Notes under the pieces: generated by a model
What the model was told of the DNA's origin: nothing
Database searches by the model: none
What the model saw: the letters and a program-made list of their open reading frames with translations, nothing else
Shown: positions 1 to 64,000 of the stretch, piece after piece
How the letters are laid out: each line of letters begins with the position of its first letter
Numbering within the stretch: position 1 is the stretch's first letter
Source: an uncultured bacterium
GTDB lineage: Bacteria > Zixibacteria > MSB-5A5 > GN15 > FEB-12
Reading direction: 5' to 3'
Assembly (NCBI GenBank): GCA_965603125.1
Contig: CBFDBU010000010.1
Location: 8,734 to 72,733, forward strand
DNA length: 64,000 bases
Made by a program: the position numbers and the translations under genes

Positions 1-1
1 G

Positions 2-304
2 ACAGAGGCCGGCTGTTACCCAGCGGCTGACCCGGCTTTCGGATGTACGACCGCATACCAGTATCTCGACTCCGCCCTCCAGGCCGACTACCTCTCGCTG
101 AGAATCAAGAGGGAATACCGGGATCAAATTGACAGGATCGGTAATCGGGAGGACGTTTTCGTTGTCGACCTGCCCAATCTTTTTCGGCGCCACGGCGGTG
201 AGACCCTGTTCATCGATCACTGCCACCCCACCCGGGAAGGACATCTCCTGATTGCCGAGGAGCTGTTCCATCTCATCCGCGACAGTTCGCTGATACGGCC
301 ATGA
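2..304 (+). CDS. 3' end of an SGNH/GDSL-type hydrolase (5' end lies outside the window)
   Basis: My own translation of the frame that is open from the window edge to TGA at 302-304. The tail reads ...VFVVDLPNLFRRHGGETLFIDHCHPTREGHLLIAEELFHLI, which matches the D-x-x-H...G-H...A block V of SGNH hydrolases. It is absent from the ORF track because no start codon lies in the window. Confidence 0.45.
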   Translation, partial: TEAGCYPAADPAFGCTTAYQYLDSALQADYLSLRIKREYRDQIDRIGNREDVFVVDLPNLFRRHGGETLFIDHCHPTREGHLLIAEELFHLIRDSSLIRP

Positions 305-419
305 GCAGGCACACTTTCGCCGCGAGCCGACGAGGCGGATTCAGATGCTTGCATTCTGCTGTCCCGTCTCCGTACTTTCTTTTGCGAAGAAGCAACAAAC
401 ACACAAGGAGAATTCAAGC

Positions 420-890
420 ATGAACCTTTACCTAGTCCGACACGCTATGGCCACACCGAAAGATACCGATCCGACGCAGTCACTTTCCAATGAAGGCCGA
501 TCTCAGGCCGGAAAAGCAGCGGCCTACACCGCCAAACACGCACGCATCAGTGTGACGAACATCTTCCACAGTGGCAAGCTGCGGGCTAAACAGACGGCTG
601 AGGAGTTTGCCCAAGCGCTGAAACCCCGCGACGGTGTTCGCGAAACCGACAGTCTCAACCCGATGGATGATCCCTCAATCTGGGCGAACCGGCTGGCCAC
701 GGAAACCGAGAACCTGATGCTGGTGGGGCACCTTCCGCACCTGGGCAAGCTGGCCGGCCACCTGCTGTGCAACGACGAAAAGGTTGCAGCGGTGTCATTT
801 CACAACGTCGCTATCGTGTGTCTGCGAAGAGACGATGTGGGCGCGTGGTCACTCAATTGGATGCTTGTCCCTGACATCCTGCCGGACTGA
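420..890 (+). CDS. sixA: phosphohistidine phosphatase SixA (histidine phosphatase superfamily)
   Basis: The protein starts MNLYLVRHAMA (RH catalytic motif) and later has LMLVGHLPHL (GH motif), at about 156 aa. ATG at 420 follows AAGGAG at 405-410. The upstream part of ORF 345..890 is treated as non-coding. Confidence 0.8.
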   Translation: MNLYLVRHAMATPKDTDPTQSLSNEGRSQAGKAAAYTAKHARISVTNIFHSGKLRAKQTAEEFAQALKPRDGVRETDSLNPMDDPSIWANRLATETENLMLVGHLPHLGKLAGHLLCNDEKVAAVSFHNVAIVCLRRDDVGAWSLNWMLVPDILPD

Positions 891-931
891 CGGCCGCACG
901 AGGCACGCGTCCTTAGTGCGGCACCCGCCTG

Positions 932-3136
932 CTATTGTTTTTCCCGCATCGATAAGCCAATACGACCTCGCTCAAGGTCCACGCTGAGCACCGTCACCTC
1001 CACCTTCTGGCGGACCTTGACGATCTCACCCGGATCCTTGACGAAGGCGTCGGCCAGTTCGCTGATATGCACTAACCCGTCCTGATGGACACCGATATCG
1101 ACAAAGGCGCCAAAGGCAGTGACGTTGGTGATGATTCCGGGAAGCTTCATCCCGGCCTTCACGTCTTCGATACACGTCACCGACTCGTCGAAGGCAAAGG
1201 TCTCGAACTGCGACCGCGGATCGCGCCCCGGCCGGGCCAGTTCGTCCATGATATCCTGAAGCGTCGGCAGTCCCACGGTATCAGAAACATAGTTTTCTAA
1301 CCTCACCCGTTCCCGCAGCTTTTCATCCTGCATCAGGAGCCCGACCGTGCAGCCGAGATCAGACGCCATGGCGTTCACCACCGCGTAGCTTTCCGGGTGC
1401 ACACCGCTCTTATCGAGGGGATTGCTGCAATCGGCAAGGCGCAGGAATCCGGCGGCCTGTTCAAAGGCTTTGGGGCCAAGTCGCGGAACTTTCTTGAACA
1501 TATCCCGTGATTTGAACGGTCCCTGCCGATCGCGATAGGCTACGATGTTGCCGGCCAGTTGCCGACCGAGACCGGAAACATAGCTGAGCAACTCCCGGCT
1601 GGCGGTGTTCACTTCCACCCCGACGCTGTTGACACAACCCATCACGGAGTCATCGAGCGTCAGTTTCAAAGCGGTCTGGTCAACGTCGTGCTGGTACTGT
1701 CCCACACCGATGGACTTGGGGTCGATCTTCACCAACTCGGCCAGCGGGTCCATCAGGCGTCGGCCGATCGAGACCGCGCCGCGAACGGTTATATCATGGT
1801 CGGGAAACTCCTCACGCGCCACGTCGGAGGCAGAGTACACGGACGCCCCTGCCTCGTCAACCATCACTACCTGAATATGCTCCGGCAGATCCAGCGTCTT
1901 GATGAAGACATCGGTCTCCCGACCGGCGGTGCCGTTGCCGATTGCGATCACGTTGACGCGGAATTTTTCGCACAGTGCTTTTAACGTAACGGCGGCGTCT
2001 TCACGCTCGGCGGCCCCGGCATGTGGTTGTATCGTGCAATGATGCTGGAGCGCTCCCTGCCGGTCAAGACAGACGACTTTGCAGCCGGTGCGAAAGCCGG
2101 GGTCGATTGCCAGCAAGCGCTTGCGGCCCAGCGGCGGGGACATCAGCAACTGGCGAAGGTTGTCGGCAAAAACCCGGATCGCCTCTGTATCGGCAGCCTT
2201 TTTTGTCTCAGCGCGCATCTCGGTTTCCATCGCCGGACCCAAGAGACGTCGGTAACTGTCATGAACGGCCAGACGAACCTGCTCTGAAGCCGGGTTGTCA
2301 CCGATGACAAAGATATCCTCCAGTATCGCCAGTGCCGTCTCTTCCTCTGGAGCAATTCGCAGCCTCAGAATGGACTCCGCCTCGCCGCGCCGCATGGCCA
2401 GAATGCGATGCGATGGCGCGTCCCTGGCAGACTCCTCCCAGTCGAAGTAGTCAGAGTAAGCAGCACCCTCGGTTTCCTTCCCGGGAGCTACTTTCGAGCA
2501 GATTGTTGCCTGCGCGGTGAACAACTCCCGCATCCGGGAGCGGGCGTCAGTGTCCTCGTTGATCCATTCGGCAACTATATCCCTCGCTCCCGCCAATGCT
2601 TCCTCGGCACTCGCCACACCCGTCTCGTCGTCGAGAAAAGCTTCGGCCTCGGATTGCGGTTCGATATCATCCTGAGTAAACAGCAACTCCGCCAGTGGCT
2701 CCAGACCGCGCTCGCAGGCGAGGGTGGCTCGAGTGCGGCGCTTGGGCCGGTACGGCAGGTAGATGTCCTCCAGCGCCGGCATGGTTTCAGCGCCGTTGAT
2801 TTCGCTGTGCAACTCGTCGGTAAGCAGCCCGCGTTCGTCGAGTGACTTCACAATCGCCTCGCGTCGCTTCTCCAGGTGTCGCAACCGGGCGATCCGGTCG
2901 CGGATGGCCGTGATGGCAACCTCATTGAGACTCCCCGTCGCTTCCTTACGATAGCGGGCAATAAACGGCACCGTCGCGTCGGCGTCGAGCAGCGCCACCG
3001 TGAACGCCACCTGCTCCTGCTTGAGTGTCAACTCTGTCGCTATTTTGGCGATCTGTTTCTCGTGCATTTGCTCCTCGATGTGCGGCATAATCACCGATCC
3101 GAACTTTCGCGACCAGGAGTTCTTTCCTCCTGACAT
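932..3136 (-). CDS. tex: Tex-like transcription accessory protein (YqgF/RuvC-like plus HhH plus C-terminal S1 domain)
   Basis: 734-aa ORF. The N-terminus has VPFIARYRKEATGSLNEV. The C-terminal S1 domain reads GMKLPGIITNVTAFGAFVDIGVHQDGLVHISELAD. The true start may be an internal Met (MPHIEE, at 3088). Confidence 0.9.
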   Translation of the reverse strand: MSGGKNSWSRKFGSVIMPHIEEQMHEKQIAKIATELTLKQEQVAFTVALLDADATVPFIARYRKEATGSLNEVAITAIRDRIARLRHLEKRREAIVKSLDERGLLTDELHSEINGAETMPALEDIYLPYRPKRRTRATLACERGLEPLAELLFTQDDIEPQSEAEAFLDDETGVASAEEALAGARDIVAEWINEDTDARSRMRELFTAQATICSKVAPGKETEGAAYSDYFDWEESARDAPSHRILAMRRGEAESILRLRIAPEEETALAILEDIFVIGDNPASEQVRLAVHDSYRRLLGPAMETEMRAETKKAADTEAIRVFADNLRQLLMSPPLGRKRLLAIDPGFRTGCKVVCLDRQGALQHHCTIQPHAGAAEREDAAVTLKALCEKFRVNVIAIGNGTAGRETDVFIKTLDLPEHIQVVMVDEAGASVYSASDVAREEFPDHDITVRGAVSIGRRLMDPLAELVKIDPKSIGVGQYQHDVDQTALKLTLDDSVMGCVNSVGVEVNTASRELLSYVSGLGRQLAGNIVAYRDRQGPFKSRDMFKKVPRLGPKAFEQAAGFLRLADCSNPLDKSGVHPESYAVVNAMASDLGCTVGLLMQDEKLRERVRLENYVSDTVGLPTLQDIMDELARPGRDPRSQFETFAFDESVTCIEDVKAGMKLPGIITNVTAFGAFVDIGVHQDGLVHISELADAFVKDPGEIVKVRQKVEVTVLSVDLERGRIGLSMREKQ

Positions 3137-3262
3137 CCCCTAAGATACGAAGAACAGCCCGAATTCGGAACAGGAAAGGTGACAGAAAGAAGCTCTTGCC
3201 GGGCGGACGTGGAGCCTGTAGATTGTCGGTGAAGGCAAAGTGAATAGCAGAGAAGATACGAG

Positions 3263-3754
3263 ATGACAGATACGACGTTGCCGGAGTCGGCGATTGAGAT
3301 TGTTGAGTTTCAGCCGCGGTATGCCCGGTATTTCCGCGATCTCAATTATGAATGGCTCGAGGAGTATTTCGAAGTCGAGCTGTATGACAAAATCATCCTG
3401 AATGATCCCGAAAAGCATGTTATAAAGCAGGGCGGCTGCGTTCTTTTTGCGCTGACGAGGGGCGAGGTGGTAGGAACCTGCGCTCTTCTGAAACACACCG
3501 AAAGTAAGTACGAACTGGCCAAGATGGGAGTCACCAGGAAGTATCGTAGTCGCGGCATAGGTCGCCGTCTCACACAGACAGCCATCGACAAGGCCCGCAC
3601 CCTTGGAGCGAATACGCTGGTATTGGCGACCAGCAAGCTTCTTCCCGTGGCGAACCATCTATACGAGGACATGGGTTTCCTGCATGTCGATCTCTCTGTC
3701 ATCGGCCCGCTGCCATACAATCGCGAGACTATTGTCATGGCCATGAAGCTTTAA
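3263..3754 (+). CDS. GNAT family N-acetyltransferase
   Basis: 163 aa. The acetyl-CoA pocket motif is MGVTRKYRSRGIGRRLTQTAIDKARTLG (R-x-x-G-x-G), and the size is typical of the family. Confidence 0.8.
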   Translation: MTDTTLPESAIEIVEFQPRYARYFRDLNYEWLEEYFEVELYDKIILNDPEKHVIKQGGCVLFALTRGEVVGTCALLKHTESKYELAKMGVTRKYRSRGIGRRLTQTAIDKARTLGANTLVLATSKLLPVANHLYEDMGFLHVDLSVIGPLPYNRETIVMAMKL

Positions 3755-4084
3755 GGGGTTACCCCAAAACCTGGAACAGAATACATGACAGCAACTGCCT
3801 TCCGCTACGGGTCGTTTCCACTCCGTCATTCATGCTCTTCTGTTATCTCTGGCAGAAGCCAGTATCCAGTCCTCGAATCCAACCTGGATTCCTTGTCAAG
3901 CCCGGAATGACGAAGGTGTTCACGTGAGAGGCAGCCTCTCCCTGCCCAAAACAACGGTACTCCCTTCAGCCCTTCATAAGAGAAGTTTGAAACAACACCA
4001 GAATATTCCGATACGAACACCACCGGTCGCAGTGTTGACCGGCAGGATTCAAAAATACCTGGTTTATTTGAAAAACTTACTCCA

Positions 4085-5311
4085 TTAACCACCGCAACCG
4101 CTACTGAGAGTGACCGCTTGTGTTGATTCAGCCTTCAAATCCTGTTTCTTTTCCTTGATTGGTTTAGATACTGGATTCTTGGGGTCTGATGTATATCCCA
4201 GAAAGCCACCCTTAATGGATTTAACATTCTTGTATTTGAGACGTTCCACCAGGCTTTCACCGGCCAAAGCAGCACGTCCACCTTTTTTACAATAAAGGAT
4301 GATGTCTTTATCTTTATCCTCAACAGTATTCAGGATTTTGAACTCAAGTAGACCACGAGGAATGCTAATAGCGTTAGGGATATAACCTTCTCCATATTCA
4401 GCTTCTTGTCTTACATCAATTAATACGAAATCTTTTCCCTCTTTTACCATTGCTTTGTAATCATCTACAGAGATCTCTGTTATTCTTTTCTTCGCTTCCG
4501 CGACCATGGCCTTAACTTTGGGGGTGGGAATAGCGGCAGCTTCCGACCATGCTTTCCAGCCACCTGCAATTGACTTCACGTTATTATATTTAAGACGTTT
4601 AAGTCTTTCAGCAGCTAAAGCAGCACGCCCGCCGTTTTTACAATATAGTATGATATTTGCATCTTTGTTGGGATATTTTTTTGTGATCTCGAATTCAAGC
4701 AAGCCACGGGGAATATTGACAGAACCAACGACATTACCGGCTTTGAATTCTTGGGGCTCACGAACATCAATCAAAACGAATTTTGCTTTCTTTGCCATCA
4801 GTGTTTTTAAGTCTGCGGGCGTGATTTCCGTTAGCGTCGCCTTCGAAGCTTTGACCATCCGTATAACTTCTTCGGGCATCTGTTGTTTTTCAGGTACCGG
4901 AGCAGCTTCAACCCATGCCTTCCAGCCACCGGCTATGGATCTGACATTATTATACTTAAGTTGACCCAAGGCTCTGGTAGCTAAAGAGGCACGTCCACCG
5001 TTTTTGCAATAGAGAACGATATTGCTATTTCTGTCCGCATACTTCTCGGTGATTTTAAACTCCAGTAAACCACGAGGAATATTAGTAGCGCCCGGAATAT
5101 GGCCGGCTGAATATTCCCCTGCTGTGCGGACGTCAATCAGTACATACTCCTCCTTCCCCATTACGTTTGCAAAGTCATCGACTGAAATCTCAGTTATTTT
5201 GGTTCTGGTCGCCTCTACCAATTGCCCAGCATTATCAAACTGACCTTCACAACCGGAAACCAAAACAAGTACTGCGAACAGTAATACAAAATTAATAATA
5301 ACTTTTTTCAT
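4085..5311 (-). CDS. lipoprotein with three tandem rhodanese domains and a C-terminal ...SSGCGG tail
   Basis: The start is taken at MKKVIINFVLLFAVLVLVSGC (lipobox LVSGC, Cys21), giving 408 aa. Three rhodanese modules each carry an active-site loop: CKNGGR (C102), CKNGGR (C224) and CKKGGR (C341). The 34-aa K/P/S-rich tail ends AVTLSSGCGG-stop. Confidence 0.8.
   Translation of the reverse strand: MKKVIINFVLLFAVLVLVSGCEGQFDNAGQLVEATRTKITEISVDDFANVMGKEEYVLIDVRTAGEYSAGHIPGATNIPRGLLEFKITEKYADRNSNIVLYCKNGGRASLATRALGQLKYNNVRSIAGGWKAWVEAAPVPEKQQMPEEVIRMVKASKATLTEITPADLKTLMAKKAKFVLIDVREPQEFKAGNVVGSVNIPRGLLEFEITKKYPNKDANIILYCKNGGRAALAAERLKRLKYNNVKSIAGGWKAWSEAAAIPTPKVKAMVAEAKKRITEISVDDYKAMVKEGKDFVLIDVRQEAEYGEGYIPNAISIPRGLLEFKILNTVEDKDKDIILYCKKGGRAALAGESLVERLKYKNVKSIKGGFLGYTSDPKNPVSKPIKEKKQDLKAESTQAVTLSSGCGG
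4190..5197 (-). repeat. three-fold tandem repeat of a ~97-aa rhodanese module (period ~118-121 aa, ~360 nt)
   Basis: The modules span aa 39-135, 160-256 and 278-374. They share ITEI(S/T)..D...LIDVR...E(Y/F)..G...(G/N)..NIPRGLLEF.I......D..I(V/I)LYCK.GGRA......L..LKY.NV.SI.GG. The similarity is also visible at DNA level. Confidence 0.8.
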
Positions 5312-5409
5312 TGCTTTTTCCTTTCTTCTTTTAAAAGAGACAAACGCCGACTGCCGGCAAAACTTCTCCATGTAAATGACATTATTTGGTTAAGCATCAA
5401 GAACTCAAA

Positions 5410-6621
5410 CTAATATGCACTAAACTTCCCGGTTTTTTCATTCCATTTAACAAAGAGATACCATATTAACAAAATCGCCAATACAAGGACGACCGACCAT
5501 ATATAGCCGATATAGTCAGGCATAAAGTTTCTAAAACGTGTAGAATGAGGTAAAAGCTTAACAAATCCCGGTTCAATATAATTCTTTGTTATGGGAGAAA
5601 TGAGTAAAAATCCAAGGGCGGCTGCCCATAATTTAATCTGTCCTTCTCCGAATCTCCATAGTGTTCCGACTGCGCAACCACCCGCTATTGTCATGCCAAG
5701 ACCAAAAATGAATCCGCCGATTGGAGCCCTCAGCCAGAAATTAGGAAATACCCATGTCAACTCTCTGTAACGTAAGGATAGATCACCTGCTCCAACTCCG
5801 AATTGTTTTATCAGTGTAAACCCTATAAGTCCGATCAATAGACCAGCTATTATACCGACTGTGCTGGATGATTTTCCGGTCATAAAAGGATCGCGGAATG
5901 ATGCCACAATGCAGAATCTTGAGCGTTGGCAAATCATTCCCAGCAAAAGACCAATAATTACAAACCAGGCCATTATCTTATTTGTTCCGGAATAGTTGTA
6001 CGCTATAACAAACACCATAATGGTCACAATAAGGCCCAGCCATTTCTGCCAAGCCCCCTTACCCTCAGAAGCAGCTAAAAGTGTCTTACTTTTACCTGAA
6101 CTGATACCGGGTAAGTGTTCCATTTCCCACATGAGGTATTTTAGGGCCACTAATGTACCTAAAAACAGACCTACCGTTAATAATATTGCTCCCCCTGAAA
6201 GAGCAGGCACTCCACTAAAAAATCCACCAATAGTGCATCCGATACCTAATATAGCCCCGATCGCCATTAAACCCCCGCCGATAAATCCTTTAATTAACTC
6301 TCCAACAGGTGGAATTCTCAGGGCAAACTCCTTTGCCAAAAGAGCACCTACAAAAGCTCCGAGAATAATCAGAATATTCAACATTCCATATAAGCTGTCA
6401 CTTATTGAGGTAACATTTTCTATTCCCAATACTCCCAGTGCCTGATACAGATTTTCTCCCCAATTATTATAGCCACCACTACCGCCCCATGGGCTCTTAA
6501 TCATAAAGAGAAACACATTAAGCAACCCCAGCAAAATTCCTCCAACCCAGACAGGCCAATGTTTTGAGAAAAATGTACGAAAGAGTTGGCTTAATGCAGA
6601 TTTGTTTGATTCTTGTTCCAT
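5410..6621 (-). CDS. YeeE/YedE-family inner-membrane sulfur (thiosulfate) transporter
   Basis: 403 aa and polytopic. It has the three conserved Cys contexts of the family: GIGCTIGGF, MICQRSRFCIV and IAGGCAVGTLW. A TusA-like gene lies immediately upstream in the same operon. Confidence 0.8.
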   Translation of the reverse strand: MEQESNKSALSQLFRTFFSKHWPVWVGGILLGLLNVFLFMIKSPWGGSGGYNNWGENLYQALGVLGIENVTSISDSLYGMLNILIILGAFVGALLAKEFALRIPPVGELIKGFIGGGLMAIGAILGIGCTIGGFFSGVPALSGGAILLTVGLFLGTLVALKYLMWEMEHLPGISSGKSKTLLAASEGKGAWQKWLGLIVTIMVFVIAYNYSGTNKIMAWFVIIGLLLGMICQRSRFCIVASFRDPFMTGKSSSTVGIIAGLLIGLIGFTLIKQFGVGAGDLSLRYRELTWVFPNFWLRAPIGGFIFGLGMTIAGGCAVGTLWRFGEGQIKLWAAALGFLLISPITKNYIEPGFVKLLPHSTRFRNFMPDYIGYIWSVVLVLAILLIWYLFVKWNEKTGKFSAY

Positions 6622-6637
6622 AATAATCTATCCTCTC

Positions 6638-6874
6638 TCACTTCTTCTTGATTACAAAGCGAAAAACACCCCCTTCTAATTCACTCTCATCAAGAAGAGT
6701 ATTCCCTGTCTTCCCGCACCATGAATGCAAATCTGTTTTTGTTCCGGGGTCTGTACCCAACATTTCAAGCACCTGCTCTGATTTGAGCCCCTTCATTGCT
6801 TTTGACAATTTCATAATTGGCATGGGACAGGTGAGACCTTTTACATCCAAAGTTACGTCAATTTTTGTTTCCAT
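6638..6874 (-). CDS. TusA/SirA-like sulfurtransferase (YeeD-type partner of YeeE)
   Basis: 78 aa with the LDVKGLTCPMPIMKLSKAMKGL (CPxP) motif. AAGGAGAAATGAG precedes the ATG. Confidence 0.8.
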   Translation of the reverse strand: METKIDVTLDVKGLTCPMPIMKLSKAMKGLKSEQVLEMLGTDPGTKTDLHSWCGKTGNTLLDESELEGGVFRFVIKKK

Positions 6875-7114
6875 CTCATTTCTCCTTTTGTTGAGTGGTG
6901 AACAGTCAGTTGCTATAAATCATGTCCTCTTTTAAGGGAATTATTGAAATTTTCGGAGAAAAAACAATAAAATGCCCTTTGAAGCAAGTAGATTTTTTAT
7001 CAAATCACAGGTAGAATTGCCTCAAATTAAGTGTTAGCGAAGAGTGATGGATTTGATCTGGGAATTGTCACATGGCCTCATATTCAGTGTTTCCGGATGG
7101 AGACAAGAATATAA

Positions 7115-7198
7115 TGCCGAAGGGGGGACTCGAACCCCCACTCCCTTGCGAGAACTGCGCCCTGAACGCAGCGTGTCTACCGATTTCACCACTTCGGC
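7115..7198 (-). tRNA. tRNA-Leu (anticodon CAG)
   Basis: The reverse complement is GCCGAAGTGGTGAAATCGGTAGACACGCTGCGTTCAGGGCGCAGTTCTCGCAAGGGAGTGGGGGTTCGAGTCCCCCCTTCGGCA. The 7-bp acceptor stem is GCCGAAG/CTTCGGC. The anticodon stem is CTGCG/CGCAG with loop TTCAGGG. It has a long variable arm, a T-arm GGGGG-TTCGAGT-CCCCC, and is 84 nt long. Confidence 0.9.
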
Positions 7199-7368
7199 AT
7201 CAGCGTCCCAAGCCGTTAGACGACCGGTCCCGGAGACCTCCGCCAATATACCAGTATCCCTCAGATACGCAACATGAATTCCGGTCAGCATACGCATTTG
7301 CTTGATTCCCGGGATTGTACGCCGTAACTTGCTGCAACCTGAAACAGCACCGTAGCTTGAGTCTGCCC

Positions 7369-9042
7369 ATGCCTGTCAGATCACTGCAATGGATTCGCGT
7401 CCGCCTCGGCTCCCACAAAACCCAGGGCAGGTACCTCCGCTTCGCGGCCATACTTCTGCCTTTCTGCGCCTACCTGTTCCTGGCCACAGGCCTTTCCGAC
7501 TGGATTATTGACGACGCCGGCATCACCTTCTCATACTCGCGCTCTCTTAGCCAGGGGCATGGGCTCGTGTCTCAACCGGGCATGGAACCCGTGGAAGGGT
7601 ATTCCAATCCTCTGTGGATGCTGACTATGGTCCCCTTCTTCTTGGGCGGTATCTTTCATCCCTACATCGTTCCCAAACTGATCAGCTATGTCCTGGTGGC
7701 ATTGACATTCTGGCTGCTTCATCGGCTCGTTTCAAGATTGACGGGCGATTTCCTGCCGGCCACATTCGCAGCACTCTCGTTGTTGTCGGTGAATTCCTCT
7801 TTCGTGATATGGACCTGCTCGGGCCTGGAGAACCCCCTGTACGCAGCTCTGATCGTTGGCTTGACGTATCTGCATGTTGAATGGGCTGCCGGCAGCTGTT
7901 CCTGTGAGCACGCCCCGATCATGTCGGCCCTGCTGGCTTGCGCCATCGCCATGACGCGACCGGACGGCGTCGTTTACGCCACCCTCTTCCCCCTTGCGCT
8001 GGTGATTGGATTCAGACCAGGCGGGAACCGCTCAAGGCGTATGCTGCTCCGGGGTCTCGCAGTGTATGTATCCACGTTTGTCGTGGTATTTGGAGCATTC
8101 ATCTTGTTTCGATACCTCTATTTCCACGAATTGCACCCGAATACTTACTACGTCAAGGGGGGGCCTACTCTCGATATTGCTGTGCAGGCGCTAACTCTGC
8201 AGGGAGGATACTTGAACAAGTCCTACCTCCTGGTTCACAGTATACTGGGGCCGGTATTCTGGTGGCTGATCCCCATCGGCTGCATCGTGCTCCTAGTGAG
8301 CGCACTTTACCGCGTAGCGCGATGGCGAGAGTCAGTCGTTCTAACTGCTGGCACGCTCCTGACCGCATACGTCTTCCTGATCCTGAGCGAAGACTGGATG
8401 GGGGAGTATCGTTTCGCGACACCATTCTTCCCGCTGGCGTGTTGTTGTCTGGTTGTCTTTGTCCATGTTGTCCTCACCGCCATTGTTCGCGGCAAAGCGC
8501 GTCTCCTGGGTATCGGCTCAGCAGTCTTTGTGACACTGCTGATCTTAAGTGTTGACCTGCATTATCCGCGCATTCAGCACTACGTGAGATCGAAGCCGGT
8601 ATCCTTCGAACGCATAGCCAACCGATTCGGAAAGCGGTTCAACGATTACGCGGCTTTCCTCCAGGTACCGGATGCTTCCTTCCTGGTGCCGGATATGGGC
8701 GGCACCTTGTACTACTCAAAACTGCGTATCCATGACCTGGCCGGGCTGTGTGACAAGACCATTGCCCGTACCAGGGGCAGAGACCAGCAGCGTTTTTACG
8801 ATCATGTCTTCAAGGAACTCAAGCCGACATTTATCCATACGCACGGGTATTTCACAGCGGTTTCGAAATTCGACGACGACCCCCGTTTTTCCAGCGACTA
8901 CGTATCAATCAACGAGTATGTCGACAAGCACGTCGAGACCAGGTATGGCGAAACCCGAATCTCGGGGGATTTCGTAAGGAAAGATATCGCCGCCGACAAA
9001 GAGGCTCAACTTGATTCACTTCGCCAGGGACTGGCCCCATGA
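7369..9042 (+). CDS. polytopic GT-C-type membrane glycosyltransferase (family not resolved)
   Basis: Many TM segments. The first loop motif is IIDDAGITFSYSRSL..GHGL....EPVEGYSNPLWML. It is a paralogue of 9109..11235. The start is taken at ATG 7369; the ORF track begins at a TTG at 7315. Confidence 0.55.
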   Translation: MPVRSLQWIRVRLGSHKTQGRYLRFAAILLPFCAYLFLATGLSDWIIDDAGITFSYSRSLSQGHGLVSQPGMEPVEGYSNPLWMLTMVPFFLGGIFHPYIVPKLISYVLVALTFWLLHRLVSRLTGDFLPATFAALSLLSVNSSFVIWTCSGLENPLYAALIVGLTYLHVEWAAGSCSCEHAPIMSALLACAIAMTRPDGVVYATLFPLALVIGFRPGGNRSRRMLLRGLAVYVSTFVVVFGAFILFRYLYFHELHPNTYYVKGGPTLDIAVQALTLQGGYLNKSYLLVHSILGPVFWWLIPIGCIVLLVSALYRVARWRESVVLTAGTLLTAYVFLILSEDWMGEYRFATPFFPLACCCLVVFVHVVLTAIVRGKARLLGIGSAVFVTLLILSVDLHYPRIQHYVRSKPVSFERIANRFGKRFNDYAAFLQVPDASFLVPDMGGTLYYSKLRIHDLAGLCDKTIARTRGRDQQRFYDHVFKELKPTFIHTHGYFTAVSKFDDDPRFSSDYVSINEYVDKHVETRYGETRISGDFVRKDIAADKEAQLDSLRQGLAP

Positions 9043-9108
9043 ACTCCGGGCGGAAGCTCCGTTCCGACAGGGTCGGCGCTTCGGAGGACGGAGATGAATC
9101 CGTTCGCG

Positions 9109-11235
9109 CTACGGCGAAACGTCAAGCAGCCTGAGATGACCAACGCTGTAGAGATCATCTCCCGAATCAGGTTTGACTATGATCCTGTTGTATCCAACCT
9201 TACAAGCGTCTTCCGGTACTTCCAGTGAATCAACCCTCAAACCGCCCAGCTCATTGTCCTGTCTTCTGATACTGTGGAAACCCAGTTCCGTGGAGTCACG
9301 GAAAAACGCGACCGTGTAGTAGTCATTGTGGTCAACGCTGATCTCGAACCGGTTATTCGTGAAAACGGAGTCCAACAGAATGTGCAGACCACCGGACCGA
9401 AGGACGTAATTCCCCTCTTCATTCCAAACCGTCCCCTCTTCCTTGGGTACGCTGATTTCGGCGTAGCTTACTGTCAGCGTAGAAGGATCGGTATAACCAC
9501 TCAAGAGGCAGTCATACGCACCTGTATTCATTCTCCAAATGGCGACCCATCGCTGAGTATCGAGCAGGTCACCGCGTGTTATCAGCAGAAGCTTGTCGTA
9601 GTACGCGGCCACGTTCGTATCGGCGATCATGTTTTCGCCCACTTTCAGGCCCTGCACATACTTAAAGGGCGCTATTCGGGAGAAATGCCCAACGCGCCAG
9701 TCCCGCAACTTATTGGTGGGTAATCTGGCCAGGAGTGGTTCGGTCAGCCCGTAGCCATCGTAGACGTGTATGTCCGGCCCGGCATAAAAGCCAGCGAACC
9801 CTACACACCCGGTGGCGGAAAAATCGTCTCCTTTCAGTCGTAACCTCTTGCCGTCGTCGGCCCACTTGTGGGCAGGCATCTCTTTAGTCCTTTGTGTCCG
9901 GAGCAGTCCCGTTGACTGATAGTACCATCCGCGCTCGTCGGCAATGCCTTTCTCGTTGATCCCCGCTTCCCCATGCGTGCCGTACGTCTTGTCACTCAGA
10001 AGCGGTGGACGAGGCGACGCCAATCCAAGAACAGCCACGACGACTACGGGAATAAGCCTCCCGGCCAATGTTTCGGGGATGGGATACCTCGAGATGAGCG
10101 CCAGCGACGCTACGAACGGCACGGCAAAGAAGCGCCCGCTCATGAAATCACCCCCGATGCTGACGATGTAGAGCAGGTACAATCCGATCCCAACCGAAAC
10201 CGGTAGACTCCTGCGGTCCCGCGTCAGGATCACCAGAAGGATACCGGCAATGATCACGATCAGTGTCAGAGGATCGAGGTTCAGAGTCTCCAGATAGTAG
10301 ATCAGTCCCTGGTACAGGCGCTCCGCAACCGGAATACCCGAATGGAGTTTGGCATAGTATGTGTTGGGAAATGGAAACCCATAGTAGACCATTGAGAACA
10401 GTTCCCACAATATGAATGGTGCGAAACCAGCGACTGCGGTAAGGAGCGCTCGAAAAGATCTCAGCCTCACGAACATGCCCACCAGCACCGGGAGATACAG
10501 CAGGAGCGTATCCATGCGGTTCAGAGCGGCCAGGCCGGCCAGCACACATAGGGGAAAGAAGACTCTCTCGTCTTCCTTTGCCCCGAAGTATACACACAAG
10601 AAGCCAGCCAAGATCAGGTAGCTCAGGGGATTTTCAAGTCCGGAAGTGGCGTAGTCGATGAAGGCCTTGGAAAACAGCGCGGCGGCGAGGACGAGGAGCG
10701 CTCCCGACAGAGATCGGCTTATTTTGAGGGACACGATCAGAATGGCAGACAGTGTGACAACGATCGACACGATAATACTCGTGAAATACAGTTCACCGGT
10801 AATGATATAGAACCCGGACATCAGGAAAACCCACAGTGGATTGGTAAACGCCTGAACCCGCTCGTCAGTATTCCAGGTAAGACCATAGCCGTTGACGAAG
10901 TTGTCAACCGTCCGGAAGGAAATGTACGCGTCGTCGCACACCCATGCATTCCTCAGTATCACGACGATGATAACAAGAACGAAAAGCCCAATCAGGATTG
11001 AGGCGTGATTCTCAGCGCGTCTTGGTGTACCCATTAATCCATAGTACAAACCGACCCATTTCAGAGCAAGCTCTTTTGCCTCCCGGCGTGGGGCCTGTTG
11101 AAAAAGTCGCAGTAGCTGGCCGCCGAAGCATTGTTGCTGGTGCTGCCAGGCGTCTCTGCCTGGCAGTAACGCAAATCCAAAGAGGCATCGGGCAGAGACA
11201 CTCGACGCCACCCCTTGGAGTACGTTTTTCAGCAA
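9109..11235 (-). CDS. polytopic GT-C-type membrane glycosyltransferase with a ~230-aa C-terminal soluble domain
   Basis: The motif VCDDAYISFRTVDNFVNGYGLTWNTDERVQAFTNPLWVFLM aligns with the paralogue at 7369..9042. There are about 12 TM segments. The real start is possibly MGTPRRAEN at 11034. Confidence 0.55.
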   Translation of the reverse strand: MLKNVLQGVASSVSARCLFGFALLPGRDAWQHQQQCFGGQLLRLFQQAPRREAKELALKWVGLYYGLMGTPRRAENHASILIGLFVLVIIVVILRNAWVCDDAYISFRTVDNFVNGYGLTWNTDERVQAFTNPLWVFLMSGFYIITGELYFTSIIVSIVVTLSAILIVSLKISRSLSGALLVLAAALFSKAFIDYATSGLENPLSYLILAGFLCVYFGAKEDERVFFPLCVLAGLAALNRMDTLLLYLPVLVGMFVRLRSFRALLTAVAGFAPFILWELFSMVYYGFPFPNTYYAKLHSGIPVAERLYQGLIYYLETLNLDPLTLIVIIAGILLVILTRDRRSLPVSVGIGLYLLYIVSIGGDFMSGRFFAVPFVASLALISRYPIPETLAGRLIPVVVVAVLGLASPRPPLLSDKTYGTHGEAGINEKGIADERGWYYQSTGLLRTQRTKEMPAHKWADDGKRLRLKGDDFSATGCVGFAGFYAGPDIHVYDGYGLTEPLLARLPTNKLRDWRVGHFSRIAPFKYVQGLKVGENMIADTNVAAYYDKLLLITRGDLLDTQRWVAIWRMNTGAYDCLLSGYTDPSTLTVSYAEISVPKEEGTVWNEEGNYVLRSGGLHILLDSVFTNNRFEISVDHNDYYTVAFFRDSTELGFHSIRRQDNELGGLRVDSLEVPEDACKVGYNRIIVKPDSGDDLYSVGHLRLLDVSP

Positions 11236-11436
11236 GCTCGTGGGACGGGAGCTGAATCCGCAGCAACTTCCTGAAAAGAGGAGACTTACTTCATCTTCTC
11301 GGAGCTGCCTTGATCCTGCACCGGTCGGCAGTTCACAGTGGCGCCTTCATTCTGTCCCCAGACACCGGCGCACCCGCTCTGGGAATCGACCATCGAACTA
11401 CAACACAATCATGTCCACAGCAAAACATCTCTTCAT

Positions 11437-11467
11437 AAAAAAAACCGCCCTTCTGATCGGGACGGTT
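11437..11467 (-). terminator. rho-independent terminator downstream of the sigma factor gene
   Basis: The minus strand reads ACCGTCCC-GATCAGAA-GGGCGGT followed by T8 (an A8 run at 11437-11444 on the plus strand). It lies 27 nt after the stop at 11494. Confidence 0.65.
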
Positions 11468-11493
11468 TCTCAATTGTCGACTGGTATTGTCGA

Positions 11494-12348
11494 TCAGTTC
11501 AGGTATGCCCTCAGCGATCGGCTGCGCGAGGCATGGCGCAGGCGCCGAATGGCCTTCTCCTTGATCTGGCGAACACGCTCCCGCGTCAGTGAGAAGCGAG
11601 CCCCAATCTCCTCCAGTGTCAGCGCCTTCTCATAGCTGAGACCGAAGTACAGGTTGATGACTTCCGCTTCCCGCGCCGTAAGCGAATCAAGCGCTTTCTC
11701 AATCTCAACCCGCAGCGACTGGCTCAGGAGATCCTCATCCGGGGATGGCTGTAGTTCGTCCTCCAGAACATCGATCAGCGAGTTATCCTCGGAAGTGGAA
11801 AAAGGCGCATCAAGAGAGAGATGCGAATTGGATATCTTGAGGGTATCGGCAACCTCGCCCGCCGACAACTGCAACTCTTTGGCGATCTCCTCGGCCGAAG
11901 GCAAACGCCCCAACCCCTGCTCCAGGCGGCTTGAGATCTTGCCGATCTTATGCAACGTCCCCACCCTGTTGAGGGGAAGCCGGACGATCCTGCTCTGCTC
12001 GGCCAGCGCCTGCAGAATCGCCTGTCTGATCCACCAGACAGCATAACTGATGAACTTGAACCCGCGAGTCTCGTCAAACCTTTTGGCCGCTTTGATAAGA
12101 CCGATATTGCCCTCGTTGATCAGATCGGCAAGGGAGAGACCCTGGTTCTGGTACTGCTTGGCTACCGACACCACGAAGCGCAGGTTGGCCTTGGTCAGTT
12201 TTTCCAGGGCCGTTTTGTCGCCCTGCTTTATTTTCCTGGCCAGCCGCACTTCCTCAGCGGCGTCAATCAAAGGAGTTTCCCCGATCTCGCGGAGGTATAG
12301 ATCTAACGATCGGTCTTCATCGCGATACTTTAGGGATTGTTTAGCCAC
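11494..12348 (-). CDS. rpoD: RNA polymerase sigma-70 factor, compact primary-type (regions 1.2-4, no region 1.1 or non-conserved insert)
   Basis: 284 aa with [75 protein letters not shown], and a region 4 reading [28 protein letters not shown]. Confidence 0.85.
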
Positions 12349-12440
12349 GTTTCCTGACTATCTCCTTCCACTGTATGTTCATCCGATGGTTTGCCGCCAC
12401 CCATCCGGGTGGTTCACCAGCGGAAAACTGCATCATCACC

Positions 12441-13937
12441 TCAGGGCCTGATAACCTTCCTGGCTATTGTTCCATCAGGCTCCTGGACTATCAGCGGAAT
12501 GCGCCGCGCTTGGCGCAGTTCGTTGGCTACCTTTTCTATATCTTCAAGTGACTTCACCGGCGCGTCGTCAACCTGGAGGATGATCGTGCCACGGTTTATC
12601 GATGCGAATTCGGCCTTCGTTCCCGGGTAAACCCGTCTCACATAAACGCCTCCGACATACTCTAAACCGACCGCGCGGGCAATCTCGGGAGTGAACGTGA
12701 GAAGTTCCATGCCGGCCCAAACGCTGACCTGGAAATCGTCAGGCCCAGCGTCGGTCTCAGCCAGCGACGCGAGAAAAGCATCACGATCAGTCACTATTGT
12801 ATGCAGCATGACCGTCTCCCCGTCGCGCACAACCTCCACCGGCATCGTGGCTTCATCACGATTGGCAGTCGAGACCAGCACCGAGAGTTGTCCGGCATTA
12901 TCGACCGGCTGGTTGTTAAACGAGACAATTACATCACCTGCCAGCACTCCCGCCTTCTCCGCCGGTGATTCGGCAAAAACGGAGTCAACCGTGACCCCCT
13001 TCACGGCATCGAGACCCTGCCGCTTGGCTTCCCGCTGCGTGACGTCATGAAACCACACGCCAAACCAGCCGCGGCTGGCCTTACCGGTGGCAATCAGGTC
13101 CGGCACAACAGCCCGCGCCAAAGTGATCGGGATGGCAAACCCGATACCGACCGATCCCCCCGTCGGGCTTGAGATTGCCGCGTTGACACCGATCGCCTGG
13201 CCGCGAAGATTCAACAGCGGCCCGCCGGAGTTCCCCGGATTGATCGAGGCGTCGGTCTGAATGTAGTTCTGGTAATCCGGGGTCTCACGTCCGAAACGCA
13301 GGTTGCTGCGCCCCACGGCGGATATCACTCCCACTGTAACCGTTCGATCCAGACCCTGCTGGGGAAACGGGTTGCCGATGGCTATCGCCCAGTCACCCAC
13401 CTTGATATCGTCCGAGTCGCCGAACGGGATCACCGTAACCTCTTCCTCCGGCTCAACCTTGAGAACCGCCAGGTCGGTCTGCGGATCCGCTCCGACCAGC
13501 CTGGCGTCATACTGGTAGCCGGAGGCGGTGCTCACTGTCAGCTCCACAGCATCGCGAACGACGTGATTGTTGGTCAAAATGTAGCCGTCCTCACGAAAGA
13601 AAAACCCCGAGCCGGACGACGTGGCGTAATTCGGCCCCCGATACCACCAGGGCACACGCTCCTCCCTTGATCGGGCGGAGATATTGACCACGGCGTCCTG
13701 CACATTCTCGACCACCGCCACGAACGGCGATTCCAACTCGCCGTCATGATCGACCAGCGGATAAAGCCCGGCACCGGAAACCGGCGCCACCGGCCCCGAG
13801 ATGGCCCCGTCGGCAAACCGCAGATGTGGTGCGATCAGTACCCCGCAAAGGGTGAAGACAAAGGCCACGATACCGAGACTAAAGAACCGTGGCCGCTTCT
13901 TGCGCTTCGATGTCTGAGGAAGAAGGCGCTGCTCCAA
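12441..13937 (-). CDS. htrA: periplasmic HtrA/DegP/DegQ-family serine protease with two PDZ domains
   Basis: 498 aa with an N-terminal TM/signal segment. Catalytic contexts are ILTNNHVV, DLAVLKV and GNSGGPLLN, followed by two PDZ-like segments. Confidence 0.85.
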   Translation of the reverse strand: MEQRLLPQTSKRKKRPRFFSLGIVAFVFTLCGVLIAPHLRFADGAISGPVAPVSGAGLYPLVDHDGELESPFVAVVENVQDAVVNISARSREERVPWWYRGPNYATSSGSGFFFREDGYILTNNHVVRDAVELTVSTASGYQYDARLVGADPQTDLAVLKVEPEEEVTVIPFGDSDDIKVGDWAIAIGNPFPQQGLDRTVTVGVISAVGRSNLRFGRETPDYQNYIQTDASINPGNSGGPLLNLRGQAIGVNAAISSPTGGSVGIGFAIPITLARAVVPDLIATGKASRGWFGVWFHDVTQREAKRQGLDAVKGVTVDSVFAESPAEKAGVLAGDVIVSFNNQPVDNAGQLSVLVSTANRDEATMPVEVVRDGETVMLHTIVTDRDAFLASLAETDAGPDDFQVSVWAGMELLTFTPEIARAVGLEYVGGVYVRRVYPGTKAEFASINRGTIILQVDDAPVKSLEDIEKVANELRQARRIPLIVQEPDGTIARKVIRP

Positions 13938-14207
13938 CTACAATGATCCTCCACCGCTACAACCAAACAGTATACCATTTATCTCAAGCCGTGTCAAGTC
14001 TTTTCTCCATACAAACTGTTGTCTCCGTACATTATAACGTGCCAGCCGCCTGTTTGATTCAAAAATATGTTCGCTCCCCTGCAAAAAACGCGGCAGCCTG
14101 TCTCCCGCTTCGGCCCCTTGTACCCATGCTACGCATGGTAACGAACTGATAGCAGGGACAGACCGGGGCCTGCCACCTATTCAATAGCCGCCAAAGTCAC
14201 CATGCGA

Positions 14208-15401
14208 TTATTCATGGTCTTCCTCCTCAATCCGAACGGTGGAGATTGAGGCGGTCCCGCCAGATCGAGAGCCTGGGGACAGGAGTCGGAACATGGGCAC
14301 ACCCTTCGATTCGAAGGGGACGAGGTATCCGTCGAAAGCATTACCGTTCACCAAACCCGGGGCCACTTTGGACCAGTCAAACTGGTACGACCGGAGTTTG
14401 ACTTCGTCCTCGGAATCGTCGAAGTAGTTGATCACACAGTAAGGACCCACGAAGAGTGGAGTCTTGTATGTGAAATCTACGTGGCCCTTGGGAGCAGCCG
14501 TGAAATCGGCTACCTTGCTGTAGCCTGATTCCCCAAACCGAAACAGTCTGCAGCAGAGCCCGTTTCGGTCGTGAGTGAGCACGTACTCACCTGCACGAGA
14601 AAGAACACTGTGCGGCCTCCTTATGTAGTAACTGCTTGACATCTCATGAGGCAGAACGTGCATTGCTCCTGATTCGAGATTGCAGACAACAAGGCCGTCC
14701 AGAGATCGGAATGCGTAGTGTGAACCGTTCGGACTTACAGCGGTATGTCGAGGGGAAGTCGGGCGAACATCCGGAAGTTGAAGCTCACGCTGCTCGGTCA
14801 TTTCGGGTACCTTTAGAATCTGAATTCGATCCGCATTGTGAAACAAAAGAAGAGAATCATCCAGCGCCTGCAACTCCCAGTATGCCGATGCAGGTGTGAG
14901 GTCTGCGATAAAGCGACCTTCGCCGTCGTAAACGCGCGGGCTTGACCCGAAGGAGATATTGTTCGTCGTATACAAGTACGCCAGACCCGTGGTCGATTGC
15001 ACGGGACTCTCGTCACGTACCTCGGCTACTATACTGCCGTCCTTATCCAGCACGAAGGTCCGATACGCTCCCTCAACAATCCACTCAGTCACAAAGATGA
15101 AACCAGGAGTAGTTCTCAAGTCAACAAGGTAGAATGCACAGCCTTGTGTGGATGAACGAGAAAACAACAACTTCCCTTCCAGATCGAACACGTAAAGCGC
15201 ATTCGTCTTGCCCACCGGATCGAAGCGTGAGATTACAGCAAAACACTCCTCTCCGATGTCAACACCCGGACTGCCGCCCATCACGGGCATGTCCCGCACC
15301 TGAGCTTCAGTCACAGTTGCTATCGTTGAAGATTGCCCGGAAGATACCGAGACTGCAATCCCCGCACCCAGCAGAAGAACTGCCAAGATCAGTCTATTCA
15401 T
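14208..15401 (-). CDS. secreted hypothetical protein (beta-rich, possibly propeller-like)
   Basis: The start is taken at MNRLILAVLLLGAGIAVSVSSGQ (signal peptide), preceded by GAGGAGG. I recognise no family motif. Confidence 0.45.
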   Translation of the reverse strand: MNRLILAVLLLGAGIAVSVSSGQSSTIATVTEAQVRDMPVMGGSPGVDIGEECFAVISRFDPVGKTNALYVFDLEGKLLFSRSSTQGCAFYLVDLRTTPGFIFVTEWIVEGAYRTFVLDKDGSIVAEVRDESPVQSTTGLAYLYTTNNISFGSSPRVYDGEGRFIADLTPASAYWELQALDDSLLLFHNADRIQILKVPEMTEQRELQLPDVRPTSPRHTAVSPNGSHYAFRSLDGLVVCNLESGAMHVLPHEMSSSYYIRRPHSVLSRAGEYVLTHDRNGLCCRLFRFGESGYSKVADFTAAPKGHVDFTYKTPLFVGPYCVINYFDDSEDEVKLRSYQFDWSKVAPGLVNGNAFDGYLVPFESKGVPMFRLLSPGSRSGGTASISTVRIEEEDHE

Positions 15402-15663
15402 AAATAGCCTCCTCTGTTTATCCCTAAGAATGCACACATCAACCAGTCGGTCAAGTACTAACGTAAGCTTCCACCTACAATAGACAGATTGAGAGTAGAG
15501 CTTCCAACCCTTGCTGCAAGCCGATAGCCCTCCGGTCAGGATTTGTGAAGCCCCATGCATATCGGCTTCGACTCAAGGTTTAGCATGGCAAGCTATGTCG
15601 TTGCATAACAATAACTAACGATACGGGGCCTGGTTGGGCACAGACGTTGCGCCAACTGCGGGA

Positions 15664-16044
15664 ATGGAGTGCTACTTTGGATCCTACGAACTACCGGAAC
15701 CCAACGCCCTGGCCAAGTCGGCGGTGGTCACTTTCCGTATCCCGGAAGTCGGGATCAGTTTCAAAGCCCCCTTTGACGGCGCCGACGCCGATCACAGCGA
15801 TCTCGCCTCCCTGTTGGCGCTGCTTGAGTTCATTGACGGCAACCAGAAGTACTTCTCCAACCACACTTATCTCATCTACGGCAACAACCTGAAGGTGGTT
15901 AATCTCGTGAACCGGCGCGAGGCGCCCCCCGGCAGGTTCGCCCACTTGTTGGAGAAGACCCAGACCTATCGCGACAAGTACCGTTTCTCTCTTGAGTGGA
16001 TACCCACCAACGACAACCCGGTTTTTGACACGCTTTTTGATTGA
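15664..16044 (+). CDS. hypothetical protein, possibly a degenerate RNase H-like (RVT_3-type) fold
   Basis: 126 aa from ATG 15664. The pattern ..DLASLLALLEFI......YLIYGNNLKVVNLVN....(~25 aa)..FSLEWIPTNDNPVFDTL resembles the topology of RNase HI/RVT_3, but expected acidic residues are replaced. Confidence 0.3.
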   Translation: MECYFGSYELPEPNALAKSAVVTFRIPEVGISFKAPFDGADADHSDLASLLALLEFIDGNQKYFSNHTYLIYGNNLKVVNLVNRREAPPGRFAHLLEKTQTYRDKYRFSLEWIPTNDNPVFDTLFD

Positions 16045-16077
16045 CGGTCCCCGAAGGCAGTCTGTATCATTGGCCAT

Positions 16078-17067
16078 ATGGCCACTCCCGGAAAGCTCCT
16101 GACGGAGATAAAAGCAGGCCGGTTCAAGCCGGCTTACTATTTCTACGGAGTTGAGGACTACCGGATCACTGAGGCGGAGAAGTTCCTTGCTCGGCAGTTT
16201 CTCCCCGATCGCCAGTTGCAGACCAACTACCGCCGGATAAGCGGCAAGAAAACCTCCGCCGCCGATCTGGTCGCCGAGTTGGCCACTCTTCCCCTTCTGG
16301 GGGAACGCCGGGTGGTGGCTGTCTCGGATTTCCAGAGCTACAAGCCCCACGAACTGAAACAGATCCTGAAAATGCTCTCTCCTCCCGATCCCGGCAGACT
16401 GGTGATTTTCACCTCGCCGTCGTCGAAAACACCCCGAAAAGACTCCAAGTTCATGGCGCTGATGGCCAAGGCGACGGTAACTGTGGAATTCAAAAAGCTT
16501 CGGGGCGCCGAAACGGCCGCTCAGATCTCAGCCAAGTTCAAGGCCGAGGGTCTTACAATCGAAGCCGACGCGCTTGTACTTCTGACCGAACTCGTCTCCG
16601 GCAACCGGGGTGGTCTTGATACGGAGGTCGCCAAGCTGGTCAACTACAAGACCGAGGGCGGCTCTGTCACGGTCGAGGATGTCCGAAGCGTTTCAGCCGG
16701 GTACGAAGCGTACGGCATCTTTGAGCTGGCCGACGGAATTATCGAAAGTCGCCCGCGAACGGTGCTGAAAATGATCAAGACACTGCTTGCCGCCGGTCAC
16801 AGCCCGGTACTCATAGCCACTCTGCTCCAGCAGCATTTCATCAGCCTGTACCTCGTCAAGCATGAGAAAAAGCCATTGGGTAACCGCACCTTTTTGATTC
16901 CCAAGTTTCGTAGGCAGGCTGCCGGCTACGACTCCCAGCGCCTTGAGCAGATCATTATCGAAATCGCTCGGACCGACTCCGAATTCCGGCGGGGCAGATT
17001 GAAACCGGAGACAGCGCTCGATATGCTGGCCATGAATCTTGCACACGAAAAGCAGTCCGGTGGTTAG
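16078..17067 (+). CDS. holA: DNA polymerase III delta subunit
   Basis: 329 aa. The N-terminus LTEIKAGRFKPAYYFYGVEDYRITEAEKFL and the overall length and layout are typical of HolA. Confidence 0.75.
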   Translation: MATPGKLLTEIKAGRFKPAYYFYGVEDYRITEAEKFLARQFLPDRQLQTNYRRISGKKTSAADLVAELATLPLLGERRVVAVSDFQSYKPHELKQILKMLSPPDPGRLVIFTSPSSKTPRKDSKFMALMAKATVTVEFKKLRGAETAAQISAKFKAEGLTIEADALVLLTELVSGNRGGLDTEVAKLVNYKTEGGSVTVEDVRSVSAGYEAYGIFELADGIIESRPRTVLKMIKTLLAAGHSPVLIATLLQQHFISLYLVKHEKKPLGNRTFLIPKFRRQAAGYDSQRLEQIIIEIARTDSEFRRGRLKPETALDMLAMNLAHEKQSGG

Positions 17068-17121
17068 AAGCGGGTCGGGCATTCGTGCCCAGGGATCGGC
17101 TCCCGGCGACGGAAAAAACAG

Positions 17122-17724
17122 ATGGGCAAGAGAATCCGGGAAGAAAAACAGGCTCTGCCGGTAAATCAGGGTGAGGTGAATTCGGCCGAGCAGAGACTGG
17201 TCGAAGAGGCTCAGAACGGCGATAAGAAGGCGTTCGGCCAGTTGATCCGTCGGCACCAGAAGAAGCTATTCCGATTCGTCTATGGTCTGCTCGGCTCCTT
17301 TGACGCAACTGAGGATATCGTGCAGGAAGCCTTTGTCAAAGCCTATGGAGCGCTGGGATCGTTCCGCACCGACAGCGCCTTTTACCCCTGGCTTTCCACC
17401 ATTGCCAGGAACTCAGCCTACAACCATATCAGCCGGGAAGAACGAAAGGAATCGCTTGACCGTCTGCAGGAGAAAGGGTACGACCCTCAGGCCACGGAGT
17501 TGGGGCCGCTGGAGAAGCTGCTTGACGATGAAGCGCAAGTGCGATTTATGAAAGCCGTAAAGGCTCTGCCCGCCAGGTACCGCTCAGTGTTTGTCCTGCG
17601 GCACTTTGAGCGGATGGACTACGGCCAGATCGCCGATTATCTCAGGATTCCGCCCGGGACTGTTGACTCGCGTCTGTACCGGGCCAGACGAATGCTCTTG
17701 GAAAGCCTGAAGGACTTGTTGTAG
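17122..17724 (+). CDS. ECF-type sigma-70 family factor
   Basis: 200 aa. Region 2 reads FGQLIRRHQKKLFRFVYGLLGSFDATEDIVQEAFVKAY. Region 4 reads YRSVFVLRHFERMDYGQIADYLRIPPGTVDSRLYRARRML. Confidence 0.85.
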   Translation: MGKRIREEKQALPVNQGEVNSAEQRLVEEAQNGDKKAFGQLIRRHQKKLFRFVYGLLGSFDATEDIVQEAFVKAYGALGSFRTDSAFYPWLSTIARNSAYNHISREERKESLDRLQEKGYDPQATELGPLEKLLDDEAQVRFMKAVKALPARYRSVFVLRHFERMDYGQIADYLRIPPGTVDSRLYRARRMLLESLKDLL

Positions 17725-17761
17725 ATTGACGGTGGCAGTTAGAGCACGGAGAAGAAGGAAC

Positions 17762-18976
17762 ATGGATCACTCGTACTATCGAGACAGACTCTCGGCCTAC
17801 TTCGACGGCGAACTTCCTGCCGGGGAGCAGCGGGAGATCAAACTCCACCTGGACGAGTGCCGGGAATGCCGGGAACTTCTGGACAAGATGGCCGGACTTG
17901 ACCGGCTCGTCTCAGAGCGCGGAGACCTGCCGGAGGACGGCTATTGGGAGCAGTCGGCCAGACGGATCGAAGCGCAGTTGGGCCGCCAGCAGGACGAGAG
18001 CGTCACCGACGTCCGGGAGCAAACCACCTGGCAGACCCTGCGCTGGAAACTGGCTGCTGCTGCGGCCTCAATCGCCGTGCTAACCTTCATCGCCGTCCAC
18101 AGGGGAGATATCCTCTGGGACGCAGGCCAGGAGATGCCGCCAAGACCGACAGATACACCCGCCATTTCCGAGGAGAAGCCCGAAGCGACCGGGAAACTCA
18201 GGCCGCGCGAGATAAAGAAACGGGAGGGTGTCCAGGTGAGTTCCGGTGGGACTCAGGCGGACGAGCAGCGCGATGTCGAGTTGTCCCCACGGCTTCGCGC
18301 GCCTTCCGTCAGTGAACCCGCTGCTCTGGTTGCTCTGCCTGAGACTGTCGCGATTGCTCCTGCCGCGCCGAGCCGCGATCTCAGTCTCACCACCAAACCG
18401 AAAGCCGCCGCCGCTCCCGAGGTCCCAGCCGAGGAGAATGAGTTGCTGACTGATCAAGATGACATCGGCGGGGCGGGCCTTCCGGAAAAGGTCACCGGCG
18501 ACCGACAGGAGAGCCCGGCGATACCATCAACGGCGCAACTACCGGTGACTCCTTCGCAGAGGGTTGCTCGGCAGGATCAGCGTCCGGTAGAGGTAACAGC
18601 ACCGGTAGATATCCGGGAAACATTCGCGGTAGAGAAAGCAGCGACCGCGCGCGTCGTCACCGCCCATGACCGTGATACTGTCGAACTGGCCCGCTGGCGG
18701 CACATACGGGATTCTCTTATCGTCCTCACCAAGCCCCGGCAACTCCCGAAGGCTCCGCGGACCGTGGCAGTTGAAAGTAAGGACGCCGTTGACAGCACTG
18801 AGGTGAACATAACGATGCGTCTAATGGAGGCATACTGTCATGTCGCTCTGCTCACCGATGACGAGAACGAGTACCACCTGGCGGCAGACTTCCTGCGGGA
18901 AACCGCAACCGGCGGGATGCCCTTTTCAGAGCAGGCCAAGGCCTGTCTGAAACAACTCGAGGGGCGGTTTGAATAA
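17762..18976 (+). CDS. anti-sigma factor (zf-HC2 N-terminus, one TM, long Pro/Ala-rich extracytoplasmic part)
   Basis: It starts MDHSYYRDRLSAYFDGELPAGEQREIKLHLDECRECRELL (H-x3-C-x2-C). The TM segment is WKLAAAAASIAVLTFIAV. It lies directly downstream of the ECF sigma gene. Confidence 0.7.
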   Translation: MDHSYYRDRLSAYFDGELPAGEQREIKLHLDECRECRELLDKMAGLDRLVSERGDLPEDGYWEQSARRIEAQLGRQQDESVTDVREQTTWQTLRWKLAAAAASIAVLTFIAVHRGDILWDAGQEMPPRPTDTPAISEEKPEATGKLRPREIKKREGVQVSSGGTQADEQRDVELSPRLRAPSVSEPAALVALPETVAIAPAAPSRDLSLTTKPKAAAAPEVPAEENELLTDQDDIGGAGLPEKVTGDRQESPAIPSTAQLPVTPSQRVARQDQRPVEVTAPVDIRETFAVEKAATARVVTAHDRDTVELARWRHIRDSLIVLTKPRQLPKAPRTVAVESKDAVDSTEVNITMRLMEAYCHVALLTDDENEYHLAADFLRETATGGMPFSEQAKACLKQLEGRFE

Positions 18977-19067
18977 TATCTTGCGCTGTGAAATCACATA
19001 ACTTTTCTCATGGTTGTCCGTATATCAAAAACAGTACAGAGGTATCGTCTGATTCGGAGGATAGCTT

Positions 19068-19535
19068 ATGAGTAAGCAACTTTTTCGCTCGGAAACAAAT
19101 AAAGTAATCGGGGGGGTATGCGGCGGCTTGGGCGAGTATTTCGATGTCGACCCGGTTCTGGTCAGAGTGGTTGCGGTATTGTTGGCCCTGGCGACCGGAG
19201 TGGCCGTGGTCGGCTACATAGTCGCCTGGATTATCGTGCCCAAGAGACCGTTTGAGATGGAGCCCGGCCGGCCGCAACCGCGGGAAACATCCTGGCACAA
19301 GTATCTACCAGGACTTATCCTGATGGGTATCGGGATTATCCTGCTCATCCGGGAAAACTGGTACTGGTTTGACTGGAGTGAGTTCTGGCCGATAGTGCTG
19401 ATCTTAGTCGGACTGGCGCTGATATTCGGTCGCGGGCGACGCAGAGGGGCCACGACCGGCAACGCCGATTCCGATCGGCCAATGCACGCGAACGGTCAGA
19501 ATCTCGGGCCGCAGAACGGAGGGCCGATCTTATGA
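19068..19535 (+). CDS. pspC: PspC-domain membrane protein
   Basis: The N-terminus LFRSETNKVIGGVCGGLGEYFDVDPVLVRVVAVLLALATGVAVVGYIVAWIIVP is the PspC signature. Confidence 0.8.
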   Translation: MSKQLFRSETNKVIGGVCGGLGEYFDVDPVLVRVVAVLLALATGVAVVGYIVAWIIVPKRPFEMEPGRPQPRETSWHKYLPGLILMGIGIILLIRENWYWFDWSEFWPIVLILVGLALIFGRGRRRGATTGNADSDRPMHANGQNLGPQNGGPIL

Positions 19536-20434
19536 CACCGGCGCGACTTCGTTGGGGCACGCTGATGGTCACTTTCGGTCTGTTGTTGCTCCTGAGGAAC
19601 TTAGGCACTCTCAGCGACGATTTCTGGGTGGATCTGCTGATATATTTCCCCATAGTGCTGATCCTCATTGGTATTGAGAAGATATTTACCAAGTCCCGGC
19701 TTCAGTTTATATCGTATTTCACATCGTTTCTACTGCTCGTAGGTGGGATCGGCATAGCTTTCTACAGTAGTTGGAACGACCATGAAGGAAGTTTCTTCTC
19801 CCAGACCAGCCACCGGGTTGATTTCGATCCTGAAGTGAAGAAGCTCTCAGCCGTCCTGAAGCTCGGCGAGACCGACCTGACCATTCGCGACAGCGGGGAT
19901 GATCTCGTGTTCGGGCAGTTTGACCGTTTCACTCAGAAACCCCGCATATCCTACTCTGTCGAGCAGCAGGAAGCGAAATTAGTATATACTGCCCGTCGTG
20001 GCGGGCGCCTCGGAGGCGCGATCACGATCAATACCGGCGAAGACCAGGACTGGTACATCCAGTTCTCCGACCGCGTGCCGCTCGATCTCGAATGCTATAG
20101 TGAGGATTCCGATATTCATCTGAACCTGTCCACGACACCGTTGAAAAGGCTGAAACTGAACACCGATGACGCCCATATATATCTCAAGTTGGGTAAGATG
20201 GAACCGGTGGTTACGGTTGTCGTCCTGGGCGACCAATCCGATCTCAAGTTGCGGATGCCGGAAAGCGTCGGGCTCCGTATGAGTGATAACGACTACCGTT
20301 CGTACCTGACCAAGGTTGGTCTGATAGAGACTGAAGACGGCACCTTTGTCACTAAGGGTATCGACACCCTGATCACAACGATTGAACTGGACCTAGACGA
20401 GCACCTGTCTTCCTTTTCTGTGGACCGTTTCTAG
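19532..20434 (+). CDS. LiaF/DUF2154-like membrane protein, with its 3' end replaced by an IS630 insertion
   Basis: Its ATGA overlap with pspC suggests translational coupling. The N-terminal TM pair is GTLMVTFGLLLLLRNLG..., followed by a beta-rich C-domain. The present stop TAG (20432-20434) is built from the target TA plus the first base of the IS. Confidence 0.5.
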   Translation: MTPARLRWGTLMVTFGLLLLLRNLGTLSDDFWVDLLIYFPIVLILIGIEKIFTKSRLQFISYFTSFLLLVGGIGIAFYSSWNDHEGSFFSQTSHRVDFDPEVKKLSAVLKLGETDLTIRDSGDDLVFGQFDRFTQKPRISYSVEQQEAKLVYTARRGGRLGGAITINTGEDQDWYIQFSDRVPLDLECYSEDSDIHLNLSTTPLKRLKLNTDDAHIYLKLGKMEPVVTVVVLGDQSDLKLRMPESVGLRMSDNDYRSYLTKVGLIETEDGTFVTKGIDTLITTIELDLDEHLSSFSVDRF

Positions 20435-21519
20435 TGTTCTGAGTTGGAAGTTTGTGTACAAAAACGTCCCACGGCGTCGATGATGTCGTCGGCGCACTTG
20501 GTCCAGACGAATGCTTGGGGATGGTTGTTGTTATGTTCCACGTAGTCTCTAATGGCATGTTCGAGTTGGCGGGTGCTGTGGTGGCTCCCACGCCGCAGTT
20601 GCTTGCGCGTGAGGATCGAGAACCAGCTCTCCACGAGGTTGAGCCACGATGCACCGGTGGGGGTGAAGTGAAGATGAAAGCGCCGATGTCGGGCGAGCCA
20701 ACGGTGGATCGACAGCGTTTTGTGTGTTCCGTAGTTGTCCGGGACGAGATGGACATCGAAGGGGGCGGGGACCTGCTTGTCAACAAGGGAAAGGAATTTC
20801 TTGAACTCGATGGCGCGATGTCGTCGAAAGCACTTTTCGATTACCTTTCCGGACTGGATGTCGAGGGCAGCGAAAAGGGAGGTCGTCCCGTGTCGGCGAC
20901 AGTCGTGTGTGCGACGCTCGGGAACACCGGGACCCATGGGGAGGATCGGCTGCGCGCGATCCAGGACTTGGATTTGGGATTTCTCGTCGAGGCACAGTAC
21001 CAAGGCTCGATCCGGTGGGTTCATGTAAAGCCCAACGATGTCACGAACCTTATCGACGAAGAGCGGATCCCCGGAAAGCTTGAAGGTCTCGGTACGATGG
21101 GGCTGCAGCGCGAATGCTCGCCAGATTCGGCTGACCGCCGTCTGGCTCAGGCCACTGGTTCGGGCCATTGAGCGGGTGCTCCAGTGCGTCGCACCCGGTG
21201 GCGGATGTTCAAGAGTCATCGTAATCACTCGTTCCACATCCGCCTCGGTAATCCGTCTCGGAGCGCCTGGCCGGGGTTCGTCGAGAAGACCATCAAGGCG
21301 ACGATCTAAAAACCGCTGCCGCCACTTGCCAACCGTCTGTTTGGTCATGTCCATCTTGACGGCCACCTCGGTGTTGCTCATGCCCGAGGCGCTCGCAAGG
21401 ATGAGGCGCGCGCGCTGGGCCAGCGCATGGGCGGTCTTGCGCCGACGAACCCATTGTTGGAGTCGCTGACGTTCCGGGGGGCTCAAGTGCAGAGGTCGAA
21501 GGCGAGGTCCTTTACGCAT
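20431..21519 (-). CDS. IS630-family (Tc1/mariner-like DDE) transposase, intact
   Basis: 362 aa. The N-terminal HTH region reads LSPPERQRLQQWVRRRKTAHALAQRARLILASASGMSNTEVA and KQTVGKWRQRFLDRRLDGLLDEPRPGAPR. The DDE core contexts are LCLDEKSQIQVLD and VPDNYGTHK. Confidence 0.9.
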   Translation of the reverse strand: MRKGPRLRPLHLSPPERQRLQQWVRRRKTAHALAQRARLILASASGMSNTEVAVKMDMTKQTVGKWRQRFLDRRLDGLLDEPRPGAPRRITEADVERVITMTLEHPPPGATHWSTRSMARTSGLSQTAVSRIWRAFALQPHRTETFKLSGDPLFVDKVRDIVGLYMNPPDRALVLCLDEKSQIQVLDRAQPILPMGPGVPERRTHDCRRHGTTSLFAALDIQSGKVIEKCFRRHRAIEFKKFLSLVDKQVPAPFDVHLVPDNYGTHKTLSIHRWLARHRRFHLHFTPTGASWLNLVESWFSILTRKQLRRGSHHSTRQLEHAIRDYVEHNNNHPQAFVWTKCADDIIDAVGRFCTQTSNSEH

Positions 21520-21600
21520 GTTTCTTCTCCTTCTGACCGTCTATCATAACATACGTAAAGACGACGATTATGTTGCAGTAATTAATGACTCAGGACACTA
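20432..21600 (-). mobile_element. IS630-family insertion sequence (1165 bp plus flanking TA/TA target duplication)
   Basis: The left end is TA|GTGTTCTGAGT (20432-20444). The right end is ACTCAGGACAC|TA (21588-21600). The terminal inverted repeat matches at 10/11 positions and is flanked by TA on both sides. A single intact transposase ORF lies inside. Confidence 0.85.
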
Positions 21601-21661
21601 CCAGGCTGTTGATAAACTCGGGACAGGATGCAAGACAGCAACTGACATCCATTAGTCAATG

Positions 21662-21686
21662 AAAAAAGGCGGGTCGTAACCCGCCT
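21662..21686 (-). terminator. rho-independent terminator after nfnB (the hairpin could also have served the convergent LiaF-like gene before the IS insertion)
   Basis: The minus strand reads GGCGGGT-TACG-ACCCGCC followed by TTTTTT. It lies 23 nt downstream of the stop at 21709. Confidence 0.65.
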
Positions 21687-21708
21687 CTTGTATGCTATTG
21701 CCAGCTGG

Positions 21709-23148
21709 CTACTTCTGTATCTCCTCCATCAGGTACTTGTGCATGGCCCTTGCGGCTACCTTGCCCGCACCGGCGGCCAGGATCACCGTAGCGCCACCGG
21801 TGACGATATCACCACCGGCGTAGACACCCTTCCGCGAACTCTGCATCGTTTCCTCGTTGACGACGATGTTGTTCCAGCGGTTGGTTTCCAGACCGGGTGT
21901 CGTTTTCGGAATCAACGGGTTGGAAGAGTTGCCTATTGCCACCACCACGAGGTCGACCTCCATGACGAAATTGGAACCCTCTATCGGAACCGGTCGCCGT
22001 CGACCCGAATCGTCCGGTTCGCCGAGTTCCATGCGAAGGCATTCCATCGCCCGTACTTTGCCCTCGTCGTCGCCCATGAACGCAATCGGCGTCGTCAGCA
22101 AGCGGAACTGCACCCCTTCCTGTTTGGCGTGGTGGATTTCCTCGATTCGGGCGGGCATCTCCTTTTCGCTGCGACGATAGACAATGTAACCGTTGTCGGC
22201 ACCTAACCTGAGCGCCGTGCGCACGGAATCCATCGCGGTGTTGCCGCCGCCGAGAACGGCCACATTCCGGCCGTGGATGATCGGTGTGTCGTTGTTCGGG
22301 AAATCATAAGCCCGCATCAGGTTGGCCCGCGTAAGATACTCGTTGGCCGAATAGACACCGATCAGGTTCTCGCCCGGGATTCCCATGAAGGACGGCAGGC
22401 CGGCGCCGGTACCGATGAAAATGGCGTCGTAGCCCATCTCGAACAGCTCGTCGATAGTGTCTATCTTGCCGATAATGGTTGAGTTCCTGAACTCGACCCC
22501 CATATCACCCAGGAAATCGCACTCGGCCTGCACAATGTCCTTTGGCAGACGAAACTCTGGGATACCGTAAACCAGCACGCCACCCGGCTTGTGCAGCGCT
22601 TCAAAGATCGTGACCTGATGACCCAGCTTGATGAGGTCTCCGGCCGCCGTCAGCCCGGCGGGGCCGGAACCGACTATCGCCACCCTGCGTCCGGTGGGTG
22701 GGGCGATCTCGGGAAGTTCCACCAACTCATGGTCGCGCTCGTAATCGGCCACAAACCGTTCGAGATGTCCCACCGCCACCGGCTTGTGCTTCTTGGCCAG
22801 CACACAGACCTGCTCGCACTGTTCCTCCTGCGGGCAGACCCGTCCACAGATGGCCGGCAGCGCATTGGTCTCCTTGATCTTGCGAGCCGCCGCCGCGTAG
22901 TCCTTCTCAAGGATCAAATTGATGAACCCCACTATGTCAACCTCAACCGGGCAGCCCTGAACGCACGGCACCTTCTTGCATTCAAGGCACCGAGCCGCTT
23001 CCTCAAGCGCCTGCTCCTCGGTAAAACCGTACGGCACTTCCTGGAAGTTCCTGACACGCTCCCCGGGATCCTGCTCCGGCATCTGCTGCCTGGGGATTTT
23101 CATTCTCAATTTCTTTTCCAGCTTTTCAGCCACACTGCACTCCATCAA
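21709..23148 (-). CDS. nfnB: GltD-like NADPH-dependent oxidoreductase large subunit (NfnB/SudA type: two 4Fe-4S clusters plus FAD)
   Basis: 479 aa with CLECKKVPCVQGCP and CGRVCPQEEQCEQVC cluster motifs and the VAIVGSGPAGLTAAGDL dinucleotide fold. It is paired with a PyrK-like small subunit encoded upstream. Confidence 0.8.
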   Translation of the reverse strand: MMECSVAEKLEKKLRMKIPRQQMPEQDPGERVRNFQEVPYGFTEEQALEEAARCLECKKVPCVQGCPVEVDIVGFINLILEKDYAAAARKIKETNALPAICGRVCPQEEQCEQVCVLAKKHKPVAVGHLERFVADYERDHELVELPEIAPPTGRRVAIVGSGPAGLTAAGDLIKLGHQVTIFEALHKPGGVLVYGIPEFRLPKDIVQAECDFLGDMGVEFRNSTIIGKIDTIDELFEMGYDAIFIGTGAGLPSFMGIPGENLIGVYSANEYLTRANLMRAYDFPNNDTPIIHGRNVAVLGGGNTAMDSVRTALRLGADNGYIVYRRSEKEMPARIEEIHHAKQEGVQFRLLTTPIAFMGDDEGKVRAMECLRMELGEPDDSGRRRPVPIEGSNFVMEVDLVVVAIGNSSNPLIPKTTPGLETNRWNNIVVNEETMQSSRKGVYAGGDIVTGGATVILAAGAGKVAARAMHKYLMEEIQK

Positions 23149-23189
23149 TAAGAAGGTATGACACCGACAGCCACCGCCGCTTCACGGAG

Positions 23190-24089
23190 CTATCGACCCT
23201 CATCGGGATATTTGAAGTCCCGGACCGCCTCGGCCAGTTGGCAGCCGGGGCTATCCAGGAAGCGTTTCATGGCGACTCGTTCCTGTTCCTTGTAAGCGCC
23301 GAGGCGACTGGTAAGCAGGTCGAAATCGACTTGGTGACCGTCGAAATCCGGGCCGTCAACGCAGGCGAATTTGGTCTCATTGCCAACCATCACCCGGCAG
23401 CCGCCGCACATCCCCGTCCCGTCGATCATCAGCGGGTTCAACGAAACCCACGTTGGTACATTATAATCCCTTGTAAGATTCGCCACCACCCTCATCATCG
23501 GCACCGGCCCGATAGCCATAATCATGCTGATACCCGCGCCGTCATCGAGCAGCTTCTTGAGCACGTCGGAGACAAACCCGTGATGCCCGTAGGAACCGTC
23601 GTCCGTGCACACGTGAAGCTCATCTGCGATCGACTTGTGTTCATGCTCATAGAAAAGCAGATCCTTTGACCGGGCGCCGATAATCGTGATCAGCTTGTTT
23701 CCCGCCTCCTTGTATGCCTGGGCAATCGGATAGACAGGCGCGATTCCGATCCCACCGCCTACGACGCAGGCCGTTCCCCACTTGTCGACATGAGACGGCT
23801 CCCCCAAAGGTCCCACCAGGTCGGAAAGCTCACCGCCGTCGGGCACGGTCGTCATCAGGGCCGAGGTTTTGCCGACCACCTGGTAGATGATTGTGAGGTT
23901 CCCGTTTTCCCTGTCAATCCCGGCGATTGACATGGGCACCCGTTCCCCCTGCTCGTTGACGCGAAGGATTACAAACTGCCCGGCTTTAGCTTTGGCCACC
24001 AGGCGAGGGAAATGGACCCTCATTTTCCAGACCATAGGTCCGATCTGTACGTTGTCAATAACTTTGGTCATCAAACTCCTCTGCTGCAA
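23190..24089 (-). CDS. nfnA: PyrK-like FAD/2Fe-2S electron-transfer small subunit (NfnA/SudB type)
   Basis: About 293-299 aa with GQFVILRV...RVPMSIAG (FAD-binding barrel), GGGIGIAPV, and a C-terminal GTGMCGGCRVMVGNETKFACVDGPDF cluster motif. The start may be MTKVIDN at 24071. Confidence 0.75.
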   Translation of the reverse strand: MQQRSLMTKVIDNVQIGPMVWKMRVHFPRLVAKAKAGQFVILRVNEQGERVPMSIAGIDRENGNLTIIYQVVGKTSALMTTVPDGGELSDLVGPLGEPSHVDKWGTACVVGGGIGIAPVYPIAQAYKEAGNKLITIIGARSKDLLFYEHEHKSIADELHVCTDDGSYGHHGFVSDVLKKLLDDGAGISMIMAIGPVPMMRVVANLTRDYNVPTWVSLNPLMIDGTGMCGGCRVMVGNETKFACVDGPDFDGHQVDFDLLTSRLGAYKEQERVAMKRFLDSPGCQLAEAVRDFKYPDEGR

Positions 24090-24243
24090 AACAAACGCCC
24101 GATGATAATACTATCGCCGCGAAAATCAAGCGGTTTCTATGCCGGGTGCGTCGCCCAAGCGATTCCGTGGGCTGCAGACGCCAGTCTGCCCCTACTTTGG
24201 CTGTAGATCAGTCCTGGCCTGCAGGAATTGAATCTCTACGGGA

Positions 24244-25854
24244 TTATTTTAACAGCAGCATCTTTCTGGAATGAATAGAACCCCCACTACCAAGGCTGTA
24301 TATGTACACCCCCGATGATACCGGTTTACCACTGGCGTTACAACCATCCCAGAAGGTACGATAATGACCCGGCGACAACACTGTGCTGATCAGACGCACC
24401 ACTTCCTCTCCAAGGATATTGTAAACCGTCAGGGTCGTAAAAGACCGCCGGGGAAGATCAAACTCTATCGTCGTCAGAGGATTGAACGGGTTGGGGTAGT
24501 TGTGGGACAAATGAACACCATCCGGGAACGACGGCTCATGCTCATACAAAACCTCAGTCGCCGGATCCTGCCACCCGGCAAAGATATTCACCTCAGCACA
24601 CCAGTTATTGCGGGATGGCAACGAAAAAGCAGCAAAATCATCAATCCCATCACCATTGAAATCACCAATCCCAGTAACCTCAAAACCCAAAAGGTACTCG
24701 ACACCAGGCAATACACCCTCAGTTATGAAAACATCTGCGTACATGAAGCTGTCAACATCAGGACCACCCAAGAACAAATGCAACTCTCTCGTCAGAGGAT
24801 CGCTCGCTATGATATCAGGGTGAGTATCGTTGTTGACATCTCCGGCCGAAGCCACACACTGCGGTGATATATGGGAATAACCTCCTGAACGGGCAATGTC
24901 TATTATCACGTCGAGCTTATCGTCGAAATAGGGACCACCAAAGTAAACCCCATAGGGATCATTGGTTCCCCCGGCAATGTAAATGTCCTCATACCCATCA
25001 GCATTGTAGTCGCCAACCGGGACAAGGTGGATGCCAAAGTCGGATGACGGGCGCCATATCTCATAATCCGCGACTGTGTCAAAATCAGGTCCGCCCCAAT
25101 AGAATCTGACCCAGCCGGAATCGCGGTAGAGTCGTGAGGAGATGGCCAAATCAGAATGGCCATCCCCGTTGAAGTCGCCCGAAGCAAGTTTGAAGCCCAG
25201 GCTCTCGGTAGTGTCTGGTATAACGTACTCAGGAATTGTGTCCCGTTCGCTGTCAATCCGATAGACATTCACCGGACCACCGTTGACATCCGAACTCACA
25301 GGCAGATCAAGGATACCGTCTCCATCGAAGTCAGCAGCCTGGCCGGCAAACGAAAACATGTTTGGAATCACGAGATCCGGCTCATCATCGAGAACCGGAC
25401 CGCCAAAGTAGAGGTTGTAATTGGTCTGTGTACTTGAAATCCACCAGTACATTCCTATATCAGTATAACCGTCTCCGTTAACATCACCGATGGCGCCGGG
25501 CCTTGCTTCGAAATTGGGTAGTATGAGGTCAGCAATGCTGTCAGGGTTCCTCCCGCCATAGAACACATGGGCGGGCCACGGCGGCAGAGAATTCTGTATC
25601 CATGTGGACAAAAGGATGTCGGTACAACCGTCACCGTTGATATCCCCAAGTGGCACAATCTCTTTGCCGAACCAACCCATGGGAATGGAGCCACTGAGAA
25701 CAATCAGGCGCTCCACCGAGTCAATCCCGGCCCGGTCAGTCGGGTAGATCGGCGAGATCCAATCAGCCCCGACAGACCCCGCGAGCCCCACAACGGCGCA
25801 CAGCAGCCAGCTACTGACTAACGCACCAACCCTTCTACGTCTCAAGCAACTCAA
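24244..25854 (-). CDS. secreted seven-repeat FG-GAP/VCBS propeller protein with a T9SS (Por) C-terminal sorting domain
   Basis: 536 aa with a signal peptide. The seven Ca-loop motifs are GDINGDGCTD, GDVNGDGYTD, ADFDGDGILD, GDFNGDGHSD, GDYNADGYED, GDVNNDTHPD and GDFNGDGIDD. The C-terminal ~75 aa read NYPNPFNPLTTIEFDLPRRSFTTLTVYNILGEEVVRL...GVYIYSL...RKMLLLK, which is typical of a T9SS type A CTD. Confidence 0.8.
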   Translation of the reverse strand: MSCLRRRRVGALVSSWLLCAVVGLAGSVGADWISPIYPTDRAGIDSVERLIVLSGSIPMGWFGKEIVPLGDINGDGCTDILLSTWIQNSLPPWPAHVFYGGRNPDSIADLILPNFEARPGAIGDVNGDGYTDIGMYWWISSTQTNYNLYFGGPVLDDEPDLVIPNMFSFAGQAADFDGDGILDLPVSSDVNGGPVNVYRIDSERDTIPEYVIPDTTESLGFKLASGDFNGDGHSDLAISSRLYRDSGWVRFYWGGPDFDTVADYEIWRPSSDFGIHLVPVGDYNADGYEDIYIAGGTNDPYGVYFGGPYFDDKLDVIIDIARSGGYSHISPQCVASAGDVNNDTHPDIIASDPLTRELHLFLGGPDVDSFMYADVFITEGVLPGVEYLLGFEVTGIGDFNGDGIDDFAAFSLPSRNNWCAEVNIFAGWQDPATEVLYEHEPSFPDGVHLSHNYPNPFNPLTTIEFDLPRRSFTTLTVYNILGEEVVRLISTVLSPGHYRTFWDGCNASGKPVSSGVYIYSLGSGGSIHSRKMLLLK

Positions 25855-26176
25855 AAACCATCACCCCTTTCAATCACACATAAGAAGCGCCGTGATCTGC
25901 CCCTTGTCAAGCGGATAAACAACGACTGACGCGTGGCGGTCCGTGTTCCCGTAGGCGACATACCCCCGGTCTGCCCCTGCTCCCACTTCAGTTGTAGGTC
26001 GAGACGCCTGAGGTCTCGGTAACCAGTATCAGGCCCACAAGGGGCTTGATCTACAAGAGCTGCGTCTGGCGTCGGTGCGGCCGATCAGACCGGTTCAGCC
26101 CGATCCGACATCTGTCGATTATCGATTAATAGTTTGCCACGCATCGTTGAGGGCATTAGTGTTCAGTGGAATCAGG

Positions 26177-27025
26177 ATGAATGACATGGGATCTACAACC
26201 ACCGTTGAGGCAAGAAAAACCGCGTTCTTATGGCTTCCCTTTCTGGTGCTGCCGGCAATCTACCTGCCTGCGCTGTACGATCTTGTGGTCGATTGGTACA
26301 GCGATCCCAATTACTCACACGGCTTCTTGATTCCGATCATATCCGGTTTCCTGCTATGGAAAAAGCGGGAAGCCATTCTGTCGGCTCCACGCGCTACCGA
26401 CAACGGCGGGCTCGTGGTGCTGGTCGCCGGACTGCTGCTCTTTGTGGCGGCCAACGGCGCCGCGGAGTACTTCACTATCCGACTGTCTCTGCTGGTCACG
26501 TTTATCGGCCTGGTTTACTACTTGTTCGGCAGGGAGATCGTGAAGCTGGCGAGGTTTGAGTTGTTGTTCCTGGTTTTCATGATACCCGTGCCTTACTTGA
26601 TTTACTACGCCACCACTGTCCCCATGCAGCTCTTAGCCTCCAAGATTACCGTCTGGGCCTTAAACGTCCTTGGGGCGGGAGCGTTCCGGCAGGGAAACAT
26701 CATTTACCTCGGGGACACCGCCCTGGAGGTAGCCGAGGCATGCTCCGGAATGCGGTCGCTGGTGTCGCTGTTGGCGTTAGGGTGTCTTTATGCCCACCTG
26801 TCGCAGAAGCGCCCGTCAGCCAAATTGATACTGTTCGCATCAACGGTACCCATCGCCGTTATCGGAAATGCGTTCCGGGTTTTTGTCACCTCGCTTCTCG
26901 CCTACACCGTGACCGAAAACGTCACCGACGAGCCGCTCCATACCATTTTGGGGCTGTCGGTGTTTGTAGTGGCGTTTGTCCTGCTGTTCATTCTGGCGAC
27001 CGTTCTGCGGAGGCTGTTCCGATGA
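26177..27025 (+). CDS. exosortase (EpsH/Xrt family transpeptidase)
   Basis: The family hallmarks are WYSDPNYSHGFLIPIISGFLLWKKRE, the catalytic Cys context EVAEACSGMRSL, and IAVIGNAFRVF (Arg). It has 8 TM segments. The start is taken at MNDMGST (26177). Confidence 0.8.
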   Translation: MNDMGSTTTVEARKTAFLWLPFLVLPAIYLPALYDLVVDWYSDPNYSHGFLIPIISGFLLWKKREAILSAPRATDNGGLVVLVAGLLLFVAANGAAEYFTIRLSLLVTFIGLVYYLFGREIVKLARFELLFLVFMIPVPYLIYYATTVPMQLLASKITVWALNVLGAGAFRQGNIIYLGDTALEVAEACSGMRSLVSLLALGCLYAHLSQKRPSAKLILFASTVPIAVIGNAFRVFVTSLLAYTVTENVTDEPLHTILGLSVFVVAFVLLFILATVLRRLFR

Positions 27026-27660
27026 GGATGCCGGTATTGCTGTCAACAGCGCTCCTGCTTGTGGGCGGCGCTTTCGGTAATTACCTGCGATACGTGGAGC
27101 AGAAACCTGACCGATGGCCGTCTTTCGAGTCCATTCCGTATGAGGCGGGCGGCTATTTTGGGGAGGAACGTCGCCTGGCGGAATATAACTACGAGGTTCT
27201 TCGGTCGGATACGACTACTTTGAGGTTGTACCGGGGCGCCGACGGCAGCCCGCTGTGGCTGCTGATCGCGTATTTTTCCTCCCAGAAATACGGCAGCCAG
27301 ATTCATTCGCCCAAACACTGTCTTCCCGGCGGCGGCTGGAAAATCGAGAAACTGGAGCAATTCCGGCTGCCACTCCCGGGCGGCTACAAAACGGTCAATC
27401 GTCTTGTCATCACCACTGAAGGTCGCAACCAGGCCATGTTCTACTGGTACCAGACCCGCGGGGGCAGCCTGAGCAACGAGTTTGCTCTCAAGTGGGACCT
27501 GGCCAAAAACTCGCTGCTTCTGCGTCCCACCGACGCCGCCTTCATTCGCCTGACATTGCCCATCGAGCAGGGTGATCTCGAGGCTGCCTCAAAGAGAGCG
27601 GCTGACTTCCTGGCAACCTTCTACTCCGGAATGAACCGGGCTTTGCCTTTCGGTAATTAG
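27022..27660 (+). CDS. epsI: EpsI-family exosortase-associated protein
   Basis: Its ATGA overlap with the exosortase stop suggests coupling. It has an N-terminal TM segment, then YFSSQKYGSQIHSPKHCLPGGGW, which is typical of EpsI. The 5' part of ORF 26740..27660 overlaps the exosortase gene and is discounted. Confidence 0.7.
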   Translation: MRMPVLLSTALLLVGGAFGNYLRYVEQKPDRWPSFESIPYEAGGYFGEERRLAEYNYEVLRSDTTTLRLYRGADGSPLWLLIAYFSSQKYGSQIHSPKHCLPGGGWKIEKLEQFRLPLPGGYKTVNRLVITTEGRNQAMFYWYQTRGGSLSNEFALKWDLAKNSLLLRPTDAAFIRLTLPIEQGDLEAASKRAADFLATFYSGMNRALPFGN

Positions 27661-27697
27661 AGCTTGAACCGCATCTCCCGGAGGGTTATTATCCGAC

Positions 27698-28567
27698 ATG
27701 CTGCTATCCCTCTTCAAGCTCGCCCGCCCGACCCAGTGGCTGAAGAACAGCGTCGTGCTGGCGGCGCTGATATTCGCCGGCGAGGCTACCGACATCCACC
27801 ATATCGAGATTGCCCTGATCGCCACAGCCCTTTTCTGCCTGATGTCTTCGGCTGTCTACACCCTAAACGATCTGATTGACCGCGAAAAGGATGTTCAGCA
27901 CCCGCTGAAAAGGGAACGACCGCTGGCCTCCGGATCGGTGTCGGCGGGGGCAGCGGTTGTATTCATGACCCTGCTTTGCGTCGTAGCGCTGGCCGGCGCC
28001 TGGTACATCAATCCATACTTTTTCATCACCGGCGTCATCTACATAGCTCTGAACGTGGTATACAGCCTGTGGTGGAAGAACGTCGTGATTCTCGACGTCA
28101 TGAGTATTGCTGTCGGTTTCGTCCTGCGAGCCTATGCGGGCGCTTTTGCCATCGGCGTCCCGGCGTCCAAATGGCTGTTGATCAACGCTCTCTTTCTGGC
28201 CCTGTTTCTGGCCCTGGGCAAGCGCAGACACGAACTCGTTTTTCTGGAAGACGCCGAGGCGCACAGGAAAATCCTCAGTCGGTATTCACCGTATCTGCTG
28301 GATCAGTTGATCGGTATCGTCACCGCCTCGGTGGTTGTCGTGTACATGCTCTACTCCTTCTCGGCGGAAGTATCCACCAAGCTGGGAACGGAGAACTTGT
28401 TTCTGACCATTCCCTTCGTTGTGTACGGGATATTCCGCTATCTCTACCTGATCCATAAGGAGGAGCGGGGTGGGTCGCCCACGAGAGTTCTGATCAGCGA
28501 CAGGCCGCTGCTGGTCGATGTCATCCTCTGGCTGGTAACAGTGATAATCGTACTCTATATCGCATGA
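27698..28567 (+). CDS. UbiA-superfamily prenyl-phosphate phosphoribosyltransferase (decaprenyl-phosphate phosphoribosyltransferase-like)
   Basis: 289 aa. The N-terminus is LARPTQWLKNSVVLAALIFAG. The first Asp-rich motif is YTLNDLIDREKDVQHPLKRERPLASG. It has about 8 TM segments. Confidence 0.7.
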   Translation: MLLSLFKLARPTQWLKNSVVLAALIFAGEATDIHHIEIALIATALFCLMSSAVYTLNDLIDREKDVQHPLKRERPLASGSVSAGAAVVFMTLLCVVALAGAWYINPYFFITGVIYIALNVVYSLWWKNVVILDVMSIAVGFVLRAYAGAFAIGVPASKWLLINALFLALFLALGKRRHELVFLEDAEAHRKILSRYSPYLLDQLIGIVTASVVVVYMLYSFSAEVSTKLGTENLFLTIPFVVYGIFRYLYLIHKEERGGSPTRVLISDRPLLVDVILWLVTVIIVLYIA

Positions 28568-29526
28568 GAAGCAAAATGACAGAATATCTCAAAAAAACCG
28601 TCTGGCCGCTCTGCGCGGGGGCACTGATGATCGCCTCCTGCGGGAAAGAGGAAGCGGAAACACCGAAGCCTCAACCCGCCGAGGAACATGTAGTAGTGCC
28701 TGCCGAGCCGGTTATTCACGTCGACACGCTGATGCCGCCCACTATCGAATCGTATGACCTCCTGCTTACCGACGCCGTGACAACCGTGCCGGCATCCGGT
28801 ATCGAAGACTACGTCGGCGAGACTGCGCGCGACTATACGGCCTACGGAGCACTGGCTCTGGCATCGGCCACGTACACGGTAAAGCAGATTCCGGTCTATG
28901 CCGAGGTCGTCCAGTTTCTCACGCCCGTGGATGCGTACGGATTCTATGCTCGCCTGAGACCCGACGGCATTGAGTTGCTGTCTCTCGGCGCCGAGGGATA
29001 CGCTAACGGCAACAGCCTGTATTTCACAGCCGGGGAATACGCCGTCACCGTGTCGGTACAGGAAGATACAAAAGAACAGCATGAGGCCAGGTCGCTGCTG
29101 GCGCACGAGATCAACAGCCGCATTACACAATGCCTGACGCCACAGTTCTTCCTTTTGTTTCCCTCCAACCACCGGGTCCTTCCCTCCATGAAGTACTACA
29201 CCAATCAGTACTTGGGGATCGCCGGGATCGACTCGGTCTATACCATCTCGTACCTGATGGAAGGCGACTCGGCGGTGTTCTTTCTCACCGTTGATCTAAC
29301 CGGCAAGAAGTACATCGGGCTGAAAGAGTATGCCCGCTCCCTGGGCGAAATAACCCCGGCGCCGGAATCGTTTCCTTACTACGAGCGCAGCGGCTTCATC
29401 TTTGATCATCCCGACCACGGACGGATAGTGGCCGGCCTGGTGCGCGGCAAGCTGGTGGGGATTGTCCCCTACCGGCATGAAAGCTACGAACATCTCGGTT
29501 CACTTTGGGTGACAGGACTTCTTTAG
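28564..29526 (+). CDS. lipoprotein of unknown function, last gene of the exosortase operon
   Basis: It has an ATGA overlap with the upstream gene and the lipobox LMIASCGKEE. No family was recognised. Confidence 0.45.
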   Translation: MRSKMTEYLKKTVWPLCAGALMIASCGKEEAETPKPQPAEEHVVVPAEPVIHVDTLMPPTIESYDLLLTDAVTTVPASGIEDYVGETARDYTAYGALALASATYTVKQIPVYAEVVQFLTPVDAYGFYARLRPDGIELLSLGAEGYANGNSLYFTAGEYAVTVSVQEDTKEQHEARSLLAHEINSRITQCLTPQFFLLFPSNHRVLPSMKYYTNQYLGIAGIDSVYTISYLMEGDSAVFFLTVDLTGKKYIGLKEYARSLGEITPAPESFPYYERSGFIFDHPDHGRIVAGLVRGKLVGIVPYRHESYEHLGSLWVTGLL

Positions 29527-29758
29527 CGCAGGCGGGGCATTTCCTAGGGCATGGTTTCGCTGGTTGGGTGGGGAGTTTGGAGTTTGATTTGTCTCGCCAC
29601 CTTATCTGTAAGTCTATATCCCACAATAAGCTCGAATGATGTGCAACCGTTTTGGTCACTATCTGGCTACAATGAATTCTTTGAAAAGAGTAATTCTGCG
29701 GGTATGTTTACACTTGATTATCGATCTCAAATAGAGTACATTTGTACCGATAATCGTA

Positions 29759-30433
29759 TTGTATGTATCGAAAGCAGAATCGGTTGTATCAAAAATGTGT
29801 CCAAGCGAACCAAAAAGCAAACCGCTGATCGGCATCGGGTCCGGAATCGGTGAGGCTCTGTTTCCCAAGATTCGCAGAAAGGTTCTTGCGCTGTTTCTGC
29901 TTAATCCCGAAAAGCACTTTTATTTCAGGGAAACGGTTAGACTGCTGGGGGATACACCCGGTTCGCTTCTGCGCGAACTCAAATCGTTGACGGAAGCTGG
30001 GATCCTCACTATGGAGCCGATCGGCATCCAAAAGTTCTATCGGGCGAACACTGAAAGTCCCGTATTCAGCGAGTTGAGATCAATTGCCGAGAAGACATTC
30101 GGAGTAGCTGATGTATTCCGCGACGTTCTCCGCACTCAGGGAAAGGAACAAATCGACGTCGCCTGCATCTATGGTTCAATTGCCAGTGGTCACGATACTA
30201 GCTCCAGCGACATTGATCTGATGGTAATCGGCTCATTGCCGTTTCGTGAACTGGTGTCCATTCTGAAGCCGATTGAAGAGAACATGCAGCGACCGGTGAA
30301 TCCAACGCTTTATTCGATTGTTGAGTTTAAGACCAAAGTGCGCCAAAAGAACAATTTCCTTCACAATGTAATGGAATCTGAAAAACTGTTCATATTGGGG
30401 ACCAAGGATGACCTTGCAAGACTGGCTGAATAA
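29759..30433 (+). CDS. winged-HTH plus minimal nucleotidyltransferase (MNT-type) protein
   Basis: The wHTH segment is RRKVLALFLLNPEKHFYFRETVRLLGDTPGSLLRELKSLTEAGIL. The pol-beta NTase motif is IYGSIASGHDTSSSDIDLMVIG (G-S-x(n)-D-x-D). The start is uncertain (29759 or MCPSE at 29795). Confidence 0.7.
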   Translation: MYVSKAESVVSKMCPSEPKSKPLIGIGSGIGEALFPKIRRKVLALFLLNPEKHFYFRETVRLLGDTPGSLLRELKSLTEAGILTMEPIGIQKFYRANTESPVFSELRSIAEKTFGVADVFRDVLRTQGKEQIDVACIYGSIASGHDTSSSDIDLMVIGSLPFRELVSILKPIEENMQRPVNPTLYSIVEFKTKVRQKNNFLHNVMESEKLFILGTKDDLARLAE

Positions 30434-30842
30434 CGGTTGGCTTAAACGACATACCTCGAGCCCGCAGGAAATCAAAGACTTGCTTGACAAGGTCGATCGG
30501 GATATTGCTGAGGCTGCAAAAGAAGAGATCACGCTCGACTGGAGATTGGCGATAGCTTACAATGCCTGTCTCGGCTGTGCGACAATTGCTCTGCGAGCGA
30601 GCGGCTATCGAATGCCAGGAGGCACAGGCCGGCACTATCGAACGATTCAATCATTGAGATTCACTATTAATCCAGATTCCGACATTATCATATCGCTGGA
30701 AGCGACCAGCAAGAAGAGAGCTACGGTCAGTTACGATGCCGCCGGAAGGGTGACTGAGGCCGAGGTTGAAGAAGCACGGAGGCTCGCCGAAGATATTCTT
30801 GAGCTTCTTCAGCGATGGCTGGATGAGCGTCTTTCGACTTAA
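30408..30842 (+). CDS. HEPN-like helical partner of the nucleotidyltransferase (putative toxin of an MNT/HEPN pair)
   Basis: 144 aa with a 26-nt overlap with the NTase gene. The segment SPQEIKDLLDKVDRDIAEA....LDWRLAIAYNACLGCATIALRASGYR....GRHYRTIQSL resembles HEPN-type four-helix proteins. I could not see a canonical R-x4-6-H motif. Confidence 0.4.
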   Translation: MTLQDWLNNGWLKRHTSSPQEIKDLLDKVDRDIAEAAKEEITLDWRLAIAYNACLGCATIALRASGYRMPGGTGRHYRTIQSLRFTINPDSDIIISLEATSKKRATVSYDAAGRVTEAEVEEARRLAEDILELLQRWLDERLST

Positions 30843-30863
30843 CCCCCTTATAGCGGATTACCT

Positions 30864-31481
30864 ATGAAACTCTCGTTCTGGTGTGAGGGTGAAAACATAA
30901 GCATTGCTTTTCGGGAAGTCCGACTCAAGTTCGAAGATGTGGTTTACCAAAATGTGTTTATCTGCAAGAACAATAGGACCGTAGCGCAAACAATCCTGCA
31001 CAAGCGCTATCAGAATCTGGCGTCGCGTGCGAAGCAGGATTACTCTCAAGCGCTACAGATACCAATAGGAACCTTCCTTTTGAACTTGAAGAATCAAGGC
31101 GATGCCTTCTACAAAGAATTTCTGAATGACTGCGGCGACCTCGTGTATTGTAGGTTTTGCATAGCTGACGAGGAACGGCGAAAGAAGCGGGGTATTTACA
31201 TTTATACCGTCGGTAAAGAAATCCGGTATGTAGGCCGGTGTTTGAATTCGTTTGAAAGGCGGATCAACAACGGACATGGACGTATTTCACCCAAAAGCTG
31301 CTTTATCGATGGTCAGAAGACAGATTGCCACCTGAACAACCTTGCGCTAAAGAACAAGGACAAATTGCAGTTGTTCGCTGCCGTAATTAAAGATGCGGAG
31401 CGAATTAAGAAACTCGAACGCTGCATGATAAGAGAGTGTAACCCACTCTGGAATATCGCCCTTAGGCGCGGAAAGAACTGA
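30864..31481 (+). CDS. GIY-YIG-like nuclease domain protein
   Basis: 205 aa. The C-terminal half reads KKRGIYIYTVGKEIRYVGRCLNSFERRINNGHG...KLERCMIRECNPLWNI. That gives GIY...YVG spacing, a conserved Arg, and later Glu and Asn. The N-terminal ~100 aa are unassigned. Confidence 0.5.
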   Translation: MKLSFWCEGENISIAFREVRLKFEDVVYQNVFICKNNRTVAQTILHKRYQNLASRAKQDYSQALQIPIGTFLLNLKNQGDAFYKEFLNDCGDLVYCRFCIADEERRKKRGIYIYTVGKEIRYVGRCLNSFERRINNGHGRISPKSCFIDGQKTDCHLNNLALKNKDKLQLFAAVIKDAERIKKLERCMIRECNPLWNIALRRGKN

Positions 31482-31725
31482 CTAAGAGTATGATGAATGC
31501 GACCTGCACCATGTGAGTCTTGACCCAAAGTGGTGTCCACATGCCGTAAATAAATGCCAAGCCTGACTGCTGTCAAGGATTCTATCTACAGGCAAACAGC
31601 GATACGCCAATGATTCACACGCTGAATCAGATGTCCGGGCTGAACTGGCTGACGCTCACACCCTGATGCTGGATGCCGGGCTGTGCCGCTCGTAGGCGGC
31701 CAAGGCCAGATGTCGGTAACTCCTG

Positions 31726-32154
31726 CTACTCATCGCTGCCCGCGACAACTGAGCCATCGCCGGTATCGATGATCCATGCCGTCCAACGACGATACCCGGC
31801 TCTGGCCTTCACTTTGTAGATGTGGTCGGCCCGGGCAAAAAACTCCAGCACAACAGGGGCGCTTGATGTCCCTTTCCGTGACCGATAGTTCACCGTCACC
31901 GAATGATGACCGGGGAGCAGCTCCACGTATTTCTTGTTTATGGCGAAATGACCCTTGTCGTAAGAGTCGATCGCCGTCACGTGGACGCTCTTATGAGACA
32001 GGTCGAGCCGGGCGACCTGATGCGAAGCCCGTGGGGGACCTTCATACAGCACGAGCGTCCCCTTGGCACCACACGATACAAGTACCAGCAGCAGAGAAAC
32101 ACATACGCCTTCAATAAGCGCAACGGCGCGGGCTGCTTGATTTCTATGAGTCAC
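31726..32154 (-). CDS. small lipoprotein, unknown function
   Basis: It has the lipobox LVLVSCGAKG, is 142 aa and beta-rich, and has host-like GC. Confidence 0.4.
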   Translation of the reverse strand: MTHRNQAARAVALIEGVCVSLLLVLVSCGAKGTLVLYEGPPRASHQVARLDLSHKSVHVTAIDSYDKGHFAINKKYVELLPGHHSVTVNYRSRKGTSSAPVVLEFFARADHIYKVKARAGYRRWTAWIIDTGDGSVVAGSDE

Positions 32155-32274
32155 TTGTGACTTCTTTCTCCGGGCTTGGCATAATAGCAGGATCGCGCGG
32201 ATCCTGCCGTTCTATTTGGCAGGCTTACCGGGATGCTGCCTATGAACGATGCCGCGCCGGGGCGGCGATCTATA

Positions 32275-32347
32275 AGCGGGAGACGGGGTTCGAACCCGCG
32301 ACCAACAGCTTGGAAGGCTGTGACTCTGCCACCTGAGTTACTCCCGC
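32275..32347 (-). tRNA. tRNA-Gly (anticodon TCC)
   Basis: The reverse complement is GCGGGAGTAACTCAGGTGGCAGAGTCACAGCCTTCCAAGCTGTTGGTCGCGGGTTCGAACCCCGTCTCCCGCT. The acceptor stem is GCGGGAG/CTCCCGC. The anticodon stem is ACAGC/GCTGT with loop CTTCCAA, and the T-loop is TTCGAAC. It is 73 nt with discriminator U. Confidence 0.9.
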
Positions 32348-32517
32348 TTGCGGTTGACAAGCTATCCTTGATGGCCCGCGTTGGCAAGCGCTTTTTGCTG
32401 CGTCCTGGCTGATGTGGGCGTCGGTCACAGGCAGCCACGCGTAATATCAGGACCGGTTGCTTGTAACGAAAGCAGTCACGAGAACCGGCGCGCAACACCT
32501 GTTTCCCAAAGAATCGG

Positions 32518-32546
32518 TTGAAATCTCAGCCGGGATTATATAAAAT
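32518..32546 (+). promoter_or_regulatory. sigma-70-like promoter (TTGAAA-17 nt-TAAAAT) in front of the cysteine-synthase stub
   Basis: TTGAAA lies at 32518-32523, followed by a 17-nt spacer and TAAAAT at 32541-32546, 23 nt upstream of ATG 32569. The consensus used is the E. coli type, which may not apply to this lineage. Confidence 0.3.
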
Positions 32547-32568
32547 GGGATGCCCTTGAGACAAGACC

Positions 32569-32742
32569 ATGCGAACTTACGAATCCGTCTTAGACGTGAT
32601 CGGCCGCACACCGCTCCTGAGACTAAGGACCGGCTTTCCGCCGGACGACCCCAGAGCCTACGTGAAGGTCGAGTTTCTCAACCCGACCGGGTCGGTAAAA
32701 ACGCTGATGGCCTTGACTTTGGATTCGGATAGCGTATATTGA
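32569..32742 (+). pseudogene. 5' fragment (57 codons) of a cysteine synthase / PLP-dependent CysK-CysM family gene
   Basis: My translation is MRTYESVLDVIGRTPLLRLRTGFPPDDPRAYVKVEFLNPTGSVKTLMALTLDSDSVY-stop. It matches the family N-terminus (IG.TPL..L......KLE..NP.GSVK with the PLP lysine) and then stops. The remaining ~250 aa are absent. Confidence 0.55.
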
Positions 32743-32800
32743 CAATGCCAAACATTGCCGTATCCCCCCTCCCCCGGTATGTTTGGTGTCTATTACTCTG

Positions 32801-32833
32801 CCCCCCGGCGCCCGCCGGGGGGTTTCTCTTTTT
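32801..32833 (+). terminator. rho-independent terminator (plus strand)
   Basis: CCCCCCGG-CGCCCG-CCGGGGGG is followed by TTTCTCTTTTT. The T-tract occurs only in the plus orientation. Confidence 0.6.
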
Positions 32834-33279
32834 GTTCACATTGTCCTGTCGGGCAATGTGACTTCTCAGATACTCTGCCGGCATTGTGGTCCGAGAACCA
32901 TCGCCACCATGCCCGCACCCCGTGCCCTAACGGTTAATGTTGCCTGCCCTCGACTTAACTACTTGCCTCTCTGTCTCTTCATTCCCCTCTTGTCCCCCCT
33001 CCGGTCAAGAGGAATCACTCTATATATCCATGACCGCTCGTTGCTTCTCGGTGTTCCAGTGAACAGTGCCACATAGCCACACAATCGCTGCTGTGGGCCT
33101 CGGGTGGCACTGTCCACAGGCACATTGCAGTGTCAATACATGCAAAGCGTGTGCCGAGCGTCACGCATAGGCCGATCCCCATATCTCGTAGCGAGACAAC
33201 CAGTTCCCACGCGGCCTCCCGACTCAGATATTGATTCGGGTCAAACGCACCCGTTTTGGCGGCTGCAATGCCGGTAGAA

Positions 33280-34629
33280 TCAACCGTGGTCGATCCGAAG
33301 TTCCCTGAGCATTTTCCGCAGGTTCGAAGGATCCAGACGGAGTTCGCGGGCAGCGGCGCTGACCTTATTGTCGTTGCGAGCGAGAGCCTGAACCAGGACA
33401 AGCTTCTTGAAGTCGCGCATGCGGTCACTCAGGCCGCCGTGAGGCTTGCCCTGGTGTCCGGAGTAGGACAGATACGCAGCCACCTCATGGCGCGTGATCA
33501 GATGCGAGAGCGTCAGATCGATCAGAGACTGGACAGTGTCGAGAAGTTGCCGGACGTTGCCCGGCCAGTCGTACTCGATGAGAAGATCGCGTGCTGACGG
33601 TTCAAAGACCTTGACAACCATGTCGGTTTCCCGGCAGTAGCTGTCGGTGAAGTAGTCGATAAGATCCGGGATATCTTCGCGACGATCCTTGAGGGGCGGC
33701 AGAGTGATCTGGATTCCTTTCAAGCGGTAGTAAAGATCTTCCCGGAATGTTTTCTCAGCGACCAACCTGTCCAGGTCGGAATTGGTCGCGCAGATCAGGC
33801 GCACGTCAACATGGATCGTCTCCGGCGATCCGATTCGCTGCAATTCCCCGGTCTCTAATACGCGTAAGAGCTTGCCCTGAGTGGTTATATCGAGATTGCC
33901 GATCTCATCAAGGAAAATAGTGCCGCCGTGAGCGTACTCGAACATGCCGATGCGATCGGCCACGGCGCCGGTGAAGGAACCTTTCAAATGACCGAACAGT
34001 TCGCTCGCGACCAGATCGGGAGCTTTATGATTGCAGTTAAACACGACCAGCTTCAGGACGGACCGTTTGCTGCGACTGTGAATCGCGCGCGCGACAAGTT
34101 CCTTGCCGGAGCCGGTCGGCCCCAAGATCATGACTTTGCTGTCGGTGGGGCCGATCTTTTCGATAGTCCGGAAGATCCGGCACATAACGTCGGACCGTCC
34201 CACTATCCCGAAGTGCTCTCGGGCGAATTCGATCATTTCGGCGCCACGGGTCTTGAGGTGGTGGAAAGACACGGCGTTTTGCACCGAGCGAATAAGGCGG
34301 GCGGGGCGTTCGTTCTTGCCGATGTAATCAAACGGCCGATGCTGTTTGTCCATTGCGTCTGCTGAGTACTCACCGGGATACCCGGTGTGAAAGATCAGGG
34401 GAACGTCGGGATCCATTTCCCGTATGCGGGAGGCAGTCTCCAGCCCGTCCATTCTTGCCATTCTGATGTCGAGGATGATGGTATCCAGGTCATTGTGGTC
34501 TCCCAGCGCGGCCAGGCCCTCTTCGCCTGATGAGGCCAAGACTACGTCGTAATCGTCGAGAAACGTCTGGTGCAGCGCCTCGAGGACCAAGTGGTCATCG
34601 TCTATTATGAGAATTTTGCCCTGCTTCAC
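33280..34629 (-). CDS. sigma54-dependent response regulator (REC plus AAA+ plus Fis-type HTH; NtrC family)
   Basis: 449 aa. REC: KILIIDDDHLVLEAL...LDIRMARMDG. AAA+: Walker A ILGPTGSGKELVARAIH, the GAFTGA-like loop GSFTGA, and Walker B TIFLDEIG. The C-terminal HTH is NKVSAAARELRLDPSNLRKMLRELRI. Confidence 0.9.
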   Translation of the reverse strand: MKQGKILIIDDDHLVLEALHQTFLDDYDVVLASSGEEGLAALGDHNDLDTIILDIRMARMDGLETASRIREMDPDVPLIFHTGYPGEYSADAMDKQHRPFDYIGKNERPARLIRSVQNAVSFHHLKTRGAEMIEFAREHFGIVGRSDVMCRIFRTIEKIGPTDSKVMILGPTGSGKELVARAIHSRSKRSVLKLVVFNCNHKAPDLVASELFGHLKGSFTGAVADRIGMFEYAHGGTIFLDEIGNLDITTQGKLLRVLETGELQRIGSPETIHVDVRLICATNSDLDRLVAEKTFREDLYYRLKGIQITLPPLKDRREDIPDLIDYFTDSYCRETDMVVKVFEPSARDLLIEYDWPGNVRQLLDTVQSLIDLTLSHLITRHEVAAYLSYSGHQGKPHGGLSDRMRDFKKLVLVQALARNDNKVSAAARELRLDPSNLRKMLRELRIDHG

Positions 34630-34662
34630 CGTCTGCCGCAGTCTTCTGAGGATTAAACGAAC

Positions 34663-37600
34663 TCAGTCTGACATGAGAAATATAACAAATTTTGTCCCCT
34701 TGTCAATCTCAGATTCGACGGCAACGTCACCGTCGTACAGTTCAGCTATCTTCCTGACCATAGCCAACCCCAGGCCGGTGCCGAAGGTCGGCTTCGTGCT
34801 GTAAAACGCGTCGAATACTCGCGGTATTTCTTCGCCGGGGATGCCGCATCCGGTGTCGGCGAACTCCACCTTGAGGCGTTGGCCTTCCTTCCGAGCTGAA
34901 ATGTCCAGAACGCGCACCGGGGTGTCCCGCATGGCATCCAGGGCATTGACCGTCAGGTTGTTAAACAGGCTGTGAACATGTGGCCGGAAGCTCCGCAAGG
35001 TGAAATGATCCGCGATCTCGAGGTTAACGCTGACGCCCAATTCATGAATACGCAGCTCATGACTCTCCAGGACCTCCAGGAGGACCGACCGCAGGTTGAC
35101 CCCCTCAGTCTTCTTCTGCGACTCAAGTTTCGAGAACTGGGTCACCAGTCCGGTCATGTCGATTGCCCGCTCCACGGCGCTCTCGGTCAGGCCCAGCAGC
35201 TTTCGGTTGCGACGGATTTCCTCCACCTCCCCGAGGTGGAGCCGCTCTTTCAGCTTGTGAAGGCTGCTGGTGGCGGGGAAGAGGGCGTTGTAAATCTCGT
35301 GCGCCACGCCACCGGCAATCCGCTTGACCTGGTCATATCGTTCCCTGTTGGCTGCGGCCAGTTTTCTCTCTGCTTCTCGGTGCTTGGTGATGTCAATGAT
35401 GATCCCCCTCAGGCCCGCTGCGCTGCTGTCGACAACGATCCGATCGGTGTAGATCATGACCGGGAAGGTGCTACCGTCCTTCCTGAGCACAGTGTATTCA
35501 CTGCCGCTGATCCCATCCCCGTTGAGCGTCCTGTCTATGTCTTCCCGGACCCTGTCGCGGTCCTCGGAAACAAACAGATCGAGAGCATTCAAGCCCTTAT
35601 CCAGGTCTGTCTTCGCGTAACCGGTGGTCTCGAAACCATGCTGGTTGGCGAAGGTGAAACTGCCGTCGCGGTCCATTTCGAACAGAGTCAGGGGCAGAAG
35701 TTCGGCCAATTCACGGAACTTCTTCTCGCTCTTGCGAAGCGCCTCCTCCGCTACTCTGCGCATAGTCACATCATGGGCAATGACAAGCGCGGCCGTCGTT
35801 GTGCCCTGGGCATCCCGGTACGGCTGAAGGTTAGTATGGAACCACCGCCACCGGCCGTCGACAAAGCTTCTGGACTCCGTGGTGAGTTCCGTTTTGGATT
35901 CGATAACACGGCGGATATTCCGCATCTGTCTGTCGGCTACGTCCTTCGGAAAGAGGTCCCATTGCGATTTGCCGGCAATCTCGTCCGATTTCCGGTTAAG
36001 CGCCCTTGCGGCATTCTCGTTGACGAAAAGGAACTTGCCTTCCCAACTGACCAGGGCGATGGCGGCCCCGACGTTCTGTACCAGCAGACGGTATTTCTCT
36101 TCGCTTGCGCGGATGGCCTCTTCAGCGCGTATGCGTTCGGTTACGTCGCGACAGAACCCAATGACTGCGTCCTGGCCGCCGAACTTCTGTCGCGAACTGC
36201 TGATATCAACATAGATCACTCTGCCGTCCTTGCGCACCATGGGCAGCTGCGATACGAGGCGACGGGCATCGATGGTTGCACGCCGGAACTCAGAAAGGGC
36301 GTGCTGAACCTGTGACTTGGGGATAAGATCGCCCACGCGCATCTGCAGCAACTCTGTCCGGGAGTATCCCAACATGCGGCACATCGCAGGATTGGCGTAG
36401 ATGTATTTCCGGGTTTTCGCGCCGGCGGCCAGAATGCCGTCCGTAGACGATTCGGCCAGCGTAACGTAGCGCTGATCGCTTTCCCTGAGAGCCTGGTGAG
36501 CCAATCTGCGCTCCGTGATATCCTGGCCCACGGCAATAGCGGTGAGCTCCTCCGAGTCGGCTGAAAAGAGAGCCGAATTGGACCACAGAATGGTCCTGGT
36601 TTCACCAGACCTTGTCCTGAGCGGGCCTTCATACATGTTGCGGGGGTTCTGCCTCACCCAGTCAGCGAAACTCATCGGGTGATGGTGATGGTGTTCGGTG
36701 GGCAGGAATATCTCCGGCCAGCTCTTGCCGATGACTTCCTCGCGCGAGTACCCGGTGACCTTCTCGATCTCCCGGTTGAAGACCGTTATCCTGGCCTGGC
36801 CGTCAAGGCAGACAATCAGGCTGTTGGCCGTATCCAAGAGCGAGTGTATGAAATCTCGTTCGCTCTGAAGTTCCTGCTGTGTTTGAACCAGGGCAGTGAT
36901 GTCACGCGAAATCACGAGAACCGACGCAACGGCGTTCGCCTTGTCCCTGATCGGTTCCATGCTGGTAAGGTATCGGGTCTTCTTGCCCTGCGACTCAATG
37001 TCCGACTCAAAAACGACACCGCTCCCGGTCTCGAATACTCCGGTAATGCGCTCTATGAACTGGGATGCCTGATCATGGAGCATGCAGTCCCGTATCGTGC
37101 TTCCGATGAGTTCCCGAGGGTCCCGGCCGAACACTTCGGCGCTGACATTATTGAGGTATAAGAAAACTCCTTCGCGGTCTACGGTGAAGATCGCCTCATG
37201 GGCGCTCTCCACCAGGGTGCGATATCTCTGTTCGCTTACCCTCAGGGCCTCATCCGTTCGTTCTCTCTGCGTGATGTCACGCGCCACGCCCTCCGACCCG
37301 ATAACGACGCCGTCTCTGTCTCTTAAGAGGGTGGCGCTGATACTCACGATCACGCGGCGACCGTCGCGGGCGATGAGTTCGGCATCGAAGTCGGTTACCT
37401 TACCGGATTGTCTCAGGAGCCGGTTGTACTGCTCGCGCCGGTCAGGATCTGCGTAAAAGCTGCGGGCCTCCTTGCCCACCATATCATCCTGAGAATCATA
37501 GCCCAGGACTCGGACGCCACCCGGAGACACCCACTGGACGCGACCGTGTGAGTCGATCTTGAAAAAGATATCCTGAGTGCTTTCTAAGATGGAGCGGAGT

Positions 37601-39114
37601 TGTTCCCGGCTCTTTGCCAAACGGCGAGCAGTCTTCTGCCGATAGGCGTTGACAATAACCAGCGCCAGGAGAAGGGCGAACAGCCCTATCAGAACAAAGT
37701 TCTGGTACTCCCAGAACAATATCCTGGCGTAATCACCGAACACCTTGCGTTTCACACTGACGACCGTGGCCGTATTGTCGCGAGTGGCGATGAACGAAAC
37801 GACGTGACCCTCGTTATCGAGTACGGTCGGGTGGAAGTGACGAAAATCGGTATCAAGGTGTGCCAGACGTTTGAACGCGGACGAATACAGCCCCATCCCG
37901 TCGCCTGCTGTGAAGAGGTAAGCCGGTCGCATCTGACCCTCAACGCGCACCGTATCCAGGAAGTGCTCCAAATCGGTCTCGTGCGATTGGGCCAGGAGAG
38001 TCAGGTTGTCATCGTAGATGCGGACGATGCCGCGTGACGAGAGAGTATAGAAGTCCACCGTGCCGTCACCGTCGTAATCATCCCGCCATCCACTTCTGAT
38101 ACGCTCGCCGACATCGACGGTTTTCAGAAGCCGGCCGTCCCGGTCGATTTTCGACAACTGGTACCGGTGGGGTGGCAGGTCGGCGGCTTGGTCGGGTTCG
38201 ATCATTGGCAGGGCGTGAAACACATAGAAGCACTCATCCCGCTCGCTGTGCCAGATCCCCTTGCTGCCGTGTTCCTCGGACAGTATACGACGAAAGAGCA
38301 GTCTGCCCCGGCTGTCGACTTTGGCCAGGTAGCAGAAACGGTCGCTGAAGTTCTCGTCCTCGACGCTGTTCTTGTAGTTGTAGGTCGCGAACATCACGGC
38401 CGGGTGAAGTGAGTCCCGGCAACTGAGGATATTACCGACACTGACCGGGGCCGCCACCGGCAGGGACCATTCGAGACGCAGGTTTTCCGGCTCGACACAG
38501 TATAGAATACGCGGCCTCAAGTCACGTCCCGGATCCAGGTAGAAGAACACCTCCTGAATACCGTCGTAGTCATAGTCATCGACCAATACCGGCGAGACCC
38601 GTCCTTCCCAGACCCCGTTACCGGTGAGGTCCTCTCCGGATGCCAGATAGATGAGATCGTGACGATCGGCCCGTGGCACAATCCTCACCATGAAAGCAGA
38701 ATCGTTGCGGTAGCATCCGGCGGCGATAGCTAAGCATCCCGCCTTACCGTCATAATAGAGGCGAAAGCCTGAGACAGTCGCATACAGCGGATCCCAATCC
38801 AGAACCTGGGAGTGAGTGATATCGTTGAAACTGAACACAGCCGGTTCGTCGCGGTTGACGTCACCGTTAAAAGCGTGAACGAGAAGAGCCGTGTCCGACA
38901 CGGCGTCCTGCACCCGATAGACCTGCATGGCATCGGAGACAGGGATTTTCCCGACGCCCCAGTCATGGAAGTGCCGTTCACGGAAAGTGTACGGGAGCAA
39001 CCGATCATCGCAGGCGCAGTCGATTTCAATCTCGTCGACAGTCCCGGCAGCGGCATTGAGCGTCAGAAGGCATACGAGCGCTGGTACGGCCGTTTTCAAA
39101 TACTCGTTCAACAT
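34663..39114 (-). CDS. giant sensor histidine kinase: ~465-aa periplasmic domain with FG-GAP-like motifs, one TM, six PAS domains, HisKA and HATPase_c
   Basis: 1483 aa with a signal/TM N-terminus. Periplasmic motifs are VDDYDYDGIQEVFFY and RDDYDGDGTVDFYTL. The TM segment is FVLIGLFALLLALVIVNAY. There are six PAS repeats, each ending ..(A/G)RDIT.R... The H-box is IAGGVAHEIYNAL. The N and G boxes are NLTVNALDAM, DTGCGI and GTGLGL. A 33-nt gap separates it from the response regulator gene. Confidence 0.85.
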   Translation of the reverse strand: MLNEYLKTAVPALVCLLTLNAAAGTVDEIEIDCACDDRLLPYTFRERHFHDWGVGKIPVSDAMQVYRVQDAVSDTALLVHAFNGDVNRDEPAVFSFNDITHSQVLDWDPLYATVSGFRLYYDGKAGCLAIAAGCYRNDSAFMVRIVPRADRHDLIYLASGEDLTGNGVWEGRVSPVLVDDYDYDGIQEVFFYLDPGRDLRPRILYCVEPENLRLEWSLPVAAPVSVGNILSCRDSLHPAVMFATYNYKNSVEDENFSDRFCYLAKVDSRGRLLFRRILSEEHGSKGIWHSERDECFYVFHALPMIEPDQAADLPPHRYQLSKIDRDGRLLKTVDVGERIRSGWRDDYDGDGTVDFYTLSSRGIVRIYDDNLTLLAQSHETDLEHFLDTVRVEGQMRPAYLFTAGDGMGLYSSAFKRLAHLDTDFRHFHPTVLDNEGHVVSFIATRDNTATVVSVKRKVFGDYARILFWEYQNFVLIGLFALLLALVIVNAYRQKTARRLAKSREQLRSILESTQDIFFKIDSHGRVQWVSPGGVRVLGYDSQDDMVGKEARSFYADPDRREQYNRLLRQSGKVTDFDAELIARDGRRVIVSISATLLRDRDGVVIGSEGVARDITQRERTDEALRVSEQRYRTLVESAHEAIFTVDREGVFLYLNNVSAEVFGRDPRELIGSTIRDCMLHDQASQFIERITGVFETGSGVVFESDIESQGKKTRYLTSMEPIRDKANAVASVLVISRDITALVQTQQELQSERDFIHSLLDTANSLIVCLDGQARITVFNREIEKVTGYSREEVIGKSWPEIFLPTEHHHHHPMSFADWVRQNPRNMYEGPLRTRSGETRTILWSNSALFSADSEELTAIAVGQDITERRLAHQALRESDQRYVTLAESSTDGILAAGAKTRKYIYANPAMCRMLGYSRTELLQMRVGDLIPKSQVQHALSEFRRATIDARRLVSQLPMVRKDGRVIYVDISSSRQKFGGQDAVIGFCRDVTERIRAEEAIRASEEKYRLLVQNVGAAIALVSWEGKFLFVNENAARALNRKSDEIAGKSQWDLFPKDVADRQMRNIRRVIESKTELTTESRSFVDGRWRWFHTNLQPYRDAQGTTTAALVIAHDVTMRRVAEEALRKSEKKFRELAELLPLTLFEMDRDGSFTFANQHGFETTGYAKTDLDKGLNALDLFVSEDRDRVREDIDRTLNGDGISGSEYTVLRKDGSTFPVMIYTDRIVVDSSAAGLRGIIIDITKHREAERKLAAANRERYDQVKRIAGGVAHEIYNALFPATSSLHKLKERLHLGEVEEIRRNRKLLGLTESAVERAIDMTGLVTQFSKLESQKKTEGVNLRSVLLEVLESHELRIHELGVSVNLEIADHFTLRSFRPHVHSLFNNLTVNALDAMRDTPVRVLDISARKEGQRLKVEFADTGCGIPGEEIPRVFDAFYSTKPTFGTGLGLAMVRKIAELYDGDVAVESEIDKGTKFVIFLMSD

Positions 39115-39279
39115 GAATACCTGACAAGATACGCAACCCGCACAAGAAAATCAACGTTCCGGAACCGATTCCTACTCAACTGTCACCGAGAGGCTCTTAT
39201 GCGGACACGGCGCATGACGAGTTGTCTCATGTGGTCGCGGGGCTGAATCCGGCGCTCGAGAAAACGCTCGCGACAACTG

Positions 39280-39312
39280 AAAAGGTCACCACAGACAACG
39301 GTTGTGGTGACC
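39280..39312 (-). terminator. rho-independent terminator between the giant FG-GAP gene and the kinase gene
   Basis: The minus strand reads GGTCACCACA-ACCGTTGTC-TGTGGTGACC (perfect 10-bp stem) followed by TTTTCAGTT. It starts about 42 nt after the stop at 39354. Confidence 0.6.
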
Positions 39313-39353
39313 GATGTAGTCCGTCGAGCGGCAGAAGAATCCGGCGCCGGCAA

Positions 39354-42300
39354 TCAGAGATCGCAGATAGGCTCCGGGCCATTCACAAACATGTAGTCGA
39401 CCAGGTAAACCAGATCAGCAATGTCAATCAGAGTTCCATTCTCACCGTCCATATTGGCCGCTCGCAGGTCCGGCGGCTCCGGGCCCTGGTTGAACATGTA
39501 GTCGACCAGATAGACCAGATCGGCGATATCGATGACTTCCTGCCAGTCACCGTTGACGTCGCCGCATATGTATTCCTCGTCCTTGTTCAGGAGCAACGAC
39601 ATATCCTGAGTGTTCTCGTTGACGGTTACCAGATCGAGATCGCCGTCGCCGTCGAAATCCGCCGCTACGACAACTTGGGGATTGATACCTGTCGCATACT
39701 GTCTGGAGGAGTTGTATATGCCGCCGCCGCTGTTTCTGAGAACGGATACGTCGTTGGACACGCCGTTGGCCGTGGCCAGGTCAATGTCGCCATCACCGTC
39801 GAGATCAGCCGCGACAAGCGAGTAGGGGATATCTCCAACATCGTATGTCGCACCGGGACTAAAGCTGCCTTCGCCGTTGTTGTAGAGGACGGAGACGTCA
39901 CCGGAGGTAACGTTGGCGGCGGCCAGGTCAAGCCGGTCGTTCCCGGTCAGATCAGCCGCAAAGACGGACTGCGGGAACACACCTACGGGGTAGACCACAG
40001 CAGGCGCGAAAACGCCGTTGCCGTTGTTCATCAGGATGGATACGCTGCCGTCGAACTTGTTGGCCGTTACCAGGTCGATATCACCATCGTTGTCGAAATC
40101 GCCGGCGAATATGCAGTAAGGATGGTCGCCCACGACATAGGCCGAGTCCAGGGTGAAAACACCGAGGCCGTCGTTCTTGAGGATCGTGACACTGTCCTCG
40201 CCCGTGTTGGCCGTAGCCAGGTCAAGGTCTCCGTCACCGTCGAGGTCGGCGGCAAAGAGCGAGCGGGGGTTAAGGCCGACCTGATACGTGACTTCGTTAC
40301 CGAAGTCTCCTGTCCCGTCATTTATCAGGATCGTGACACTGTCCTCGCCCCCGTTGGCCGTGGCTAGGTCCATGTCGTCGTCTCCGTCAAAGTCGCCGGA
40401 GAAAACCGAATAGGGACTGTTGCCTACGCTGTAGGTCGCATCCAAAACGAAGGTGCTGTCTCCGGCATTGAGCATGATCGAAACAGTGTGAAAGAGTAGG
40501 TTGGCAGTAGCGATATCCAGGTGGCCGTCGCCGTCAAAATCAGCGGCAAAGGCGCCCCGGGGGCTGACACCGATGGAGTTGTCGAGATGGTCCCCGAAGG
40601 AGCCGGCGCTTCTGACAGCCCGGGCTGTGAACGACCAGACTCGACCGCTGTCCAAGGGGTAGCCTTCGGCGGAATTGACCTCGGGAAGCAGCACCGCCGT
40701 GACGACCTCACCGGCCTTGAATGTCGAGTCGGGATGGAAAGACGCCGTCCTGGACGGAGCGTCGTAACTGAATGAACCGTGCTGGAGTCCCTTTGACTTC
40801 GCCATGACTATCAGCGATGAACTGTTGAAGGACGACGCCTCGACATCATCATTGAAAGTCACGGAGATGTCGGCGTCGGATGCAATGTCCGCCCTGTTGG
40901 GTGGCGGCCAGACCGATGCTATCTGGAACAGAGCGCGGTTCCAGAGCACGGAGACGGTGTTGGCCGACGCGTTAGCGACAACCAGGTCGATATCTCCGTC
41001 AATCTGAAGGTCGGCGGCAAAGACCGACAACGGCCCCTCGCCGGCGTCGTAAGCGGCGTGTTCGGCAAAAGTACCGTCGTCGTTGTTCAGCAGGACGGAG
41101 ACGGAGGCGGAGCCGAAGTTAGCTGTGGTCAGGTCAAGGTCGCCATCGGCGTCCAGGTCGGCGGTGGCAATTGAGAGAGGCTCGCTGCCGACGGCGTAGT
41201 TCACGCAGTCCGCAAATGTGCCGTCCTGATTGCTGATAAGAATGGAGACGCTGTCGGTACTGTGGTCTGCCGTCGCCAGGTCGAGATGGCCGTCATCATT
41301 GAGGTCGGCGGCCAGCAGCGCCATCGGGCCGCCGTCGACAGAATAGGCCGAATCCAGATTGAAACCGGTGCCATCGCCGTTGTTCAGAAGCAGTGATACA
41401 GTTCCAGAAGAATCGGCTGTCGCCAGATCCAGGGCGCCGTCATCGTTGAGATCGGCGGCACAGACAGACTGCGGCGACAGGCCCGTCTCATAGACCGACT
41501 GCTCGGCGAAAGTGCTGTCGCCGTTGTTGAGCAGCACTGATACGTTGCTGGAAAGCATATTCACCACCCCGAGATCGACGTATCCGTCTCCACTGAGGTC
41601 AGCGGCAAAGACCGATCGGGGCTTCGAACCAACAACGACCTTGGTCTGGGTGGCAAAGGTGCCGTTACCATTATTTAGCAGGATGGAGACACTGTCTTCA
41701 TCATAGTTCGCACTCACCAGGTCGAGACTGCCGTTGCCATCCATATCGGCAGCGACAACCGAGATCGGATTGTCGCCGACCTCGTAGAGAGCTTGCGGGC
41801 TGAAGGTGCCATCGCCGTTGCTCAGCAGGACAGACAGGCTGTCCGATGCCGCGTTTGCTACAACCAGGTCCGGAAAGGCGTCATCATTGAGACAAGCGGC
41901 AATCACACAGGTAGGCTCCTCTTTCACCTCATAAGCGGAATCGACGGCGAAGGTGCCGATGCCTTCATTGACTATCGTTGTGAACGACCAGGTGTGGCTG
42001 GTGTCAAGGGGGTAGTCCTGAATCGACTTGACATCGGAAGTAACGATCATCGTGACTACCTCGCCGTGGTCGAAATTAACGACGGGATCAAACGTGGCGG
42101 TCATGGTCGGGTCATCATAGCTGATTGTCCCCGAATGTTTGCCCGTCAGGCTCGAGTACACTACAAATGAGGAATCGTGGAAACTGTCGCCGTTCATACT
42201 GTAGTTGAAGGTTACCGAGATGTCCGTGGAAGGAGGGAGGTTCAACTCGTTGGGCGCCGGTGTCAGTTCCGTGATCTCAACGATGGCTCGATTCACGATT

Positions 42301-45300
42301 ACGGAAACGTCGTTGGAATTAGAGTTGGCGGTGGCAAAATCCATGTCACCGTCGTTGTCGAAATCAGCGGCAAAGACAGATGTGGGGTAGTTACCGACCG
42401 GAAACGATATAAACTCAGTGAAAGTGCCATTGCCGTTGTTGGTGAGAACCAGCAGATCGTTGCTGTTACTGTTCGCCACCACGAGGTCGAGGAAACCGTC
42501 GCCGTCGACGTCGGCTGCGAATACGGAAGACGGCCTGTCGCCGACGGCGTACCTGACCGTATCGACGAAGGTGCCGTCCTGTTTGTTCCTGAGAAACGAG
42601 ATACTGTCACCTTTGGCGTTTGCAGTCACCAGGTCAACGTAGTCGTCGCCGGTGAACTCGGCTGCAATCACGCACACCGGGTCAAGACCGGCCACATACG
42701 CAGAGTCGAGGACAAATTCGCCGAAGCCGTTGTTCATCAGTACCGAAACGCTGTCGTGAAGGATGTTGGCGGTAACCAGGTCCAGGTCGTTGTCGTTGTC
42801 GAGGTCCGCGGCAACTACTGACTGCGGACTTATTCCCACCGCGAAATCACTGGGGCTGCCAAAGGTGCCGTCACCGTTACCGACCAGCAGCGACACGTCG
42901 TTGGAACCCTCGTTGGAAGTGACCAGGTCGAGCTTGCCGTCCCCGTTGAGATCGGCGGCCAGGATACCGCCGGGATCGTCTCCGGTAGTGTACTCAACGT
43001 GAGCGGCAAAGCCGCCGCCTTCCTGGAGCAGCACTGAGACCTGGCTCGTGTTTCTATCGGCAGTAGCCAGATCGAGCAGGCCGTTACCATCCAGATCAGC
43101 CGCCACCACGGAGGCCGGACCGGAGGAGACTTCAAGGACGATATCGGGAAGGAAGGTACCGTCCCTGTCATTCAGCAGGATAGAGACGCTGTTGGTGTCG
43201 GTGTTTGCGACCACCAGATCCAGAAAGTCGTCGTCGTTAATATAGGCTGAAAAGACCGAGGAGGGTTTCTCCCGCACCGGGTAGACCACTTGAGGACCAT
43301 AGGTGTCCGACCCGTGGAGGGCCTCGGTCGTAAAGGACCAGATAAAAGCGGTGTCAAGAGAATAGCCCTCGAGAGTCTTGACGTCAGTTGTGAGCACGAC
43401 CGTGACGAGTTCGCCCTCCTTGAAATCCACGTCAGGGTCGAGAGTCGCCGTCTGATCGTTGTAAGCAATGACACCCTGGTGCCGACCCGTGGAGCGAGCA
43501 TTGACCACGAATGAGGTGGCGGTGATGGTCGCGTCATCCATATCCACGTCAAAAGTCACGGAGATGTCAGTTGCAACGGGTGTGTTTTTCGCGTTGGGCT
43601 CCGGTGACACGGACACGACATGGGGAATTGCCCGGTTGAAGAAAACCGTCACGGTGGAGTCGTATCTATCCGCCGTTGCCAGGTCAACATCACCGTCGCC
43701 GTCGTAGTCGGCGGCAAAGAGTGAATTGGGAGCTTCCCCGGTCGGAAAAAGCGACGGTGCCGAGAAGTTGCTAGCACCATCGTTGAGGAGTACGGCAATG
43801 TCATCGGATTCGAAGTTGGCCACTGCCAGGTCCAGATCCCCATCACCGTCGTAGTCGGCGGCCGCGACCTGGGACGGATTGTTACCGGCCTCGTACAGTT
43901 GCTGAGTGCCGAAAGTGCCGTCCTGGTTGTTCAGGAGAACCGAAACATCGTCGGACAGGCCGTTTGCCGTGACCAGGTCAGGAAGGGTGTCGCCGTTGAC
44001 GTCGACTGCAATAACGGAATAGGGTATAGTGCCCACCATGTACCAAGCCTGGTCGGAGAAGTCGCCCTCGCCATCGCTCAGGAGAACCGAGACCCTGGCG
44101 GTGGCATCGTGCGAGACAGCCAGGTCAACGGCGCCATCCAGATTAAAGTCTTCCGCGCAGATGGAGTGGTTCTGCCAACTGACGGGGACAACTGTCCGCG
44201 GATCGAACCCGCCCTGGCCGTCGTTCCAAAGGATAGAAATCTCAGCGGCATTGTGTTGAGAGGTCGCCAGATCAGGATAGCCGTCGGCGTTCAAATCGAT
44301 CGCCACGACGCTGAACGGTTGAGTACCTACAGCGTACCGCAGATGCTGTTGATAGGTGCCGTCCCCATTATTCAGCAAGACAGACACATTGTTACCGTAC
44401 TGGTTGGCAGTAACCAGGTCCATATAGCCGTCACGGTCGATATCAGCGGCCACCACGCAATACGGAGCTTGGCCGACCGGGTATTGCGAATCAACGGCAT
44501 ACGTGCCGTCCCCGTTGTTGAAAAGGACCGAGACACTGTCGGACATCCATTCGGCAGTAGCCATGTCGATGTCTCCGTCACCATCGAGGTCGGCCGCGAA
44601 AACCGACGCCGGAGCATCGTTCACCGCGTAGGCGGAGTCAACGGCAAAGGTGCCGAAGCCGCCGTCCACGGCGGTTGTGAAGGTCCAGGTCAGAGCACTC
44701 TCCACGGGAAACCCCTCGGATGTGAGGATGCCCTCGGTAGCCACAACCGTTACCGGCTCGCCGGCGCTGAAGTCAGTGCCGGGGTCAGCGGTGGCTGTCT
44801 GGGAGGGGCCGTCGTAGCTGATTGCGGCCGAGGATGGACCGGAGGATCGCCCGGTTATGACCAGGCTGCTACCGTCAATGGACGAGCCGTTCATCTCGGC
44901 ATCGAAAGTCACGGTGACATCCGTAGCGACGGAGACGTTCAGTTCTCCCGGCTCCGGCGTGACATCCACAATCTGAGCAATCGTCCTGTTGAGCAGAACC
45001 GACACCTCATCGGAGTTTGCGTCGGCGGTAACCAAATCAACACCGCCGAAAGCATCTATGTCCGCGGCGCAGATAGAGTACGGATACGCACCCGTTGGAA
45101 AGAAGCTGCTTGAGCCGAAGACGCCGCTCCCGTTGTTGTGCATGATCGAGATATTGTCGGTGTCCCGGTTACACGTGGCCAGATCCATGTCACCGTCACC
45201 GTCGACATCAGCAGCAACGACAGAACTGGGGTAATCACCGACAGCATAATTCACGGCTGCTGCAAAGCCGCCGGCACCGTTGTTTATCAGCACCGAAACG

Positions 45301-46421
45301 CTGTCGTGTTTAGTGGCCGTAACTGCCAAATCGAGGTACCCGTCGTCGTCGAGGTCGGCGGCGCACAGAGCGAACGGGTCGTGAGACACTTCGATGATAA
45401 CAGCACCGGGTACGAAGCTGCCGGAGCCGTCGTTGGACAGCACGGTGACCGTGTTTCCGGTCTGGTTGGCGGTGGCGAGGTCAAGGTCATCATCGTTGTT
45501 CAGGTCGGCCACAACGATCGAGGTCGGGTTCTCGCCAACACTATAGTTGTCAGGCGGGGTTGCGAAGGTACCGTTGCCGTTATTGGAGAAAACAGACACG
45601 TTGCTGGAAAAGGCATTGGCCACCGCCAGATCCACGTCCCCGTCGCCGTCGATGTCGATGGCGCATACTGACAGTGGCTCGGTGCCGGCGATGTATGCCA
45701 CGTGGTTCTGGAAGGTGCTGTCGCCATCATTGATGACGACCGAGATATTGTCCGTGTTGCGGTTGGCCGTCACCAGGTCGAGGTAGCCATCGCCGTCAAG
45801 ATCAGCCGCACAGACGCCGAAAGGGTCCCCGCCTACTGCCAGAACGAGATCGTCGGAGAAAGTGCCGCCGCCCGCGTTGAATGCTACGGAGATGTTGTTG
45901 TCGCTGCCGTAGTTCGCTGTGACAATATCCGGTAGACCGTTACCGTCGACATCGGCCATTATCACCGTGCGCGGATCATCCCCGACCGAGTAACTCGTAT
46001 CCACGGCAAAAGTACCCACGCCATCGTCGGTGGCCGCAGTGAAAGACCAAAGGCAAGGGCTGCCCAGGGGATTGCCGATGCTCGACTGAACAGCGGTCGT
46101 TAGTGCGATCAACACGACCTCTCCTTCGAAGAAGGCTGAGTCGGGATCGAATGTCGCGGTATAGGTCTGGTCGTCGTAGCTGTAGGTGCCGCTGTGCGGT
46201 CCCGAAGAGAGGCCGGCAATAATGAAAGAGGCACCGGTCAGTGTGGATGAATTCATGTCAATGTCAAAGGTCACCGAGACGTCGGCCGTAGCTGACACAT
46301 CAAGGTCGTTCCGGAGCGGTGATGTGGATGTTACTGTCGGCGTCTGGGCGAAAAGGGCAGCGTTGCCGACCAGCAACGCCGTGATCGCAGCAGTGATAGT
46401 GTTTCGCAGCTTCCTACGCAT
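39354..46421 (-). CDS. giant secreted protein: 5 x (Ig-like domain plus seven FG-GAP/VCBS repeats) plus C-terminal twin dockerin-like module
   Basis: 2355 aa. The signal peptide is MRRKLRNTITAAITALLVGNAALFAQ. There are 35 D-x-(D/N)-x-D-G-type loops embedded in VxAADLDGDGxLDLxxAN...VSVLLNNGDGTF repeats. The C-terminus reads CGDVNGDWQEVIDIADLVYLVDYMFNQGPEPP..ANMDGENGTLIDIADLVYLVDYMFVNGPEP. AAGGAG lies 8 nt before the ATG. Confidence 0.85.
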   Translation of the reverse strand: MRRKLRNTITAAITALLVGNAALFAQTPTVTSTSPLRNDLDVSATADVSVTFDIDMNSSTLTGASFIIAGLSSGPHSGTYSYDDQTYTATFDPDSAFFEGEVVLIALTTAVQSSIGNPLGSPCLWSFTAATDDGVGTFAVDTSYSVGDDPRTVIMADVDGNGLPDIVTANYGSDNNISVAFNAGGGTFSDDLVLAVGGDPFGVCAADLDGDGYLDLVTANRNTDNISVVINDGDSTFQNHVAYIAGTEPLSVCAIDIDGDGDVDLAVANAFSSNVSVFSNNGNGTFATPPDNYSVGENPTSIVVADLNNDDDLDLATANQTGNTVTVLSNDGSGSFVPGAVIIEVSHDPFALCAADLDDDGYLDLAVTATKHDSVSVLINNGAGGFAAAVNYAVGDYPSSVVAADVDGDGDMDLATCNRDTDNISIMHNNGSGVFGSSSFFPTGAYPYSICAADIDAFGGVDLVTADANSDEVSVLLNRTIAQIVDVTPEPGELNVSVATDVTVTFDAEMNGSSIDGSSLVITGRSSGPSSAAISYDGPSQTATADPGTDFSAGEPVTVVATEGILTSEGFPVESALTWTFTTAVDGGFGTFAVDSAYAVNDAPASVFAADLDGDGDIDMATAEWMSDSVSVLFNNGDGTYAVDSQYPVGQAPYCVVAADIDRDGYMDLVTANQYGNNVSVLLNNGDGTYQQHLRYAVGTQPFSVVAIDLNADGYPDLATSQHNAAEISILWNDGQGGFDPRTVVPVSWQNHSICAEDFNLDGAVDLAVSHDATARVSVLLSDGEGDFSDQAWYMVGTIPYSVIAVDVNGDTLPDLVTANGLSDDVSVLLNNQDGTFGTQQLYEAGNNPSQVAAADYDGDGDLDLAVANFESDDIAVLLNDGASNFSAPSLFPTGEAPNSLFAADYDGDGDVDLATADRYDSTVTVFFNRAIPHVVSVSPEPNAKNTPVATDISVTFDVDMDDATITATSFVVNARSTGRHQGVIAYNDQTATLDPDVDFKEGELVTVVLTTDVKTLEGYSLDTAFIWSFTTEALHGSDTYGPQVVYPVREKPSSVFSAYINDDDFLDLVVANTDTNSVSILLNDRDGTFLPDIVLEVSSGPASVVAADLDGNGLLDLATADRNTSQVSVLLQEGGGFAAHVEYTTGDDPGGILAADLNGDGKLDLVTSNEGSNDVSLLVGNGDGTFGSPSDFAVGISPQSVVAADLDNDNDLDLVTANILHDSVSVLMNNGFGEFVLDSAYVAGLDPVCVIAAEFTGDDYVDLVTANAKGDSISFLRNKQDGTFVDTVRYAVGDRPSSVFAADVDGDGFLDLVVANSNSNDLLVLTNNGNGTFTEFISFPVGNYPTSVFAADFDNDGDMDFATANSNSNDVSVIVNRAIVEITELTPAPNELNLPPSTDISVTFNYSMNGDSFHDSSFVVYSSLTGKHSGTISYDDPTMTATFDPVVNFDHGEVVTMIVTSDVKSIQDYPLDTSHTWSFTTIVNEGIGTFAVDSAYEVKEEPTCVIAACLNDDAFPDLVVANAASDSLSVLLSNGDGTFSPQALYEVGDNPISVVAADMDGNGSLDLVSANYDEDSVSILLNNGNGTFATQTKVVVGSKPRSVFAADLSGDGYVDLGVVNMLSSNVSVLLNNGDSTFAEQSVYETGLSPQSVCAADLNDDGALDLATADSSGTVSLLLNNGDGTGFNLDSAYSVDGGPMALLAADLNDDGHLDLATADHSTDSVSILISNQDGTFADCVNYAVGSEPLSIATADLDADGDLDLTTANFGSASVSVLLNNDDGTFAEHAAYDAGEGPLSVFAADLQIDGDIDLVVANASANTVSVLWNRALFQIASVWPPPNRADIASDADISVTFNDDVEASSFNSSSLIVMAKSKGLQHGSFSYDAPSRTASFHPDSTFKAGEVVTAVLLPEVNSAEGYPLDSGRVWSFTARAVRSAGSFGDHLDNSIGVSPRGAFAADFDGDGHLDIATANLLFHTVSIMLNAGDSTFVLDATYSVGNSPYSVFSGDFDGDDDMDLATANGGEDSVTILINDGTGDFGNEVTYQVGLNPRSLFAADLDGDGDLDLATANTGEDSVTILKNDGLGVFTLDSAYVVGDHPYCIFAGDFDNDGDIDLVTANKFDGSVSILMNNGNGVFAPAVVYPVGVFPQSVFAADLTGNDRLDLAAANVTSGDVSVLYNNGEGSFSPGATYDVGDIPYSLVAADLDGDGDIDLATANGVSNDVSVLRNSGGGIYNSSRQYATGINPQVVVAADFDGDGDLDLVTVNENTQDMSLLLNKDEEYICGDVNGDWQEVIDIADLVYLVDYMFNQGPEPPDLRAANMDGENGTLIDIADLVYLVDYMFVNGPEPICDL
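39582..46343 (-). repeat. five tandem super-modules of 448-452 aa (~1.35 kb each)
   Basis: Module boundaries were counted by hand on the translation: aa 27-478, 479-929, 930-1377, 1378-1828 and 1829-2280. In nucleotides these are 44988-46343, 43635-44987, 42291-43634, 40938-42290 and 39582-40937. Modules 2-5 open with NR(A/T)I..I....P.P......(T/A)D(I/V)(S/T)VTF; module 1, which follows the signal peptide directly, lacks the NR(A/T)I opening but has the corresponding ADVSVTF core. Confidence 0.8.
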
Positions 46422-46582
46422 GATCGCTCCTTATTATCAAAGCAGTGCTTATCTTCAGTCCTGTTTTCCGATTCATCGGGCGTCGTCGCTCCCGATCGAC
46501 CGGTCACGGATCCCGCGACTTCAGCGGGACCCGCTAAACCTATCCGTTCATTCTCCTTTCCATGTTCATGCCCGGCTCCACT

Positions 46583-49500
46583 CTATGGGCAACTGACGGG
46601 CGGCGGGTCGCCATTGAACATAAAGTCCACTAGGTAGACCAGGTCGTCGATAGCCAGCACACCGCCCCCGTCGCCGTTTACGTCCGATTCGTCAAAACAG
46701 ACCGGCGCCGGGCCCTGATTGAACATGTAGTCGACAAGGTAAACCAAATCCGCTATGTCAATCAACACGGCGTTATCGTAGTTGATATCGCCTCTTATCG
46801 GCGGGATACAGCACTCACCGATTCTTCGGTACAGACCGGCCGGTCCCGGCGCCTGCACGGGAGAATCGAAGCCGAACTTCAGATAAGCGAAATTGATTAT
46901 CTCAGCACCGGACATTAGGCCCTGATCGGGATTCACAGAATAAGTGATATAGCCTTCACCGTCCGGGGGCGACACGTTTGGCGGCAGGTAGATCTTATCG
47001 CAGTACCATGTAAGCTCGCCGGTCAGAACGTCGAATCCCACGAACCTGCAGGCTTCCGGATGACTCATCTCCCCGATGCTGAGGGAACTGGAACTCCAAT
47101 CAAGGTTGACATCGAGCGTGTCAACAATCTCAATAGATGAGATCGGTGCGGTAGCCTCTGCTGCATTCTCGAAAGCTATCGTATACGAGAGTCGCTGATC
47201 CGGCTCTATGGCATAGGCCAGATTAGTCCCGTTGGGAGAAGCCAACTTGTCGGCACTGTAGGCAGTTCGCGTGCCCGATTTAGAGGGGTTGGTCACGATC
47301 TGGGCGTGGCGAACGTAGTCGTTGCGGCTGTTGCCGTCCGCGGTAGTAGTCGATAGCCACATCTCCGTGACCAGCGTGTCAAAACCGGGCGTTACCTGGG
47401 ATGACAGCGTACCATAGGGTACGATGCGATTCCAGTCATTGGAAGGTTCAATCGTGCCCAGCGACATTACTATCGTATCACCCACAAAGCTGTACTGGCC
47501 TGGGTTTATGACGGCCCCGGAGGAATCTCTGATTCCCTCAAACGCCATCGCAGCCGGAAGGAGCACCTTCAGAGTGCAGTCCTCGGCGGGTAGATTGCCG
47601 GCGTTGTGGAATGAACACCAGTACCAGATATCATACCCGGGCCGGGAACCCCAGGCGTTGATATTGACCTCGGCGTACAGATCGGACCACAGAATGTTCC
47701 GCACCTGGATGAACTCAAGCTTCTTGTGGGGGTTCGATTCTTCCACGGCGTTGCGCACTGTAAGAGTGACTTCAAACCGTCCGGGATAGCCGTACTTGTG
47801 GGTCGGATTCTGGACGGAACTGTGCTGGCCGTCACCGAAGTCCCAGTCCCACCAATCGGGGGCGCCGGTTGTATCGGCGTAGAACTGGAACACCGTCGAC
47901 GTATCACCGGCCGTCGGGGTGGCCGTGAAGTCGGCAACCAGGTCGATCGGGTCAACAACCGTGAAGCAGTATGGTCCACCCCAATCCGGTACGTAGGTCT
48001 CGCTGCCCGTCGCCCAGATCCATTCGTTGCTGGGAGGATACCAGGTCGAATCCAGGCAGACTTCAGCGCCGCGGAACTTGGCATCAATAGGATCGAGGGT
48101 GATAGTGTATGCCACTATGTCAAGACCGTTAGGCACGCCGACACCCTGCAGGGCGTATCCTCCAAACCCGGTAGTGTCGCCACTCGCGCCGAAACTATTG
48201 ACAAACCGGCCGCCATCAAGGCTGGTGGAATCGTCGAAACCGCTTGTGCTGACTGCGCTGCTCACACTTATCGGAGTTCCGGTGGGCGAGTAGATGCGGA
48301 AACCGTTCGTCAGGCCGGGGATATCAGTACCCTTGGTGGCGATTACGTTCGAGACCCTGATGTGGAACGTGATCGGTTCACCCGCTCTTATGTAGCGGCT
48401 TGAATGATAGAGCCCGTCAACGTAGTCAAGGTATACGTTTCCGCCAGGCTGCGTAGAGCGGCTGGTCTGCTTTCCGCCGATGGGAGGGGGAGGGGGGGGA
48501 CCGCCTTGAAACAGGTAGCCCACCAGGTACGTCAGGTCTCCCACATCCACACCAGGCACTCCATCCATGTCCGCTGCTTCCATTATCGGCGGCGGCGGCC
48601 CACTCCCGAACAGGTATGCAACCAGGTAGGTGATATCGCCGACGTTAACACGGCTGTCGTCGTTGACATCACCGCAGACGTAGACCGGTTCCGGCCTGAT
48701 ATGGTCGTCGTACCACTGATGGCAGGCCTCAGCATCGGCGATAAAGGCTGCATAGTTGACGTTGCTGGTGATCATGCACTTGTAGACCTCTAACGTGTCA
48801 TCCGGGCCAAGGGTGTAATCCCAGCGGAATGTCATCACCGCGTGCAGATCGGCATCAACCGAATCCGAGAGCACATAACCTTCGTTGTTGGCCATGTACA
48901 TGTATATCGAATCCGGAACGAACGCGCCCGCGGGATAGACCTGGGTCGAGTTGTCCATTGTGTAGCAGCCGTACTGCTCACCCGCCGGTTCACCGTTCTC
49001 TAAGATTTGCAGCAGCTCGATGCCGCCGTAACGATCACTGTTGTTCATGCACTCGTAAGCATCATCCTGGTCCCACTCCGAACCCTGCTGATAAATCAGG
49101 CGGAGGCCGGGATCGAAACCGCAGCGGTTACGAGCCGCCGAGTCGGAGGGAATATCCCAATCGATCGCCTCACCAATGGCCAGACCCTCGTGCGTCTCGC
49201 CATCCTGGGCGTAGACCTTCATGTACTGAATCAGGAAGTGACAACTGTCAACCGCCGCGCGCGGCGCAATCCAGTTATTCTCAAACATGATACCAGAGTC
49301 ACGCGTCACGAACGAAGACTGGAACACCTCGTAGTCGCCCATGTCGGTCGGCGGCGTGTGGCTCCATGGGAAGAAACCATTATCAGAGAGGTAACCGTCG
49401 CCGAAGATCGACCAGTTGCAGCGGACCGTGTCGGTCGCATCCATCCAGCAGATCACCGGTGAGGCGTCATTGACATAGATCGTGGCGTTACCCGGAATGG

Positions 49501-51880
49501 TGTCACCCGGACTGCCTTCCTCGGCGTCGTCACAGTCACCATAGTCGAAGTAATCCATGTTGACCTGCCCGATGCCCTGTTGACCCCAGTTGCCGTTGTT
49601 GCCAACAGTCAGAGCCATGCATGCGTCTTCGTCACCGGCATAAATGGTATCCCAGACCGGCGTTATAACCGTGTCCACAACCCGGTGCTCGATCTCAATG
49701 GTGTCGGGACCGGTTACATGGTTACCGCCTATGATCAGACGACCGGAAAGAATAGTCACCATGCCCGGGTCGCCACCAACCGTACCCAGGGCATTAATGT
49801 ACACCTGACCGGTCATAATACCGGCAAGACCAGACGGAAGGACGACGGTACCCTGCAAGTTGCCCGAAACATCCAGCCAGCCGGCAGGCCCTTCATCTTC
49901 TTCAGGTGTCACCGTGAAGGTAGCAGCCGAGTTACCCGTGTTCTCCAGCACCAGATCGGTGTCATGGATCACGTATTGATGGGACCAGGAGGGGAAACCA
50001 ATTGAGGTCCACGACGGCGCCAGCAGAGGCGTCGCCTCCGGGTCCACACAGACCAACTGGAATGATTGCACGTTAGCATTCTGCCAAGAGCCCTCATTCT
50101 GGACAATAGCACCCGCATCCGGGTCACTGATGTACTGCACGCTCATATACCAACCGTTGTCTACGGCAAGATCCCCCGCAGGGAGCAATATCTCAGCTCC
50201 CGTCATGTCGTCGCCGACAATGTTGGTGCCAAAGCGCGCCATCGACGGCCAGTGATCCGACTCACAGCGACCACCCGTGCCGCTGGCGGAGTCACAACCC
50301 GGCGTATGCGAGTTGGTCAGGTTACGAGGCAGATCCCAGGTCAGACCACCATCGTCCGAAACAGCCAGGTACAGTTCGCCGTTGGCCGAACCTACCACGT
50401 CCCCAGTCTGAGCACGGGCAGCACAGTCGTCCATCATGATATTGGGATCGTTGAACTGAACCCACAGGTAATACAGCCTGCCGTTGCACTCGGAAATGGT
50501 CATCTTGGAACCATTCATCTGCCAGGCGCCACCGTTACAGGTCGTTTGGTTCCAGTCCAGGTTCCCGGCGGTACGAATGATGGCGTTGTCAGTCTGCGGG
50601 TCAGGCCCGTCGAAACCTCCAGTCCCCAGGTTCTCACCCCAGTGGAACATACGGCAGTTCAGACCGATGTAACCGCCACTACCGGCGTCAGCCGGCCAGA
50701 TACGGCCGCTCCAGCCAATATGCAGAGCGTTAACACCGTTGGCCGCATCCTGCGTGATCAGGGCCGACAGGTCGGTGTAAGGACGGAAACCAGCCTCACC
50801 GTCAACGTTCTTGGTCACGTTAACACGAGGATTGAAGTCAGCGCCGTAGTTGTCCGAAATCTGGTAGTAGATATCATTGTCCAGCTGGACAAAGGGCGAG
50901 GTACCGGAACAGGTGTCGCAGTCACCGTCATTGGGCAGGTTGCCCGTCCAGACCAGGGCCATCTTGCCGTCGGTCATGGAGCAGGCCACATCCTGCGAGA
51001 GATCATAAATGGTGTCGATCACGTAAGGCGGATAATCCCAGGCGCCATCCATTCCAATTCCCACCTTGCGGAAATAGTAGATCACCAGTTGGTCACCTGC
51101 GCCTGGTGAGGAGGATTGCGCAATCACGTGTGTTACCGGCTCGTGCCCGGCCACGTCATGATAACGCATGGCCGGCCAGGACGCCGAATTCCCCGTCATG
51201 GCGGGATAGGACTGCACACTGTCAGGCACACGGGAAGTTAGACCGAAATAGGCGCACATCGGACAGTAATCGTAGTACACCTGGCTAGCGCAGCCGCTCC
51301 CCTGGTTGTTGTGGCAGATTATGACGGCTTGGTTTGCGGCCTGAAGAATGGTTTCACCCTCAGTCCGCAGCATCTGGGTCACATCAAGACCGCCGCCTGC
51401 GGCATATTCACTCGGAGACTGAACGGACACCCCCAGGCCAGGATAAAGTTGCGTGCCGGTCTGACCCATGTAGCAGTTGTAGTAGATATGATAATCTTCC
51501 AGAACCGGACCCGGCAACTGCATATAGCAGTAATGAATCGCGAAGCCATAATCCATACCGTCACCCAAGTCAGGACCCCAACCCCAGTCGACCATGCGGC
51601 CCATCGAGCCGTTACGCTGTTGGTCGTACCAGGTCTCACCGACCTTGACTCCGGGAGATGCCGTGGCGACCCCGGCACCGCCTAAAGACATAGCCGGTGC
51701 GCTTCTGTCTGGGGCGGCTGTCGACCTGGTTTCATCCGGAAACACGTATTGCATCGCCCGCGCTACATGGGGATTGGCAATGTCGCTCTCCTGCGGGGAG
51801 TCTTTCCCCGAAACCGGAGCAACCAGCATGACAACGGCAAATGCGGTAATCATCGTCCGTGAAAAAACTCCTCCTGTCAT
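46583..51880 (-). CDS. giant secreted multidomain protein: N-terminal BNR/Asp-box-containing region, internal dockerin-like module, PKD domain, C-terminal dockerin-like module
   Basis: 1765 aa with signal peptide MITAFAVVMLVAPVSG. An Asp-box reads LAVSDDGGLTWD. The internal dockerin CGDVNDDSRVNVGDITYLVAYLFGSGPPPP..ADMDGVPGVDVGDLTYLVGYLFQGGPPPPPP starts at aa 1069. The PKD domain reads FTATPTAGDTSTVFQFYADTTGAPDWWDWDFGDGQHSSVQNPTHKYGYPGRFEVTLTVRN. The C-terminus reads RGDINYDNAVLIDIADLVYLVDYMFNQGPAP..SDVNGDGGGVLAIDDLVYLVDFMFNGDPPP. GGAGGAGG lies before the ATG. Confidence 0.8.
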   Translation of the reverse strand: MTGGVFSRTMITAFAVVMLVAPVSGKDSPQESDIANPHVARAMQYVFPDETRSTAAPDRSAPAMSLGGAGVATASPGVKVGETWYDQQRNGSMGRMVDWGWGPDLGDGMDYGFAIHYCYMQLPGPVLEDYHIYYNCYMGQTGTQLYPGLGVSVQSPSEYAAGGGLDVTQMLRTEGETILQAANQAVIICHNNQGSGCASQVYYDYCPMCAYFGLTSRVPDSVQSYPAMTGNSASWPAMRYHDVAGHEPVTHVIAQSSSPGAGDQLVIYYFRKVGIGMDGAWDYPPYVIDTIYDLSQDVACSMTDGKMALVWTGNLPNDGDCDTCSGTSPFVQLDNDIYYQISDNYGADFNPRVNVTKNVDGEAGFRPYTDLSALITQDAANGVNALHIGWSGRIWPADAGSGGYIGLNCRMFHWGENLGTGGFDGPDPQTDNAIIRTAGNLDWNQTTCNGGAWQMNGSKMTISECNGRLYYLWVQFNDPNIMMDDCAARAQTGDVVGSANGELYLAVSDDGGLTWDLPRNLTNSHTPGCDSASGTGGRCESDHWPSMARFGTNIVGDDMTGAEILLPAGDLAVDNGWYMSVQYISDPDAGAIVQNEGSWQNANVQSFQLVCVDPEATPLLAPSWTSIGFPSWSHQYVIHDTDLVLENTGNSAATFTVTPEEDEGPAGWLDVSGNLQGTVVLPSGLAGIMTGQVYINALGTVGGDPGMVTILSGRLIIGGNHVTGPDTIEIEHRVVDTVITPVWDTIYAGDEDACMALTVGNNGNWGQQGIGQVNMDYFDYGDCDDAEEGSPGDTIPGNATIYVNDASPVICWMDATDTVRCNWSIFGDGYLSDNGFFPWSHTPPTDMGDYEVFQSSFVTRDSGIMFENNWIAPRAAVDSCHFLIQYMKVYAQDGETHEGLAIGEAIDWDIPSDSAARNRCGFDPGLRLIYQQGSEWDQDDAYECMNNSDRYGGIELLQILENGEPAGEQYGCYTMDNSTQVYPAGAFVPDSIYMYMANNEGYVLSDSVDADLHAVMTFRWDYTLGPDDTLEVYKCMITSNVNYAAFIADAEACHQWYDDHIRPEPVYVCGDVNDDSRVNVGDITYLVAYLFGSGPPPPIMEAADMDGVPGVDVGDLTYLVGYLFQGGPPPPPPIGGKQTSRSTQPGGNVYLDYVDGLYHSSRYIRAGEPITFHIRVSNVIATKGTDIPGLTNGFRIYSPTGTPISVSSAVSTSGFDDSTSLDGGRFVNSFGASGDTTGFGGYALQGVGVPNGLDIVAYTITLDPIDAKFRGAEVCLDSTWYPPSNEWIWATGSETYVPDWGGPYCFTVVDPIDLVADFTATPTAGDTSTVFQFYADTTGAPDWWDWDFGDGQHSSVQNPTHKYGYPGRFEVTLTVRNAVEESNPHKKLEFIQVRNILWSDLYAEVNINAWGSRPGYDIWYWCSFHNAGNLPAEDCTLKVLLPAAMAFEGIRDSSGAVINPGQYSFVGDTIVMSLGTIEPSNDWNRIVPYGTLSSQVTPGFDTLVTEMWLSTTTADGNSRNDYVRHAQIVTNPSKSGTRTAYSADKLASPNGTNLAYAIEPDQRLSYTIAFENAAEATAPISSIEIVDTLDVNLDWSSSSLSIGEMSHPEACRFVGFDVLTGELTWYCDKIYLPPNVSPPDGEGYITYSVNPDQGLMSGAEIINFAYLKFGFDSPVQAPGPAGLYRRIGECCIPPIRGDINYDNAVLIDIADLVYLVDYMFNQGPAPVCFDESDVNGDGGGVLAIDDLVYLVDFMFNGDPPPVSCP
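48482..48676 (-). other. internal twin dockerin-like module plus poly-Pro linker inside the 1765-aa protein
   Basis: It spans aa 1069-1133. The Cys codon lies at 48674-48676 and the P6 run is encoded by 48482-48499 (the coding strand contains a C8 tract). Confidence 0.7.
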
Positions 51881-52728
51881 CTTAACCTCCTCCAGGAAAA
51901 AGACGTATCTCGATCAGATTTGAGTATTGGCCTATACATGGCCGTTGCGTCTACATTTACTCCGGCCTCAAGCCGGAACCGGGATTATTCCCTGCATACT
52001 ATAATTAGAGTTAGCTATTTCTCTGGCCCTGACTCCTGTATCGATCCGTAACGCGGGACCGTGGGGATGCTGCAACCCCTGGTAAGTTAGAGGAGTCGCC
52101 CGCGACACCCCATTAACCGTATCCGACATTTTAAATATATGGAGCCCATCCGCTTCTGTCAAGTGGAAAGAGCCGCGTCTGAGGCCTGCGGACCTCGTTC
52201 ACCTATAGTGGAGAAGGGAATCCCGACGTTCGGATATCACGCGGCCGCTTCCGCGAAACGCCCTTAGTAGCTTGTTGAAAAAGCACTTTTTGACATATAT
52301 GGAGTCAGTCGGATTCGTCATAAGCGTGCCATCAGGCATTCTGAGGCCGTCCGAAGAGATCAATTTTGTTGAATTATGAGTTATGGGGTAGGACTGTGGG
52401 TATAGATATGCGAGTGACATAGGAGTTGTTGATATAATCCTGCAACCGGAAGACCCACGTCAGATCTGTTTTATCTCCCTGGCCGAGTTAGCGGCTGAGG
52501 AGCCATTAGTGTTGACGTTTGGCCGGGTAGTGGATGGTCTTGATTTGGGGTTACGGTATGGTCGTTACAGCGAGGCTGGTCGTTCGTTTTGCGATCAGGC
52601 GACGAAGCTGCGGGCGTCAGCGTCGGGCAAAGGCACCATATCGAAGAAGAAGGAGGATCAGTTGCCAGGCAGTTCAGAGCCGAGTTGGAGCGTGAGGTGG
52701 CTGGTGAGGCTGATGACTTGGGTGATGA

Positions 52729-52998
52729 TTCCGACGAGATATCTCCACCGACAGCTACCGTTGTCCGGGTGGTAAGCAGTTGTCTTATAGTCACACCAGA
52801 AGCAGGTCTGGTATCACCAGACGAGTGTATTGTGGTAGTGTTTCGATTTGTGGATCGTGTCAGTTGCGCTCACGCTGTACGAAGAAGCGCTGTCGGGAGT
52901 TGAACATATCCGAAGTGTACCATTTAGAGCGTCGGATGCGACAGAAGATGTCGTCGGCGCCGGGCCGTGCGAAGTACGATCAATGTAAAAGTGTGATG
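52729..52998 (+). pseudogene. remnant of an IS1182/IS5-like transposase (central Cys-rich region only)
   Basis: The frame after tandem TGA TGA (52723-52728) reads FRRDISTDSYRCPGGKQLSYSHTRSRSGITRRVYCGSVSICGSCQLRSRCTKKRCRELNISEVYHLERRMRQKMSSAPGRAKYDQCKSVM. This fits the family pattern D.Y.CP.G..L...(n)...C..C.LR..CT....R and MR.....G...Y. Sequence upstream is out of frame, and downstream the remnant is cut by the IS481-like element. Confidence 0.4.
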
Positions 52999-53000
52999 AC

Positions 53001-53702
53001 CTATGCCTCGGTTGACAGAGTTTCCTGGCATTTAATTGTTTTCCGCAACACCTCGTACGGTGATTTCCCTTTCAGAGCCCCGTGGGGTCGGTGGTGATTG
53101 TAGTAGCGCTCCCTCTGGTCGAGTTTGGCGTTAAGATCGACATCGCCCCCATACGATAGTAGTTGATAGAATTCAACTTCATCAGTGCCAGGTGAACGTT
53201 CTACCTTGCCATTTAGCCTCGGCGTTCGAGGTTTGATGTAAACATGCCGGATGCCCAAGTCGGCCAGGTGCCAGTGGAACTTGGCCTGAAACTCGTGGCC
53301 GTTATCCGTACGCACAGTATGTATCCGAAAGGGGAACTTGACAATCACATAGTTCATGAACTTGATGGCGTTCTCCTGAGTGTGGCGCCGGTAAACCTTG
53401 AGGGCGCGAACCTGAGTGGCATCGTCAATGGCAGTATATTGAAAGCGGCGAATCTTTCTGCCGGCCATGTCGCGGAATCGCAGAAACTTCACGTCGACTT
53501 GGATATGATGCCCCGGGACCTGCTTCTCGTACCGGTGAGTTTGCACCGTGCGTCTCTTGGCGTTTCTGAGCAGGCGGTTCATACCGTTACGCTTGAGAAC
53601 TCCATAAACCCCGCCTGTGGAAACCTTGATCCCGTGATAGCGCTCCAGAAACCAAGAAATGCGCAACTGGCCAAGATGATAGGTTTTGCGCAGGTGACAA
53701 TA
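53001..53702 (-). pseudogene. 5'-truncated IS481-family (rve/DDE integrase) transposase
   Basis: The ORF 53001..53666 has no ATG start (a TTG codon). The frame stays open upstream (YCHLRKTYHLGQ-LRISWFLERYHGIKVSTGGVYGVLKRNGMNRL) until it runs into tRNA-Gln. The core is present (HIQVDVKFL, YTAIDDATQ, VRTDNGHEF, PRTPRLNGKVER, YYNHHRPHGAL), but the N-terminal HTH (roughly 80-100 aa in full-length relatives) is missing. Confidence 0.7.
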
Positions 53703-53704
53703 AG

Positions 53705-53775
53705 CTGGGAGACAGGGATTCGAACCCCGATTCCACGGTCCAGAGCCGTGTGCCCTACCATTGGACTATCTCCCA
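53705..53775 (-). tRNA. tRNA-Gln (anticodon CTG)
   Basis: The reverse complement is TGGGAGATAGTCCAATGGTAGGGCACACGGCTCTGGACCGTGGAATCGGGGTTCGAATCCCTGTCTCCCAG. The acceptor stem is TGGGAGA/TCTCCCA. The anticodon stem is CACGG/CCGTG with loop CTCTGGA, and the T-loop is TTCGAAT. It is 71 nt. Confidence 0.85.
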
Positions 53776-53948
53776 GTACAGTATCTATGTCGGCAGCCGC
53801 CGGGCACGCTGAACCGTGCTGATCAGCTACCAACCAAATATAGGAAAGCGCAACCGCTTGTCAAGACCCTATCGCGATCGCATATACACGCCGCGGGCAA
53901 GAAACCGCCCCCATCGAAACAGGCGGGGTTGAAGCGGGCGGCGGCGCT

Positions 53949-54599
53949 CTACCCACTGAACCGCCGCACGATGAGCGCCTTACCCTTGATACGGAAAACA
54001 GCCCGGGGTTTCGATATGCGGTTGCGCAAACCACGACTGTCACCGCGTCTGATCATGACATCCCCGGCGGTGTATTCCGTTCCCCGGCATGACAGACGGA
54101 TCGTGCTCGAAACCGGTATCACCGATACCGTGTCGCCGACACAATCCACAAACGTCCTAGCGCCGTCGTCCACCAGTATCGCCTCCCAGCGAACGGCCGC
54201 CAGCCTGACCCTGAGCAGCGGGCGTCTCTTGCGAAATCGGGGTGCCACATCAAGGAGCATCAGGTTGCCCAAAAAGTGGTCAATCTCCCCCACGCCGGGA
54301 GATACTATATCGACCACTCGAGCTCCGGCTTCGAGGCAATGCTCCAGCGCCAACTGGGCGTCGGTCTTGTCCTTGCGGTTTGGGAACGTCACCACCCTCG
54401 TGCGCGGCGAGAGATCAGCAGGGAACTTCCCCAGCGAATCCATATCGCCGATAAGCAGGTCGGGCACAAGACCGGCCTTCCTGAAGAACCGATACCCGCC
54501 GTCGACTGCCACGAGATATTTCCCCCGGCACAGACGCCGGTAGAAATCAACGTGGCGGCGGTAGTAGGAACCGTGAAGAAAGAGTGTGCAATCCTTCAT
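53949..54599 (-). CDS. thiN: thiamine pyrophosphokinase
   Basis: 216 aa with VAVDGGYRFFRKAGLVPDLLIGDMDSL, KDKTDAQLALEH and GEIDHFLGN motifs. Confidence 0.7.
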   Translation of the reverse strand: MKDCTLFLHGSYYRRHVDFYRRLCRGKYLVAVDGGYRFFRKAGLVPDLLIGDMDSLGKFPADLSPRTRVVTFPNRKDKTDAQLALEHCLEAGARVVDIVSPGVGEIDHFLGNLMLLDVAPRFRKRRPLLRVRLAAVRWEAILVDDGARTFVDCVGDTVSVIPVSSTIRLSCRGTEYTAGDVMIRRGDSRGLRNRISKPRAVFRIKGKALIVRRFSG

Positions 54600-54604
54600 G
54601 TGTA

Positions 54605-55594
54605 TCAGGAAGCCAGCAGCATGGCAGCCGCGCCCAACAGCGCCGTCTTATCGTCGAGGATCACTCCGACCGGGATATCGGCCAGCAGCGCTTCCATTTT
54701 GCCCTTCTTGACGAAGCGGCGCAAGAAACGCCCGTGATCCATGGCCGTAATAATGTGAGGCGCAATCACACCGCCGAGATAGACGCCGCCCAGAGTCATG
54801 CCTTTCAAAGCCAGACCGGCCACTTCGGAGGCGTAACACCCGACAAACAGATCGAGCGCATTCACTGCGCCCGGGTCCCTGCCGGAGAGCGCATGCTCTA
54901 TGATCGCCGAGGCTTTGTCCCGGGCTTTCTTGAACCAGTCCGGCATGACGGCCCGTCCGCGCTCGAGCATGAACAGGTAGATCGATACCATGCCCGAAAG
55001 GCTGATCACGTCCTCGACCTCGACATAGCCGTGCTGCGCGTAAAGGTATTCCCACAGTTCCACTTCGTCCTGACTGCCCGGCGCGAAACCGGCGTGCCCC
55101 CCCTCCGAAGCATACGGGATATACCTGTCGCCACCGTACAGGATCAGCGCCTCACCAAGCCCGGCTCCGGCCGCCAGCAGGCCGATATTCCCCTGGCGAG
55201 CCTGGATGCCCTCGTTGATGGTGTAAAACCTGTCCTTTTTCAGGACAAACAGCCCGTTAGCAGTGGCGACCAGATCGTTGACCAGCCGCACACGTTCAAA
55301 CGAGAACTTCCTCTGAAGCGACGAGCCGCTCAGATACCAGGGAAGGTTGGTGGTTCTCACTTCGTCATTGATCACCGGTCCCGCCACACCGAGGCACAAC
55401 GCCTCACCATCGCCGGGGTACTGCTTGAGATAGCGGCTGAGAATACCCTCAAAATCCGAGAAGTCCCTGTTGTTGAAGGCGGATCGGTCGTAGAGATATA
55501 CTTCGCCCTTGCGCTCTCTGACCCGGGCCAGGTCTACTGTCGTCCCGGAAACATATCCTGCTAACATGGTTCTGCTCCGTTCGGTCTCAGCCAT
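54605..55594 (-). CDS. glk: glucokinase (Glk family)
   Basis: 329 aa with LGVAGPVINDEVRTTNLPW, the ASEGGHAGFAP sugar-binding motif, and a C-terminal GGVYLGGVIAP. The start is possibly MLAGYVSG at 55567. Confidence 0.8.
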   Translation of the reverse strand: MAETERSRTMLAGYVSGTTVDLARVRERKGEVYLYDRSAFNNRDFSDFEGILSRYLKQYPGDGEALCLGVAGPVINDEVRTTNLPWYLSGSSLQRKFSFERVRLVNDLVATANGLFVLKKDRFYTINEGIQARQGNIGLLAAGAGLGEALILYGGDRYIPYASEGGHAGFAPGSQDEVELWEYLYAQHGYVEVEDVISLSGMVSIYLFMLERGRAVMPDWFKKARDKASAIIEHALSGRDPGAVNALDLFVGCYASEVAGLALKGMTLGGVYLGGVIAPHIITAMDHGRFLRRFVKKGKMEALLADIPVGVILDDKTALLGAAAMLLAS

Positions 55595-55684
55595 CCAGTG
55601 TACCCGCGTGTCTGGTCGGTTCCGTTTCGATTGCCAAGCGGGTTCCGAGATGTCTCACAGTCGGCGCGAAGTCGTCGGCAGCAG

Positions 55685-56338
55685 TCACCTTGAAAGCCCA
55701 TGCACCATCTTCACGAGGGCGGCGCGGTCGGGGGCCCGGAAAAAGGCGGTGCCCATCACGAGTATGTCCGCTCCCGCCGATATCACACGCGACGCGTTGC
55801 CTGTGTCCACCCCGCCATCGACCAATATCCGGGTAGACAGGTCGGACCTGTCTATCGCCATGCGGGCAGCGGTGATCTTGGGCAAAACCGAGTCTATGAA
55901 ACGCTGCCCGCCGAATCCGGGAAAGACCGACATCACGAGCAAGAAGTCGAAATCCGCCAGATATGGCAATACCGCCTCCACAGGCGTGTCCGGATTCAAC
56001 GAGATACCGCTCCTGACTCCAAGCGCCTTGATCTTTCTGGCGTACTCAACAGGATGAGGGTGCACCTCGATGTGGAATGTGACAGCGTCCGCGCCCGCCT
56101 TGACAAACGGTTCGACGTGCTTTTCCGGCTGAGACAGCATGAGGTGTACATCCAGGAAAAGGTCTGTCTCGAGGCTGATGGCCTCAACGACAGCCGGCCC
56201 AAACGATATATTCGGCACGAAGTGACCATCCATGATATCCAGGTGAAGCATGTCCGCTCCGACCGAGGCGGCGCTGGACACTTCATCGGCAAGGTGAGCG
56301 AAATCCGCCCCCAGAACTGACGGCGCAATCTTGGCCAT
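55685..56338 (-). CDS. rpe: ribulose-phosphate 3-epimerase
   Basis: MAKIAPSVLGADFAHLADEV....GADMLHLDIMDGHFVPNISFGP....VHLM is the classic Rpe signature. The start is taken at ATG 56338. Confidence 0.9.
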   Translation of the reverse strand: MAKIAPSVLGADFAHLADEVSSAASVGADMLHLDIMDGHFVPNISFGPAVVEAISLETDLFLDVHLMLSQPEKHVEPFVKAGADAVTFHIEVHPHPVEYARKIKALGVRSGISLNPDTPVEAVLPYLADFDFLLVMSVFPGFGGQRFIDSVLPKITAARMAIDRSDLSTRILVDGGVDTGNASRVISAGADILVMGTAFFRAPDRAALVKMVHGLSR

Positions 56339-56395
56339 AGCTGGAAGATCGTCAATATCGGCAGACAACGCAATCAAAAAGGGGGTGGCAATCTT

Positions 56396-57400
56396 CTACC
56401 GGACGGATTCCTGGTTGGCCAGTACGATCTGCGCGTTGCGCCGGAGGCCCTCCAACTTGGGACGGGTGAGCGACGTTCCCGCGGTGAGTCTGAGAAACTC
56501 TTCTTTTGTCCGAAGGTTCAGTATCTGTTTTGCGTCTATGAATTCTCCCGGGCCGCTGTGCGGCAGAAGCGCGGCGTGGCTGGTCATCTCCTCCGCATTC
56601 TCGTTTAGCGGACAGACCTCCTGGCAAATGTCGCAGCCGAAGATCCGGTTTCCCATCCGGCCGGCAAACTCGTCCGGTATCTGCGAGCGGCGCTCGATTG
56701 TCCAGTAGGAAAGACACCGCCGCGAATCTATCGTCTTCTCATCAACGATGGCTCCCGCGGGACAAGCATCGATGCAGCGGCGACAGGTACCGCAGCGGCC
56801 GTGATCGCCGGGCCGGACGTGGTCCGGTTCCAGTTCGAGCGAGGTCACGATTTCCGCAAGGATAATCCATGATCCAAACTGCCGGTTTATCAGCATGCCG
56901 TTCTTGCCGATGAACCCCAGCCCCGCTTTCTCGGCATAGGCCCGCTCGAGAAAAGGCCCGTAGTCCACCCACCACTTGAACCGCCCAGCCGTGTCGGGCC
57001 GCCTCACAACCTCTCTGTTCATCTCGTACCGGATGCGCCTGATCAGGCTCTCGGTCATGCGCCCGACCACCTTGTGGTAATCTCTGCCACGGGCGTGACG
57101 GGACACTCGTCCACACCCGGCGGGCGACTCCGGGGAGTTCGGAAGGTAATAGTTGACGCCGAGCATGATAATCGACCGCACGTCATCCATCAACGTCGAT
57201 GGGTCTTCACGCCTCTCGGCGGAGGTCGCCATCCAATCCATGTCGGCATGGTAACCCGCGGCCAACCACCGGTGGTATTGCTCCACGGCGTCAGGAATGA
57301 CATCCGCTACAGTGATCCCGCAGAGGTCGAACCCAGTTTCGGCAGCCAGGCGCTTTATGTCGGACGATGTAATCATGGCGCTAACAAGCTGTCTAAACAC
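56396..57400 (-). CDS. queG: tRNA epoxyqueuosine(34) reductase
   Basis: 334 aa with the ferredoxin motifs CGTCRRCIDACPAGAI and CDICQEVCPLN, followed by C-terminal HEAT-like repeats. Confidence 0.85.
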   Translation of the reverse strand: MFRQLVSAMITSSDIKRLAAETGFDLCGITVADVIPDAVEQYHRWLAAGYHADMDWMATSAERREDPSTLMDDVRSIIMLGVNYYLPNSPESPAGCGRVSRHARGRDYHKVVGRMTESLIRRIRYEMNREVVRRPDTAGRFKWWVDYGPFLERAYAEKAGLGFIGKNGMLINRQFGSWIILAEIVTSLELEPDHVRPGDHGRCGTCRRCIDACPAGAIVDEKTIDSRRCLSYWTIERRSQIPDEFAGRMGNRIFGCDICQEVCPLNENAEEMTSHAALLPHSGPGEFIDAKQILNLRTKEEFLRLTAGTSLTRPKLEGLRRNAQIVLANQESVR

Positions 57401-57745
57401 GATTCAGTCGATAGAGATAATGACCCTTCGGTATCAGGCTCTCCAACGGCGGGAGGAGCGTCATTCCCTCCCGATATTGCTCTCGTCTTGTTGGCATAAC
57501 CACAATCAACACTATTCAACGCTGACCTAAACAACTTTTTCAACAAGCCCAAAAGCGGGAATGACCTAGAGGCTCAGAGATGACCTGTAATGGAAGGCGG
57601 TTGCTGTCTTGCATTCTGTCCCGAGCTTTTCAACAGCTTGGTAGTGCTTTTTGTGCATCCCCAGTGCTGTTTCTGGTTGCTCTGCCGTCCACATGGCGGA
57701 TATATTAGATCAATAGATTCGATCAGCCGTTCAAGGACGGGAAAG

Positions 57746-58273
57746 ATGCTGAACAAGGTAGTGCTGTTGACCGCTCTCGTTCTTTTGGCCGGATGCCGTC
57801 CGCATCCGCGTTACCGAGCCGACGCCGAAGGACAACCTGCCGGACAGATGCGGCAGAACGTCCGGTACACCACCAATGATTACATCCGTCTCGGCGGCAT
57901 CATGCAGAGCTACCTGGGTAAGCCGTACGCCGGCAGATCACAATACGAGGAAGGCGTCGACTGCTCGGCCTTCACCAGGGCGGTCTTCAGGGAGTTTGAC
58001 GGAACGTTGATTCCTCGCATGGTGTCGCAGCAGTTCCAGAGCGGGCGGCATCTTTCCCGCAGCCAGGTCGGCTATGGCGACCTGGTGTTCTTCCGTTCCG
58101 GCAGCGGCGGGGTCTCCCATGTCGGCATATATGTCGGGTTTGATCAGTTCATCCATGTTTCCTCATCCCGGGGAGTTATTATCAACAGCATGAATGAAAA
58201 GCACTGGAGCCGGCGTTTTGTCGGCGCTCGTCGCGTTCTGGTCGGAGATCAAGCAGAGGAAAGGCGGCCCTGA
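57746..58273 (+). CDS. NlpC/P60-family lipoprotein peptidase
   Basis: The start is taken at MLNKVVLLTALVLLAGC (lipobox). The catalytic Cys context is GVDCSAFTRAVF and the His context is SHVGIYVG. It has a 1-nt TGATG overlap with uvrC. Confidence 0.75.
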   Translation: MLNKVVLLTALVLLAGCRPHPRYRADAEGQPAGQMRQNVRYTTNDYIRLGGIMQSYLGKPYAGRSQYEEGVDCSAFTRAVFREFDGTLIPRMVSQQFQSGRHLSRSQVGYGDLVFFRSGSGGVSHVGIYVGFDQFIHVSSSRGVIINSMNEKHWSRRFVGARRVLVGDQAEERRP

Positions 58274-60090
58274 TGACTCCGCAACTGGAACGGAAACTGA
58301 AGAACCTGCCTACCTCACCCGGGGTGTACATGTTCAAGGACGCCGCCGGCAAAATCATATACATCGGCAAGGCAAGAAACCTCAGGAACCGGGTGCGGAC
58401 CTACTTCGGGTCATCGAAGAACCTTGATCGCAAAACACTCCGCATGGTTGCCCGCACGGCTGACGTCGAATTGCTGGTGACCGACTGCGAAGTAGAAGCC
58501 TTGATACTCGAAGCCAACCTTGTCCACGAACACAAACCGCGTTACAACGTTGACCTCAGGGACGACAAGCATTTCCCGTACGTCAAGATCACCACCGCCG
58601 AGCCGTTCCCGCGGGTGCTGATAGTACGACGCCTGGAGAAAGATCGGGCCACGTACTTCGGCCCCTACACCAACGTCAAGGCTATGCGCAGGACGGTGGG
58701 TCTGCTGATGCGTCTTTTCACCATTCGCACCTGCAATCTCACCATTCCCCATCCCTCCGGCAAGGAACAGAAGGTCTGTCTCGACTACTACATCAAGCGC
58801 TGCGGCGCCCCCTGCGAGGGTCTGCAATCCGAAGAGGAGTACCGGGAGTCGGTAGACTCGGTGATTATGGTCCTTTCGGGAAAATCGAAAAAGCTGATAG
58901 AGCAACTGAGTCAGAAAATGCAGGCGGCGTCGGAAGGGATGGAATACGAGGAAGCGGCGCGCAGGCGCGACCAGATCGAGGCCATTCAGTCGACCATGAT
59001 CAAGCAGCACGTGGATGTCGGCGAACTGGTAGACCGCGACATCATCTCCCTTGCGCGCGAAGGCAGGGACGCCGTGGCGGTAGTGATGCAGATTCGCGAG
59101 GGCGTGCTGATCGGGCGTCAGGACTTTCAACTGGCGACGGACATCGACGACAGCGACGAAACAGTGCTGGAAACCTTCCTGCAGCAGTATTACAACCATC
59201 AGCCCAATCTTCCGCAGGAAGTCCACCTGCCTTTCAGCCTGCCGGAAATCGAATTGTTAGGGGAATGGCTCAGGCGTATGAAAGGCTCGAAGGTAGCGGT
59301 GCACACTCCCAAGATCGGGAAGAAAGTGAGGCTTCTCGACCTGGCCGCGTCCAACGCCCGCCTGCTCCTGGATGAGTTGCTGATTCAAAAGCGAGGACAG
59401 GCCGAACGTACCAGCAAGATGGTCACCAGTCTCAAGGATGCCCTGAAGCTGAGCGTTGCGCCACGGAGGATCGCCTGTTTCGATATCTCTAACACCGGCG
59501 AAACCGACGCCGTGGGATCGTGCGTACTGTTCCAGAACGCCCGGCCGAGAAAATCCGAGTACCGTCATTTCAGGATAAAGGGAACGCAGGGACAGGATGA
59601 TTACAAGATGATGCGGGAAGTAATCGGCCGCTATTTCTATCGCATCAGAGAAGACGAGTCTCTCTCCCCTCCGGACCTGGTCGTCGTGGACGGCGGCAAG
59701 GGGCAGTTGTCGTCGGCGCTGGCCGAGATGACGGCGCTGGGGTTTGCCGACCAGCCGGTGATCGGTCTGGCCAAGCGGCTGGAAGAGGTCTTTGTCCCCT
59801 CGGTCTCCGATCCGATAACGATCGACCGCCGCTCACCGGCGTTGATGCTGCTTAAGCAGGTGCGTGACGAGGCGCACCGGTTCGCCGTCACCTACAACCG
59901 CAAGGTCCGCACGAAGCGGACGATCAAATCCGCGCTTGACGGCATCCCCGGCGTCGGCCCGGCGCGGAGGGAACTGCTGCTCAAGGAATTCGGCTCGGTC
60001 AAGCGCATCAAAGAGGCCTCGGTTGAAGAACTCACCCGGCTGAAAGGTATCACTGCGGCCCTGGGGGAGCGGATACTGGAGCATTTGTAG
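58273..60090 (+). CDS. uvrC: excinuclease ABC subunit C
   Basis: 605 aa. The GIY-YIG N-terminus reads PTSPGVYMFKDAAGKIIYIGKARNLRNRVRTYF. It also has a UVR domain, an endonuclease V-like domain, and a C-terminal (HhH)2. Confidence 0.95.
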   Translation: MTPQLERKLKNLPTSPGVYMFKDAAGKIIYIGKARNLRNRVRTYFGSSKNLDRKTLRMVARTADVELLVTDCEVEALILEANLVHEHKPRYNVDLRDDKHFPYVKITTAEPFPRVLIVRRLEKDRATYFGPYTNVKAMRRTVGLLMRLFTIRTCNLTIPHPSGKEQKVCLDYYIKRCGAPCEGLQSEEEYRESVDSVIMVLSGKSKKLIEQLSQKMQAASEGMEYEEAARRRDQIEAIQSTMIKQHVDVGELVDRDIISLAREGRDAVAVVMQIREGVLIGRQDFQLATDIDDSDETVLETFLQQYYNHQPNLPQEVHLPFSLPEIELLGEWLRRMKGSKVAVHTPKIGKKVRLLDLAASNARLLLDELLIQKRGQAERTSKMVTSLKDALKLSVAPRRIACFDISNTGETDAVGSCVLFQNARPRKSEYRHFRIKGTQGQDDYKMMREVIGRYFYRIREDESLSPPDLVVVDGGKGQLSSALAEMTALGFADQPVIGLAKRLEEVFVPSVSDPITIDRRSPALMLLKQVRDEAHRFAVTYNRKVRTKRTIKSALDGIPGVGPARRELLLKEFGSVKRIKEASVEELTRLKGITAALGERILEHL

Positions 60091-60229
60091 GGCGACGCCT
60101 CAGGCGCCTAACACTTCGGCGTCCGTGGTTGCAAGTCACCCCCCGAACTGGGCGAGACACGAGGCGCGCTCCAAACGGCATCCTCCTTTTGTCCTTGCCT
60201 GGACGTCGGCAGCACGAGTATACTGAATC

Positions 60230-61474
60230 ATGTTGAACAGTCCCGAGGTATACACCGTCAGCGCCGTCACGCGCCTGATCAAGCAGCGGCTGGAAGAGTC
60301 GTTTCAGGGCATCTGGATCGAAGGGGAGATATCGAACTACCACCACCATACTTCCGGGCACCGTTACCTGAACCTGAAGGACGACCGCGCCACCATCCGA
60401 GTCACTATCTGGCGTTCCGTCGGCGGCTATCTCAAGTTCGAGCCGGAAGACGGTCAGAAGGTGCTTGCTTATGGTGATATCGCCGTCTACGAAAAGGGCG
60501 GCAACTACCAGTTGAACTGTCGCAAGCTGGTGCCGGTGGGAGTGGGTGAACTGGAGTTGGCTTTCCGCCAACTTCATGAGAAACTTGCCGCCGAGGGGCT
60601 GTTTGACGACGACCGCAAGCAGCCGATTCCCGACTACGCGTGCAGGATCGGCGTGGTTACCTCCCCCACCGGCGCGGCTGTCCGCGACATCATTCAAATC
60701 GCCCGGCGGCGCAACCGCTGTGTTGAGCTTGTTGTCTACGCCACCCAGGTGCAGGGGGACGGCGCCGAGCACACCATTGCCGCCGGAATCGAGTACTTCA
60801 ACAGCCGTTCCGACATCGATGTGATCATCGTCGGGCGCGGCGGCGGCTCTCTGGAAGACCTGTGGCCGTTCAATACCGAAGTCACCGTGCGGGCGGTGGC
60901 CGCATCCGGTATCCCGGTCATCTCGGCGGTGGGGCATGAGGTCGACGTTACGCTCTGTGACCTCGCCGCCGACCTTCGCGCCCCGACACCGTCAGCGGCG
61001 GCCGAGTTGGCTGTCTGGTCGCAGCGGGAATACGTCGAGTTGGTCGACCAGGCCGTCAGCCGCCAAGCGACGGTGCTTCGGAACCTCGTCCAAAGCGCCC
61101 GACAGGAGTTGCTCGGTCTGCTCAATCGGCCTGTATTCGCTCGGCCCCGCGACCTGGTTTTCCAGCGCCGGCAGTACCTCGACCAGTTACTGCGCTCGCT
61201 GGTCTCGGTCGGGAAAAACAGCTTTGAAAAGCACCGAAACCGCTTATCTTTATCGGTGGCCCGGCTGGAGACGTTGTCTCCGTTGAAGATACTGGCCCGT
61301 GGTTACTCTGTCAGCCGCCGCCTGCCGGATCGTAGGGTGATCGGTAAAGTGGAAGATATCGAACCGGGCGACAGGATGGAAACGGTTCTCACCGACGGTC
61401 AGGTTCTGTCGGTAGTGGAAAAGATAAGGGGAAAGAACACTGATGCCGTCCGCAAAGAAGTACAAGAACTTTGA
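60230..61474 (+). CDS. xseA: exodeoxyribonuclease VII large subunit
   Basis: 414 aa with an OB-fold N-terminus (YTVSAVTRLIKQRLEESFQGIWIEGEISNY), then IGVVTSPTGAAVRDI and GRGGGSLEDLWPFN. Confidence 0.9.
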   Translation: MLNSPEVYTVSAVTRLIKQRLEESFQGIWIEGEISNYHHHTSGHRYLNLKDDRATIRVTIWRSVGGYLKFEPEDGQKVLAYGDIAVYEKGGNYQLNCRKLVPVGVGELELAFRQLHEKLAAEGLFDDDRKQPIPDYACRIGVVTSPTGAAVRDIIQIARRRNRCVELVVYATQVQGDGAEHTIAAGIEYFNSRSDIDVIIVGRGGGSLEDLWPFNTEVTVRAVAASGIPVISAVGHEVDVTLCDLAADLRAPTPSAAAELAVWSQREYVELVDQAVSRQATVLRNLVQSARQELLGLLNRPVFARPRDLVFQRRQYLDQLLRSLVSVGKNSFEKHRNRLSLSVARLETLSPLKILARGYSVSRRLPDRRVIGKVEDIEPGDRMETVLTDGQVLSVVEKIRGKNTDAVRKEVQEL

Positions 61475-61688
61475 GTCGGCGTTAGCTCGACTGGATGAGA
61501 TAACCTCGTTGCTGGAATCCGGCGAGGCGTCTTTGGAGGACTCCATCGATCTGTACAGTGAGGGTCTCGAAATCGCCCGTGAGTGCCACAAGAAGCTGGA
61601 AGCCGCCGACAAGAAAATCAAGTTAGTGGCCAAGAACACCGGTGTACCGGTCGAGGAGGATTTCGATGAAGAGGGAGTTGACGATTGA
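61443..61688 (+). CDS. xseB: exodeoxyribonuclease VII small subunit
   Basis: 81 aa with FESALARLDEITSLLESGEASLEDSIDLYSEGLEIARECHKKLEAA. It overlaps the xseA 3' end. Confidence 0.85.
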   Translation: MPSAKKYKNFESALARLDEITSLLESGEASLEDSIDLYSEGLEIARECHKKLEAADKKIKLVAKNTGVPVEEDFDEEGVDD

Positions 61689-62572
61689 TGCCCGCCCGGG
61701 CCGTTGACGGCGAGCTCTTTCTGCAGCAAGGCCGGCGTCTGGTGGACGGCCTTCTGGATCGTTATCTGCCCCCGGAGACCACCGAGCCGAGACGGCTCCA
61801 CGCCGCCATGCGTTATTCAGTAATGGCGGGCGGAAAACGGCTACGGCCTTTGCTTTCACTGGCCTCCTACGAGTACTGCGGGGGAGTGTCCGAAGGCGAG
61901 GACCTGCCCATCCACCACGCTATGGCGGCTCTCGAAATGGTGCATACGTACTCGCTGATTCACGACGACCTGCCGTGCATGGACGATGATGACCTTCGCC
62001 GCGGAATCCCCACCTGTCACAGGAAGTTCGACGAGGCCACCGCCGTTCTGGCCGGTGATGCGTTGCACGATATCGCCTTTGGGCTTCTGGCCCGCGCCGG
62101 TTCCACGGAGGCGGTAGCCGAACTTGCCTGCGCGATAGGCACCGAGGGGATGTTGGGTGGGCAGATGGCCGACGTTCAGGCCGAGGGTCGCCGGGTAAGC
62201 CGGGAAGAAGTGATCGGTATTCACCGCCGTAAGACCGGTGCCCTGATTCGCGGCGCCGTTCGGATCGGCGCTATCCTGGCCGGCGCTGAGAGAGACCTGA
62301 TAACCCCCCTGACTACTTACGGGGAGAAAATCGGGCTTGCCTTTCAGATTGTTGACGATATCCTGGACATTGCCGGAGATCAGCATCTGTTGGGAAAGGA
62401 AGTCGGGTCGGATAGTAAAAGGCAGAAGGCCACTTATCCCGCAGCGGTGGGTTTACAGACGGCCCGTGACGACGTGCGCCGCCTTGTCGACGAGGCGCTG
62501 GCCGTGTTTGACGAATCGCATGAGAATATGCTCAAGTACCTTGCAGAGTTCATTGGCCGACGGCAAAATTGA
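61685..62572 (+). CDS. ispA: (2E,6E)-farnesyl/geranylgeranyl diphosphate synthase (polyprenyl synthetase family)
   Basis: 295 aa with the first Asp-rich motif LIHDDLPCMDDDDLRRG and the second FQIVDDILD. Confidence 0.85.
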   Translation: MMPARAVDGELFLQQGRRLVDGLLDRYLPPETTEPRRLHAAMRYSVMAGGKRLRPLLSLASYEYCGGVSEGEDLPIHHAMAALEMVHTYSLIHDDLPCMDDDDLRRGIPTCHRKFDEATAVLAGDALHDIAFGLLARAGSTEAVAELACAIGTEGMLGGQMADVQAEGRRVSREEVIGIHRRKTGALIRGAVRIGAILAGAERDLITPLTTYGEKIGLAFQIVDDILDIAGDQHLLGKEVGSDSKRQKATYPAAVGLQTARDDVRRLVDEALAVFDESHENMLKYLAEFIGRRQN

Positions 62573-62592
62573 CCGGCGGCGGTTGTTAACAA

Positions 62593-64000
62593 ATGAAGTA
62601 CCTCTCCAAAATAGACTCTCCCGGTGATCTGAAGACGCTCTCGGAAGAGGAACTGGCCGAGCTGTCGGAGGAAATCCGGCGCGAAATCATCTCGGCCATT
62701 TCCCACACCGGAGGTCATCTGGCCACGAACTTAGGCGCGGTGGAACTGACGGTCGCTCTGCACTACGTGTTCGACTCACCGTCGGACAAGCTCATCTGGG
62801 ATGTCAGCCATCAGTCGTACGCTCATAAGCTGCTGACCGGACGGCGCGACAGTTTTCACACTCTTCGTCAGCACGGCGGACTGTCCGGTTTTACCAAGCG
62901 TTCCGAATCGGACTGCGACCCGTTCGGCGCCGGGCACGCCTCGACCTCGATATCGGCCGCGCTCGGTTTCGCGGCGGCCCGCGACAACGCCGGCCTGGAC
63001 TACAAGGTAGTGGCGATTATCGGTGACGGTTCTCTGACAGGCGGGCTGGCCTTTGAAGGCATGAACAACGCCGGTTCCTCGAAAAAGGACCTGCTGGTTG
63101 TTCTCAACGACAACACCTGGTCAATCTCCAAGAACGTCGGCGCCATATCGAAGTACCTGACCAATATCATGTCCTATGAGAAGTTCAACAGGCTGCGCGA
63201 TGAAATCTGGGAGCTGACCGGAAGATTCAAGCGGCGCGACAAGATAAGAGAGACCATCGCCAAGATCGAGAAGTCGGTCAAAGGTCTGCTGGTGCCCGGC
63301 ATGCTTTTCCAGAACTTCGGGTTTCGCTACTTCGGGCCGATAGACGGTCACGATCTGCCGCTGGTGATCAAGACGCTGCAAAGGCTCAAAAATCTACAGG
63401 GACCCATCATGCTCCACGTGGCCACCGTCAAAGGTAAAGGCTACGAGCCCGCCGAGGGCGACCCCACTCGCTATCATGGGGTGGGCAGGTTTGATAAGGT
63501 CACCGGCAAGCTGGCCAACAAATCGTCAGGCAGGCCAAGCTACACAGCGGTCTTCTCCGATACAATGGTTGAGCTTGGCCGCAGAGATAACCGCGTCATT
63601 GCCGTCACGGCGGCAATGGCCACCGGCACCGGGCTGGACAAGTTCGCAGATGAATTCCCGGAGCGCTTCTTTGATGTCGGTATCGCCGAAGCGCATGCCG
63701 GCTGTTTTGCCGCTGGTCTGGCTGCGGCCGGGGCCAGGCCGTATGTGGCCGTGTATTCGACCTTCATGCAAAGGGCGTACGATCAGATCATTCATGATAT
63801 CGCTCTTCAGGAGTTGCCGGTGGTTTTCTGCATAGACCGCGCCGGACTGGTCGGCGAGGACGGTCCTACTCACCACGGCGCTTTTGACCTGTCGTATCTG
63901 GGTAATGTCCCCAACTTGACGGTTGCGGCCCCCGCGGATGGGAACGAACTGCGTTCCCTGCTGCTCTACACTATCGATCATGGACTGCCCGGACCGGTAG
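62593..64000 (+). CDS. dxs: 1-deoxy-D-xylulose-5-phosphate synthase (3' end beyond the window)
   Basis: My own translation from ATG 62593 reads MKYLSKIDSPGDLKTLSEEELAELSEEIRREIISAISHTGGHLATNLGAVELTVALHYVFDSPSDKLIWDVSHQSYAHKLLTGRRD... It is open to the window edge, so it is absent from the ORF track. The xseB-ispA-dxs gene order is classic. Confidence 0.9.
   Translation, partial: MKYLSKIDSPGDLKTLSEEELAELSEEIRREIISAISHTGGHLATNLGAVELTVALHYVFDSPSDKLIWDVSHQSYAHKLLTGRRDSFHTLRQHGGLSGFTKRSESDCDPFGAGHASTSISAALGFAAARDNAGLDYKVVAIIGDGSLTGGLAFEGMNNAGSSKKDLLVVLNDNTWSISKNVGAISKYLTNIMSYEKFNRLRDEIWELTGRFKRRDKIRETIAKIEKSVKGLLVPGMLFQNFGFRYFGPIDGHDLPLVIKTLQRLKNLQGPIMLHVATVKGKGYEPAEGDPTRYHGVGRFDKVTGKLANKSSGRPSYTAVFSDTMVELGRRDNRVIAVTAAMATGTGLDKFADEFPERFFDVGIAEAHAGCFAAGLAAAGARPYVAVYSTFMQRAYDQIIHDIALQELPVVFCIDRAGLVGEDGPTHHGAFDLSYLGNVPNLTVAAPADGNELRSLLLYTIDHGLPGPV

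Follow-up and report, generated by a model that had tools for sequence, protein, structure and literature searches.

Evidence for horizontal acquisition of a putative three-gene sulfur-trafficking cassette beside tRNA-Leu(CAG)

How did a low-GC block of three genes come to lie beside a tRNA gene in a bacterium of higher GC content, and what might the products of these genes do together? The locus lies in a 64,000-nt stretch of DNA from an uncultured bacterium (the window). A preliminary description, made from the sequence alone, placed between positions 3755 and 7114 a horizontally acquired, low-GC operon for thiosulfate or sulfane-sulfur acquisition, inserted on the 3ʹ side of tRNA-Leu(CAG). 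We consider it likely that the block is an acquired three-gene cassette, and we propose that its products would form a relay in which sulfur passes from cysteine to cysteine. The features of the locus are as follows.

3755–4084, no strand assigned: spacer from the stop codon of the GNAT gene to that of the rhodanese gene; homology to other cassettes ends at 4085/4078
4085–5311, minus strand: gene for a predicted triple-rhodanese lipoprotein, 408 aa from the likely start at 5311, within an ORF at 4085–5371; three Rhodanese stretches in Pfam (E = 3.7e-66)
5410–6621, minus strand: gene for a putative YedE-type transporter of the YeeE/YedE family (PF04143), 403 aa; Pfam Sulf_transp (E = 3.7e-50)
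6638–6874, minus strand: tusA, for a TusA-family sulfur carrier, 78 aa; Pfam TusA (E = 4e-23)
6875–6963, minus strand: upstream region of tusA, in common with the L091 cassette; ribosome-binding site AAGGAG
6964–7113, no strand assigned: AT-rich spacer from the tRNA 3ʹ end to the shared cassette; GC 0.356
7115–7198, minus strand: tRNA-Leu(CAG); Rfam RF00005, 53.8 bits (7114–7199 according to ARAGORN)

Composition and limits of the low-GC block

Between the stop codon of the rhodanese gene at 4085 and the 3ʹ end of tRNA-Leu(CAG) at 7115, GC content drops from ~0.56 to ~0.41. In 400-nt windows it is 0.36–0.47 over ~3900–7100, as compared with 0.51–0.63 on either side, and this trough is the deepest of the whole 64 kb. 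Among 3-kb windows slid across the 64 kb, the one with the least GC (0.413) begins at 4101; those outside the region have a mean of 0.566 ± 0.020 and a minimum of 0.501. Codon usage departs in the same region. Against a background of 37 other ORFs, for which GC3 is 0.675 ± 0.061, GC3 is 0.423 for tusA (z = -4.1), 0.367 for the transporter gene (z = -5.0) and 0.380 for the rhodanese gene (z = -4.8), and the synonymous-codon likelihood of the three genes under background usage has z = +3.0 to +5.4. The sharp fall in GC that had been claimed from a hand count is thus confirmed. The deviation is large, and it sits at synonymous sites.

The limits of the block had been drawn at 3755 and 7114. The right-hand limit holds, at 7113 beside the tRNA gene, but the left-hand limit does not: the block runs from 4085 to 7113, and the cassette within it has a GC content of 0.41–0.43. 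The spacer at 3755–4084 looks host-like because its GC content is 0.49 and because it contains a motif that recurs elsewhere in the window (3766–3813 is repeated at 57582–57630 with 82% identity). It probably represents host DNA, or else a junction, outside the shared cassette, and the ORF at 3826–4092 on the minus strand, which has no Pfam match, is probably spurious. At the other end of the block, 6964–7113 matches only contigs of the same species, at 100%, and is unique to this lineage. The region between this spacer and tusA, 6875–6963, probably holds a promoter. AAGGAG is kept in the alignment of upstream regions; promoter-like matches near tusA were not above chance.

The putative insertion site and other carriers of the cassette

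tRNA-Leu(CAG) is a native gene of the host lineage. Its 3ʹ end directly adjoins the low-GC DNA. An identical 48-nt 3ʹ half of this tRNA gene is found in 11 metagenome loci whose 3ʹ flanks differ, and the cassette is absent from all 11. The 3ʹ flank of the tRNA gene in relatives carries a tyrosine integrase in L104, a ParE toxin in L107, and a lipase ortholog in L106, L111 and L112 (L numbers denote loci in other genomes); this flank is a variable hotspot. L099 (98% for sigma, 91% for p610 and 83% for p557), the nearest relative of the host that was found, has other genes at the site, with neither the tRNA nor the cassette. No strict empty site, with GNAT directly beside tRNA-Leu, was found among relatives, in which the region is rearranged too.

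The block resembles tRNA-associated genomic islands in that it abuts a tRNA 3ʹ end, has an atypical composition, and occupies a locus that holds an integrase in one relative; it may also resemble them in its absence from relatives, whose flanks are rearranged as well. It differs from them in having no integrase, flanking direct repeat or mobility gene, and in comprising only 3 kb with three cargo genes. No integrase ORF or remnant flanks the cassette, and tblastn with the L104 integrase found nothing in 3000–7400; likewise, no transposase or other mobility gene flanks it. No direct repeat of the tRNA 3ʹ end was found anywhere in the window when up to three mismatches were allowed, and the best partial matches equal the expectation from shuffled sequence, with no att repeat. 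The preliminary description had also reported neither an integrase nor a clear repeat, and these searches agree with it. Its proposal of insertion on the 3ʹ side of tRNA-Leu stands in so far as the block abuts the 3ʹ end and the flank varies among relatives, but neither an integrase nor an att repeat supports integration into the tRNA gene.

Could the block be an artefact? The source is metagenomic, and the abrupt shift occurs at a tRNA gene, a conserved sequence at which mis-joins can arise, as might be expected if assembly or binning had fused the DNA of two organisms. However, contigs of at least 10 independent assemblies (ENA, JGI, Logan) show the order p557, tRNA-Leu, cassette, GNAT, Tex, with both junction segments 100% identical. 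A chimera is therefore extremely improbable.

The cassette DNA is 85% identical to that of L091 and 80% identical to that of L113, with homology limited to the three genes and unrelated flanks. By blastn, homology to L091 (84.9%) extends from 6963 to 4085, while at the right end homology to L113 stops at 6892. In each carrier genome the cassette lies at a different, unrelated site. Its composition is native-like in the low-GC hosts L113 (flank GC3 0.36–0.45) and L095–L098 (host GC 0.33–0.39), intermediate in L093 and L094, whose hosts have a GC content of 0.61–0.64, and foreign in the window and L091. This gradient across hosts fits transfer followed by amelioration. Copies of the cassette that are 15–20% diverged in DNA are equally low in GC in two higher-GC hosts, which would require a constraint on composition or else recent transfers, independent of each other, from low-GC donors that have not been sampled.

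In the higher-GC genomes (the window, L091, L093 and L094), the cassette is 8–15 GC points below its flanks. This constant offset, like the absence of mobility genes, could suggest that the three genes are ancient residents with an intrinsically low GC content, due to amino-acid composition (a membrane protein and a lysine-rich rhodanese) or to selection on expression. We regard this as very unlikely. The deficit lies at synonymous third positions (z of -4 to -5), and in the low-GC hosts L095–L098 and L113 the GC3 of the cassette equals that of its flanks, hence there is no intrinsic offset. Moreover, the location differs between carriers, no cassette is present at the site in the closest relative of the host, and the gene tree nests within another phylum.

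Horizontal acquisition, as had been proposed, is well supported by the composition of the block, by the lack of the three genes at this site in the relatives checked (L099 and the 11 loci that share the tRNA), and by the unrelated sites of the other carriers. The host is probably a Zixibacterium, judging by the names that depositors gave to MAG proteins. The search for a donor lineage gave a partial answer. One candidate is L113, a low-GC MAG named Zixibacteria. Deeper in the tree, the cassette appears to be native in Bacteroidales or Bacteroidota: a neighbour-joining tree nests the triple-rhodanese clade among sequences named Bacteroidales, and the transporter shares 79% identity with Bacteroidales proteins, as compared with at most 65% identity between the housekeeping protein Tex and any Bacteroidota Tex. 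We propose that a self-contained cassette (4085–6963), consisting of tusA, a yedE-type gene and the gene for a triple-rhodanese lipoprotein, passed from a low-GC carrier to a bacterium of 56% GC, probably a Zixibacterium, and came to lie in the variable region immediately 3ʹ of tRNA-Leu(CAG). The proximal donor would most likely be a low-GC Zixibacterium, with a deeper origin in Bacteroidales.

A putative relay of sulfur between cysteines

What might the cassette do? The identification of its three minus-strand genes proved correct, since Pfam finds TusA, Sulf_transp (PF04143) and three Rhodanese domains. The rhodanese is predicted to be a lipoprotein. Its signal peptide, MKKVIINFVLLFAVLVLVSG-C21, ends in the lipobox LVSG-C21, which fits [LVI][ASTVI][GAS]C and is kept in 9 of 9 clade clusters. 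The active-site loops have the form LYCK(N/K)GGRA, with CKNGGR at C102, CKNGGR at C224 and CKKGGR at C341. These six-residue loops align with the catalytic loops of 6MXV, which together with Sud (1QXN) is a PDB relative of the protein, and each domain qualifies as active-type. The protein ends in a flexible, K/E/P-rich tail that terminates in SSGCGG (the codon for C406 is at 4094–4096). Homologs end in GGCGG, GGGCGG or GGCG, and a terminal GCGG after a variable linker is invariant in 9 of 9 clade clusters and in every YedE-adjacent rhodanese of L095–L098. The preliminary description had not remarked on this conserved end, and we found no publication that describes the C-terminal GCGG end of cassette-linked rhodaneses.

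The C-terminal GGCGG cysteine of SoxY is an established sulfur-binding arm (PMC6067878), and it has been proposed that YeeE-like SoxT transporters are offered the sulfur that is bound to SoxYZ (PMC6067878, PMC11582611). SoxY and the cassette rhodanese are both extracytoplasmic sulfur-handling proteins in which a flexible segment bears Gly-Cys-Gly-Gly at the extreme C-terminus (PMC6067878). In contrast to SoxY, the cassette protein consists of three rhodanese domains, the only domains detected, with no SoxY fold and no SoxZ gene nearby, and the likeness spans 4–5 residues only. By analogy with the SoxY carrier arm, the GCGG end suggests passage of sulfur across the membrane from cysteine to cysteine. 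Sud of Wolinella succinogenes (E = 1.8e-11), a polysulfide-sulfur transferase of the periplasm, is also an extracytoplasmic rhodanese with a catalytic cysteine; it captures sulfane sulfur, which goes to a membrane partner, as we propose for the cassette protein. However, Sud is soluble, forms dimers of a single-domain chain and serves polysulfide reductase, whereas the cassette protein has three domains, a lipid anchor (predicted), a cysteine-bearing tail and a linked transporter gene.

The transporter matches Sulf_transp in two stretches with 171.7 bits (cut-off 27). Its AF2 model (pLDDT 78, pTM 0.79) is predicted to have the YeeE fold: the top five PDB matches in Foldseek are all YeeE structures (probability 1.0, TM 0.48–0.58). 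Three cysteines, C129 (GIGC-TIG), C237 (QRSRFC) and C316 (AGGC-AVG), align with StYeeE C293, C22 and C91, respectively, and are invariant among 50 homologs, the halves of the protein being swapped in order relative to StYeeE. The NCBIfam YedE/FdhT model (NF033796) is colinear over its full length (17–397 against 2–382 of 387, E = 1.5e-38), with 132.9 bits against a cut-off of 350. The TsuA models NF052577 and NF041049 give 104.6 bits (cut-off 400) and 76.5 bits (cut-off 645). By these comparisons the transporter appears to be YedE-type and not TsuA/YeeE-type, and it is under the curated cut-offs of the TsuA and YedE/FdhT models alike. The earlier yeeE/yedE-like assignment is right as to family (PF04143). 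Since thiosulfate uptake has been demonstrated for the TsuA/YeeE type, thiosulfate is only one candidate substrate. The small protein encoded 16 nt upstream of the transporter gene has the TusA motif C-P-x-P at Cys16 (LTCPMPIM), through which it aligns with TusA/YhhP of E. coli and with Ta1170; its NCBIfam TusA score is 54.5 bits, under the cut-off of 78.

Members of the YeeE family bring thiosulfate or zero-valent sulfur into the cell by means of essential cysteines and pass it to a TusA-like partner (PMC11582611, PMC10812762). We propose that the membrane-anchored periplasmic rhodanese would load its catalytic cysteines with sulfane sulfur of thiosulfate or polysulfide, and that this sulfur would move to the cysteine of the flexible, SoxY-like C-terminal GCGG arm. 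The arm may then offer its sulfur to the YedE-type channel, where three invariant cysteines would relay it across the cytoplasmic membrane, and Cys16 of cytoplasmic TusA would receive the persulfide for downstream use. We infer the substrate, the part that Cys406 plays and the direction of transport alike, and with them a function in extracytoplasmic capture of sulfane or thiosulfate sulfur, its import, and its hand-off to TusA.

Sulfur could also move the other way. The cassette might export sulfane sulfur or sulfide from the cytoplasm, or detoxify it, by way of TusA, YedE and then the periplasmic rhodanese. Alternatively, the rhodanese, acting apart from the transporter, might detoxify polysulfide or cyanide in the periplasm. 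No sequence feature fixes the direction of transport, the window has no genes for downstream cytoplasmic acceptors (DsrE, Hdr/Qmo), and the rhodanese is similar to PspE and GlpE, which have roles in detoxification or stress. We nonetheless consider an outward or protective module quite unlikely, because characterised members of the family import: TsuA/YeeE takes in thiosulfate, and YedE1E2 carries zero-valent sulfur inward only (PMC11582611, PMC10812762). Furthermore, anion-porin (Porin_O_P) genes beside the cassette in three loci (L093, L094 and L096) suggest entry of an external substrate, and both the tail motif and the strict linkage of the three genes speak for a system whose parts are coupled.

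Relation to known sulfur and selenium systems

The TsuA(YeeE)-TsuB(YeeD) thiosulfate uptake pair is known from E. coli and Spirochaeta thermophila (PDB 6LEO, 8J4C, 8K1R). As in that pair, a PF04143 protein with three essential or invariant cysteines neighbours a TusA-like CPxP sulfur acceptor (PMC11582611). In contrast, the cassette transporter is ~50–75 residues longer, has its two homologous halves in the opposite order and falls short of the TsuA equivalog models; the transporter gene follows tusA; and the cassette adds a third, obligatorily linked part, the periplasmic triple-rhodanese lipoprotein.

The proposed selenium system YedE/FdhT-YedF resembles the cassette in that the transporters are of similar length (~400 aa) and match colinearly over the full YedE/FdhT model, and in having an adjacent TusA-like small protein. 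Is the element handled by the cassette then selenium? A YedE/YedF-like uptake pair might work alongside a rhodanese in the periplasm, which would mobilise selenite or selenide so that selenoproteins or selenouridine can be made. Among NCBIfam models, the one that the transporter matches best over its full length is indeed “selenium metabolism membrane protein YedE/FdhT”, TusA weakly matches YedF, the rhodanese weakly matches the selenium-linked models LYCAU, ExtH and MnmH, and in L091 the cassette is 8.5 kb away from a tRNA-Sec gene. However, the scores are far under the curated cut-offs (132.9 against 350 for YedE/FdhT; 33.5 against 79 for YedF PRK11018), and there is no selD, selA, selB or ybbB near the cassette in nine contexts (the window and eight others). 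The neighbourhood in the donor lineage is one of sulfur trafficking: in the Bacteroidales loci L095–L098, the core sits within a larger TusA-YedE-Rhd-Rhd-DsrE-TusA-MvhD/HdrA/QmoC-like cluster. We therefore think a role in selenium metabolism unlikely.

The YTD gene cluster of sulfur reducers and disproportionators comprises a yedE-related gene, tusA, a dsrE-like or DsrEFH type II gene as well as 2–3 proteins that are conserved (PMC8528874, PMC13490349). The cassette has the same core of a yedE-related gene and tusA, and the Bacteroidales relatives add a DsrE-like gene and a second tusA directly downstream. Unlike the YTD cluster, the cassette of the window lacks the DsrE-like gene, which is found only in L095–L098, and the conserved hypothetical genes, and its tail-bearing lipoprotein rhodaneses fall outside the published YTD definition.

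Tentatively, and with less confidence than in the acquisition of the cassette, we raise the possibility that it encodes an undescribed three-component system that operates purely from cysteine to cysteine, in which the rhodanese would load its own arm, the arm would insert into the YedE-type channel, and the sulfur would be relayed to TusA. Such a system might move between Bacteroidota and Zixibacteria as a self-contained module. The locus is an island of a known kind, which possibly carries a new variant of sulfur-import machinery.

The low-GC block and its genes

GC content is 0.36–0.47 across ~3900–7100, versus 0.51–0.63 on the flanks (400-nt windows). In 2-kb windows, no other part of the 64 kb dips as low (0.405, whereas the whole stretch averages 0.559). 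With 3-kb windows, the minimum is 0.413, for the window that begins at 4101; those outside the region have a GC content of 0.566 ± 0.020 and do not go below 0.501. GC3 is 0.423, 0.367 and 0.380 for the TusA, transporter and rhodanese genes, respectively (z = -4.1, -5.0 and -4.8), versus 0.675 ± 0.061 for 37 other ORFs, and the synonymous codons of the three genes are the least likely under background usage (z = +3.0 to +5.4). The GC deficit lies at synonymous sites, and the trough is therefore not explained by amino-acid composition. Hence, GC windows, GC3 and codon usage all agree with the sharp drop beside tRNA-Leu noted in the preliminary description, and Pfam matches confirm the tusA-like, PF04143-type and rhodanese genes that it placed on the minus strand:

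6638-6874, minus strand, TusA (Pfam)
5410-6621, minus strand, Sulf_transp/PF04143 protein (Pfam)
4085-5371, minus strand, ORF with three rhodanese domains (Pfam)
7115-7198, minus strand, tRNA-Leu(CAG), 3' end touching low-GC DNA

Most independent assemblies' gene calls start the rhodanese at 5311 (408 aa), which yields a canonical lipoprotein signal peptide.

The low-GC segment had been described as running from just after the GNAT gene to the tRNA. The tRNA end stands, but at the other end the 330 nt from the GNAT stop to the rhodanese stop (3755-4084) look like host DNA, because their GC is 0.49, they are not common to other cassette copies, and they contain a ~48-nt motif that recurs at 57582-57630. 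The two copies of this motif (GGAACAGAATrCAwGACAGCAACyGCCTTCC...; 3766-3813 and 57582-57630) are in opposite orientation and 82% identical; the first closely follows the GNAT stop, and the second sits between queG and an NlpC/P60 gene. The motif could represent a short intergenic repeat or have a regulatory role. We rejected an ORF at 3826-4092 as a gene: it has no family match, overlaps the rhodanese stop and is called in one of ten assemblies. An Rfam search returned nothing besides the tRNA, promoter and terminator scans were at chance level, and alignment of the tusA upstream region gave the ribosome-binding site as its sole conserved element. That region also has a possible FNR-like half-site, beyond its conserved portion.

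An assembly chimera is excluded as the origin of the low-GC block, because gene order and junctions agree across independent assemblies. An identical transporter is encoded on 21 contigs from ENA, JGI and Logan assemblies, and every one of them has the order p557 (the flanking 557-aa membrane protein), tRNA-Leu, TusA, transporter, rhodanese, GNAT, Tex, and the junction segments 6964-7113 and 3755-4084 are both 100% identical in ten of them. Judging by depositors' labels, the host is probably a zixibacterium without a close sequenced representative: homologs of p557 are mostly named Zixibacteria or Zixiibacteriota, and a Tex search of species-representative genomes gave distant matches only (at most 69% identity), with a Zixiibacteriota MAG as the best, at 68%.

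Probable acquisition of the cassette, and the tRNA-Leu locus

It is very likely that the cassette was acquired horizontally. Blastn against L091, a locus whose transporter is 92% identical, shows 84.9% identity over a stretch that starts at 6963 and stops precisely with the rhodanese gene, at 4085; the match goes no farther. Against L113 (transporter 90% identical) it gives 80.2% from 6892 to 4078, and the L091 and L113 cassettes are 81.6% identical. In these alignments the cassette behaves as a discrete unit. L091, L093/L094, L113 and the window each carry it at a different site, and tblastx of the window against the other cassette-bearing loci found no housekeeping orthologs in common.

Site and composition of loci carrying the cassette or its core, and C-terminal ends of their tail-bearing rhodaneses
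Window; 3' of tRNA-Leu; host flanks GC3 about 0.68; cassette GC3 0.37–0.42; SSGCGG
L091; between AI-2E transporter and cupin gene; host flanks GC3 0.59–0.68; cassette GC3 0.36–0.39; SSGCGG
L113 (named Zixibacteria); between PTS-EIIA and unknown gene; flanks GC 0.43–0.46, GC3 0.36–0.45; cassette GC3 0.31–0.36; SSGCGG
L093, L094; after Porin_O_P gene; host flanks GC3 0.78–0.87; cassette GC3 0.58–0.69; GGGCGG (L093), GGGGCGG (L094)
L095–L098; in a larger cluster (L095 9755-18095, L096 9758-21218, L097 3398-11744, L098 9754-20023); flanks GC 0.33–0.39; cassette GC3 equal to flank GC3; DGGCGG, SSGCGG (L095); SGGCGG, GGGCGG (L096); EGGCGG (L097); EEGGCG, ESGGCG (L098)

Composition across hosts is as expected for a low-GC source, transfer and then amelioration. 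Transporter-group members of L095–L098 carry the names Bacteroidales or Bacteroidota. In a neighbor-joining tree of 119 transporter homologs, the clade with a fused triple rhodanese (window, L091, a Zixibacteria-named cluster, L093 and L094) is monophyletic and nested among sequences named only Bacteroidales or Bacteroidota; its placement points outside the host phylum. Identity of the transporter to a Bacteroidales cluster is 79%, whereas that of Tex to its Bacteroidota counterparts does not exceed 65%; between phyla, the cassette is better conserved than this housekeeping gene. The closest host relative found, L099 (sigma 98%, p610 91%, p557 83%), has neither tRNA nor cassette upstream of p557, where OmpA-family and DUF4412-like genes are located. 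Another host relative, L101 (p557 55%), has rpsT at the corresponding place. An ancient resident operon with intrinsically low GC is contradicted by the differing sites, by composition that tracks the host, by the transporter tree and the comparison with Tex, and by the two host relatives. Together with the strong codon deviation, the lack of the cassette at the corresponding places in relatives, whose flanks are also rearranged, supports the acquired module proposed in the preliminary description, whose observation and inference on the island both hold overall.

The most economical history is a Bacteroidales-type origin, passage to low-GC Zixibacteria, and lateral spread to higher-GC lineages including the window host. 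In two distinct hosts of higher GC, copies with 15–20% DNA divergence have stayed equally low in GC, which implies either that each was received fairly recently and separately from low-GC donors not sampled here, or that composition is constrained.

The region 3' of tRNA-Leu is a hotspot. A scan of metagenomes with the 48-nt 3' half of the tRNA gave 11 loci, each with a different sequence directly 3' of the tRNA. In L104, a tyrosine integrase gene (Phage_integrase, E = 1e-30; 1492-2604) starts 97 nt past tRNA-Leu (2701-2748); in L107, a low-GC segment with a ParE-like toxin (1-1594) is 3' of the tRNA; and L108 has the same 5' synteny (HtrA, sigma) with another 3' neighbor. L106, L111 and L112 have a GDSL lipase gene ortholog (53–55%) there, which in the window organism is ~7 kb farther out, past the cassette, GNAT, Tex and a histidine phosphatase. 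These differing neighbors place the cassette at the tRNA-proximal end of a repeatedly remodelled region. Short fragments resembling an integrase C-terminus directly precede the tRNA on its 5' side in L105 (E = 9e-12) and, with weaker matches, in L102, L106 and L112.

Insertion by an integrase is plausible, and the remaining sequence carries no sign of integrase action. No integrase, transposase or att-like repeat was tied to the cassette, in keeping with the original reading: the 22-mer at the tRNA 3' end had no match with up to three mismatches, and tblastn with a relative's integrase found nothing at the cassette. The suggested search for a partial tRNA-Leu 3' copy near 3755-4084, run over 3600-4400 with 14–22-mers, gave only matches at the level expected from shuffled sequence. 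Judged as an island, the block is a small acquisition of an ordinary kind, at a hotspot next to a tRNA gene.

Two further tRNA genes are located in the window:

32274-32348, minus strand, tRNA-Gly(TCC)
53704-53775, tRNA-Gln(CTG)

On the 3' side of tRNA-Gly, a milder low-GC patch (29759-31481; gene GC 0.46–0.51, GC3 0.53–0.56) encodes a Pol-beta-type nucleotidyltransferase (224 aa) and two ORFs without family match, and could represent a further short acquisition; an integrase-like tblastn match at 32626-32697 is very weak (E = 6). A gap of 38 nt separates the 3' end of tRNA-Gln from an ORF with an rve/rve_3 integrase core (IS3-type transposase; 53001-53666, minus strand). Thus, all three tRNA genes of the window are bordered on the 3' side by DNA of foreign appearance. 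The host genome does contain mobile elements, as indicated by a DDE_3 (IS630-like) transposase with HTH domains (20431-21519, minus strand) 13 kb from the cassette. Three consecutive giant minus-strand ORFs (34663-39114, 39354-46421 and 46583-51880; 1483, 2355 and 1765 aa) have host-like composition. L091 (GC 0.50) has tRNA-Lys(CTT) 750 nt downstream of its cassette and tRNA-Sec 8.5 kb upstream (1108-1203, 13301-13375).

A YedE-type transporter and a rhodanese with a cysteine arm

In TusA, Cys16 belongs to a C-P-x-P motif for sulfur binding, and the protein can be aligned end to end with E. coli TusA. Cysteines C237, C316 and C129 of the transporter match C22, C91 and C293 of Spirochaeta thermophila YeeE, which are essential in that protein, and are invariant in 50 homologs. 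YeeE structures are the sole high-probability Foldseek matches of the transporter AlphaFold model (pLDDT 78), an alignment uninformative on half order since the fold is pseudo-symmetric. In contrast to TsuA/YeeE, the two homologous halves are in reversed order: residues 221-346 match residues 6-121 of the S. thermophila protein, and residues 79-158 match 242-322. The transporter is colinear over its full length with the NCBIfam model YedE/FdhT, at 132.9 bits versus a cut-off of 350, and is below both NCBIfam TsuA cut-offs. For these reasons, we class it by sequence as a YedE-type member of the PF04143 family, in neither characterized equivalog. The earlier label “yeeE/yedE-like” is right as to the PF04143 family, but the TsuA/YeeE type does not apply. 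We also rejected a new circular permutation as the explanation of the swapped halves, given the colinearity with YedE/FdhT and the PmpA/PmpB gene order, which already implies swapped halves; the same half order has been inferred for PmpA/PmpB (PMC11582611).

The rhodanese has a lipobox (LVSG-C21) and three six-residue catalytic loops, CKNGGR (C102), CKNGGR (C224) and CKKGGR (C341). Its relatives in the PDB are the tandem rhodanese 6MXV (E = 8e-41) and Sud (1QXN; E = 2e-11), a periplasmic polysulfide-sulfur transferase. Past the third domain, a 30-residue K/E/P-rich linker leads to a terminal ...SSGCGG. An end of GC(G)(G) type is kept wherever the rhodanese comes after the transporter gene (L091, L093–L098 and L113); three other rhodaneses of these loci are without one. 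All nine clusters of the triple-rhodanese clade (90% identity clusters; members 63–100% identical) have the lipobox, three catalytic loops, an invariant terminal GCGG and a variable linker; the next relatives (38–40%) lack both lipobox and tail. A terminal GC(G)(G) or similar end, preceded by an acidic linker, is seen in seven of the best 150 among 1.84 billion cluster representatives; the number of domains in the seven ranges from one to three, and five carry a lipobox. That the terminus is invariant while the linker varies speaks for a functional role of the terminal cysteine. The terminal motif matches the carboxy-terminal GGCGG of SoxY, the cysteine of which covalently carries the sulfur substrate (PMC6067878). 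A full-text literature search found no paper tying GGCGG to rhodaneses, and NCBIfam has no model for the tailed subfamily.

Each rhodanese domain has its ortholog at the corresponding position in the L091, L093 and L094 proteins, which makes the triplication older than the clade. The three domains are 48–57% identical as protein, and 65–80% in DNA over stretches of 59–65 nt near the catalytic loop (4536-5032). Bacteroidales-type loci encode rhodaneses of one or two domains in separate genes.

A candidate route for sulfur import

In low-GC Bacteroidales-type genomes, the same core sits within the larger conserved cluster. Its order is Crp/Fnr-family regulators, TusA, YedE-type transporter, one or two tail-bearing rhodaneses, a DsrE-like protein, a second TusA, MvhD/FlpD, two HdrA-like flavoproteins, a small protein, and a QmoC-like membrane Fe-S protein (206 bits versus the qmoC cut-off of 300). 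From its gene content, the cluster looks like a quinone-linked sulfane-sulfur redox system; we found no description of it in the literature.

What might the cassette do? TsuA/YeeE imports thiosulfate and requires the TusA-like TsuB, which becomes persulfidated; YedE1E2/PmpAB mediates one-way import of zero-valent sulfur via essential cysteines; and SoxT1A has been proposed to take sulfur from SoxYZ (PMC11582611, PMC10812762). We consider it reasonably likely that the cassette imports sulfur to TusA. We propose, much more tentatively, a relay through the rhodanese arm. An anionic sulfur species would cross the outer membrane; the membrane-anchored rhodanese would capture its sulfane sulfur and load its own terminal Cys406; the arm would feed the YedE-type channel; and TusA Cys16 would accept the sulfur. 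In the Bacteroidales-type loci, sulfur might then pass to DsrE, the second TusA and the MvhD/HdrA-like/QmoC-like complex, the genes for which are absent from the 64-kb window. Genes of the Porin_O_P (phosphate-selective-porin) family are beside or inside the cassette at three loci (L093 2665-3717, L094 8584-9654, L096 12879-13676), in line with passage of an anionic substrate through the outer membrane.

A selenium system of the YedE/YedF type would account for YedE/FdhT being the best full-length model match of the transporter, but the scores below threshold and the sulfur-type neighborhoods argue against it. As to export or detoxification, sequence does not fix the direction of transport. 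The obligatory link of a YedE-type/TusA pair to arm-bearing lipoprotein rhodaneses appears to be an undescribed variant among sulfur-import systems.

For sulfur oxidation, reduction and disproportionation alike, the passage of reduced or zero-valent sulfur over the cytoplasmic membrane is a recognized gap in knowledge. YeeE-like transporters have been proposed to be supplied by periplasmic carriers such as SoxYZ, and we know of no dedicated transporter-linked sulfur carrier. In the cassette, a YedE-type transporter and TusA are in strict linkage with a periplasmic rhodanese that bears a SoxY-type cysteine arm; this association is conserved from Bacteroidales to Zixibacteria and mobile as one unit. 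In this compact three-gene system, the hand-off model is testable via five or six cysteines. Our analysis suggests that sediment Zixibacteria widened their sulfur handling through a ready-made import module.

Follow-up and report, generated by a model that had tools for sequence, protein, structure and literature searches.

This locus raises the question of what an exported rhodanese ending in a Gly-flanked cysteine does beside a YedE/YeeE-family transporter and a TusA-family sulfur carrier, and whether its tail may act as a carrier arm of the SoxY type, as proposed in an earlier note on this DNA. In the window, i.e., the whole 64,000-nucleotide stretch of Zixibacteria DNA that was analysed, the rhodanese is encoded on the minus strand within a parent open reading frame spanning 4085..5371. 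We prefer the MKK start at 5311, because it is supported by the orthologues (P0001-P0009) and by an upstream AAGGA ribosome-binding site; the gene then occupies 4085..5311, stop included, and encodes a three-domain lipoprotein of 408 aa with exactly five cysteines (C21, C102, C224, C341, and C406). The first of them belongs to a signal peptide with a lipobox, MKKVIINFVLLFAVLVLVSGC (5249..5311, minus strand), which by inspection fits the pattern [LVI][ASTVI][GAS]C and in which C21, within LVSGC, is the predicted lipidated residue. The lipobox is kept in the orthologues and a lipobox-like sequence is present in 104 of 119 armed relatives, in line with the export that the note had presumed. A promoter and terminator scan returned figures close to those of shuffled sequence.

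The Pfam rhodanese model PF00581 was detected three times in the lipoprotein (E = 2.9e-66; 220.7 bits, cut-off 22.2). Based on Pfam, alignment and sequence, domain 1 comprises aa 44-135 (4907..5182; loop C102-KNGGR at 4991-5008), domain 2 about aa 166-257 (4541..4816; loop C224-KNGGR at 4625-4642) and domain 3 about aa 283-374 (4190..4465; loop C341-KKGGR at 4274-4291), all on the minus strand. Each carries the six-residue cationic Cys-x4-Arg loop, which is invariant or nearly so across two alignments. Pfam and sequence thus bear out the three CK(N/K)GGR loops described earlier, and by fold and catalytic-loop criteria the domains are assigned as rhodaneses; at the NCBIfam level they score best with the rhodanese domains of MoeB/MoeZ. 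In the AlphaFold2 model, the three domains are confident and residues 386-408 have pLDDT <50. The tail is therefore predicted to be disordered, and the idea that it reaches the active-site loops, for which such modelling had been suggested, gains a flexible tail but no position, as the arm is placed nowhere with confidence. A PDB fold search with the model retrieved generic multi-rhodanese entries only, with low global TM-scores, which we attribute to the flexible arrangement of the rhodanese domains.

Downstream of the third domain, nucleotides 4088-4189 encode a 34-aa tail, SDPKNPVSKPIKEKKQDLKAESTQAVTLSSGCGG, followed by the TAA stop at 4085-4087. It terminates in SSGCGG-COOH (final codons AGC GGT TGC GGT GGT TAA), exactly as it had been read before, and can be divided into a flexible linker (aa 375-404; 4100..4189, minus strand) and the arm motif G-C-G-G-COOH (aa 405-408; 4088..4099, minus strand), with the Cys406 codon at 4094-4096. 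In the orthologue alignment the proximal SDPKNPVSKPI of the linker is conserved and its middle part is variable; acidic linkers prevail among the relatives, but that of Zixibacteria is mixed or basic. The earlier note had named beforehand a tail not conserved in homologues as the outcome that would speak against it; we found the GCGG ending in 9/9 orthologues (63-100% identity), two of which, P0008 and P0009 from Zixibacteria, possess exact GGCGG where the window protein has SGCGG, and the ending recurs in the surveyed relatives. Among the orthologues the Gly codons vary synonymously (GGT/GGC), the stop codon differs and the mid-linker has diverged; as read from these sequences, the arm is shown to be under purifying selection. 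We also considered whether LSSGC might constitute a second, C-terminal lipobox, which was ruled out by the PPSGGGCGG of orthologues and the acidic or Gly contexts of relatives.

The distribution of the arm was surveyed in 80 GTDB genome loci that encode a member of the YedE-like transporter subfamily found beside the window lipoprotein, 75 of them with room for a complete gene. Each of these 75 encodes one or more lipoprotein rhodaneses with a Cys-x(0-2) ending, and in 68 the armed rhodanese is directly adjacent. Such an ending was found in 119 of the 196 rhodanese ORFs of the related loci (67 GGCGG, 18 SGCGG), while the G-C-x(0-2) ending occurs in 0/811 non-rhodanese ORFs of the same loci, which served as a control. 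A profile search brought the number of relatives to 4295, and a further 119 proteins among the matches listed were all armed, 82 of them with GGCGG. In all 238 armed relatives scored, most of which end in GGCGG, the arm Cys is among the last three residues of the chain. The residues that follow it differ (none, G, GG, GD, or GE), so any recognition of the arm must be loose. Rather than an isolated fusion, the protein belongs to a large family (4295 profile matches, and 547 relatives of the transporter in GTDB species representatives), in which the single-domain form is the commonest and the window protein represents a triplicated version.

The arm also persists where the catalytic loop does not: 42 of 51 distal copies, which we refer to as type B, retain it on domains without the canonical Cys-x4-Arg loop, which argues that the arm is functional in itself. 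Triple rhodaneses beside YeeE/TusA that lack the tail instead have a small exported protein as a companion or fusion partner, and the EEGC-COOH tail of this protein is invariant. Stop read-through in the seven adjacent arm-less rhodaneses revealed no TGA-Gly-Gly continuation that would indicate a selenocysteine variant of the arm. We found no Pfam or NCBIfam family dedicated to the armed rhodanese. Nor did we find a description of it in the literature searched, the coverage of which was partial, making this absence of evidence only; the same applies to a rhodanese-SoxY-arm fusion, of which the earlier note knew no example either. Members of the family occur commonly in uncultured lineages of sediments and anoxic waters and are annotated only as 'rhodanese-like'.

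The gene next to that of the lipoprotein encodes a YedE/YeeE-family membrane transporter of 403 aa (5410..6621, minus strand; PF04143, E = 3.7e-50, 171.7 bits), and the following one a TusA-family cytoplasmic sulfur carrier of 78 aa whose CPMP motif contains the conserved Cys16 (6638..6874, minus strand; PF01206, E = 4e-23, 81.5 bits). tusA is located directly upstream of the transporter gene in 78 of the 80 related loci, and tusA, transporter and armed rhodanese form one cassette with differing flanks in at least five named lineages. Their linkage is obligate or near-obligate, much stronger than the yeeE/tusA association that could be suspected from a single locus. We saw no sox genes in any related locus examined, the window neighbours being tusA, the yedE-like gene and housekeeping genes, and no sulfur-metabolism genes among the ten other large window genes scanned. 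Comparison of the tRNA-Leu side of the low-GC cassette with its opposite edge revealed no shared word of >=10 nt that could represent an integration-site repeat.

Residues C129, C237, and C316 of the transporter align with the conserved-Cys motifs of S. thermophila YeeE (6LEO), with the two halves of the protein in swapped order. Its top NCBIfam match, over the full length, is YedE/FdhT (132.9 bits against a cut-off of 350), and it scores 104.6 (cut-off 400) and 76.5 (cut-off 645) with the TsuA models. Judging from these comparisons, the transporter is nearer to YedE/FdhT than to TsuA/YeeE in architecture and constitutes a distinct subfamily below both curated cut-offs; the YeeE importer of the earlier note therefore stands as a member of the PF04143 family, but not as YeeE proper. 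The characterised TsuA/YeeE-TsuB/YeeD and SoxT-TusA pairs share with it the PF04143 family, the three channel cysteines and a TusA-family partner encoded alongside. Yet, the window transporter, of about 400 aa, has its halves in the order opposite to that of S. thermophila YeeE, and its subfamily is always accompanied by an armed periplasmic rhodanese, which the characterised TsuA/YeeE and SoxT pairs lack.

The arm is most readily compared with that of SoxY, the SoxYZ component of periplasmic Sox thiosulfate oxidation, as both proteins appear to be periplasmic and to expose a single reactive-type Cys on a flexible C-terminal peptide. The GGCGG-COOH ending of SoxY, whose cysteine binds sulfur (PMC6067878), is reproduced exactly in the 67 surveyed relatives and two orthologues mentioned above. 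A YeeE-like channel and TusA have likewise been proposed as its downstream acceptors (PMC6067878, PMC11582611), the SoxY Cys passing sulfur to the channel and then to TusA (PMC11582611). In contrast to SoxY, the armed rhodanese has no SoxZ partner, no Sox enzymes nearby and a Sec/lipoprotein export signal, and loading of its arm would be a non-oxidative sulfane transfer, whereas SoxY is loaded by SoxAX-catalysed oxidative thiosulfate conjugation. At E <= 0.01 the lipoprotein matched rhodanese models only, and no SoxY domain, in Pfam and NCBIfam. Hence, of the SoxY-like arm noted earlier the terminal motif is shared and the domain is not, and the resemblance is probably convergent rather than a sign of homology.

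Other known proteins combine some of these features. Sud of Wolinella (1QXN), PspE, YnjE of E. coli, SoxL, and ExtH of Geobacter are likewise extracytoplasmic proteins with a rhodanese fold and a six-residue Cys loop, and the known roles of exported rhodaneses are in thiosulfate, polysulfide or selenite handling. ExtH is a lipoprotein encoded beside a porin, as in the Bacteroidales loci, and YnjE, like the window protein, has three domains. Only one domain of YnjE is reported to be catalytic, whereas the window protein possesses three intact catalytic loops. To our knowledge, a C-terminal Cys arm has not been described for any of the five, and none of them is described within a tusA-yedE cassette. 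DsrC/TusE are sulfur carriers with a conserved penultimate Cys on a flexible C-terminal arm, but differ from the armed rhodanese in being cytoplasmic, of another fold, non-homologous and devoid of a rhodanese domain.

Our favoured reading, to which we assign a probability of about one half, is that the tail is a carrier arm which loads itself with persulfide sulfur and supplies TusA and the YedE-like channel with its lining of cysteines. In the arm chemistry that we infer, the lipoprotein would be anchored in the periplasm, where its three rhodanese cysteines could accept sulfane sulfur from an external donor, e.g., polysulfide, elemental sulfur or thiosulfate, and transfer it to Cys406, as an arm of ~34 residues can presumably reach any of the three sites. 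The Gly-flanked single Cys, one to three residues from the carboxyl end, would bind the sulfane sulfur covalently, in the form of a persulfide or short polysulfide, and the loaded arm would offer it directly at the periplasmic mouth of the co-encoded channel, whose C129, C316, and C237 could relay it to Cys16 of cytoplasmic TusA. Against such a carrier, S. thermophila YeeE has been described as importing free thiosulfate with no covalent bonding (cited in PMC11582611; PMC13047784). Among the observations counted against the carrier are also the lack of confident arm docking, the loose ending, the non-acidic Zixibacteria linker and the best transporter score, which is with the selenium-linked YedE/FdhT.

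Such uptake of free thiosulfate would suit a rather unlikely alternative, in which the arm is a tethered thiol co-substrate replacing glutathione in a thiol-poor periplasm. Rhodaneses use thiol acceptors, and the arm might serve the rhodanese persulfide as an acceptor or as a resolving thiol, with a free small molecule and not the arm crossing the YedE-like channel. In variants of this scheme, sulfide and sulfite would be released from thiosulfate, or S8 would be mobilised as an arm polysulfide and converted to thiosulfate by the rhodanese with sulfite. With Gly-COOH after its Cys, the arm is similar to the Cys-Gly terminus of glutathione, and acidic tails would be drawn to the cationic CK(K/N)GGR loops. 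It has also been proposed that rhodaneses in the periplasm produce thiosulfate for uptake by YeeE (PMC13047784). However, retention of the arm on loop-less copies fits a carrier better, even if such arms could serve neighbouring active rhodaneses, and the near-obligate adjacency of the channel is explained by a co-substrate no better than by a carrier.

The full-length top match of the transporter to YedE/FdhT, a selenium metabolism membrane protein, at 132.9 bits, could alternatively point to a selenium system, which we regard as decidedly unlikely. Rhodanese can carry selenium, and the arm Cys together with a catalytic Cys might bind selenite-derived Se as selenotrisulfide (S-Se-S), for delivery to a YedE-type importer with its YedF/TusA-like partner. 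In the Bacteroidales loci, moreover, the only NCBIfam match of the porin is ExtI, the porin of selenite/tellurite operons, and the rhodaneses weakly match the ExtH and 'rhodanese-related (seleno)protein' models. Yet all these scores are well under the curated cut-offs (132.9 against 350, 46.6 against 150), the window holds no selenium genes, and a system of several proteins in multiple copies seems out of proportion for a trace element. The gene content of the relatives also favours sulfur: the YTD sulfur cluster is present in related loci, and the larger ones carry DsrE-like, second TusA and MvhD/HdrA-like genes, which are typical of dissimilatory sulfur handling (PMC8542988).

That the arm Cys is regulatory or protective, forming a reversible disulfide with a catalytic Cys so as to guard that residue against over-oxidation or to inactivate the enzyme, appears to us very unlikely. 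Resolving cysteines are common in thiol enzymes and a flexible one-Cys tail could reach the active sites, but domains devoid of the canonical catalytic Cys still bear the arm, an arm-type tail is also found on the separate, non-rhodanese EEGC protein family, and one arm could not protect three sites at once. Nor does such a role account for a Cys no further than three residues from the carboxyl end in 238/238 relatives, or for the prevalence of GGCGG. Finally, although the protein ends in Gly-Gly and its rhodanese domains score best against MoeB/MoeZ, we give virtually no credence to a chance low-complexity C-terminus, which is ruled out by conservation, synonymous codon change and the control ORFs, or to a ThiS/MoaD-like thiocarboxylated end, which requires a beta-grasp fold and activation in the cytoplasm by an ATP-dependent E1 enzyme, where we find an exported lipoprotein of rhodanese fold, many relatives of which end in GCG, GCGD or GC and not GG.

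If the carrier reading is extended from the window protein to the whole family, the cassette may, as a tentative possibility, represent a Sox-independent, fully protein-bound sulfur relay widespread in anaerobes (Bacteroidales, Cloacimonadota, Zixibacteria, Calditrichota). Sulfur captured by rhodaneses would be passed to GGCGG arms and, as persulfide, through the YedE-like Cys ladder to TusA with no free intermediate, in Bacteroidales after a probably surface-exposed rhodanese lipoprotein and a dedicated porin.

The passage of sulfur from periplasm to cytoplasm via YeeE/YedE/SoxT-type proteins has been stated to proceed 'by unknown means' (PMC11582611), and whether free thiosulfate or protein-bound sulfane sulfur crosses them is an acknowledged gap. 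Three adjacent genes here unite a SoxY-type arm, a candidate loading enzyme, a channel and a cytoplasmic acceptor, i.e., a minimal system. The finding suggests that a Gly-flanked Cys beside a free carboxylate is a general sulfur-carrying solution that has arisen more than once. Because the family is annotated only as 'rhodanese-like', sulfur uptake in uncultured lineages may be overlooked in metabolic reconstructions, and the cassette points to an undescribed route by which sulfur is passed into anaerobic bacteria.

We placed the start codon of the triple-rhodanese lipoprotein gene, whose longest open reading frame spans positions 4085–5371 on the minus strand, at the ATG at 5311; the resulting 408-aa protein is backed by its orthologues and an AAGGA site. 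Some gene callers begin 20–23 residues upstream (5312–5371, minus strand; 428–431 aa, as in homologues P0003 and P0403), but this start would bury the signal peptide, and the MKK start fits both the orthologues and the ribosome-binding site. Three rhodanese domains are the only Pfam matches of the protein. It contains five cysteines in total: C21 belongs to the lipobox of MKKVIINFVLLFAVLVLVSGC; C102, C224 and C341 each open a loop (CKNGGR, CKNGGR and CKKGGR, respectively); and C406 lies in the tail. The last 34 codons (4088–4189, minus strand) translate as SDPKNPVSKPIKEKKQDLKAESTQAVTLSSGCGG followed by TAA, the DNA ending AGC GGT TGC GGT GGT TAA. In an AlphaFold2 model built from a 30-sequence alignment (mean pLDDT 82), the three domains are confident and residues 386–408 fall below pLDDT 50, according to which the tail is predicted to be disordered.

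Upstream of the rhodanese gene, on the same strand, Pfam identified a PF04143 transporter gene (5410–6621) and a tusA gene (6638–6874). The earlier note had described the tail with its terminal codons, the three domains with CK(N/K)GGR loops and the neighbouring YeeE-type and TusA genes; translation, DNA, Pfam and cysteine positions confirm this observation in all details. The three genes form one cassette, as they keep constant order and togetherness in the orthologue contigs while the surrounding genes vary. The cassette region (4000–7000) has a GC content of 38–46% (42% for the cassette) vs. 52–63% in the flanks (55–58% in a second measurement) and abuts a tRNA-Leu(CAG) gene (7114–7199, minus strand), which suggests lateral acquisition. 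A comparable dip of 7–12 points occurs at other Zixibacteria loci (L001, L004, L006). No flanking direct repeat of at least 10 nt was found around the cassette. The transporter-rhodanese gap, just 3–33 nt in most relatives, measures 98 nt in the window and holds a terminator-like hairpin, TGCCGGCAGTCGGCG, with a T-rich run (5345–5359, minus strand), which may tune the ratio of both products.

Among ten other large window genes scanned, none was related to sulfur metabolism; they encode housekeeping, signalling and cell-surface proteins. Beside the cassette, two facing genes (7315–9042, plus strand, and 9109–11235, minus strand) encode multi-pass membrane proteins of 575 and 708 aa, which gave no Pfam match at E ≤ 1e-5 and by eye look like glycosyltransferase-type integral membrane proteins. 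Three consecutive very large genes lie at 34663–51880 (minus strand). Their products are a histidine kinase (1483 aa) with five or more PAS domains, a protein of 2355 aa containing about 26 FG-GAP repeats as well as five Big_5 domains, and another of 1765 aa that combines PKD, a dockerin-like domain and DUF7619.

The earlier note had likened the tail to the carrier arm of SoxY, and named conservation of the tail and export of the protein among the checks on that reading. The GCGG ending is kept in nine of the nine closest complete homologues (eight plus an identical entry; 63–100% identity), two of which carry a Zixibacteria label at NCBI. Their last six residues are SSGCGG (seven), GGGCGG (one) or SGGCGG (one), while the mid-linker is wholly divergent, e.g., KEKKQDLKAESTQAVTL vs. 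EENGGKKADKAKPPPP. At the DNA level, the arm glycines are encoded by either GGT or GGC, and the stop codon is TAA or TGA; thus, selection holds the amino-acid sequence of the arm constant. The shared ending, linker divergence and codon switching together rule out a random C-terminus. The next-nearest homologues (37–40% identity) end directly after the third domain, without a tail. As for export, the lipobox of the window protein is matched by a lipobox-like N-terminus in 104 of 119 armed relatives, i.e., proteins ending in Cys-x(0-2)-COOH.

The transporter matches S. thermophila YeeE (6LEO) in two blocks with the halves in swapped order: residues 221–346 correspond to YeeE 6–121 (N-terminal half) and 79–158 to YeeE 242–322 (C-terminal half). 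Each of the three conserved motifs still has its cysteine (QRSRFC237, AGGC316, GIGC129), and TusA retains its CPMP cysteine. With about 400 aa, the transporter is about 75 aa longer than S. thermophila YeeE. Its alignment to the NCBIfam YedE/FdhT model runs over the full length, yet the score lies far below that model's cut-off and also below those of TsuA; the transporter therefore represents a distinct subfamily.

The design is widespread, and the finding is broader than the earlier note supposed. Searching the full library with the window protein as query retrieved further exported rhodaneses whose low-complexity tails end in GGCG, EGCG or EGCE; all five looked up have a TusA gene, a near relative of the window transporter, or both as neighbours. 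We then surveyed loci using the transporter alignment as query against one genome per GTDB species, taking the best 80 of 547 relatives (57–92% identity). These derive from Zixibacteria, Ignavibacteriales, many Bacteroidales and other Bacteroidota, Cloacimonadota, Calditrichota and some MAGs labelled delta-proteobacterial. In 78 of these best 80 loci tusA lies directly upstream of the transporter, and each of the 75 with space for a complete downstream gene encodes at least one armed rhodanese, as the first gene after the transporter in 68; 44 loci carry two or more armed copies. The 119 armed proteins most often end in GGCGG (67), followed by SGCGG (18), SGGCG (10), GGCGD (8), APEGC (4), AGCGG (3), EGGCG (3), GGCGE (2) and four singletons; their tails have a median of 22 residues and a net charge of −3. 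As a control, a G-C-x(0-2) ending occurs in none of 811 other ORFs (≥100 aa) of the same loci. Two odd variants were noted (L076 4937–5425; L033 2413–2964): one arm ends in GGCGGSI, four residues past Cys, and one transporter-adjacent rhodanese ends in GAGE, with Ala in place of Cys, a second copy at that locus keeping GGCGG. Single-domain proteins (~160 aa) account for 114 of the 119, and the five triple ones all belong to the window's own clade. Since the three window domains are about as identical to each other (51–57%) as to single-domain armed rhodaneses (52–55%), an internal triplication with the arm retained is indicated. A profile from 13 single-domain members matched 4295 proteins at E ≤ 1e-10; among the matches listed, all 119 newly found top clusters have the Cys-x(0-2) ending (GGCGG in 82). 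The source records name them no more precisely than "rhodanese-like domain-containing protein", "rhodanese-related sulfurtransferase", in one case "adenylyltransferase/sulfurtransferase", or "hypothetical".

The arm also persists without a catalytic loop. Transporter-adjacent armed copies keep the Cys-x4-Arg/Lys loop in 59 of 63 cases, while distal "type B" copies (e.g., L034 10644–11147, L018 2563–3198, L022 7855–8373) lack the canonical Cys-x4-Arg loop in 42 of 51 and keep the GGCGG arm; VIGNEMGSG or IYSQTVDR, for example, replaces VYCKVGGRG. Such conservation on a catalytically dead scaffold is expected of a carrier. Some type B copies have a Cys displaced inside the loop (YNYSDDC), and type B copies share an FPE(L/I)(I/V)E.G motif just ahead of the linker. 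In turn, the tail-less triple rhodanese P0010 lies in a locus with YeeE, TusA and YTD genes and multihaem cytochromes, and is followed by a gene for a 143-aa exported protein with relatives in Desulfovibrio ferrophilus, Desulfocurvus and related MAGs. This small TPR-like family (about 104–147 aa; L005 3098–3529, P0121–P0137) has no Pfam match, and every complete member ends in EEGC-COOH (one in EDEGC) after a variable Pro/Ala/Glu linker. The gene of the 143-aa protein lies between the tail-less triple rhodanese and the YeeE-TusA-YTD genes, with multihaem cytochrome and Rieske/cytochrome b genes around, and in P0014 and P0157 the protein is fused to a rhodanese. The arm thus sits on the enzyme, a dead domain or a separate protein, and some arm is always present.

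In Bacteroidales the cassette is embedded in a larger, conserved locus of about 10 genes (L034 5755–13206, closed chromosome OY762280.1; similar loci L027–L081), which has the order Crp-family regulator, tusA, transporter, armed rhodanese A, two-domain rhodanese lipoprotein, porin, another two-domain rhodanese, armed rhodanese B, DsrE-like, second TusA, MvhD/FlpD-like and HdrA-like. ExtI is the only NCBIfam match of the porin. The mature lipoprotein starts with C-K-D-D, a putative signal resembling that for surface export in Bacteroidota. As a whole, the locus resembles a sulfur uptake route leading from outside the cell to the cytoplasm. A Cloacimonadota study described a cluster that combines a signal-peptide rhodanese with TusA, the transporter and Hdr, the arm being unremarked (PMC8542988).

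We regard a self-loading carrier arm as the most economical reading of the tail, with a probability of about one half. The rhodanese cysteines would take up sulfane sulfur and hand it to the arm cysteine, and the loaded arm would deliver it to the cysteine-lined channel, hence to TusA. SoxY provides the precedent, as it binds sulfur on the cysteine of its carboxy-terminal GGCGG (PMC6067878). Of the carrier-arm proposal in the earlier note, the conserved tail and lipoprotein signal stand; with them, the analysis establishes the anatomy of the protein, selection on the arm, the gene linkage and the survival of arms where the catalytic loop is lost, while we infer the self-loading, the arm chemistry and the direct hand-off to the channel. 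The main rival, which we consider unlikely, is that the arm acts as a tethered thiol co-substrate, its glutathione-like Cys-Gly end letting the periplasmic enzyme turn over, and that a free product, e.g., thiosulfate, then passes the channel; this would agree with reports on S. thermophila YeeE (PMC11582611, PMC13047784). Handling of selenium instead of sulfur is more doubtful still: the resemblance to YedE/FdhT and ExtI/ExtH speaks for it, yet none of these scores reaches its threshold, and in the larger loci the cytoplasmic partners resemble sulfur machinery. Arms that sit on dead domains and on a separate protein are hard to square with a purely regulatory disulfide. A chance ending and a ThiS-like thiocarboxylate can be dismissed, fully or almost fully.

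By domains and loops, the window protein belongs to the rhodanese family. Unlike SoxY, it has no SoxY domain and no SoxZ, and the likeness is restricted to the shared terminal motif; neither the window nor any related locus examined encodes Sox enzymes, and the protein is not a member of the SoxY family. Among the Pfam and NCBIfam models we found none dedicated to armed rhodaneses, nor did we find a description of them in the literature searched, the coverage of which is incomplete, so an earlier report elsewhere is possible. The finding itself is real: two known principles, the rhodanese and the cysteine swinging arm, are united in one transporter-linked protein.

Follow-up and report, generated by a model that had tools for sequence, protein, structure and literature searches.

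Between positions 33280 and 51880 of the window (the whole stretch of DNA analysed, 64 kb in length) we found four consecutive ORFs, all on the minus strand, which code for two very large proteins, giant 1 (46583 to 51880; 1,765 aa) and giant 2 (39354 to 46421; 2,355 aa), a histidine kinase (34663 to 39114; 1,483 aa), and an NtrC-type sigma54 activator (33280 to 34629; 449 aa). The coordinates and lengths are exactly those of the original prediction, and most of its domain calls (an FG-GAP giant, a PKD giant, a six-PAS kinase, and a sigma54 activator) were borne out by Pfam. Both giants end, as it had described, in a duplicated GDxNxD...IDIADLVYLVDYMF segment that can be read in the sequence. 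The signal peptides of the giants were called by eye only.

Upstream of giant 1 there is a sigma70-type promoter-like site (TTGACA-17-TATATT; 52134 to 52162, minus strand) that agrees with 11 of 12 consensus positions and is tied for best in a promoter scan of the region from 32.7 to 52.6 kb. The gap between giant 2 and the kinase gene contains an intrinsic-terminator-like hairpin (39280 to 39312, minus strand; -19.4 kcal/mol, z -2.49), with UUUU after the stem. This hairpin is real, but it had been called the only terminator-like one, which is overstated; 16 such sites turn up in a generic scan of the region, where about 14 would be expected by chance, and this one is the most convincing intergenic candidate among them. 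The sole protein in the window with the C-terminal domain (CTD) of a type IX secretion system (T9SS) substrate is a 536-aa FG-GAP protein (24244 to 25854). Searches with Pfam and NCBIfam did not find the T9SS sorting domain (Por_Secre_tail or TIGR04183, about 80 aa at the C terminus) in either giant.

Architecture of the two giant proteins

Giant 2 consists of a signal peptide, five units of approximately 450 aa (454, 451, 448, 451, and 450 aa), and a C-terminal dockerin-like module (39357 to 39566, minus strand). Pfam identified 30 FG-GAP_3 stretches (E 3e-196) and five Big_5 domains, and we read each unit as one Ig domain of the Big_5 type together with a region of FG-GAP repeats, the latter forming a seven-bladed propeller.

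Giant 1 has a different set of components, in the order N-terminal conserved domain, dockerin, cohesin-like module, PKD, DUF7619, and dockerin. The first 1,060 aa (48701 to 51880, minus strand) include the signal peptide and a conserved domain of about 1,030 aa for which no family was matched in Pfam or the PDB. Its homologues are separate proteins of about 1,150 to 1,200 aa, with a dockerin at the end and 32 to 77% identity. Giant 1 had been described as an Asp-box/PKD protein, and the PKD part stands (aa 1319 to 1388; 47717 to 47926, minus strand; PKD_4 E 1.3e-12, PKD E 2.5e-11), but there is just one Asp-box (BNR 10 bits, E of about 1), located in the N-terminal domain, which aligns to sialidases with E of 0.1 to 0.3. 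Toward the C terminus there is a DUF7619/DUF11-type domain (aa 1558 to 1676; 46853 to 47209, minus strand; Pfam DUF7619 E 6e-17, NCBIfam B_ant_repeat E 2.6e-7).

The two giants carry three dockerin modules, i.e., the two C-terminal tails and a third one inside giant 1 (aa 1066 to 1130; 48491 to 48685, minus strand), followed by a Pro-rich linker, which the original prediction overlooked. All three are formed by two tandem segments of about 22 residues, each with a Ca-binding loop of the type D-x-[DN]-x-[DN]-G...D and then a helix. With Pfam Dockerin_1 (PF00404; gathering cutoff, 22.9 bits), the internal module scores above the cutoff (26.4 to 27 bits), the giant 1 tail (46586 to 46792, minus strand) reaches 13.8 bits, and the giant 2 tail is unmatched; searched in isolation against Pfam and NCBIfam, the tails gave sub-threshold matches or none. 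With an HMM of the tail family, the scores are 109.1 bits for the giant 2 tail, which is the reference sequence of the family (A1/A2), 102.9 bits for the giant 1 tail, and 80.8 bits for the internal module. The internal type (VGDITYLVAYLF) is distinct from the terminal type (IADLVYLVDYMF).

Many members of the tail family have 2 or 3 additional residues in the loops, and there are flanking Cys residues. Compared to the PDB, the family profile matches only dockerin chains, covering both segments (2y3n_B, E 0.005), and Pfam Dockerin_1 is matched by 8 of 20 and 27 of 48 members of the family, with a best E of 3e-23. By this profile evidence, and at profile level only, the duplicated C-terminal segments can be classed as type-I-like dockerins of a divergent kind, so the family profile supports their earlier description as dockerin-type modules. 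A word-indexed homology search with the tail gave just 25 short fragments, and an exhaustive representative search was used instead, in which the tail profile matched 31,508 cluster representatives at E of <=1e-3. The 48 tail-bearing proteins that we censused contain TSP_3, DUF7901, beta-helix, FG-GAP, PKD, and S8-, C1-, and C39-like peptidase domains, with hardly any carbohydrate-active domains among them.

The cohesin-like module and its relatives

Directly after the internal dockerin of giant 1, with only about 20 residues in between, there is a module of about 165 aa that we consider a divergent cohesin (aa 1142 to 1315, 'CLDSTWYPP...WGGPYCF'; 47936 to 48457, minus strand). The cohesin fold is a beta-sandwich with a nine-stranded jelly-roll topology. 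The AF2 model of aa 1142 to 1315 (pLDDT 88.9, pTM 0.86) was compared with the PDB using Foldseek, and ranks 1 to 32 were exclusively cohesins (E 1.5e-6 to 6e-4), with 5lxv, 4dh2, and 4uyp as the best structural matches. TM-scores of the cohesins, normalised to the target, ranged from 0.33 to 0.73 (0.56 to 0.73 for single-module entries). The region is therefore predicted to adopt a cohesin fold. The statement that no cohesin-like ORF exists in the 64 kb holds for the Pfam Cohesin model (PF00963), which does not match aa 1131 to 1320 of giant 1 even at E of <=5, but it fails by structure.

Pfam Cohesin does not match the multi-module scaffoldins of the relatives either, and a PDB sequence-profile search with the cohesin-like family returned nothing meaningful, the fold being seen only via structure prediction and hhalign. 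In the latter, the module family (A5) aligned with a family of Pfam-positive cohesin modules (A6) with a probability of 94.2% (E 1.1e-7, 151 columns). The A6 profile matches the PDB cohesins 4dh2_A and 1aoh_A, and P0119 scores 34.1 bits with Pfam Cohesin. A cohesin sequence was used only as a pointer to the Pfam-positive members, which were then confirmed by Pfam. At the level of profile-profile comparison, homology of the giant 1 module to accepted cohesins is detectable.

Alternatively, the module could be a generic beta-sandwich (Ig-like, carbohydrate-binding, or adhesin), and the dockerin-like modules could be unpaired, serving as Ca-stabilised structural or ligand-binding elements. The absence of matches to Pfam Cohesin and to PDB sequences is consistent with this, as are the values for solved cohesins (8 to 16% identity, rmsd 3.3 to 6 A), the pilin and adhesin beta-sandwiches that enter the Foldseek results from rank 33 onward, and the fact that dockerin-like modules are widespread even where no cohesins are known (Peer et al. 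2009, as cited in PMC8542988 and PMC6487960). However, we think that this explanation is unlikely, as the first 32 structural matches are all cohesins, 151 profile columns link the family to Pfam-positive cohesins, and dockerins closely accompany the module, in gene clusters as well as within single proteins (phmmer with a single sequence found it in 39 of 186 tail proteins). The tandem arrays of the module with a terminal surface anchor also mirror known anchoring scaffoldins.

These arrays were found by scanning genomes with a six-sequence subset of A5, which was itself too diverse. The module is present in 97 ORFs from 77 loci in 39 genomes of Zixibacteriota and allied lineages, and the family alignment is based on 187 hits in 39 genomes. 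By their ends, 35 of the 97 ORFs have a T9SS sorting domain and 36 a dockerin. The contexts of the family comprise small single-cohesin proteins, scaffoldins with four or five cohesins and a terminal T9SS type-A sorting domain, and dockerin-ended proteins. In P0187 to P0190 a signal peptide is followed by the module and Por_Secre_tail, a domain also confirmed by Pfam in L021, L038, L064, and L044. The scaffoldin in L021 has four cohesins and a CTD, and the one in L038 has five cohesins, a dockerin, and a CTD.

The neighborhoods of these genes involve homologues of both giants. In L064, L071, and L067 the gene order is a protein with the giant 1 N-terminal domain and a dockerin, an S8 protease with a dockerin, and a cohesin-CTD anchor, while in L044 the anchor comes directly after the N-domain-dockerin gene, without the protease gene, and L021 and L007 contain related clusters. 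Big_5/FG-GAP proteins with dockerins adjoin the scaffoldins in L021 and L038. The closest relatives encode dockerin and cohesin in different proteins that both carry a signal peptide; in L044 (77% identity), a stop codon and an intergenic region split the dockerin gene from the cohesin gene, while in the window both are fused. As the relatives of the N-terminal domain are separate dockerin proteins encoded beside cohesin-T9SS anchor genes, giant 1 resembles a dockerin protein and a cohesin protein fused into one, which would make it a fusion-type adaptor. The window itself has a single cohesin module, and no cohesin-T9SS anchor was found within its 64 kb.

Proteins that combine both modules also occur in the relatives, with the order dockerin-cohesin-dockerin in L022, L025, L034, and L052 and dockerin-cohesin-dockerin-cohesin-dockerin-dockerin in L028 and L033, while P0044 has three cohesin-like modules and four dockerin stretches. 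This recurrence of dockerin-linker-cohesin units might indicate that binding in giant 1 is intramolecular or runs head-to-tail between copies, so that the result would be a rigid clasp, or else a fibre or lattice that polymerises by itself, and not a hierarchical complex of scaffold and cargo. The short distance between the two modules in giant 1 and the difference between the internal and terminal dockerin types would also fit. We regard such an arrangement as decidedly unlikely, given that the closest relatives keep dockerin and cohesin on separate signal-peptide proteins and that multi-cohesin scaffoldins anchored by T9SS argue for binding between molecules.

The kinase and the activator

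The kinase is composed of a periplasmic beta-propeller sensor (aa 25 to 465; 37720 to 39042), a TM helix, six PAS domains, and the kinase core (Pfam HATPase_c, E 1.9e-21). The activator contains Response_reg (REC), Sigma54_activat (E 1e-62), and HTH_8, and its NCBIfam matches of the ntrC/AtoC/ZraR type are under the equivalog cutoffs. With an ATPase core in one protein and REC, AAA+, and HTH domains in the other, the pair can be classified by domain content as an NtrC-type two-component system.

The sensor had been predicted to be FG-GAP-like and to share the loops that build the propeller blades of the cargo. The two D-x-D-x-DG loops quoted for its periplasmic domain are indeed present, but FG-GAP_3 recognizes only one loop (12.9 bits, E 0.18), and hhalign against the propellers of giant 2 gave a probability of 0.2%. 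The AF2 model of the sensor (pLDDT 90) is a generic beta-propeller, with WD40 (G-beta) chains and the bacterial propellers YncE and YxaL as structural neighbors, and no homology with a cargo propeller was detectable. It belongs to a family of about 440 aa with 14 homologues and without a Pfam model, in which the DYDYDG loop is invariant and the first loop alone is conserved.

The pairing of kinase and activator is kept in L001, L002, L086 to L089, and L095. In 17 loci of relatives (16 distinct places), the neighbors of the kinase family are CusCBA-like (RND) efflux, NosD-like beta-helix, CotH/LTD, VWA, and transporter genes, and the family is found in 0 of the 77 cohesin loci. On a short contig (L093), a dockerin-positive ORF fragment lies directly upstream of a kinase relative with 27% identity, with nothing else there. 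ORF 9109 to 11235 was considered as a kinase paralogue and discarded, having no similarity to the kinase; it follows an HtrA-sigma factor pair, as is found upstream of the kinase relative P0014.

A sigma54 scan of the regions where control of the giants and the kinase had been expected (51881 to 52470, 46422 to 46582, and 39115 to 39353) showed nothing above background. The top score of the whole-window scan is a -24/-12-like site, cGGCACacgctTTGCA, at 33141 to 33156 (minus strand), about 125 nt downstream of the activator gene. Sigma54-like sites are found at the matching position in L087, L086, and L001/L002. No ORF and no Rfam match were found downstream of the site in the window. This promoter-like site, rather than the giants, is the likely direct target of the two-component system.

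The original prediction had joined the four genes into one system, in which the tails are cohesin-independent EF-hand tags and a kinase with an FG-GAP-like sensor monitors the same ligand, Ca, or the surface lattice and controls the giants via sigma54. The adjacency of the four genes on the same strand speaks for it, together with the DxDxDG loop common to sensor and cargo, the blank result of Pfam Cohesin in the window, and the dockerin fragment of L093 upstream of a distant kinase relative. Nevertheless, we find it highly improbable. A module with a predicted cohesin fold lies inside giant 1 itself, and cohesin scaffoldins of the relatives adjoin homologues of the giants. A terminator separates giant 2 from the kinase gene, no sigma54 site was found upstream of the giants while the best one lies downstream of the activator gene, hhalign links the sensor to the FG-GAP propellers with a probability of only 0.2%, and the first loop alone is conserved in the sensor family. 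The varied neighbors of the kinase family and its absence from all 77 cohesin loci point in the same direction. As the kinase family stands beside unrelated genes in relatives and a cohesin scaffoldin there explains the tails, both findings that had been named in advance as counting against the one-system idea were essentially made. In our reading, the kinase and activator pair appears to be a unit independent of the giants, with promoter-like sites of its own, and from the genes that neighbor relatives of the kinase it would seem to sense envelope or metal-cation conditions.

A probable surface assembly and its known counterparts

We consider it probable that the giants are cargo and adaptor of a cohesin-dockerin surface assembly with a cellulosome-like architecture and a non-cellulolytic cargo, with the two-component pair as a separate element. 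In such an assembly, the dockerins would bind cohesin modules in a Ca-dependent manner, with giant 2, or a second copy of giant 1, docking on the cohesin of giant 1. The terminal dockerin of giant 1 would in turn dock on a cohesin anchor, presumably encoded outside the window, which the T9SS would attach to the outer membrane. The outcome would be the presentation of adhesin-like FG-GAP/Ig arrays on the cell surface. The tails had been proposed as a cohesin-independent anchoring or sorting tag; a role in holding proteins at the surface is still the best reading, but the cohesin-free part is contradicted by the giant 1 module and by the T9SS scaffoldins of the relatives, which lie beside homologues of both giants. 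A cellulosome in the strict sense degrades plant cell wall by means of glycoside hydrolases with dockerins and a scaffoldin with CBMs; the giants do not fit this description, and Pfam found no GH or CBM domains in them.

Cohesin-dockerin systems of this kind seem typical of Zixibacteriota and neighboring lineages. We would give roughly even chances to a broader proposal, namely, that in Zixibacteriota and allied lineages (MAGs labelled Calditrichota, GN15, and 'Ignavibacteriales') cohesins invisible to sequence models, a very abundant dockerin variant, and scaffoldins with T9SS CTDs build an outer-membrane-tethered display of adhesin-like proteins and proteases, with the giant 1 fusion recording the partnership and perhaps allowing daisy-chain polymerisation. 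One consequence is that sequence models blind to divergent cohesins can create the false impression of 'dockerins without cohesins' in uncultivated diderm phyla, and the alignment of the divergent family now provides a basis for an HMM. If binding is confirmed, the cellulosome principle would extend to the outer-membrane display of adhesin-like and proteolytic proteins, and we would have a starting point for understanding how Zixibacteria, which are common in sediments and aquifers, attach to particles or polymers.

(i) Two-component systems. NtrC-family systems with an adjacent sigma54 target include ZraSR and AtoSC, and GlrKR-glmY and LuxO-qrr are examples in which the target is an sRNA. As in ZraSR and AtoSC, a kinase is paired here with a REC/AAA+/HTH_8 activator, a -24/-12-like site adjoins the activator gene, and relatives of the kinase are located in or beside metal-efflux operons. 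The differences are the sensor, here a periplasmic beta-propeller family of about 440 aa with a DYDYDG loop and no Pfam model, and the region downstream of the promoter-like site, which has no ORF or Rfam match.

(ii) Clostridial cellulosomes. These complexes have anchoring and adaptor scaffoldins (CipA, OlpB, and SdbA of Acetivibrio thermocellus; the adaptor ScaB of A. cellulolyticus); proteins with both cohesin and dockerin are adaptors in them, and multi-cohesin scaffoldins end in a surface anchor. The duplicated Ca-binding dockerin segments and the cohesin fold are shared. On the other hand, glycoside hydrolases and CBMs were not seen here, anchoring is by a T9SS CTD in place of SLH or sortase, the host is diderm, the dockerin loops often carry insertions of 2 or 3 residues and flanking Cys, and the cohesins form a distinct sequence family.

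(iii) Dockerin surveys and T9SS anchoring. Dockerins have also been described on peptidases and other non-carbohydrate proteins and outside Firmicutes, and scaffoldins may bear dockerins (Peer et al. 2009, as cited in PMC8542988 and PMC6487960; rumen survey, PMC6487960). Those surveys were based on sequence models, and such models do not pick up the cohesin family described here. Anchoring of cargo by type-A CTDs of the T9SS is described for Bacteroidota (Lasica et al. 2017, as cited in PMC8542988), and the cohesin anchors of the relatives similarly end in domains of the Por_Secre_tail/TIGR04183 type. The giants differ in lacking a CTD, and their attachment would be indirect, via cohesin-dockerin binding.

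(iv) Cloacimonadota. Our literature search for Zixibacteria with dockerin or with type IX secretion found no paper, and the closest precedent is the cellulosome-like complex proposed for the Cloacimonadota 'Ca. Stygibacter' (Williams et al. 2021, PMC8542988). Its cohesins are recognized by InterPro, while the family described here escapes Pfam Cohesin, and its scaffoldin has CBM2/CBM3 with a cargo that includes glycoside hydrolases, in place of the FG-GAP/Big_5 arrays, the 1,030-aa domain, and the proteases found here. The fusion of dockerin and cohesin in giant 1 and a window without the anchor gene are further differences. Both hosts, however, belong to diderm phyla, and 'Ca. Stygibacter' also has C-terminal dockerins on signal-peptide proteins, including an S8 peptidase, and a tandem-cohesin scaffoldin whose conserved T9SS C-terminal domain serves to fix it to the cell surface (PMC8542988), which parallels those of L021, L038, and L064. 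What had been taken for a four-gene system, possibly not yet described, with orphan dockerins resolves into a cohesin-dockerin assembly with a Cloacimonadota precedent and an adjoining NtrC-type two-component system, and cohesin scaffoldins become tied to a type IX secretion anchor in a second phylum after Cloacimonadota.

Domain content of the four genes and their surroundings

The four minus-strand ORFs of the original prediction lie exactly at the positions claimed and code for proteins of 1765 aa (giant 1, 46583-51880), 2355 aa (giant 2, 39354-46421), 1483 aa (a histidine kinase, 34663-39114) and 449 aa (an NtrC-type activator, 33280-34629). Most of the domain reading was also matched by Pfam. 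In giant 2, Pfam marks 30 FG-GAP_3 stretches (E 3e-196); these and five Big_5 domains are organized as five tandem units of ~450 aa, each with one Big_5 domain and an FG-GAP repeat region that we read as a seven-bladed propeller. PKD and DUF7619 were identified in giant 1, six PAS domains and HATPase_c in the kinase, and REC, Sigma54_activat and HTH_8 in the regulator. The description of giant 1 as an Asp-box protein was overstated, as we found a single motif (BNR, 10 bits), located in an N-terminal domain of ~1030 aa that belongs to no known family. Judged by the taxon names of homologs, the DNA probably comes from a member of the Zixibacteria.

The 21-kb stretch holding the four genes is flanked by two minus-strand tRNA genes, tRNA-Gly(TCC) (32274-32348) and tRNA-Gln(CTG) (53704-53775), and just within the tRNA-Gln end there are an integrase-core (rve) ORF of 221 aa (53001-53666) and a small ORF (52471-52794). 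GC content is even throughout, which gives no clear indication that the stretch is a recent island. Elsewhere, the region at 4001-8000 has a low GC content (0.42-0.48 versus ~0.57) and contains a triple-rhodanese protein, a sulphur-transport protein and a tRNA-Leu.

Dockerin and cohesin-like modules

The C-terminal twin segments of both giants had been taken for dockerins. Singly, they fall below the Pfam cutoff (13.8 bits and no match, respectively), but the reading held with a family profile built from 20 aligned tail sequences, which matched only dockerin chains in the PDB (best 2y3n_B, E 0.005); eight of these 20 sequences are also matched by Pfam Dockerin_1 (best E 4.7e-10). With this profile, 31,508 of 1.84 billion cluster representatives were retrieved at E<=1e-3, of which 9,404 also pass E<=1e-10; in most of these proteins the module is C-terminal, and some have up to 12 copies. 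By sequence, the tails classify as dockerins of a very common type. A further Dockerin_1 inside giant 1 (aa 1066-1130), overlooked originally, exceeds the Pfam cutoff. The modules are located at 48491-48685 (internal), 46586-46792 and 39357-39566, and the internal one (VGDITYLVAYLF) does not share the subtype of the two terminal modules (IADLVYLVDYMF). Among 48 tail-bearing proteins, Dockerin_1 was found in 27, TSP_3 in 12, DUF7901 in 10 and beta-helix domains in 7, with FG-GAP, subtilases, PKD and cysteine peptidases in fewer. Two database proteins consist almost entirely of dockerins: P0040 (720 aa), with seven Pfam Dockerin_1 stretches (nine by the tail profile), and P0041 (1187 aa), with 12 stretches and a peptidoglycan-binding domain, an architecture by which numerous cohesin proteins would be held at the cell wall.

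Pfam Cohesin was confirmed in two of these 48 proteins (P0180 and P0082) and in one outside the census (P0119). In the Pfam-positive proteins the cohesin lies directly behind an internal dockerin, and for this reason we inspected the equivalent place in giant 1 (~1142-1315, "...CLDSTWYPP...WGGPYCF"). This segment has no Pfam match even at E<=5 and no PDB sequence match, and it recurs in one to three copies in 39 of the 186 proteins collected. The AlphaFold2 model, for which 28 copies were used, is confident and all-beta (pLDDT 88.9, pTM 0.86), and its best 32 Foldseek matches in the PDB are all cohesins, such as 5lxv_C (E 1.5e-6) and 4dh2_A (TM 0.65/0.71), with pilin and adhesin sandwiches appearing first at rank 33. 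The alignment of this family matches that of the Pfam-positive cohesins by hhalign (probability 94%, E 1e-7, 151 columns), both share the motif "DS-x-[WF]-x-[PA]P-x-G-x-[WF]", and the Pfam-positive profile itself matches solved cohesins. Predicted structure and remote homology thus provide evidence that the segment is a cohesin. A six-frame HMM scan of the window detected three dockerins and one cohesin-like module, all of them in the giants, and the rest of the window gave no canonical cohesin; therefore, the statement that the locus has no cohesin partner was incorrect. Conserved cysteines flank the dockerins (C or CC ahead of the first loop, C-P at the extreme end) and two are invariant in the cohesin-like module, a pattern that suggests disulfide clasps.

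Anchors and scaffoldins in relatives

The closest database proteins to the cohesin-like module, of ~292 aa, combine the module with a signal peptide in front and a type-A C-terminal sorting domain (CTD) of the T9SS behind (Por_Secre_tail, "NYPNPFNP...KKMxLxK"). Scanning one genome per species, we confirmed 187 copies of the module and kept 77 loci from 39 MAGs, labeled mostly Zixibacteriota or unclassified and otherwise "Ignavibacteriales," Calditrichota, GN15 and one Ca. Deferrimicrobium. Of 97 module-bearing ORFs, 35 end in a T9SS CTD, 36 in a dockerin, and 26 are truncated at a contig end or end otherwise. Several resemble scaffoldins, with Por_Secre_tail above the Pfam threshold: four cohesins and a CTD in L021 (1625 aa), five cohesins, a dockerin and a CTD in L038, and dockerin, three cohesins, dockerin and CTD in L041. 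Small versions of giant 2 (Big_5, FG-GAP repeats and dockerin) adjoin the scaffoldins of L021 and L038. In the window itself, a 536-aa FG-GAP protein (24244-25854, minus strand) carries a T9SS type-A sorting domain (TIGR04183, E 3.5e-6), indicating that the organism uses T9SS-type cargo; the gene is adjoined by an exosortase of the EpsH family (26075-27025, plus strand), followed by UbiA and DUF6599 genes.

Homologs of the N-terminal ~1030 aa of giant 1 (32 to 77% identity) are separate, dockerin-ended proteins coded directly upstream of cohesin-CTD genes. Three loci (L064, L071 and L067) share the order N-domain-dockerin gene, S8 subtilase-PKD-dockerin gene and cohesin-CTD anchor gene; a related cluster is present in L021, and fragments of one in L007. 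In L044, a stop codon closes the N-domain-dockerin gene and is followed by a hairpin, a promoter-like stretch, a new signal peptide and immediately the cohesin-CTD gene, whereas in the window a Pro-rich linker connects the dockerin and cohesin parts. Partners with separate genes elsewhere are thus fused in giant 1, which we take as classic indirect evidence of a functional link between them.

Both giants lack a CTD and appear, by eye, to have N-terminal signal peptides, which would imply Sec-dependent export. Their dockerins would be partners of cohesin modules, with binding dependent on Ca. Giant 1, with one cohesin and two dockerins, could act as an adaptor, its cohesin taking giant 2 or a second giant 1 and its terminal dockerin plugging into a cohesin anchor fixed to the outer membrane by the T9SS; no gene for such an anchor is present within the 64-kb window. 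The FG-GAP/Ig arrays, the conserved N-terminal domain of giant 1 and the proteases in neighboring clusters suggest a cargo for adhesion and proteolysis rather than cellulose breakdown.

The kinase-activator pair as an apparently separate unit

The four genes had been proposed to form one system, which our data do not support. A hairpin with a 10-bp stem followed by UUUU (-19.4 kcal/mol, z -2.5) lies 42 nt past the stop codon of giant 2. Upstream of giant 1 there is a sigma70-type promoter-like site close to consensus, and scanning the whole window with a simple weighted sigma54 consensus revealed no -24/-12 site upstream of either giant. Neighbors of the kinase also vary: a CusCBA-like RND efflux operon (OEP, HlyD_D23 with HMBD, and ACR_tran) abuts it in L086 (2217-9903) and L087 (3037-9914), it follows a NosD-like beta-helix protein, with an unknown protein, in L004 and L085, a beta-helix giant lies downstream of the activator in L088 and L089, and CotH/LTD, VWA or transporter genes are found next to it in other relatives. 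What is conserved is the pairing of kinase and activator alone, and the kinase family is absent from all 77 cohesin loci. On one short contig (L093), a dockerin fragment lies upstream of a distant relative, an adjacency that we read as chance because dockerin proteins are abundant in these genomes. The pair appears to be a unit apart from the giants.

The sensor domain, whose small family was found in 14 proteins by the first search and at 12 further loci by a metagenome scan, has an invariant DYDYDG loop; the second loop originally quoted is not conserved across the family. It is modeled by AF2 as a beta-propeller (pLDDT 90), nearest to WD40 (G-beta) chains and the bacterial propellers YncE and YxaL, and the supposed kinship with the FG-GAP propellers of giant 2 found no backing in hhalign (probability 0.2%). 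The neighbor genes of the closest relatives hint that this sensor may respond to metal or cation stress. An HtrA-like protease (Trypsin_2 and PDZ) followed by a sigma70-family factor is found at 11494-13937 (minus strand), and this gene pair recurs in L003 (581-2826), upstream of P0014, the kinase relative most distant of all; the 708-aa ORF after the pair in the window (9109-11235), without Pfam match, is not related to the kinase.

The top -24/-12 match, cGGCACacgctTTGCA (33156-33141), lies ~125 nt beyond the 3' end of the activator gene. Relatives have sites in the corresponding position: ~128 nt past the activator in L087, aligned with it in L086, and ahead of a Na/H exchanger gene in L001 and L002. 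The ~250 to 330 nt after the site contain no credible ORF and no Rfam match. The window, L086 and L087 share conserved sequence blocks here, as well as two 3' hairpins, making this a candidate for a small RNA dependent on sigma54 (window 32870-33156, minus strand; L087 17100-17392; L086 15225-15500). It closes with a T-run terminator in L086 and L087, and the evidence of covariation is weak, with three sequences only. On the plus strand, a promoter-like TTGACT-16-TATATT (32713-32740) and, ~60 nt further on, a strong GC-rich terminator that includes a T-run (32800-32833) could delimit a transcript of ~85 nt convergent with this candidate.

Comparison with known cohesin-dockerin systems

PMC6487960 (and Peer et al. 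2009, cited there) documents cohesin-dockerin pairs outside cellulosomes, dockerin-bearing peptidases and dockerin-carrying scaffoldins. In Cloacimonadota, a cohesin scaffoldin with a T9SS CTD and dockerin-tailed enzymes have been proposed (PMC8542988), and, according to a recent preprint, many cohesins are hidden from homology searches by sequence divergence. We found no report in the literature of this family in Zixibacteriota and allies. We do not rate the finding as a new system; it differs from the known ones in a cohesin family that escapes Pfam, in the span of this family across Zixibacteriota and allies, and in the fused dockerin-cohesin adaptor represented by giant 1.
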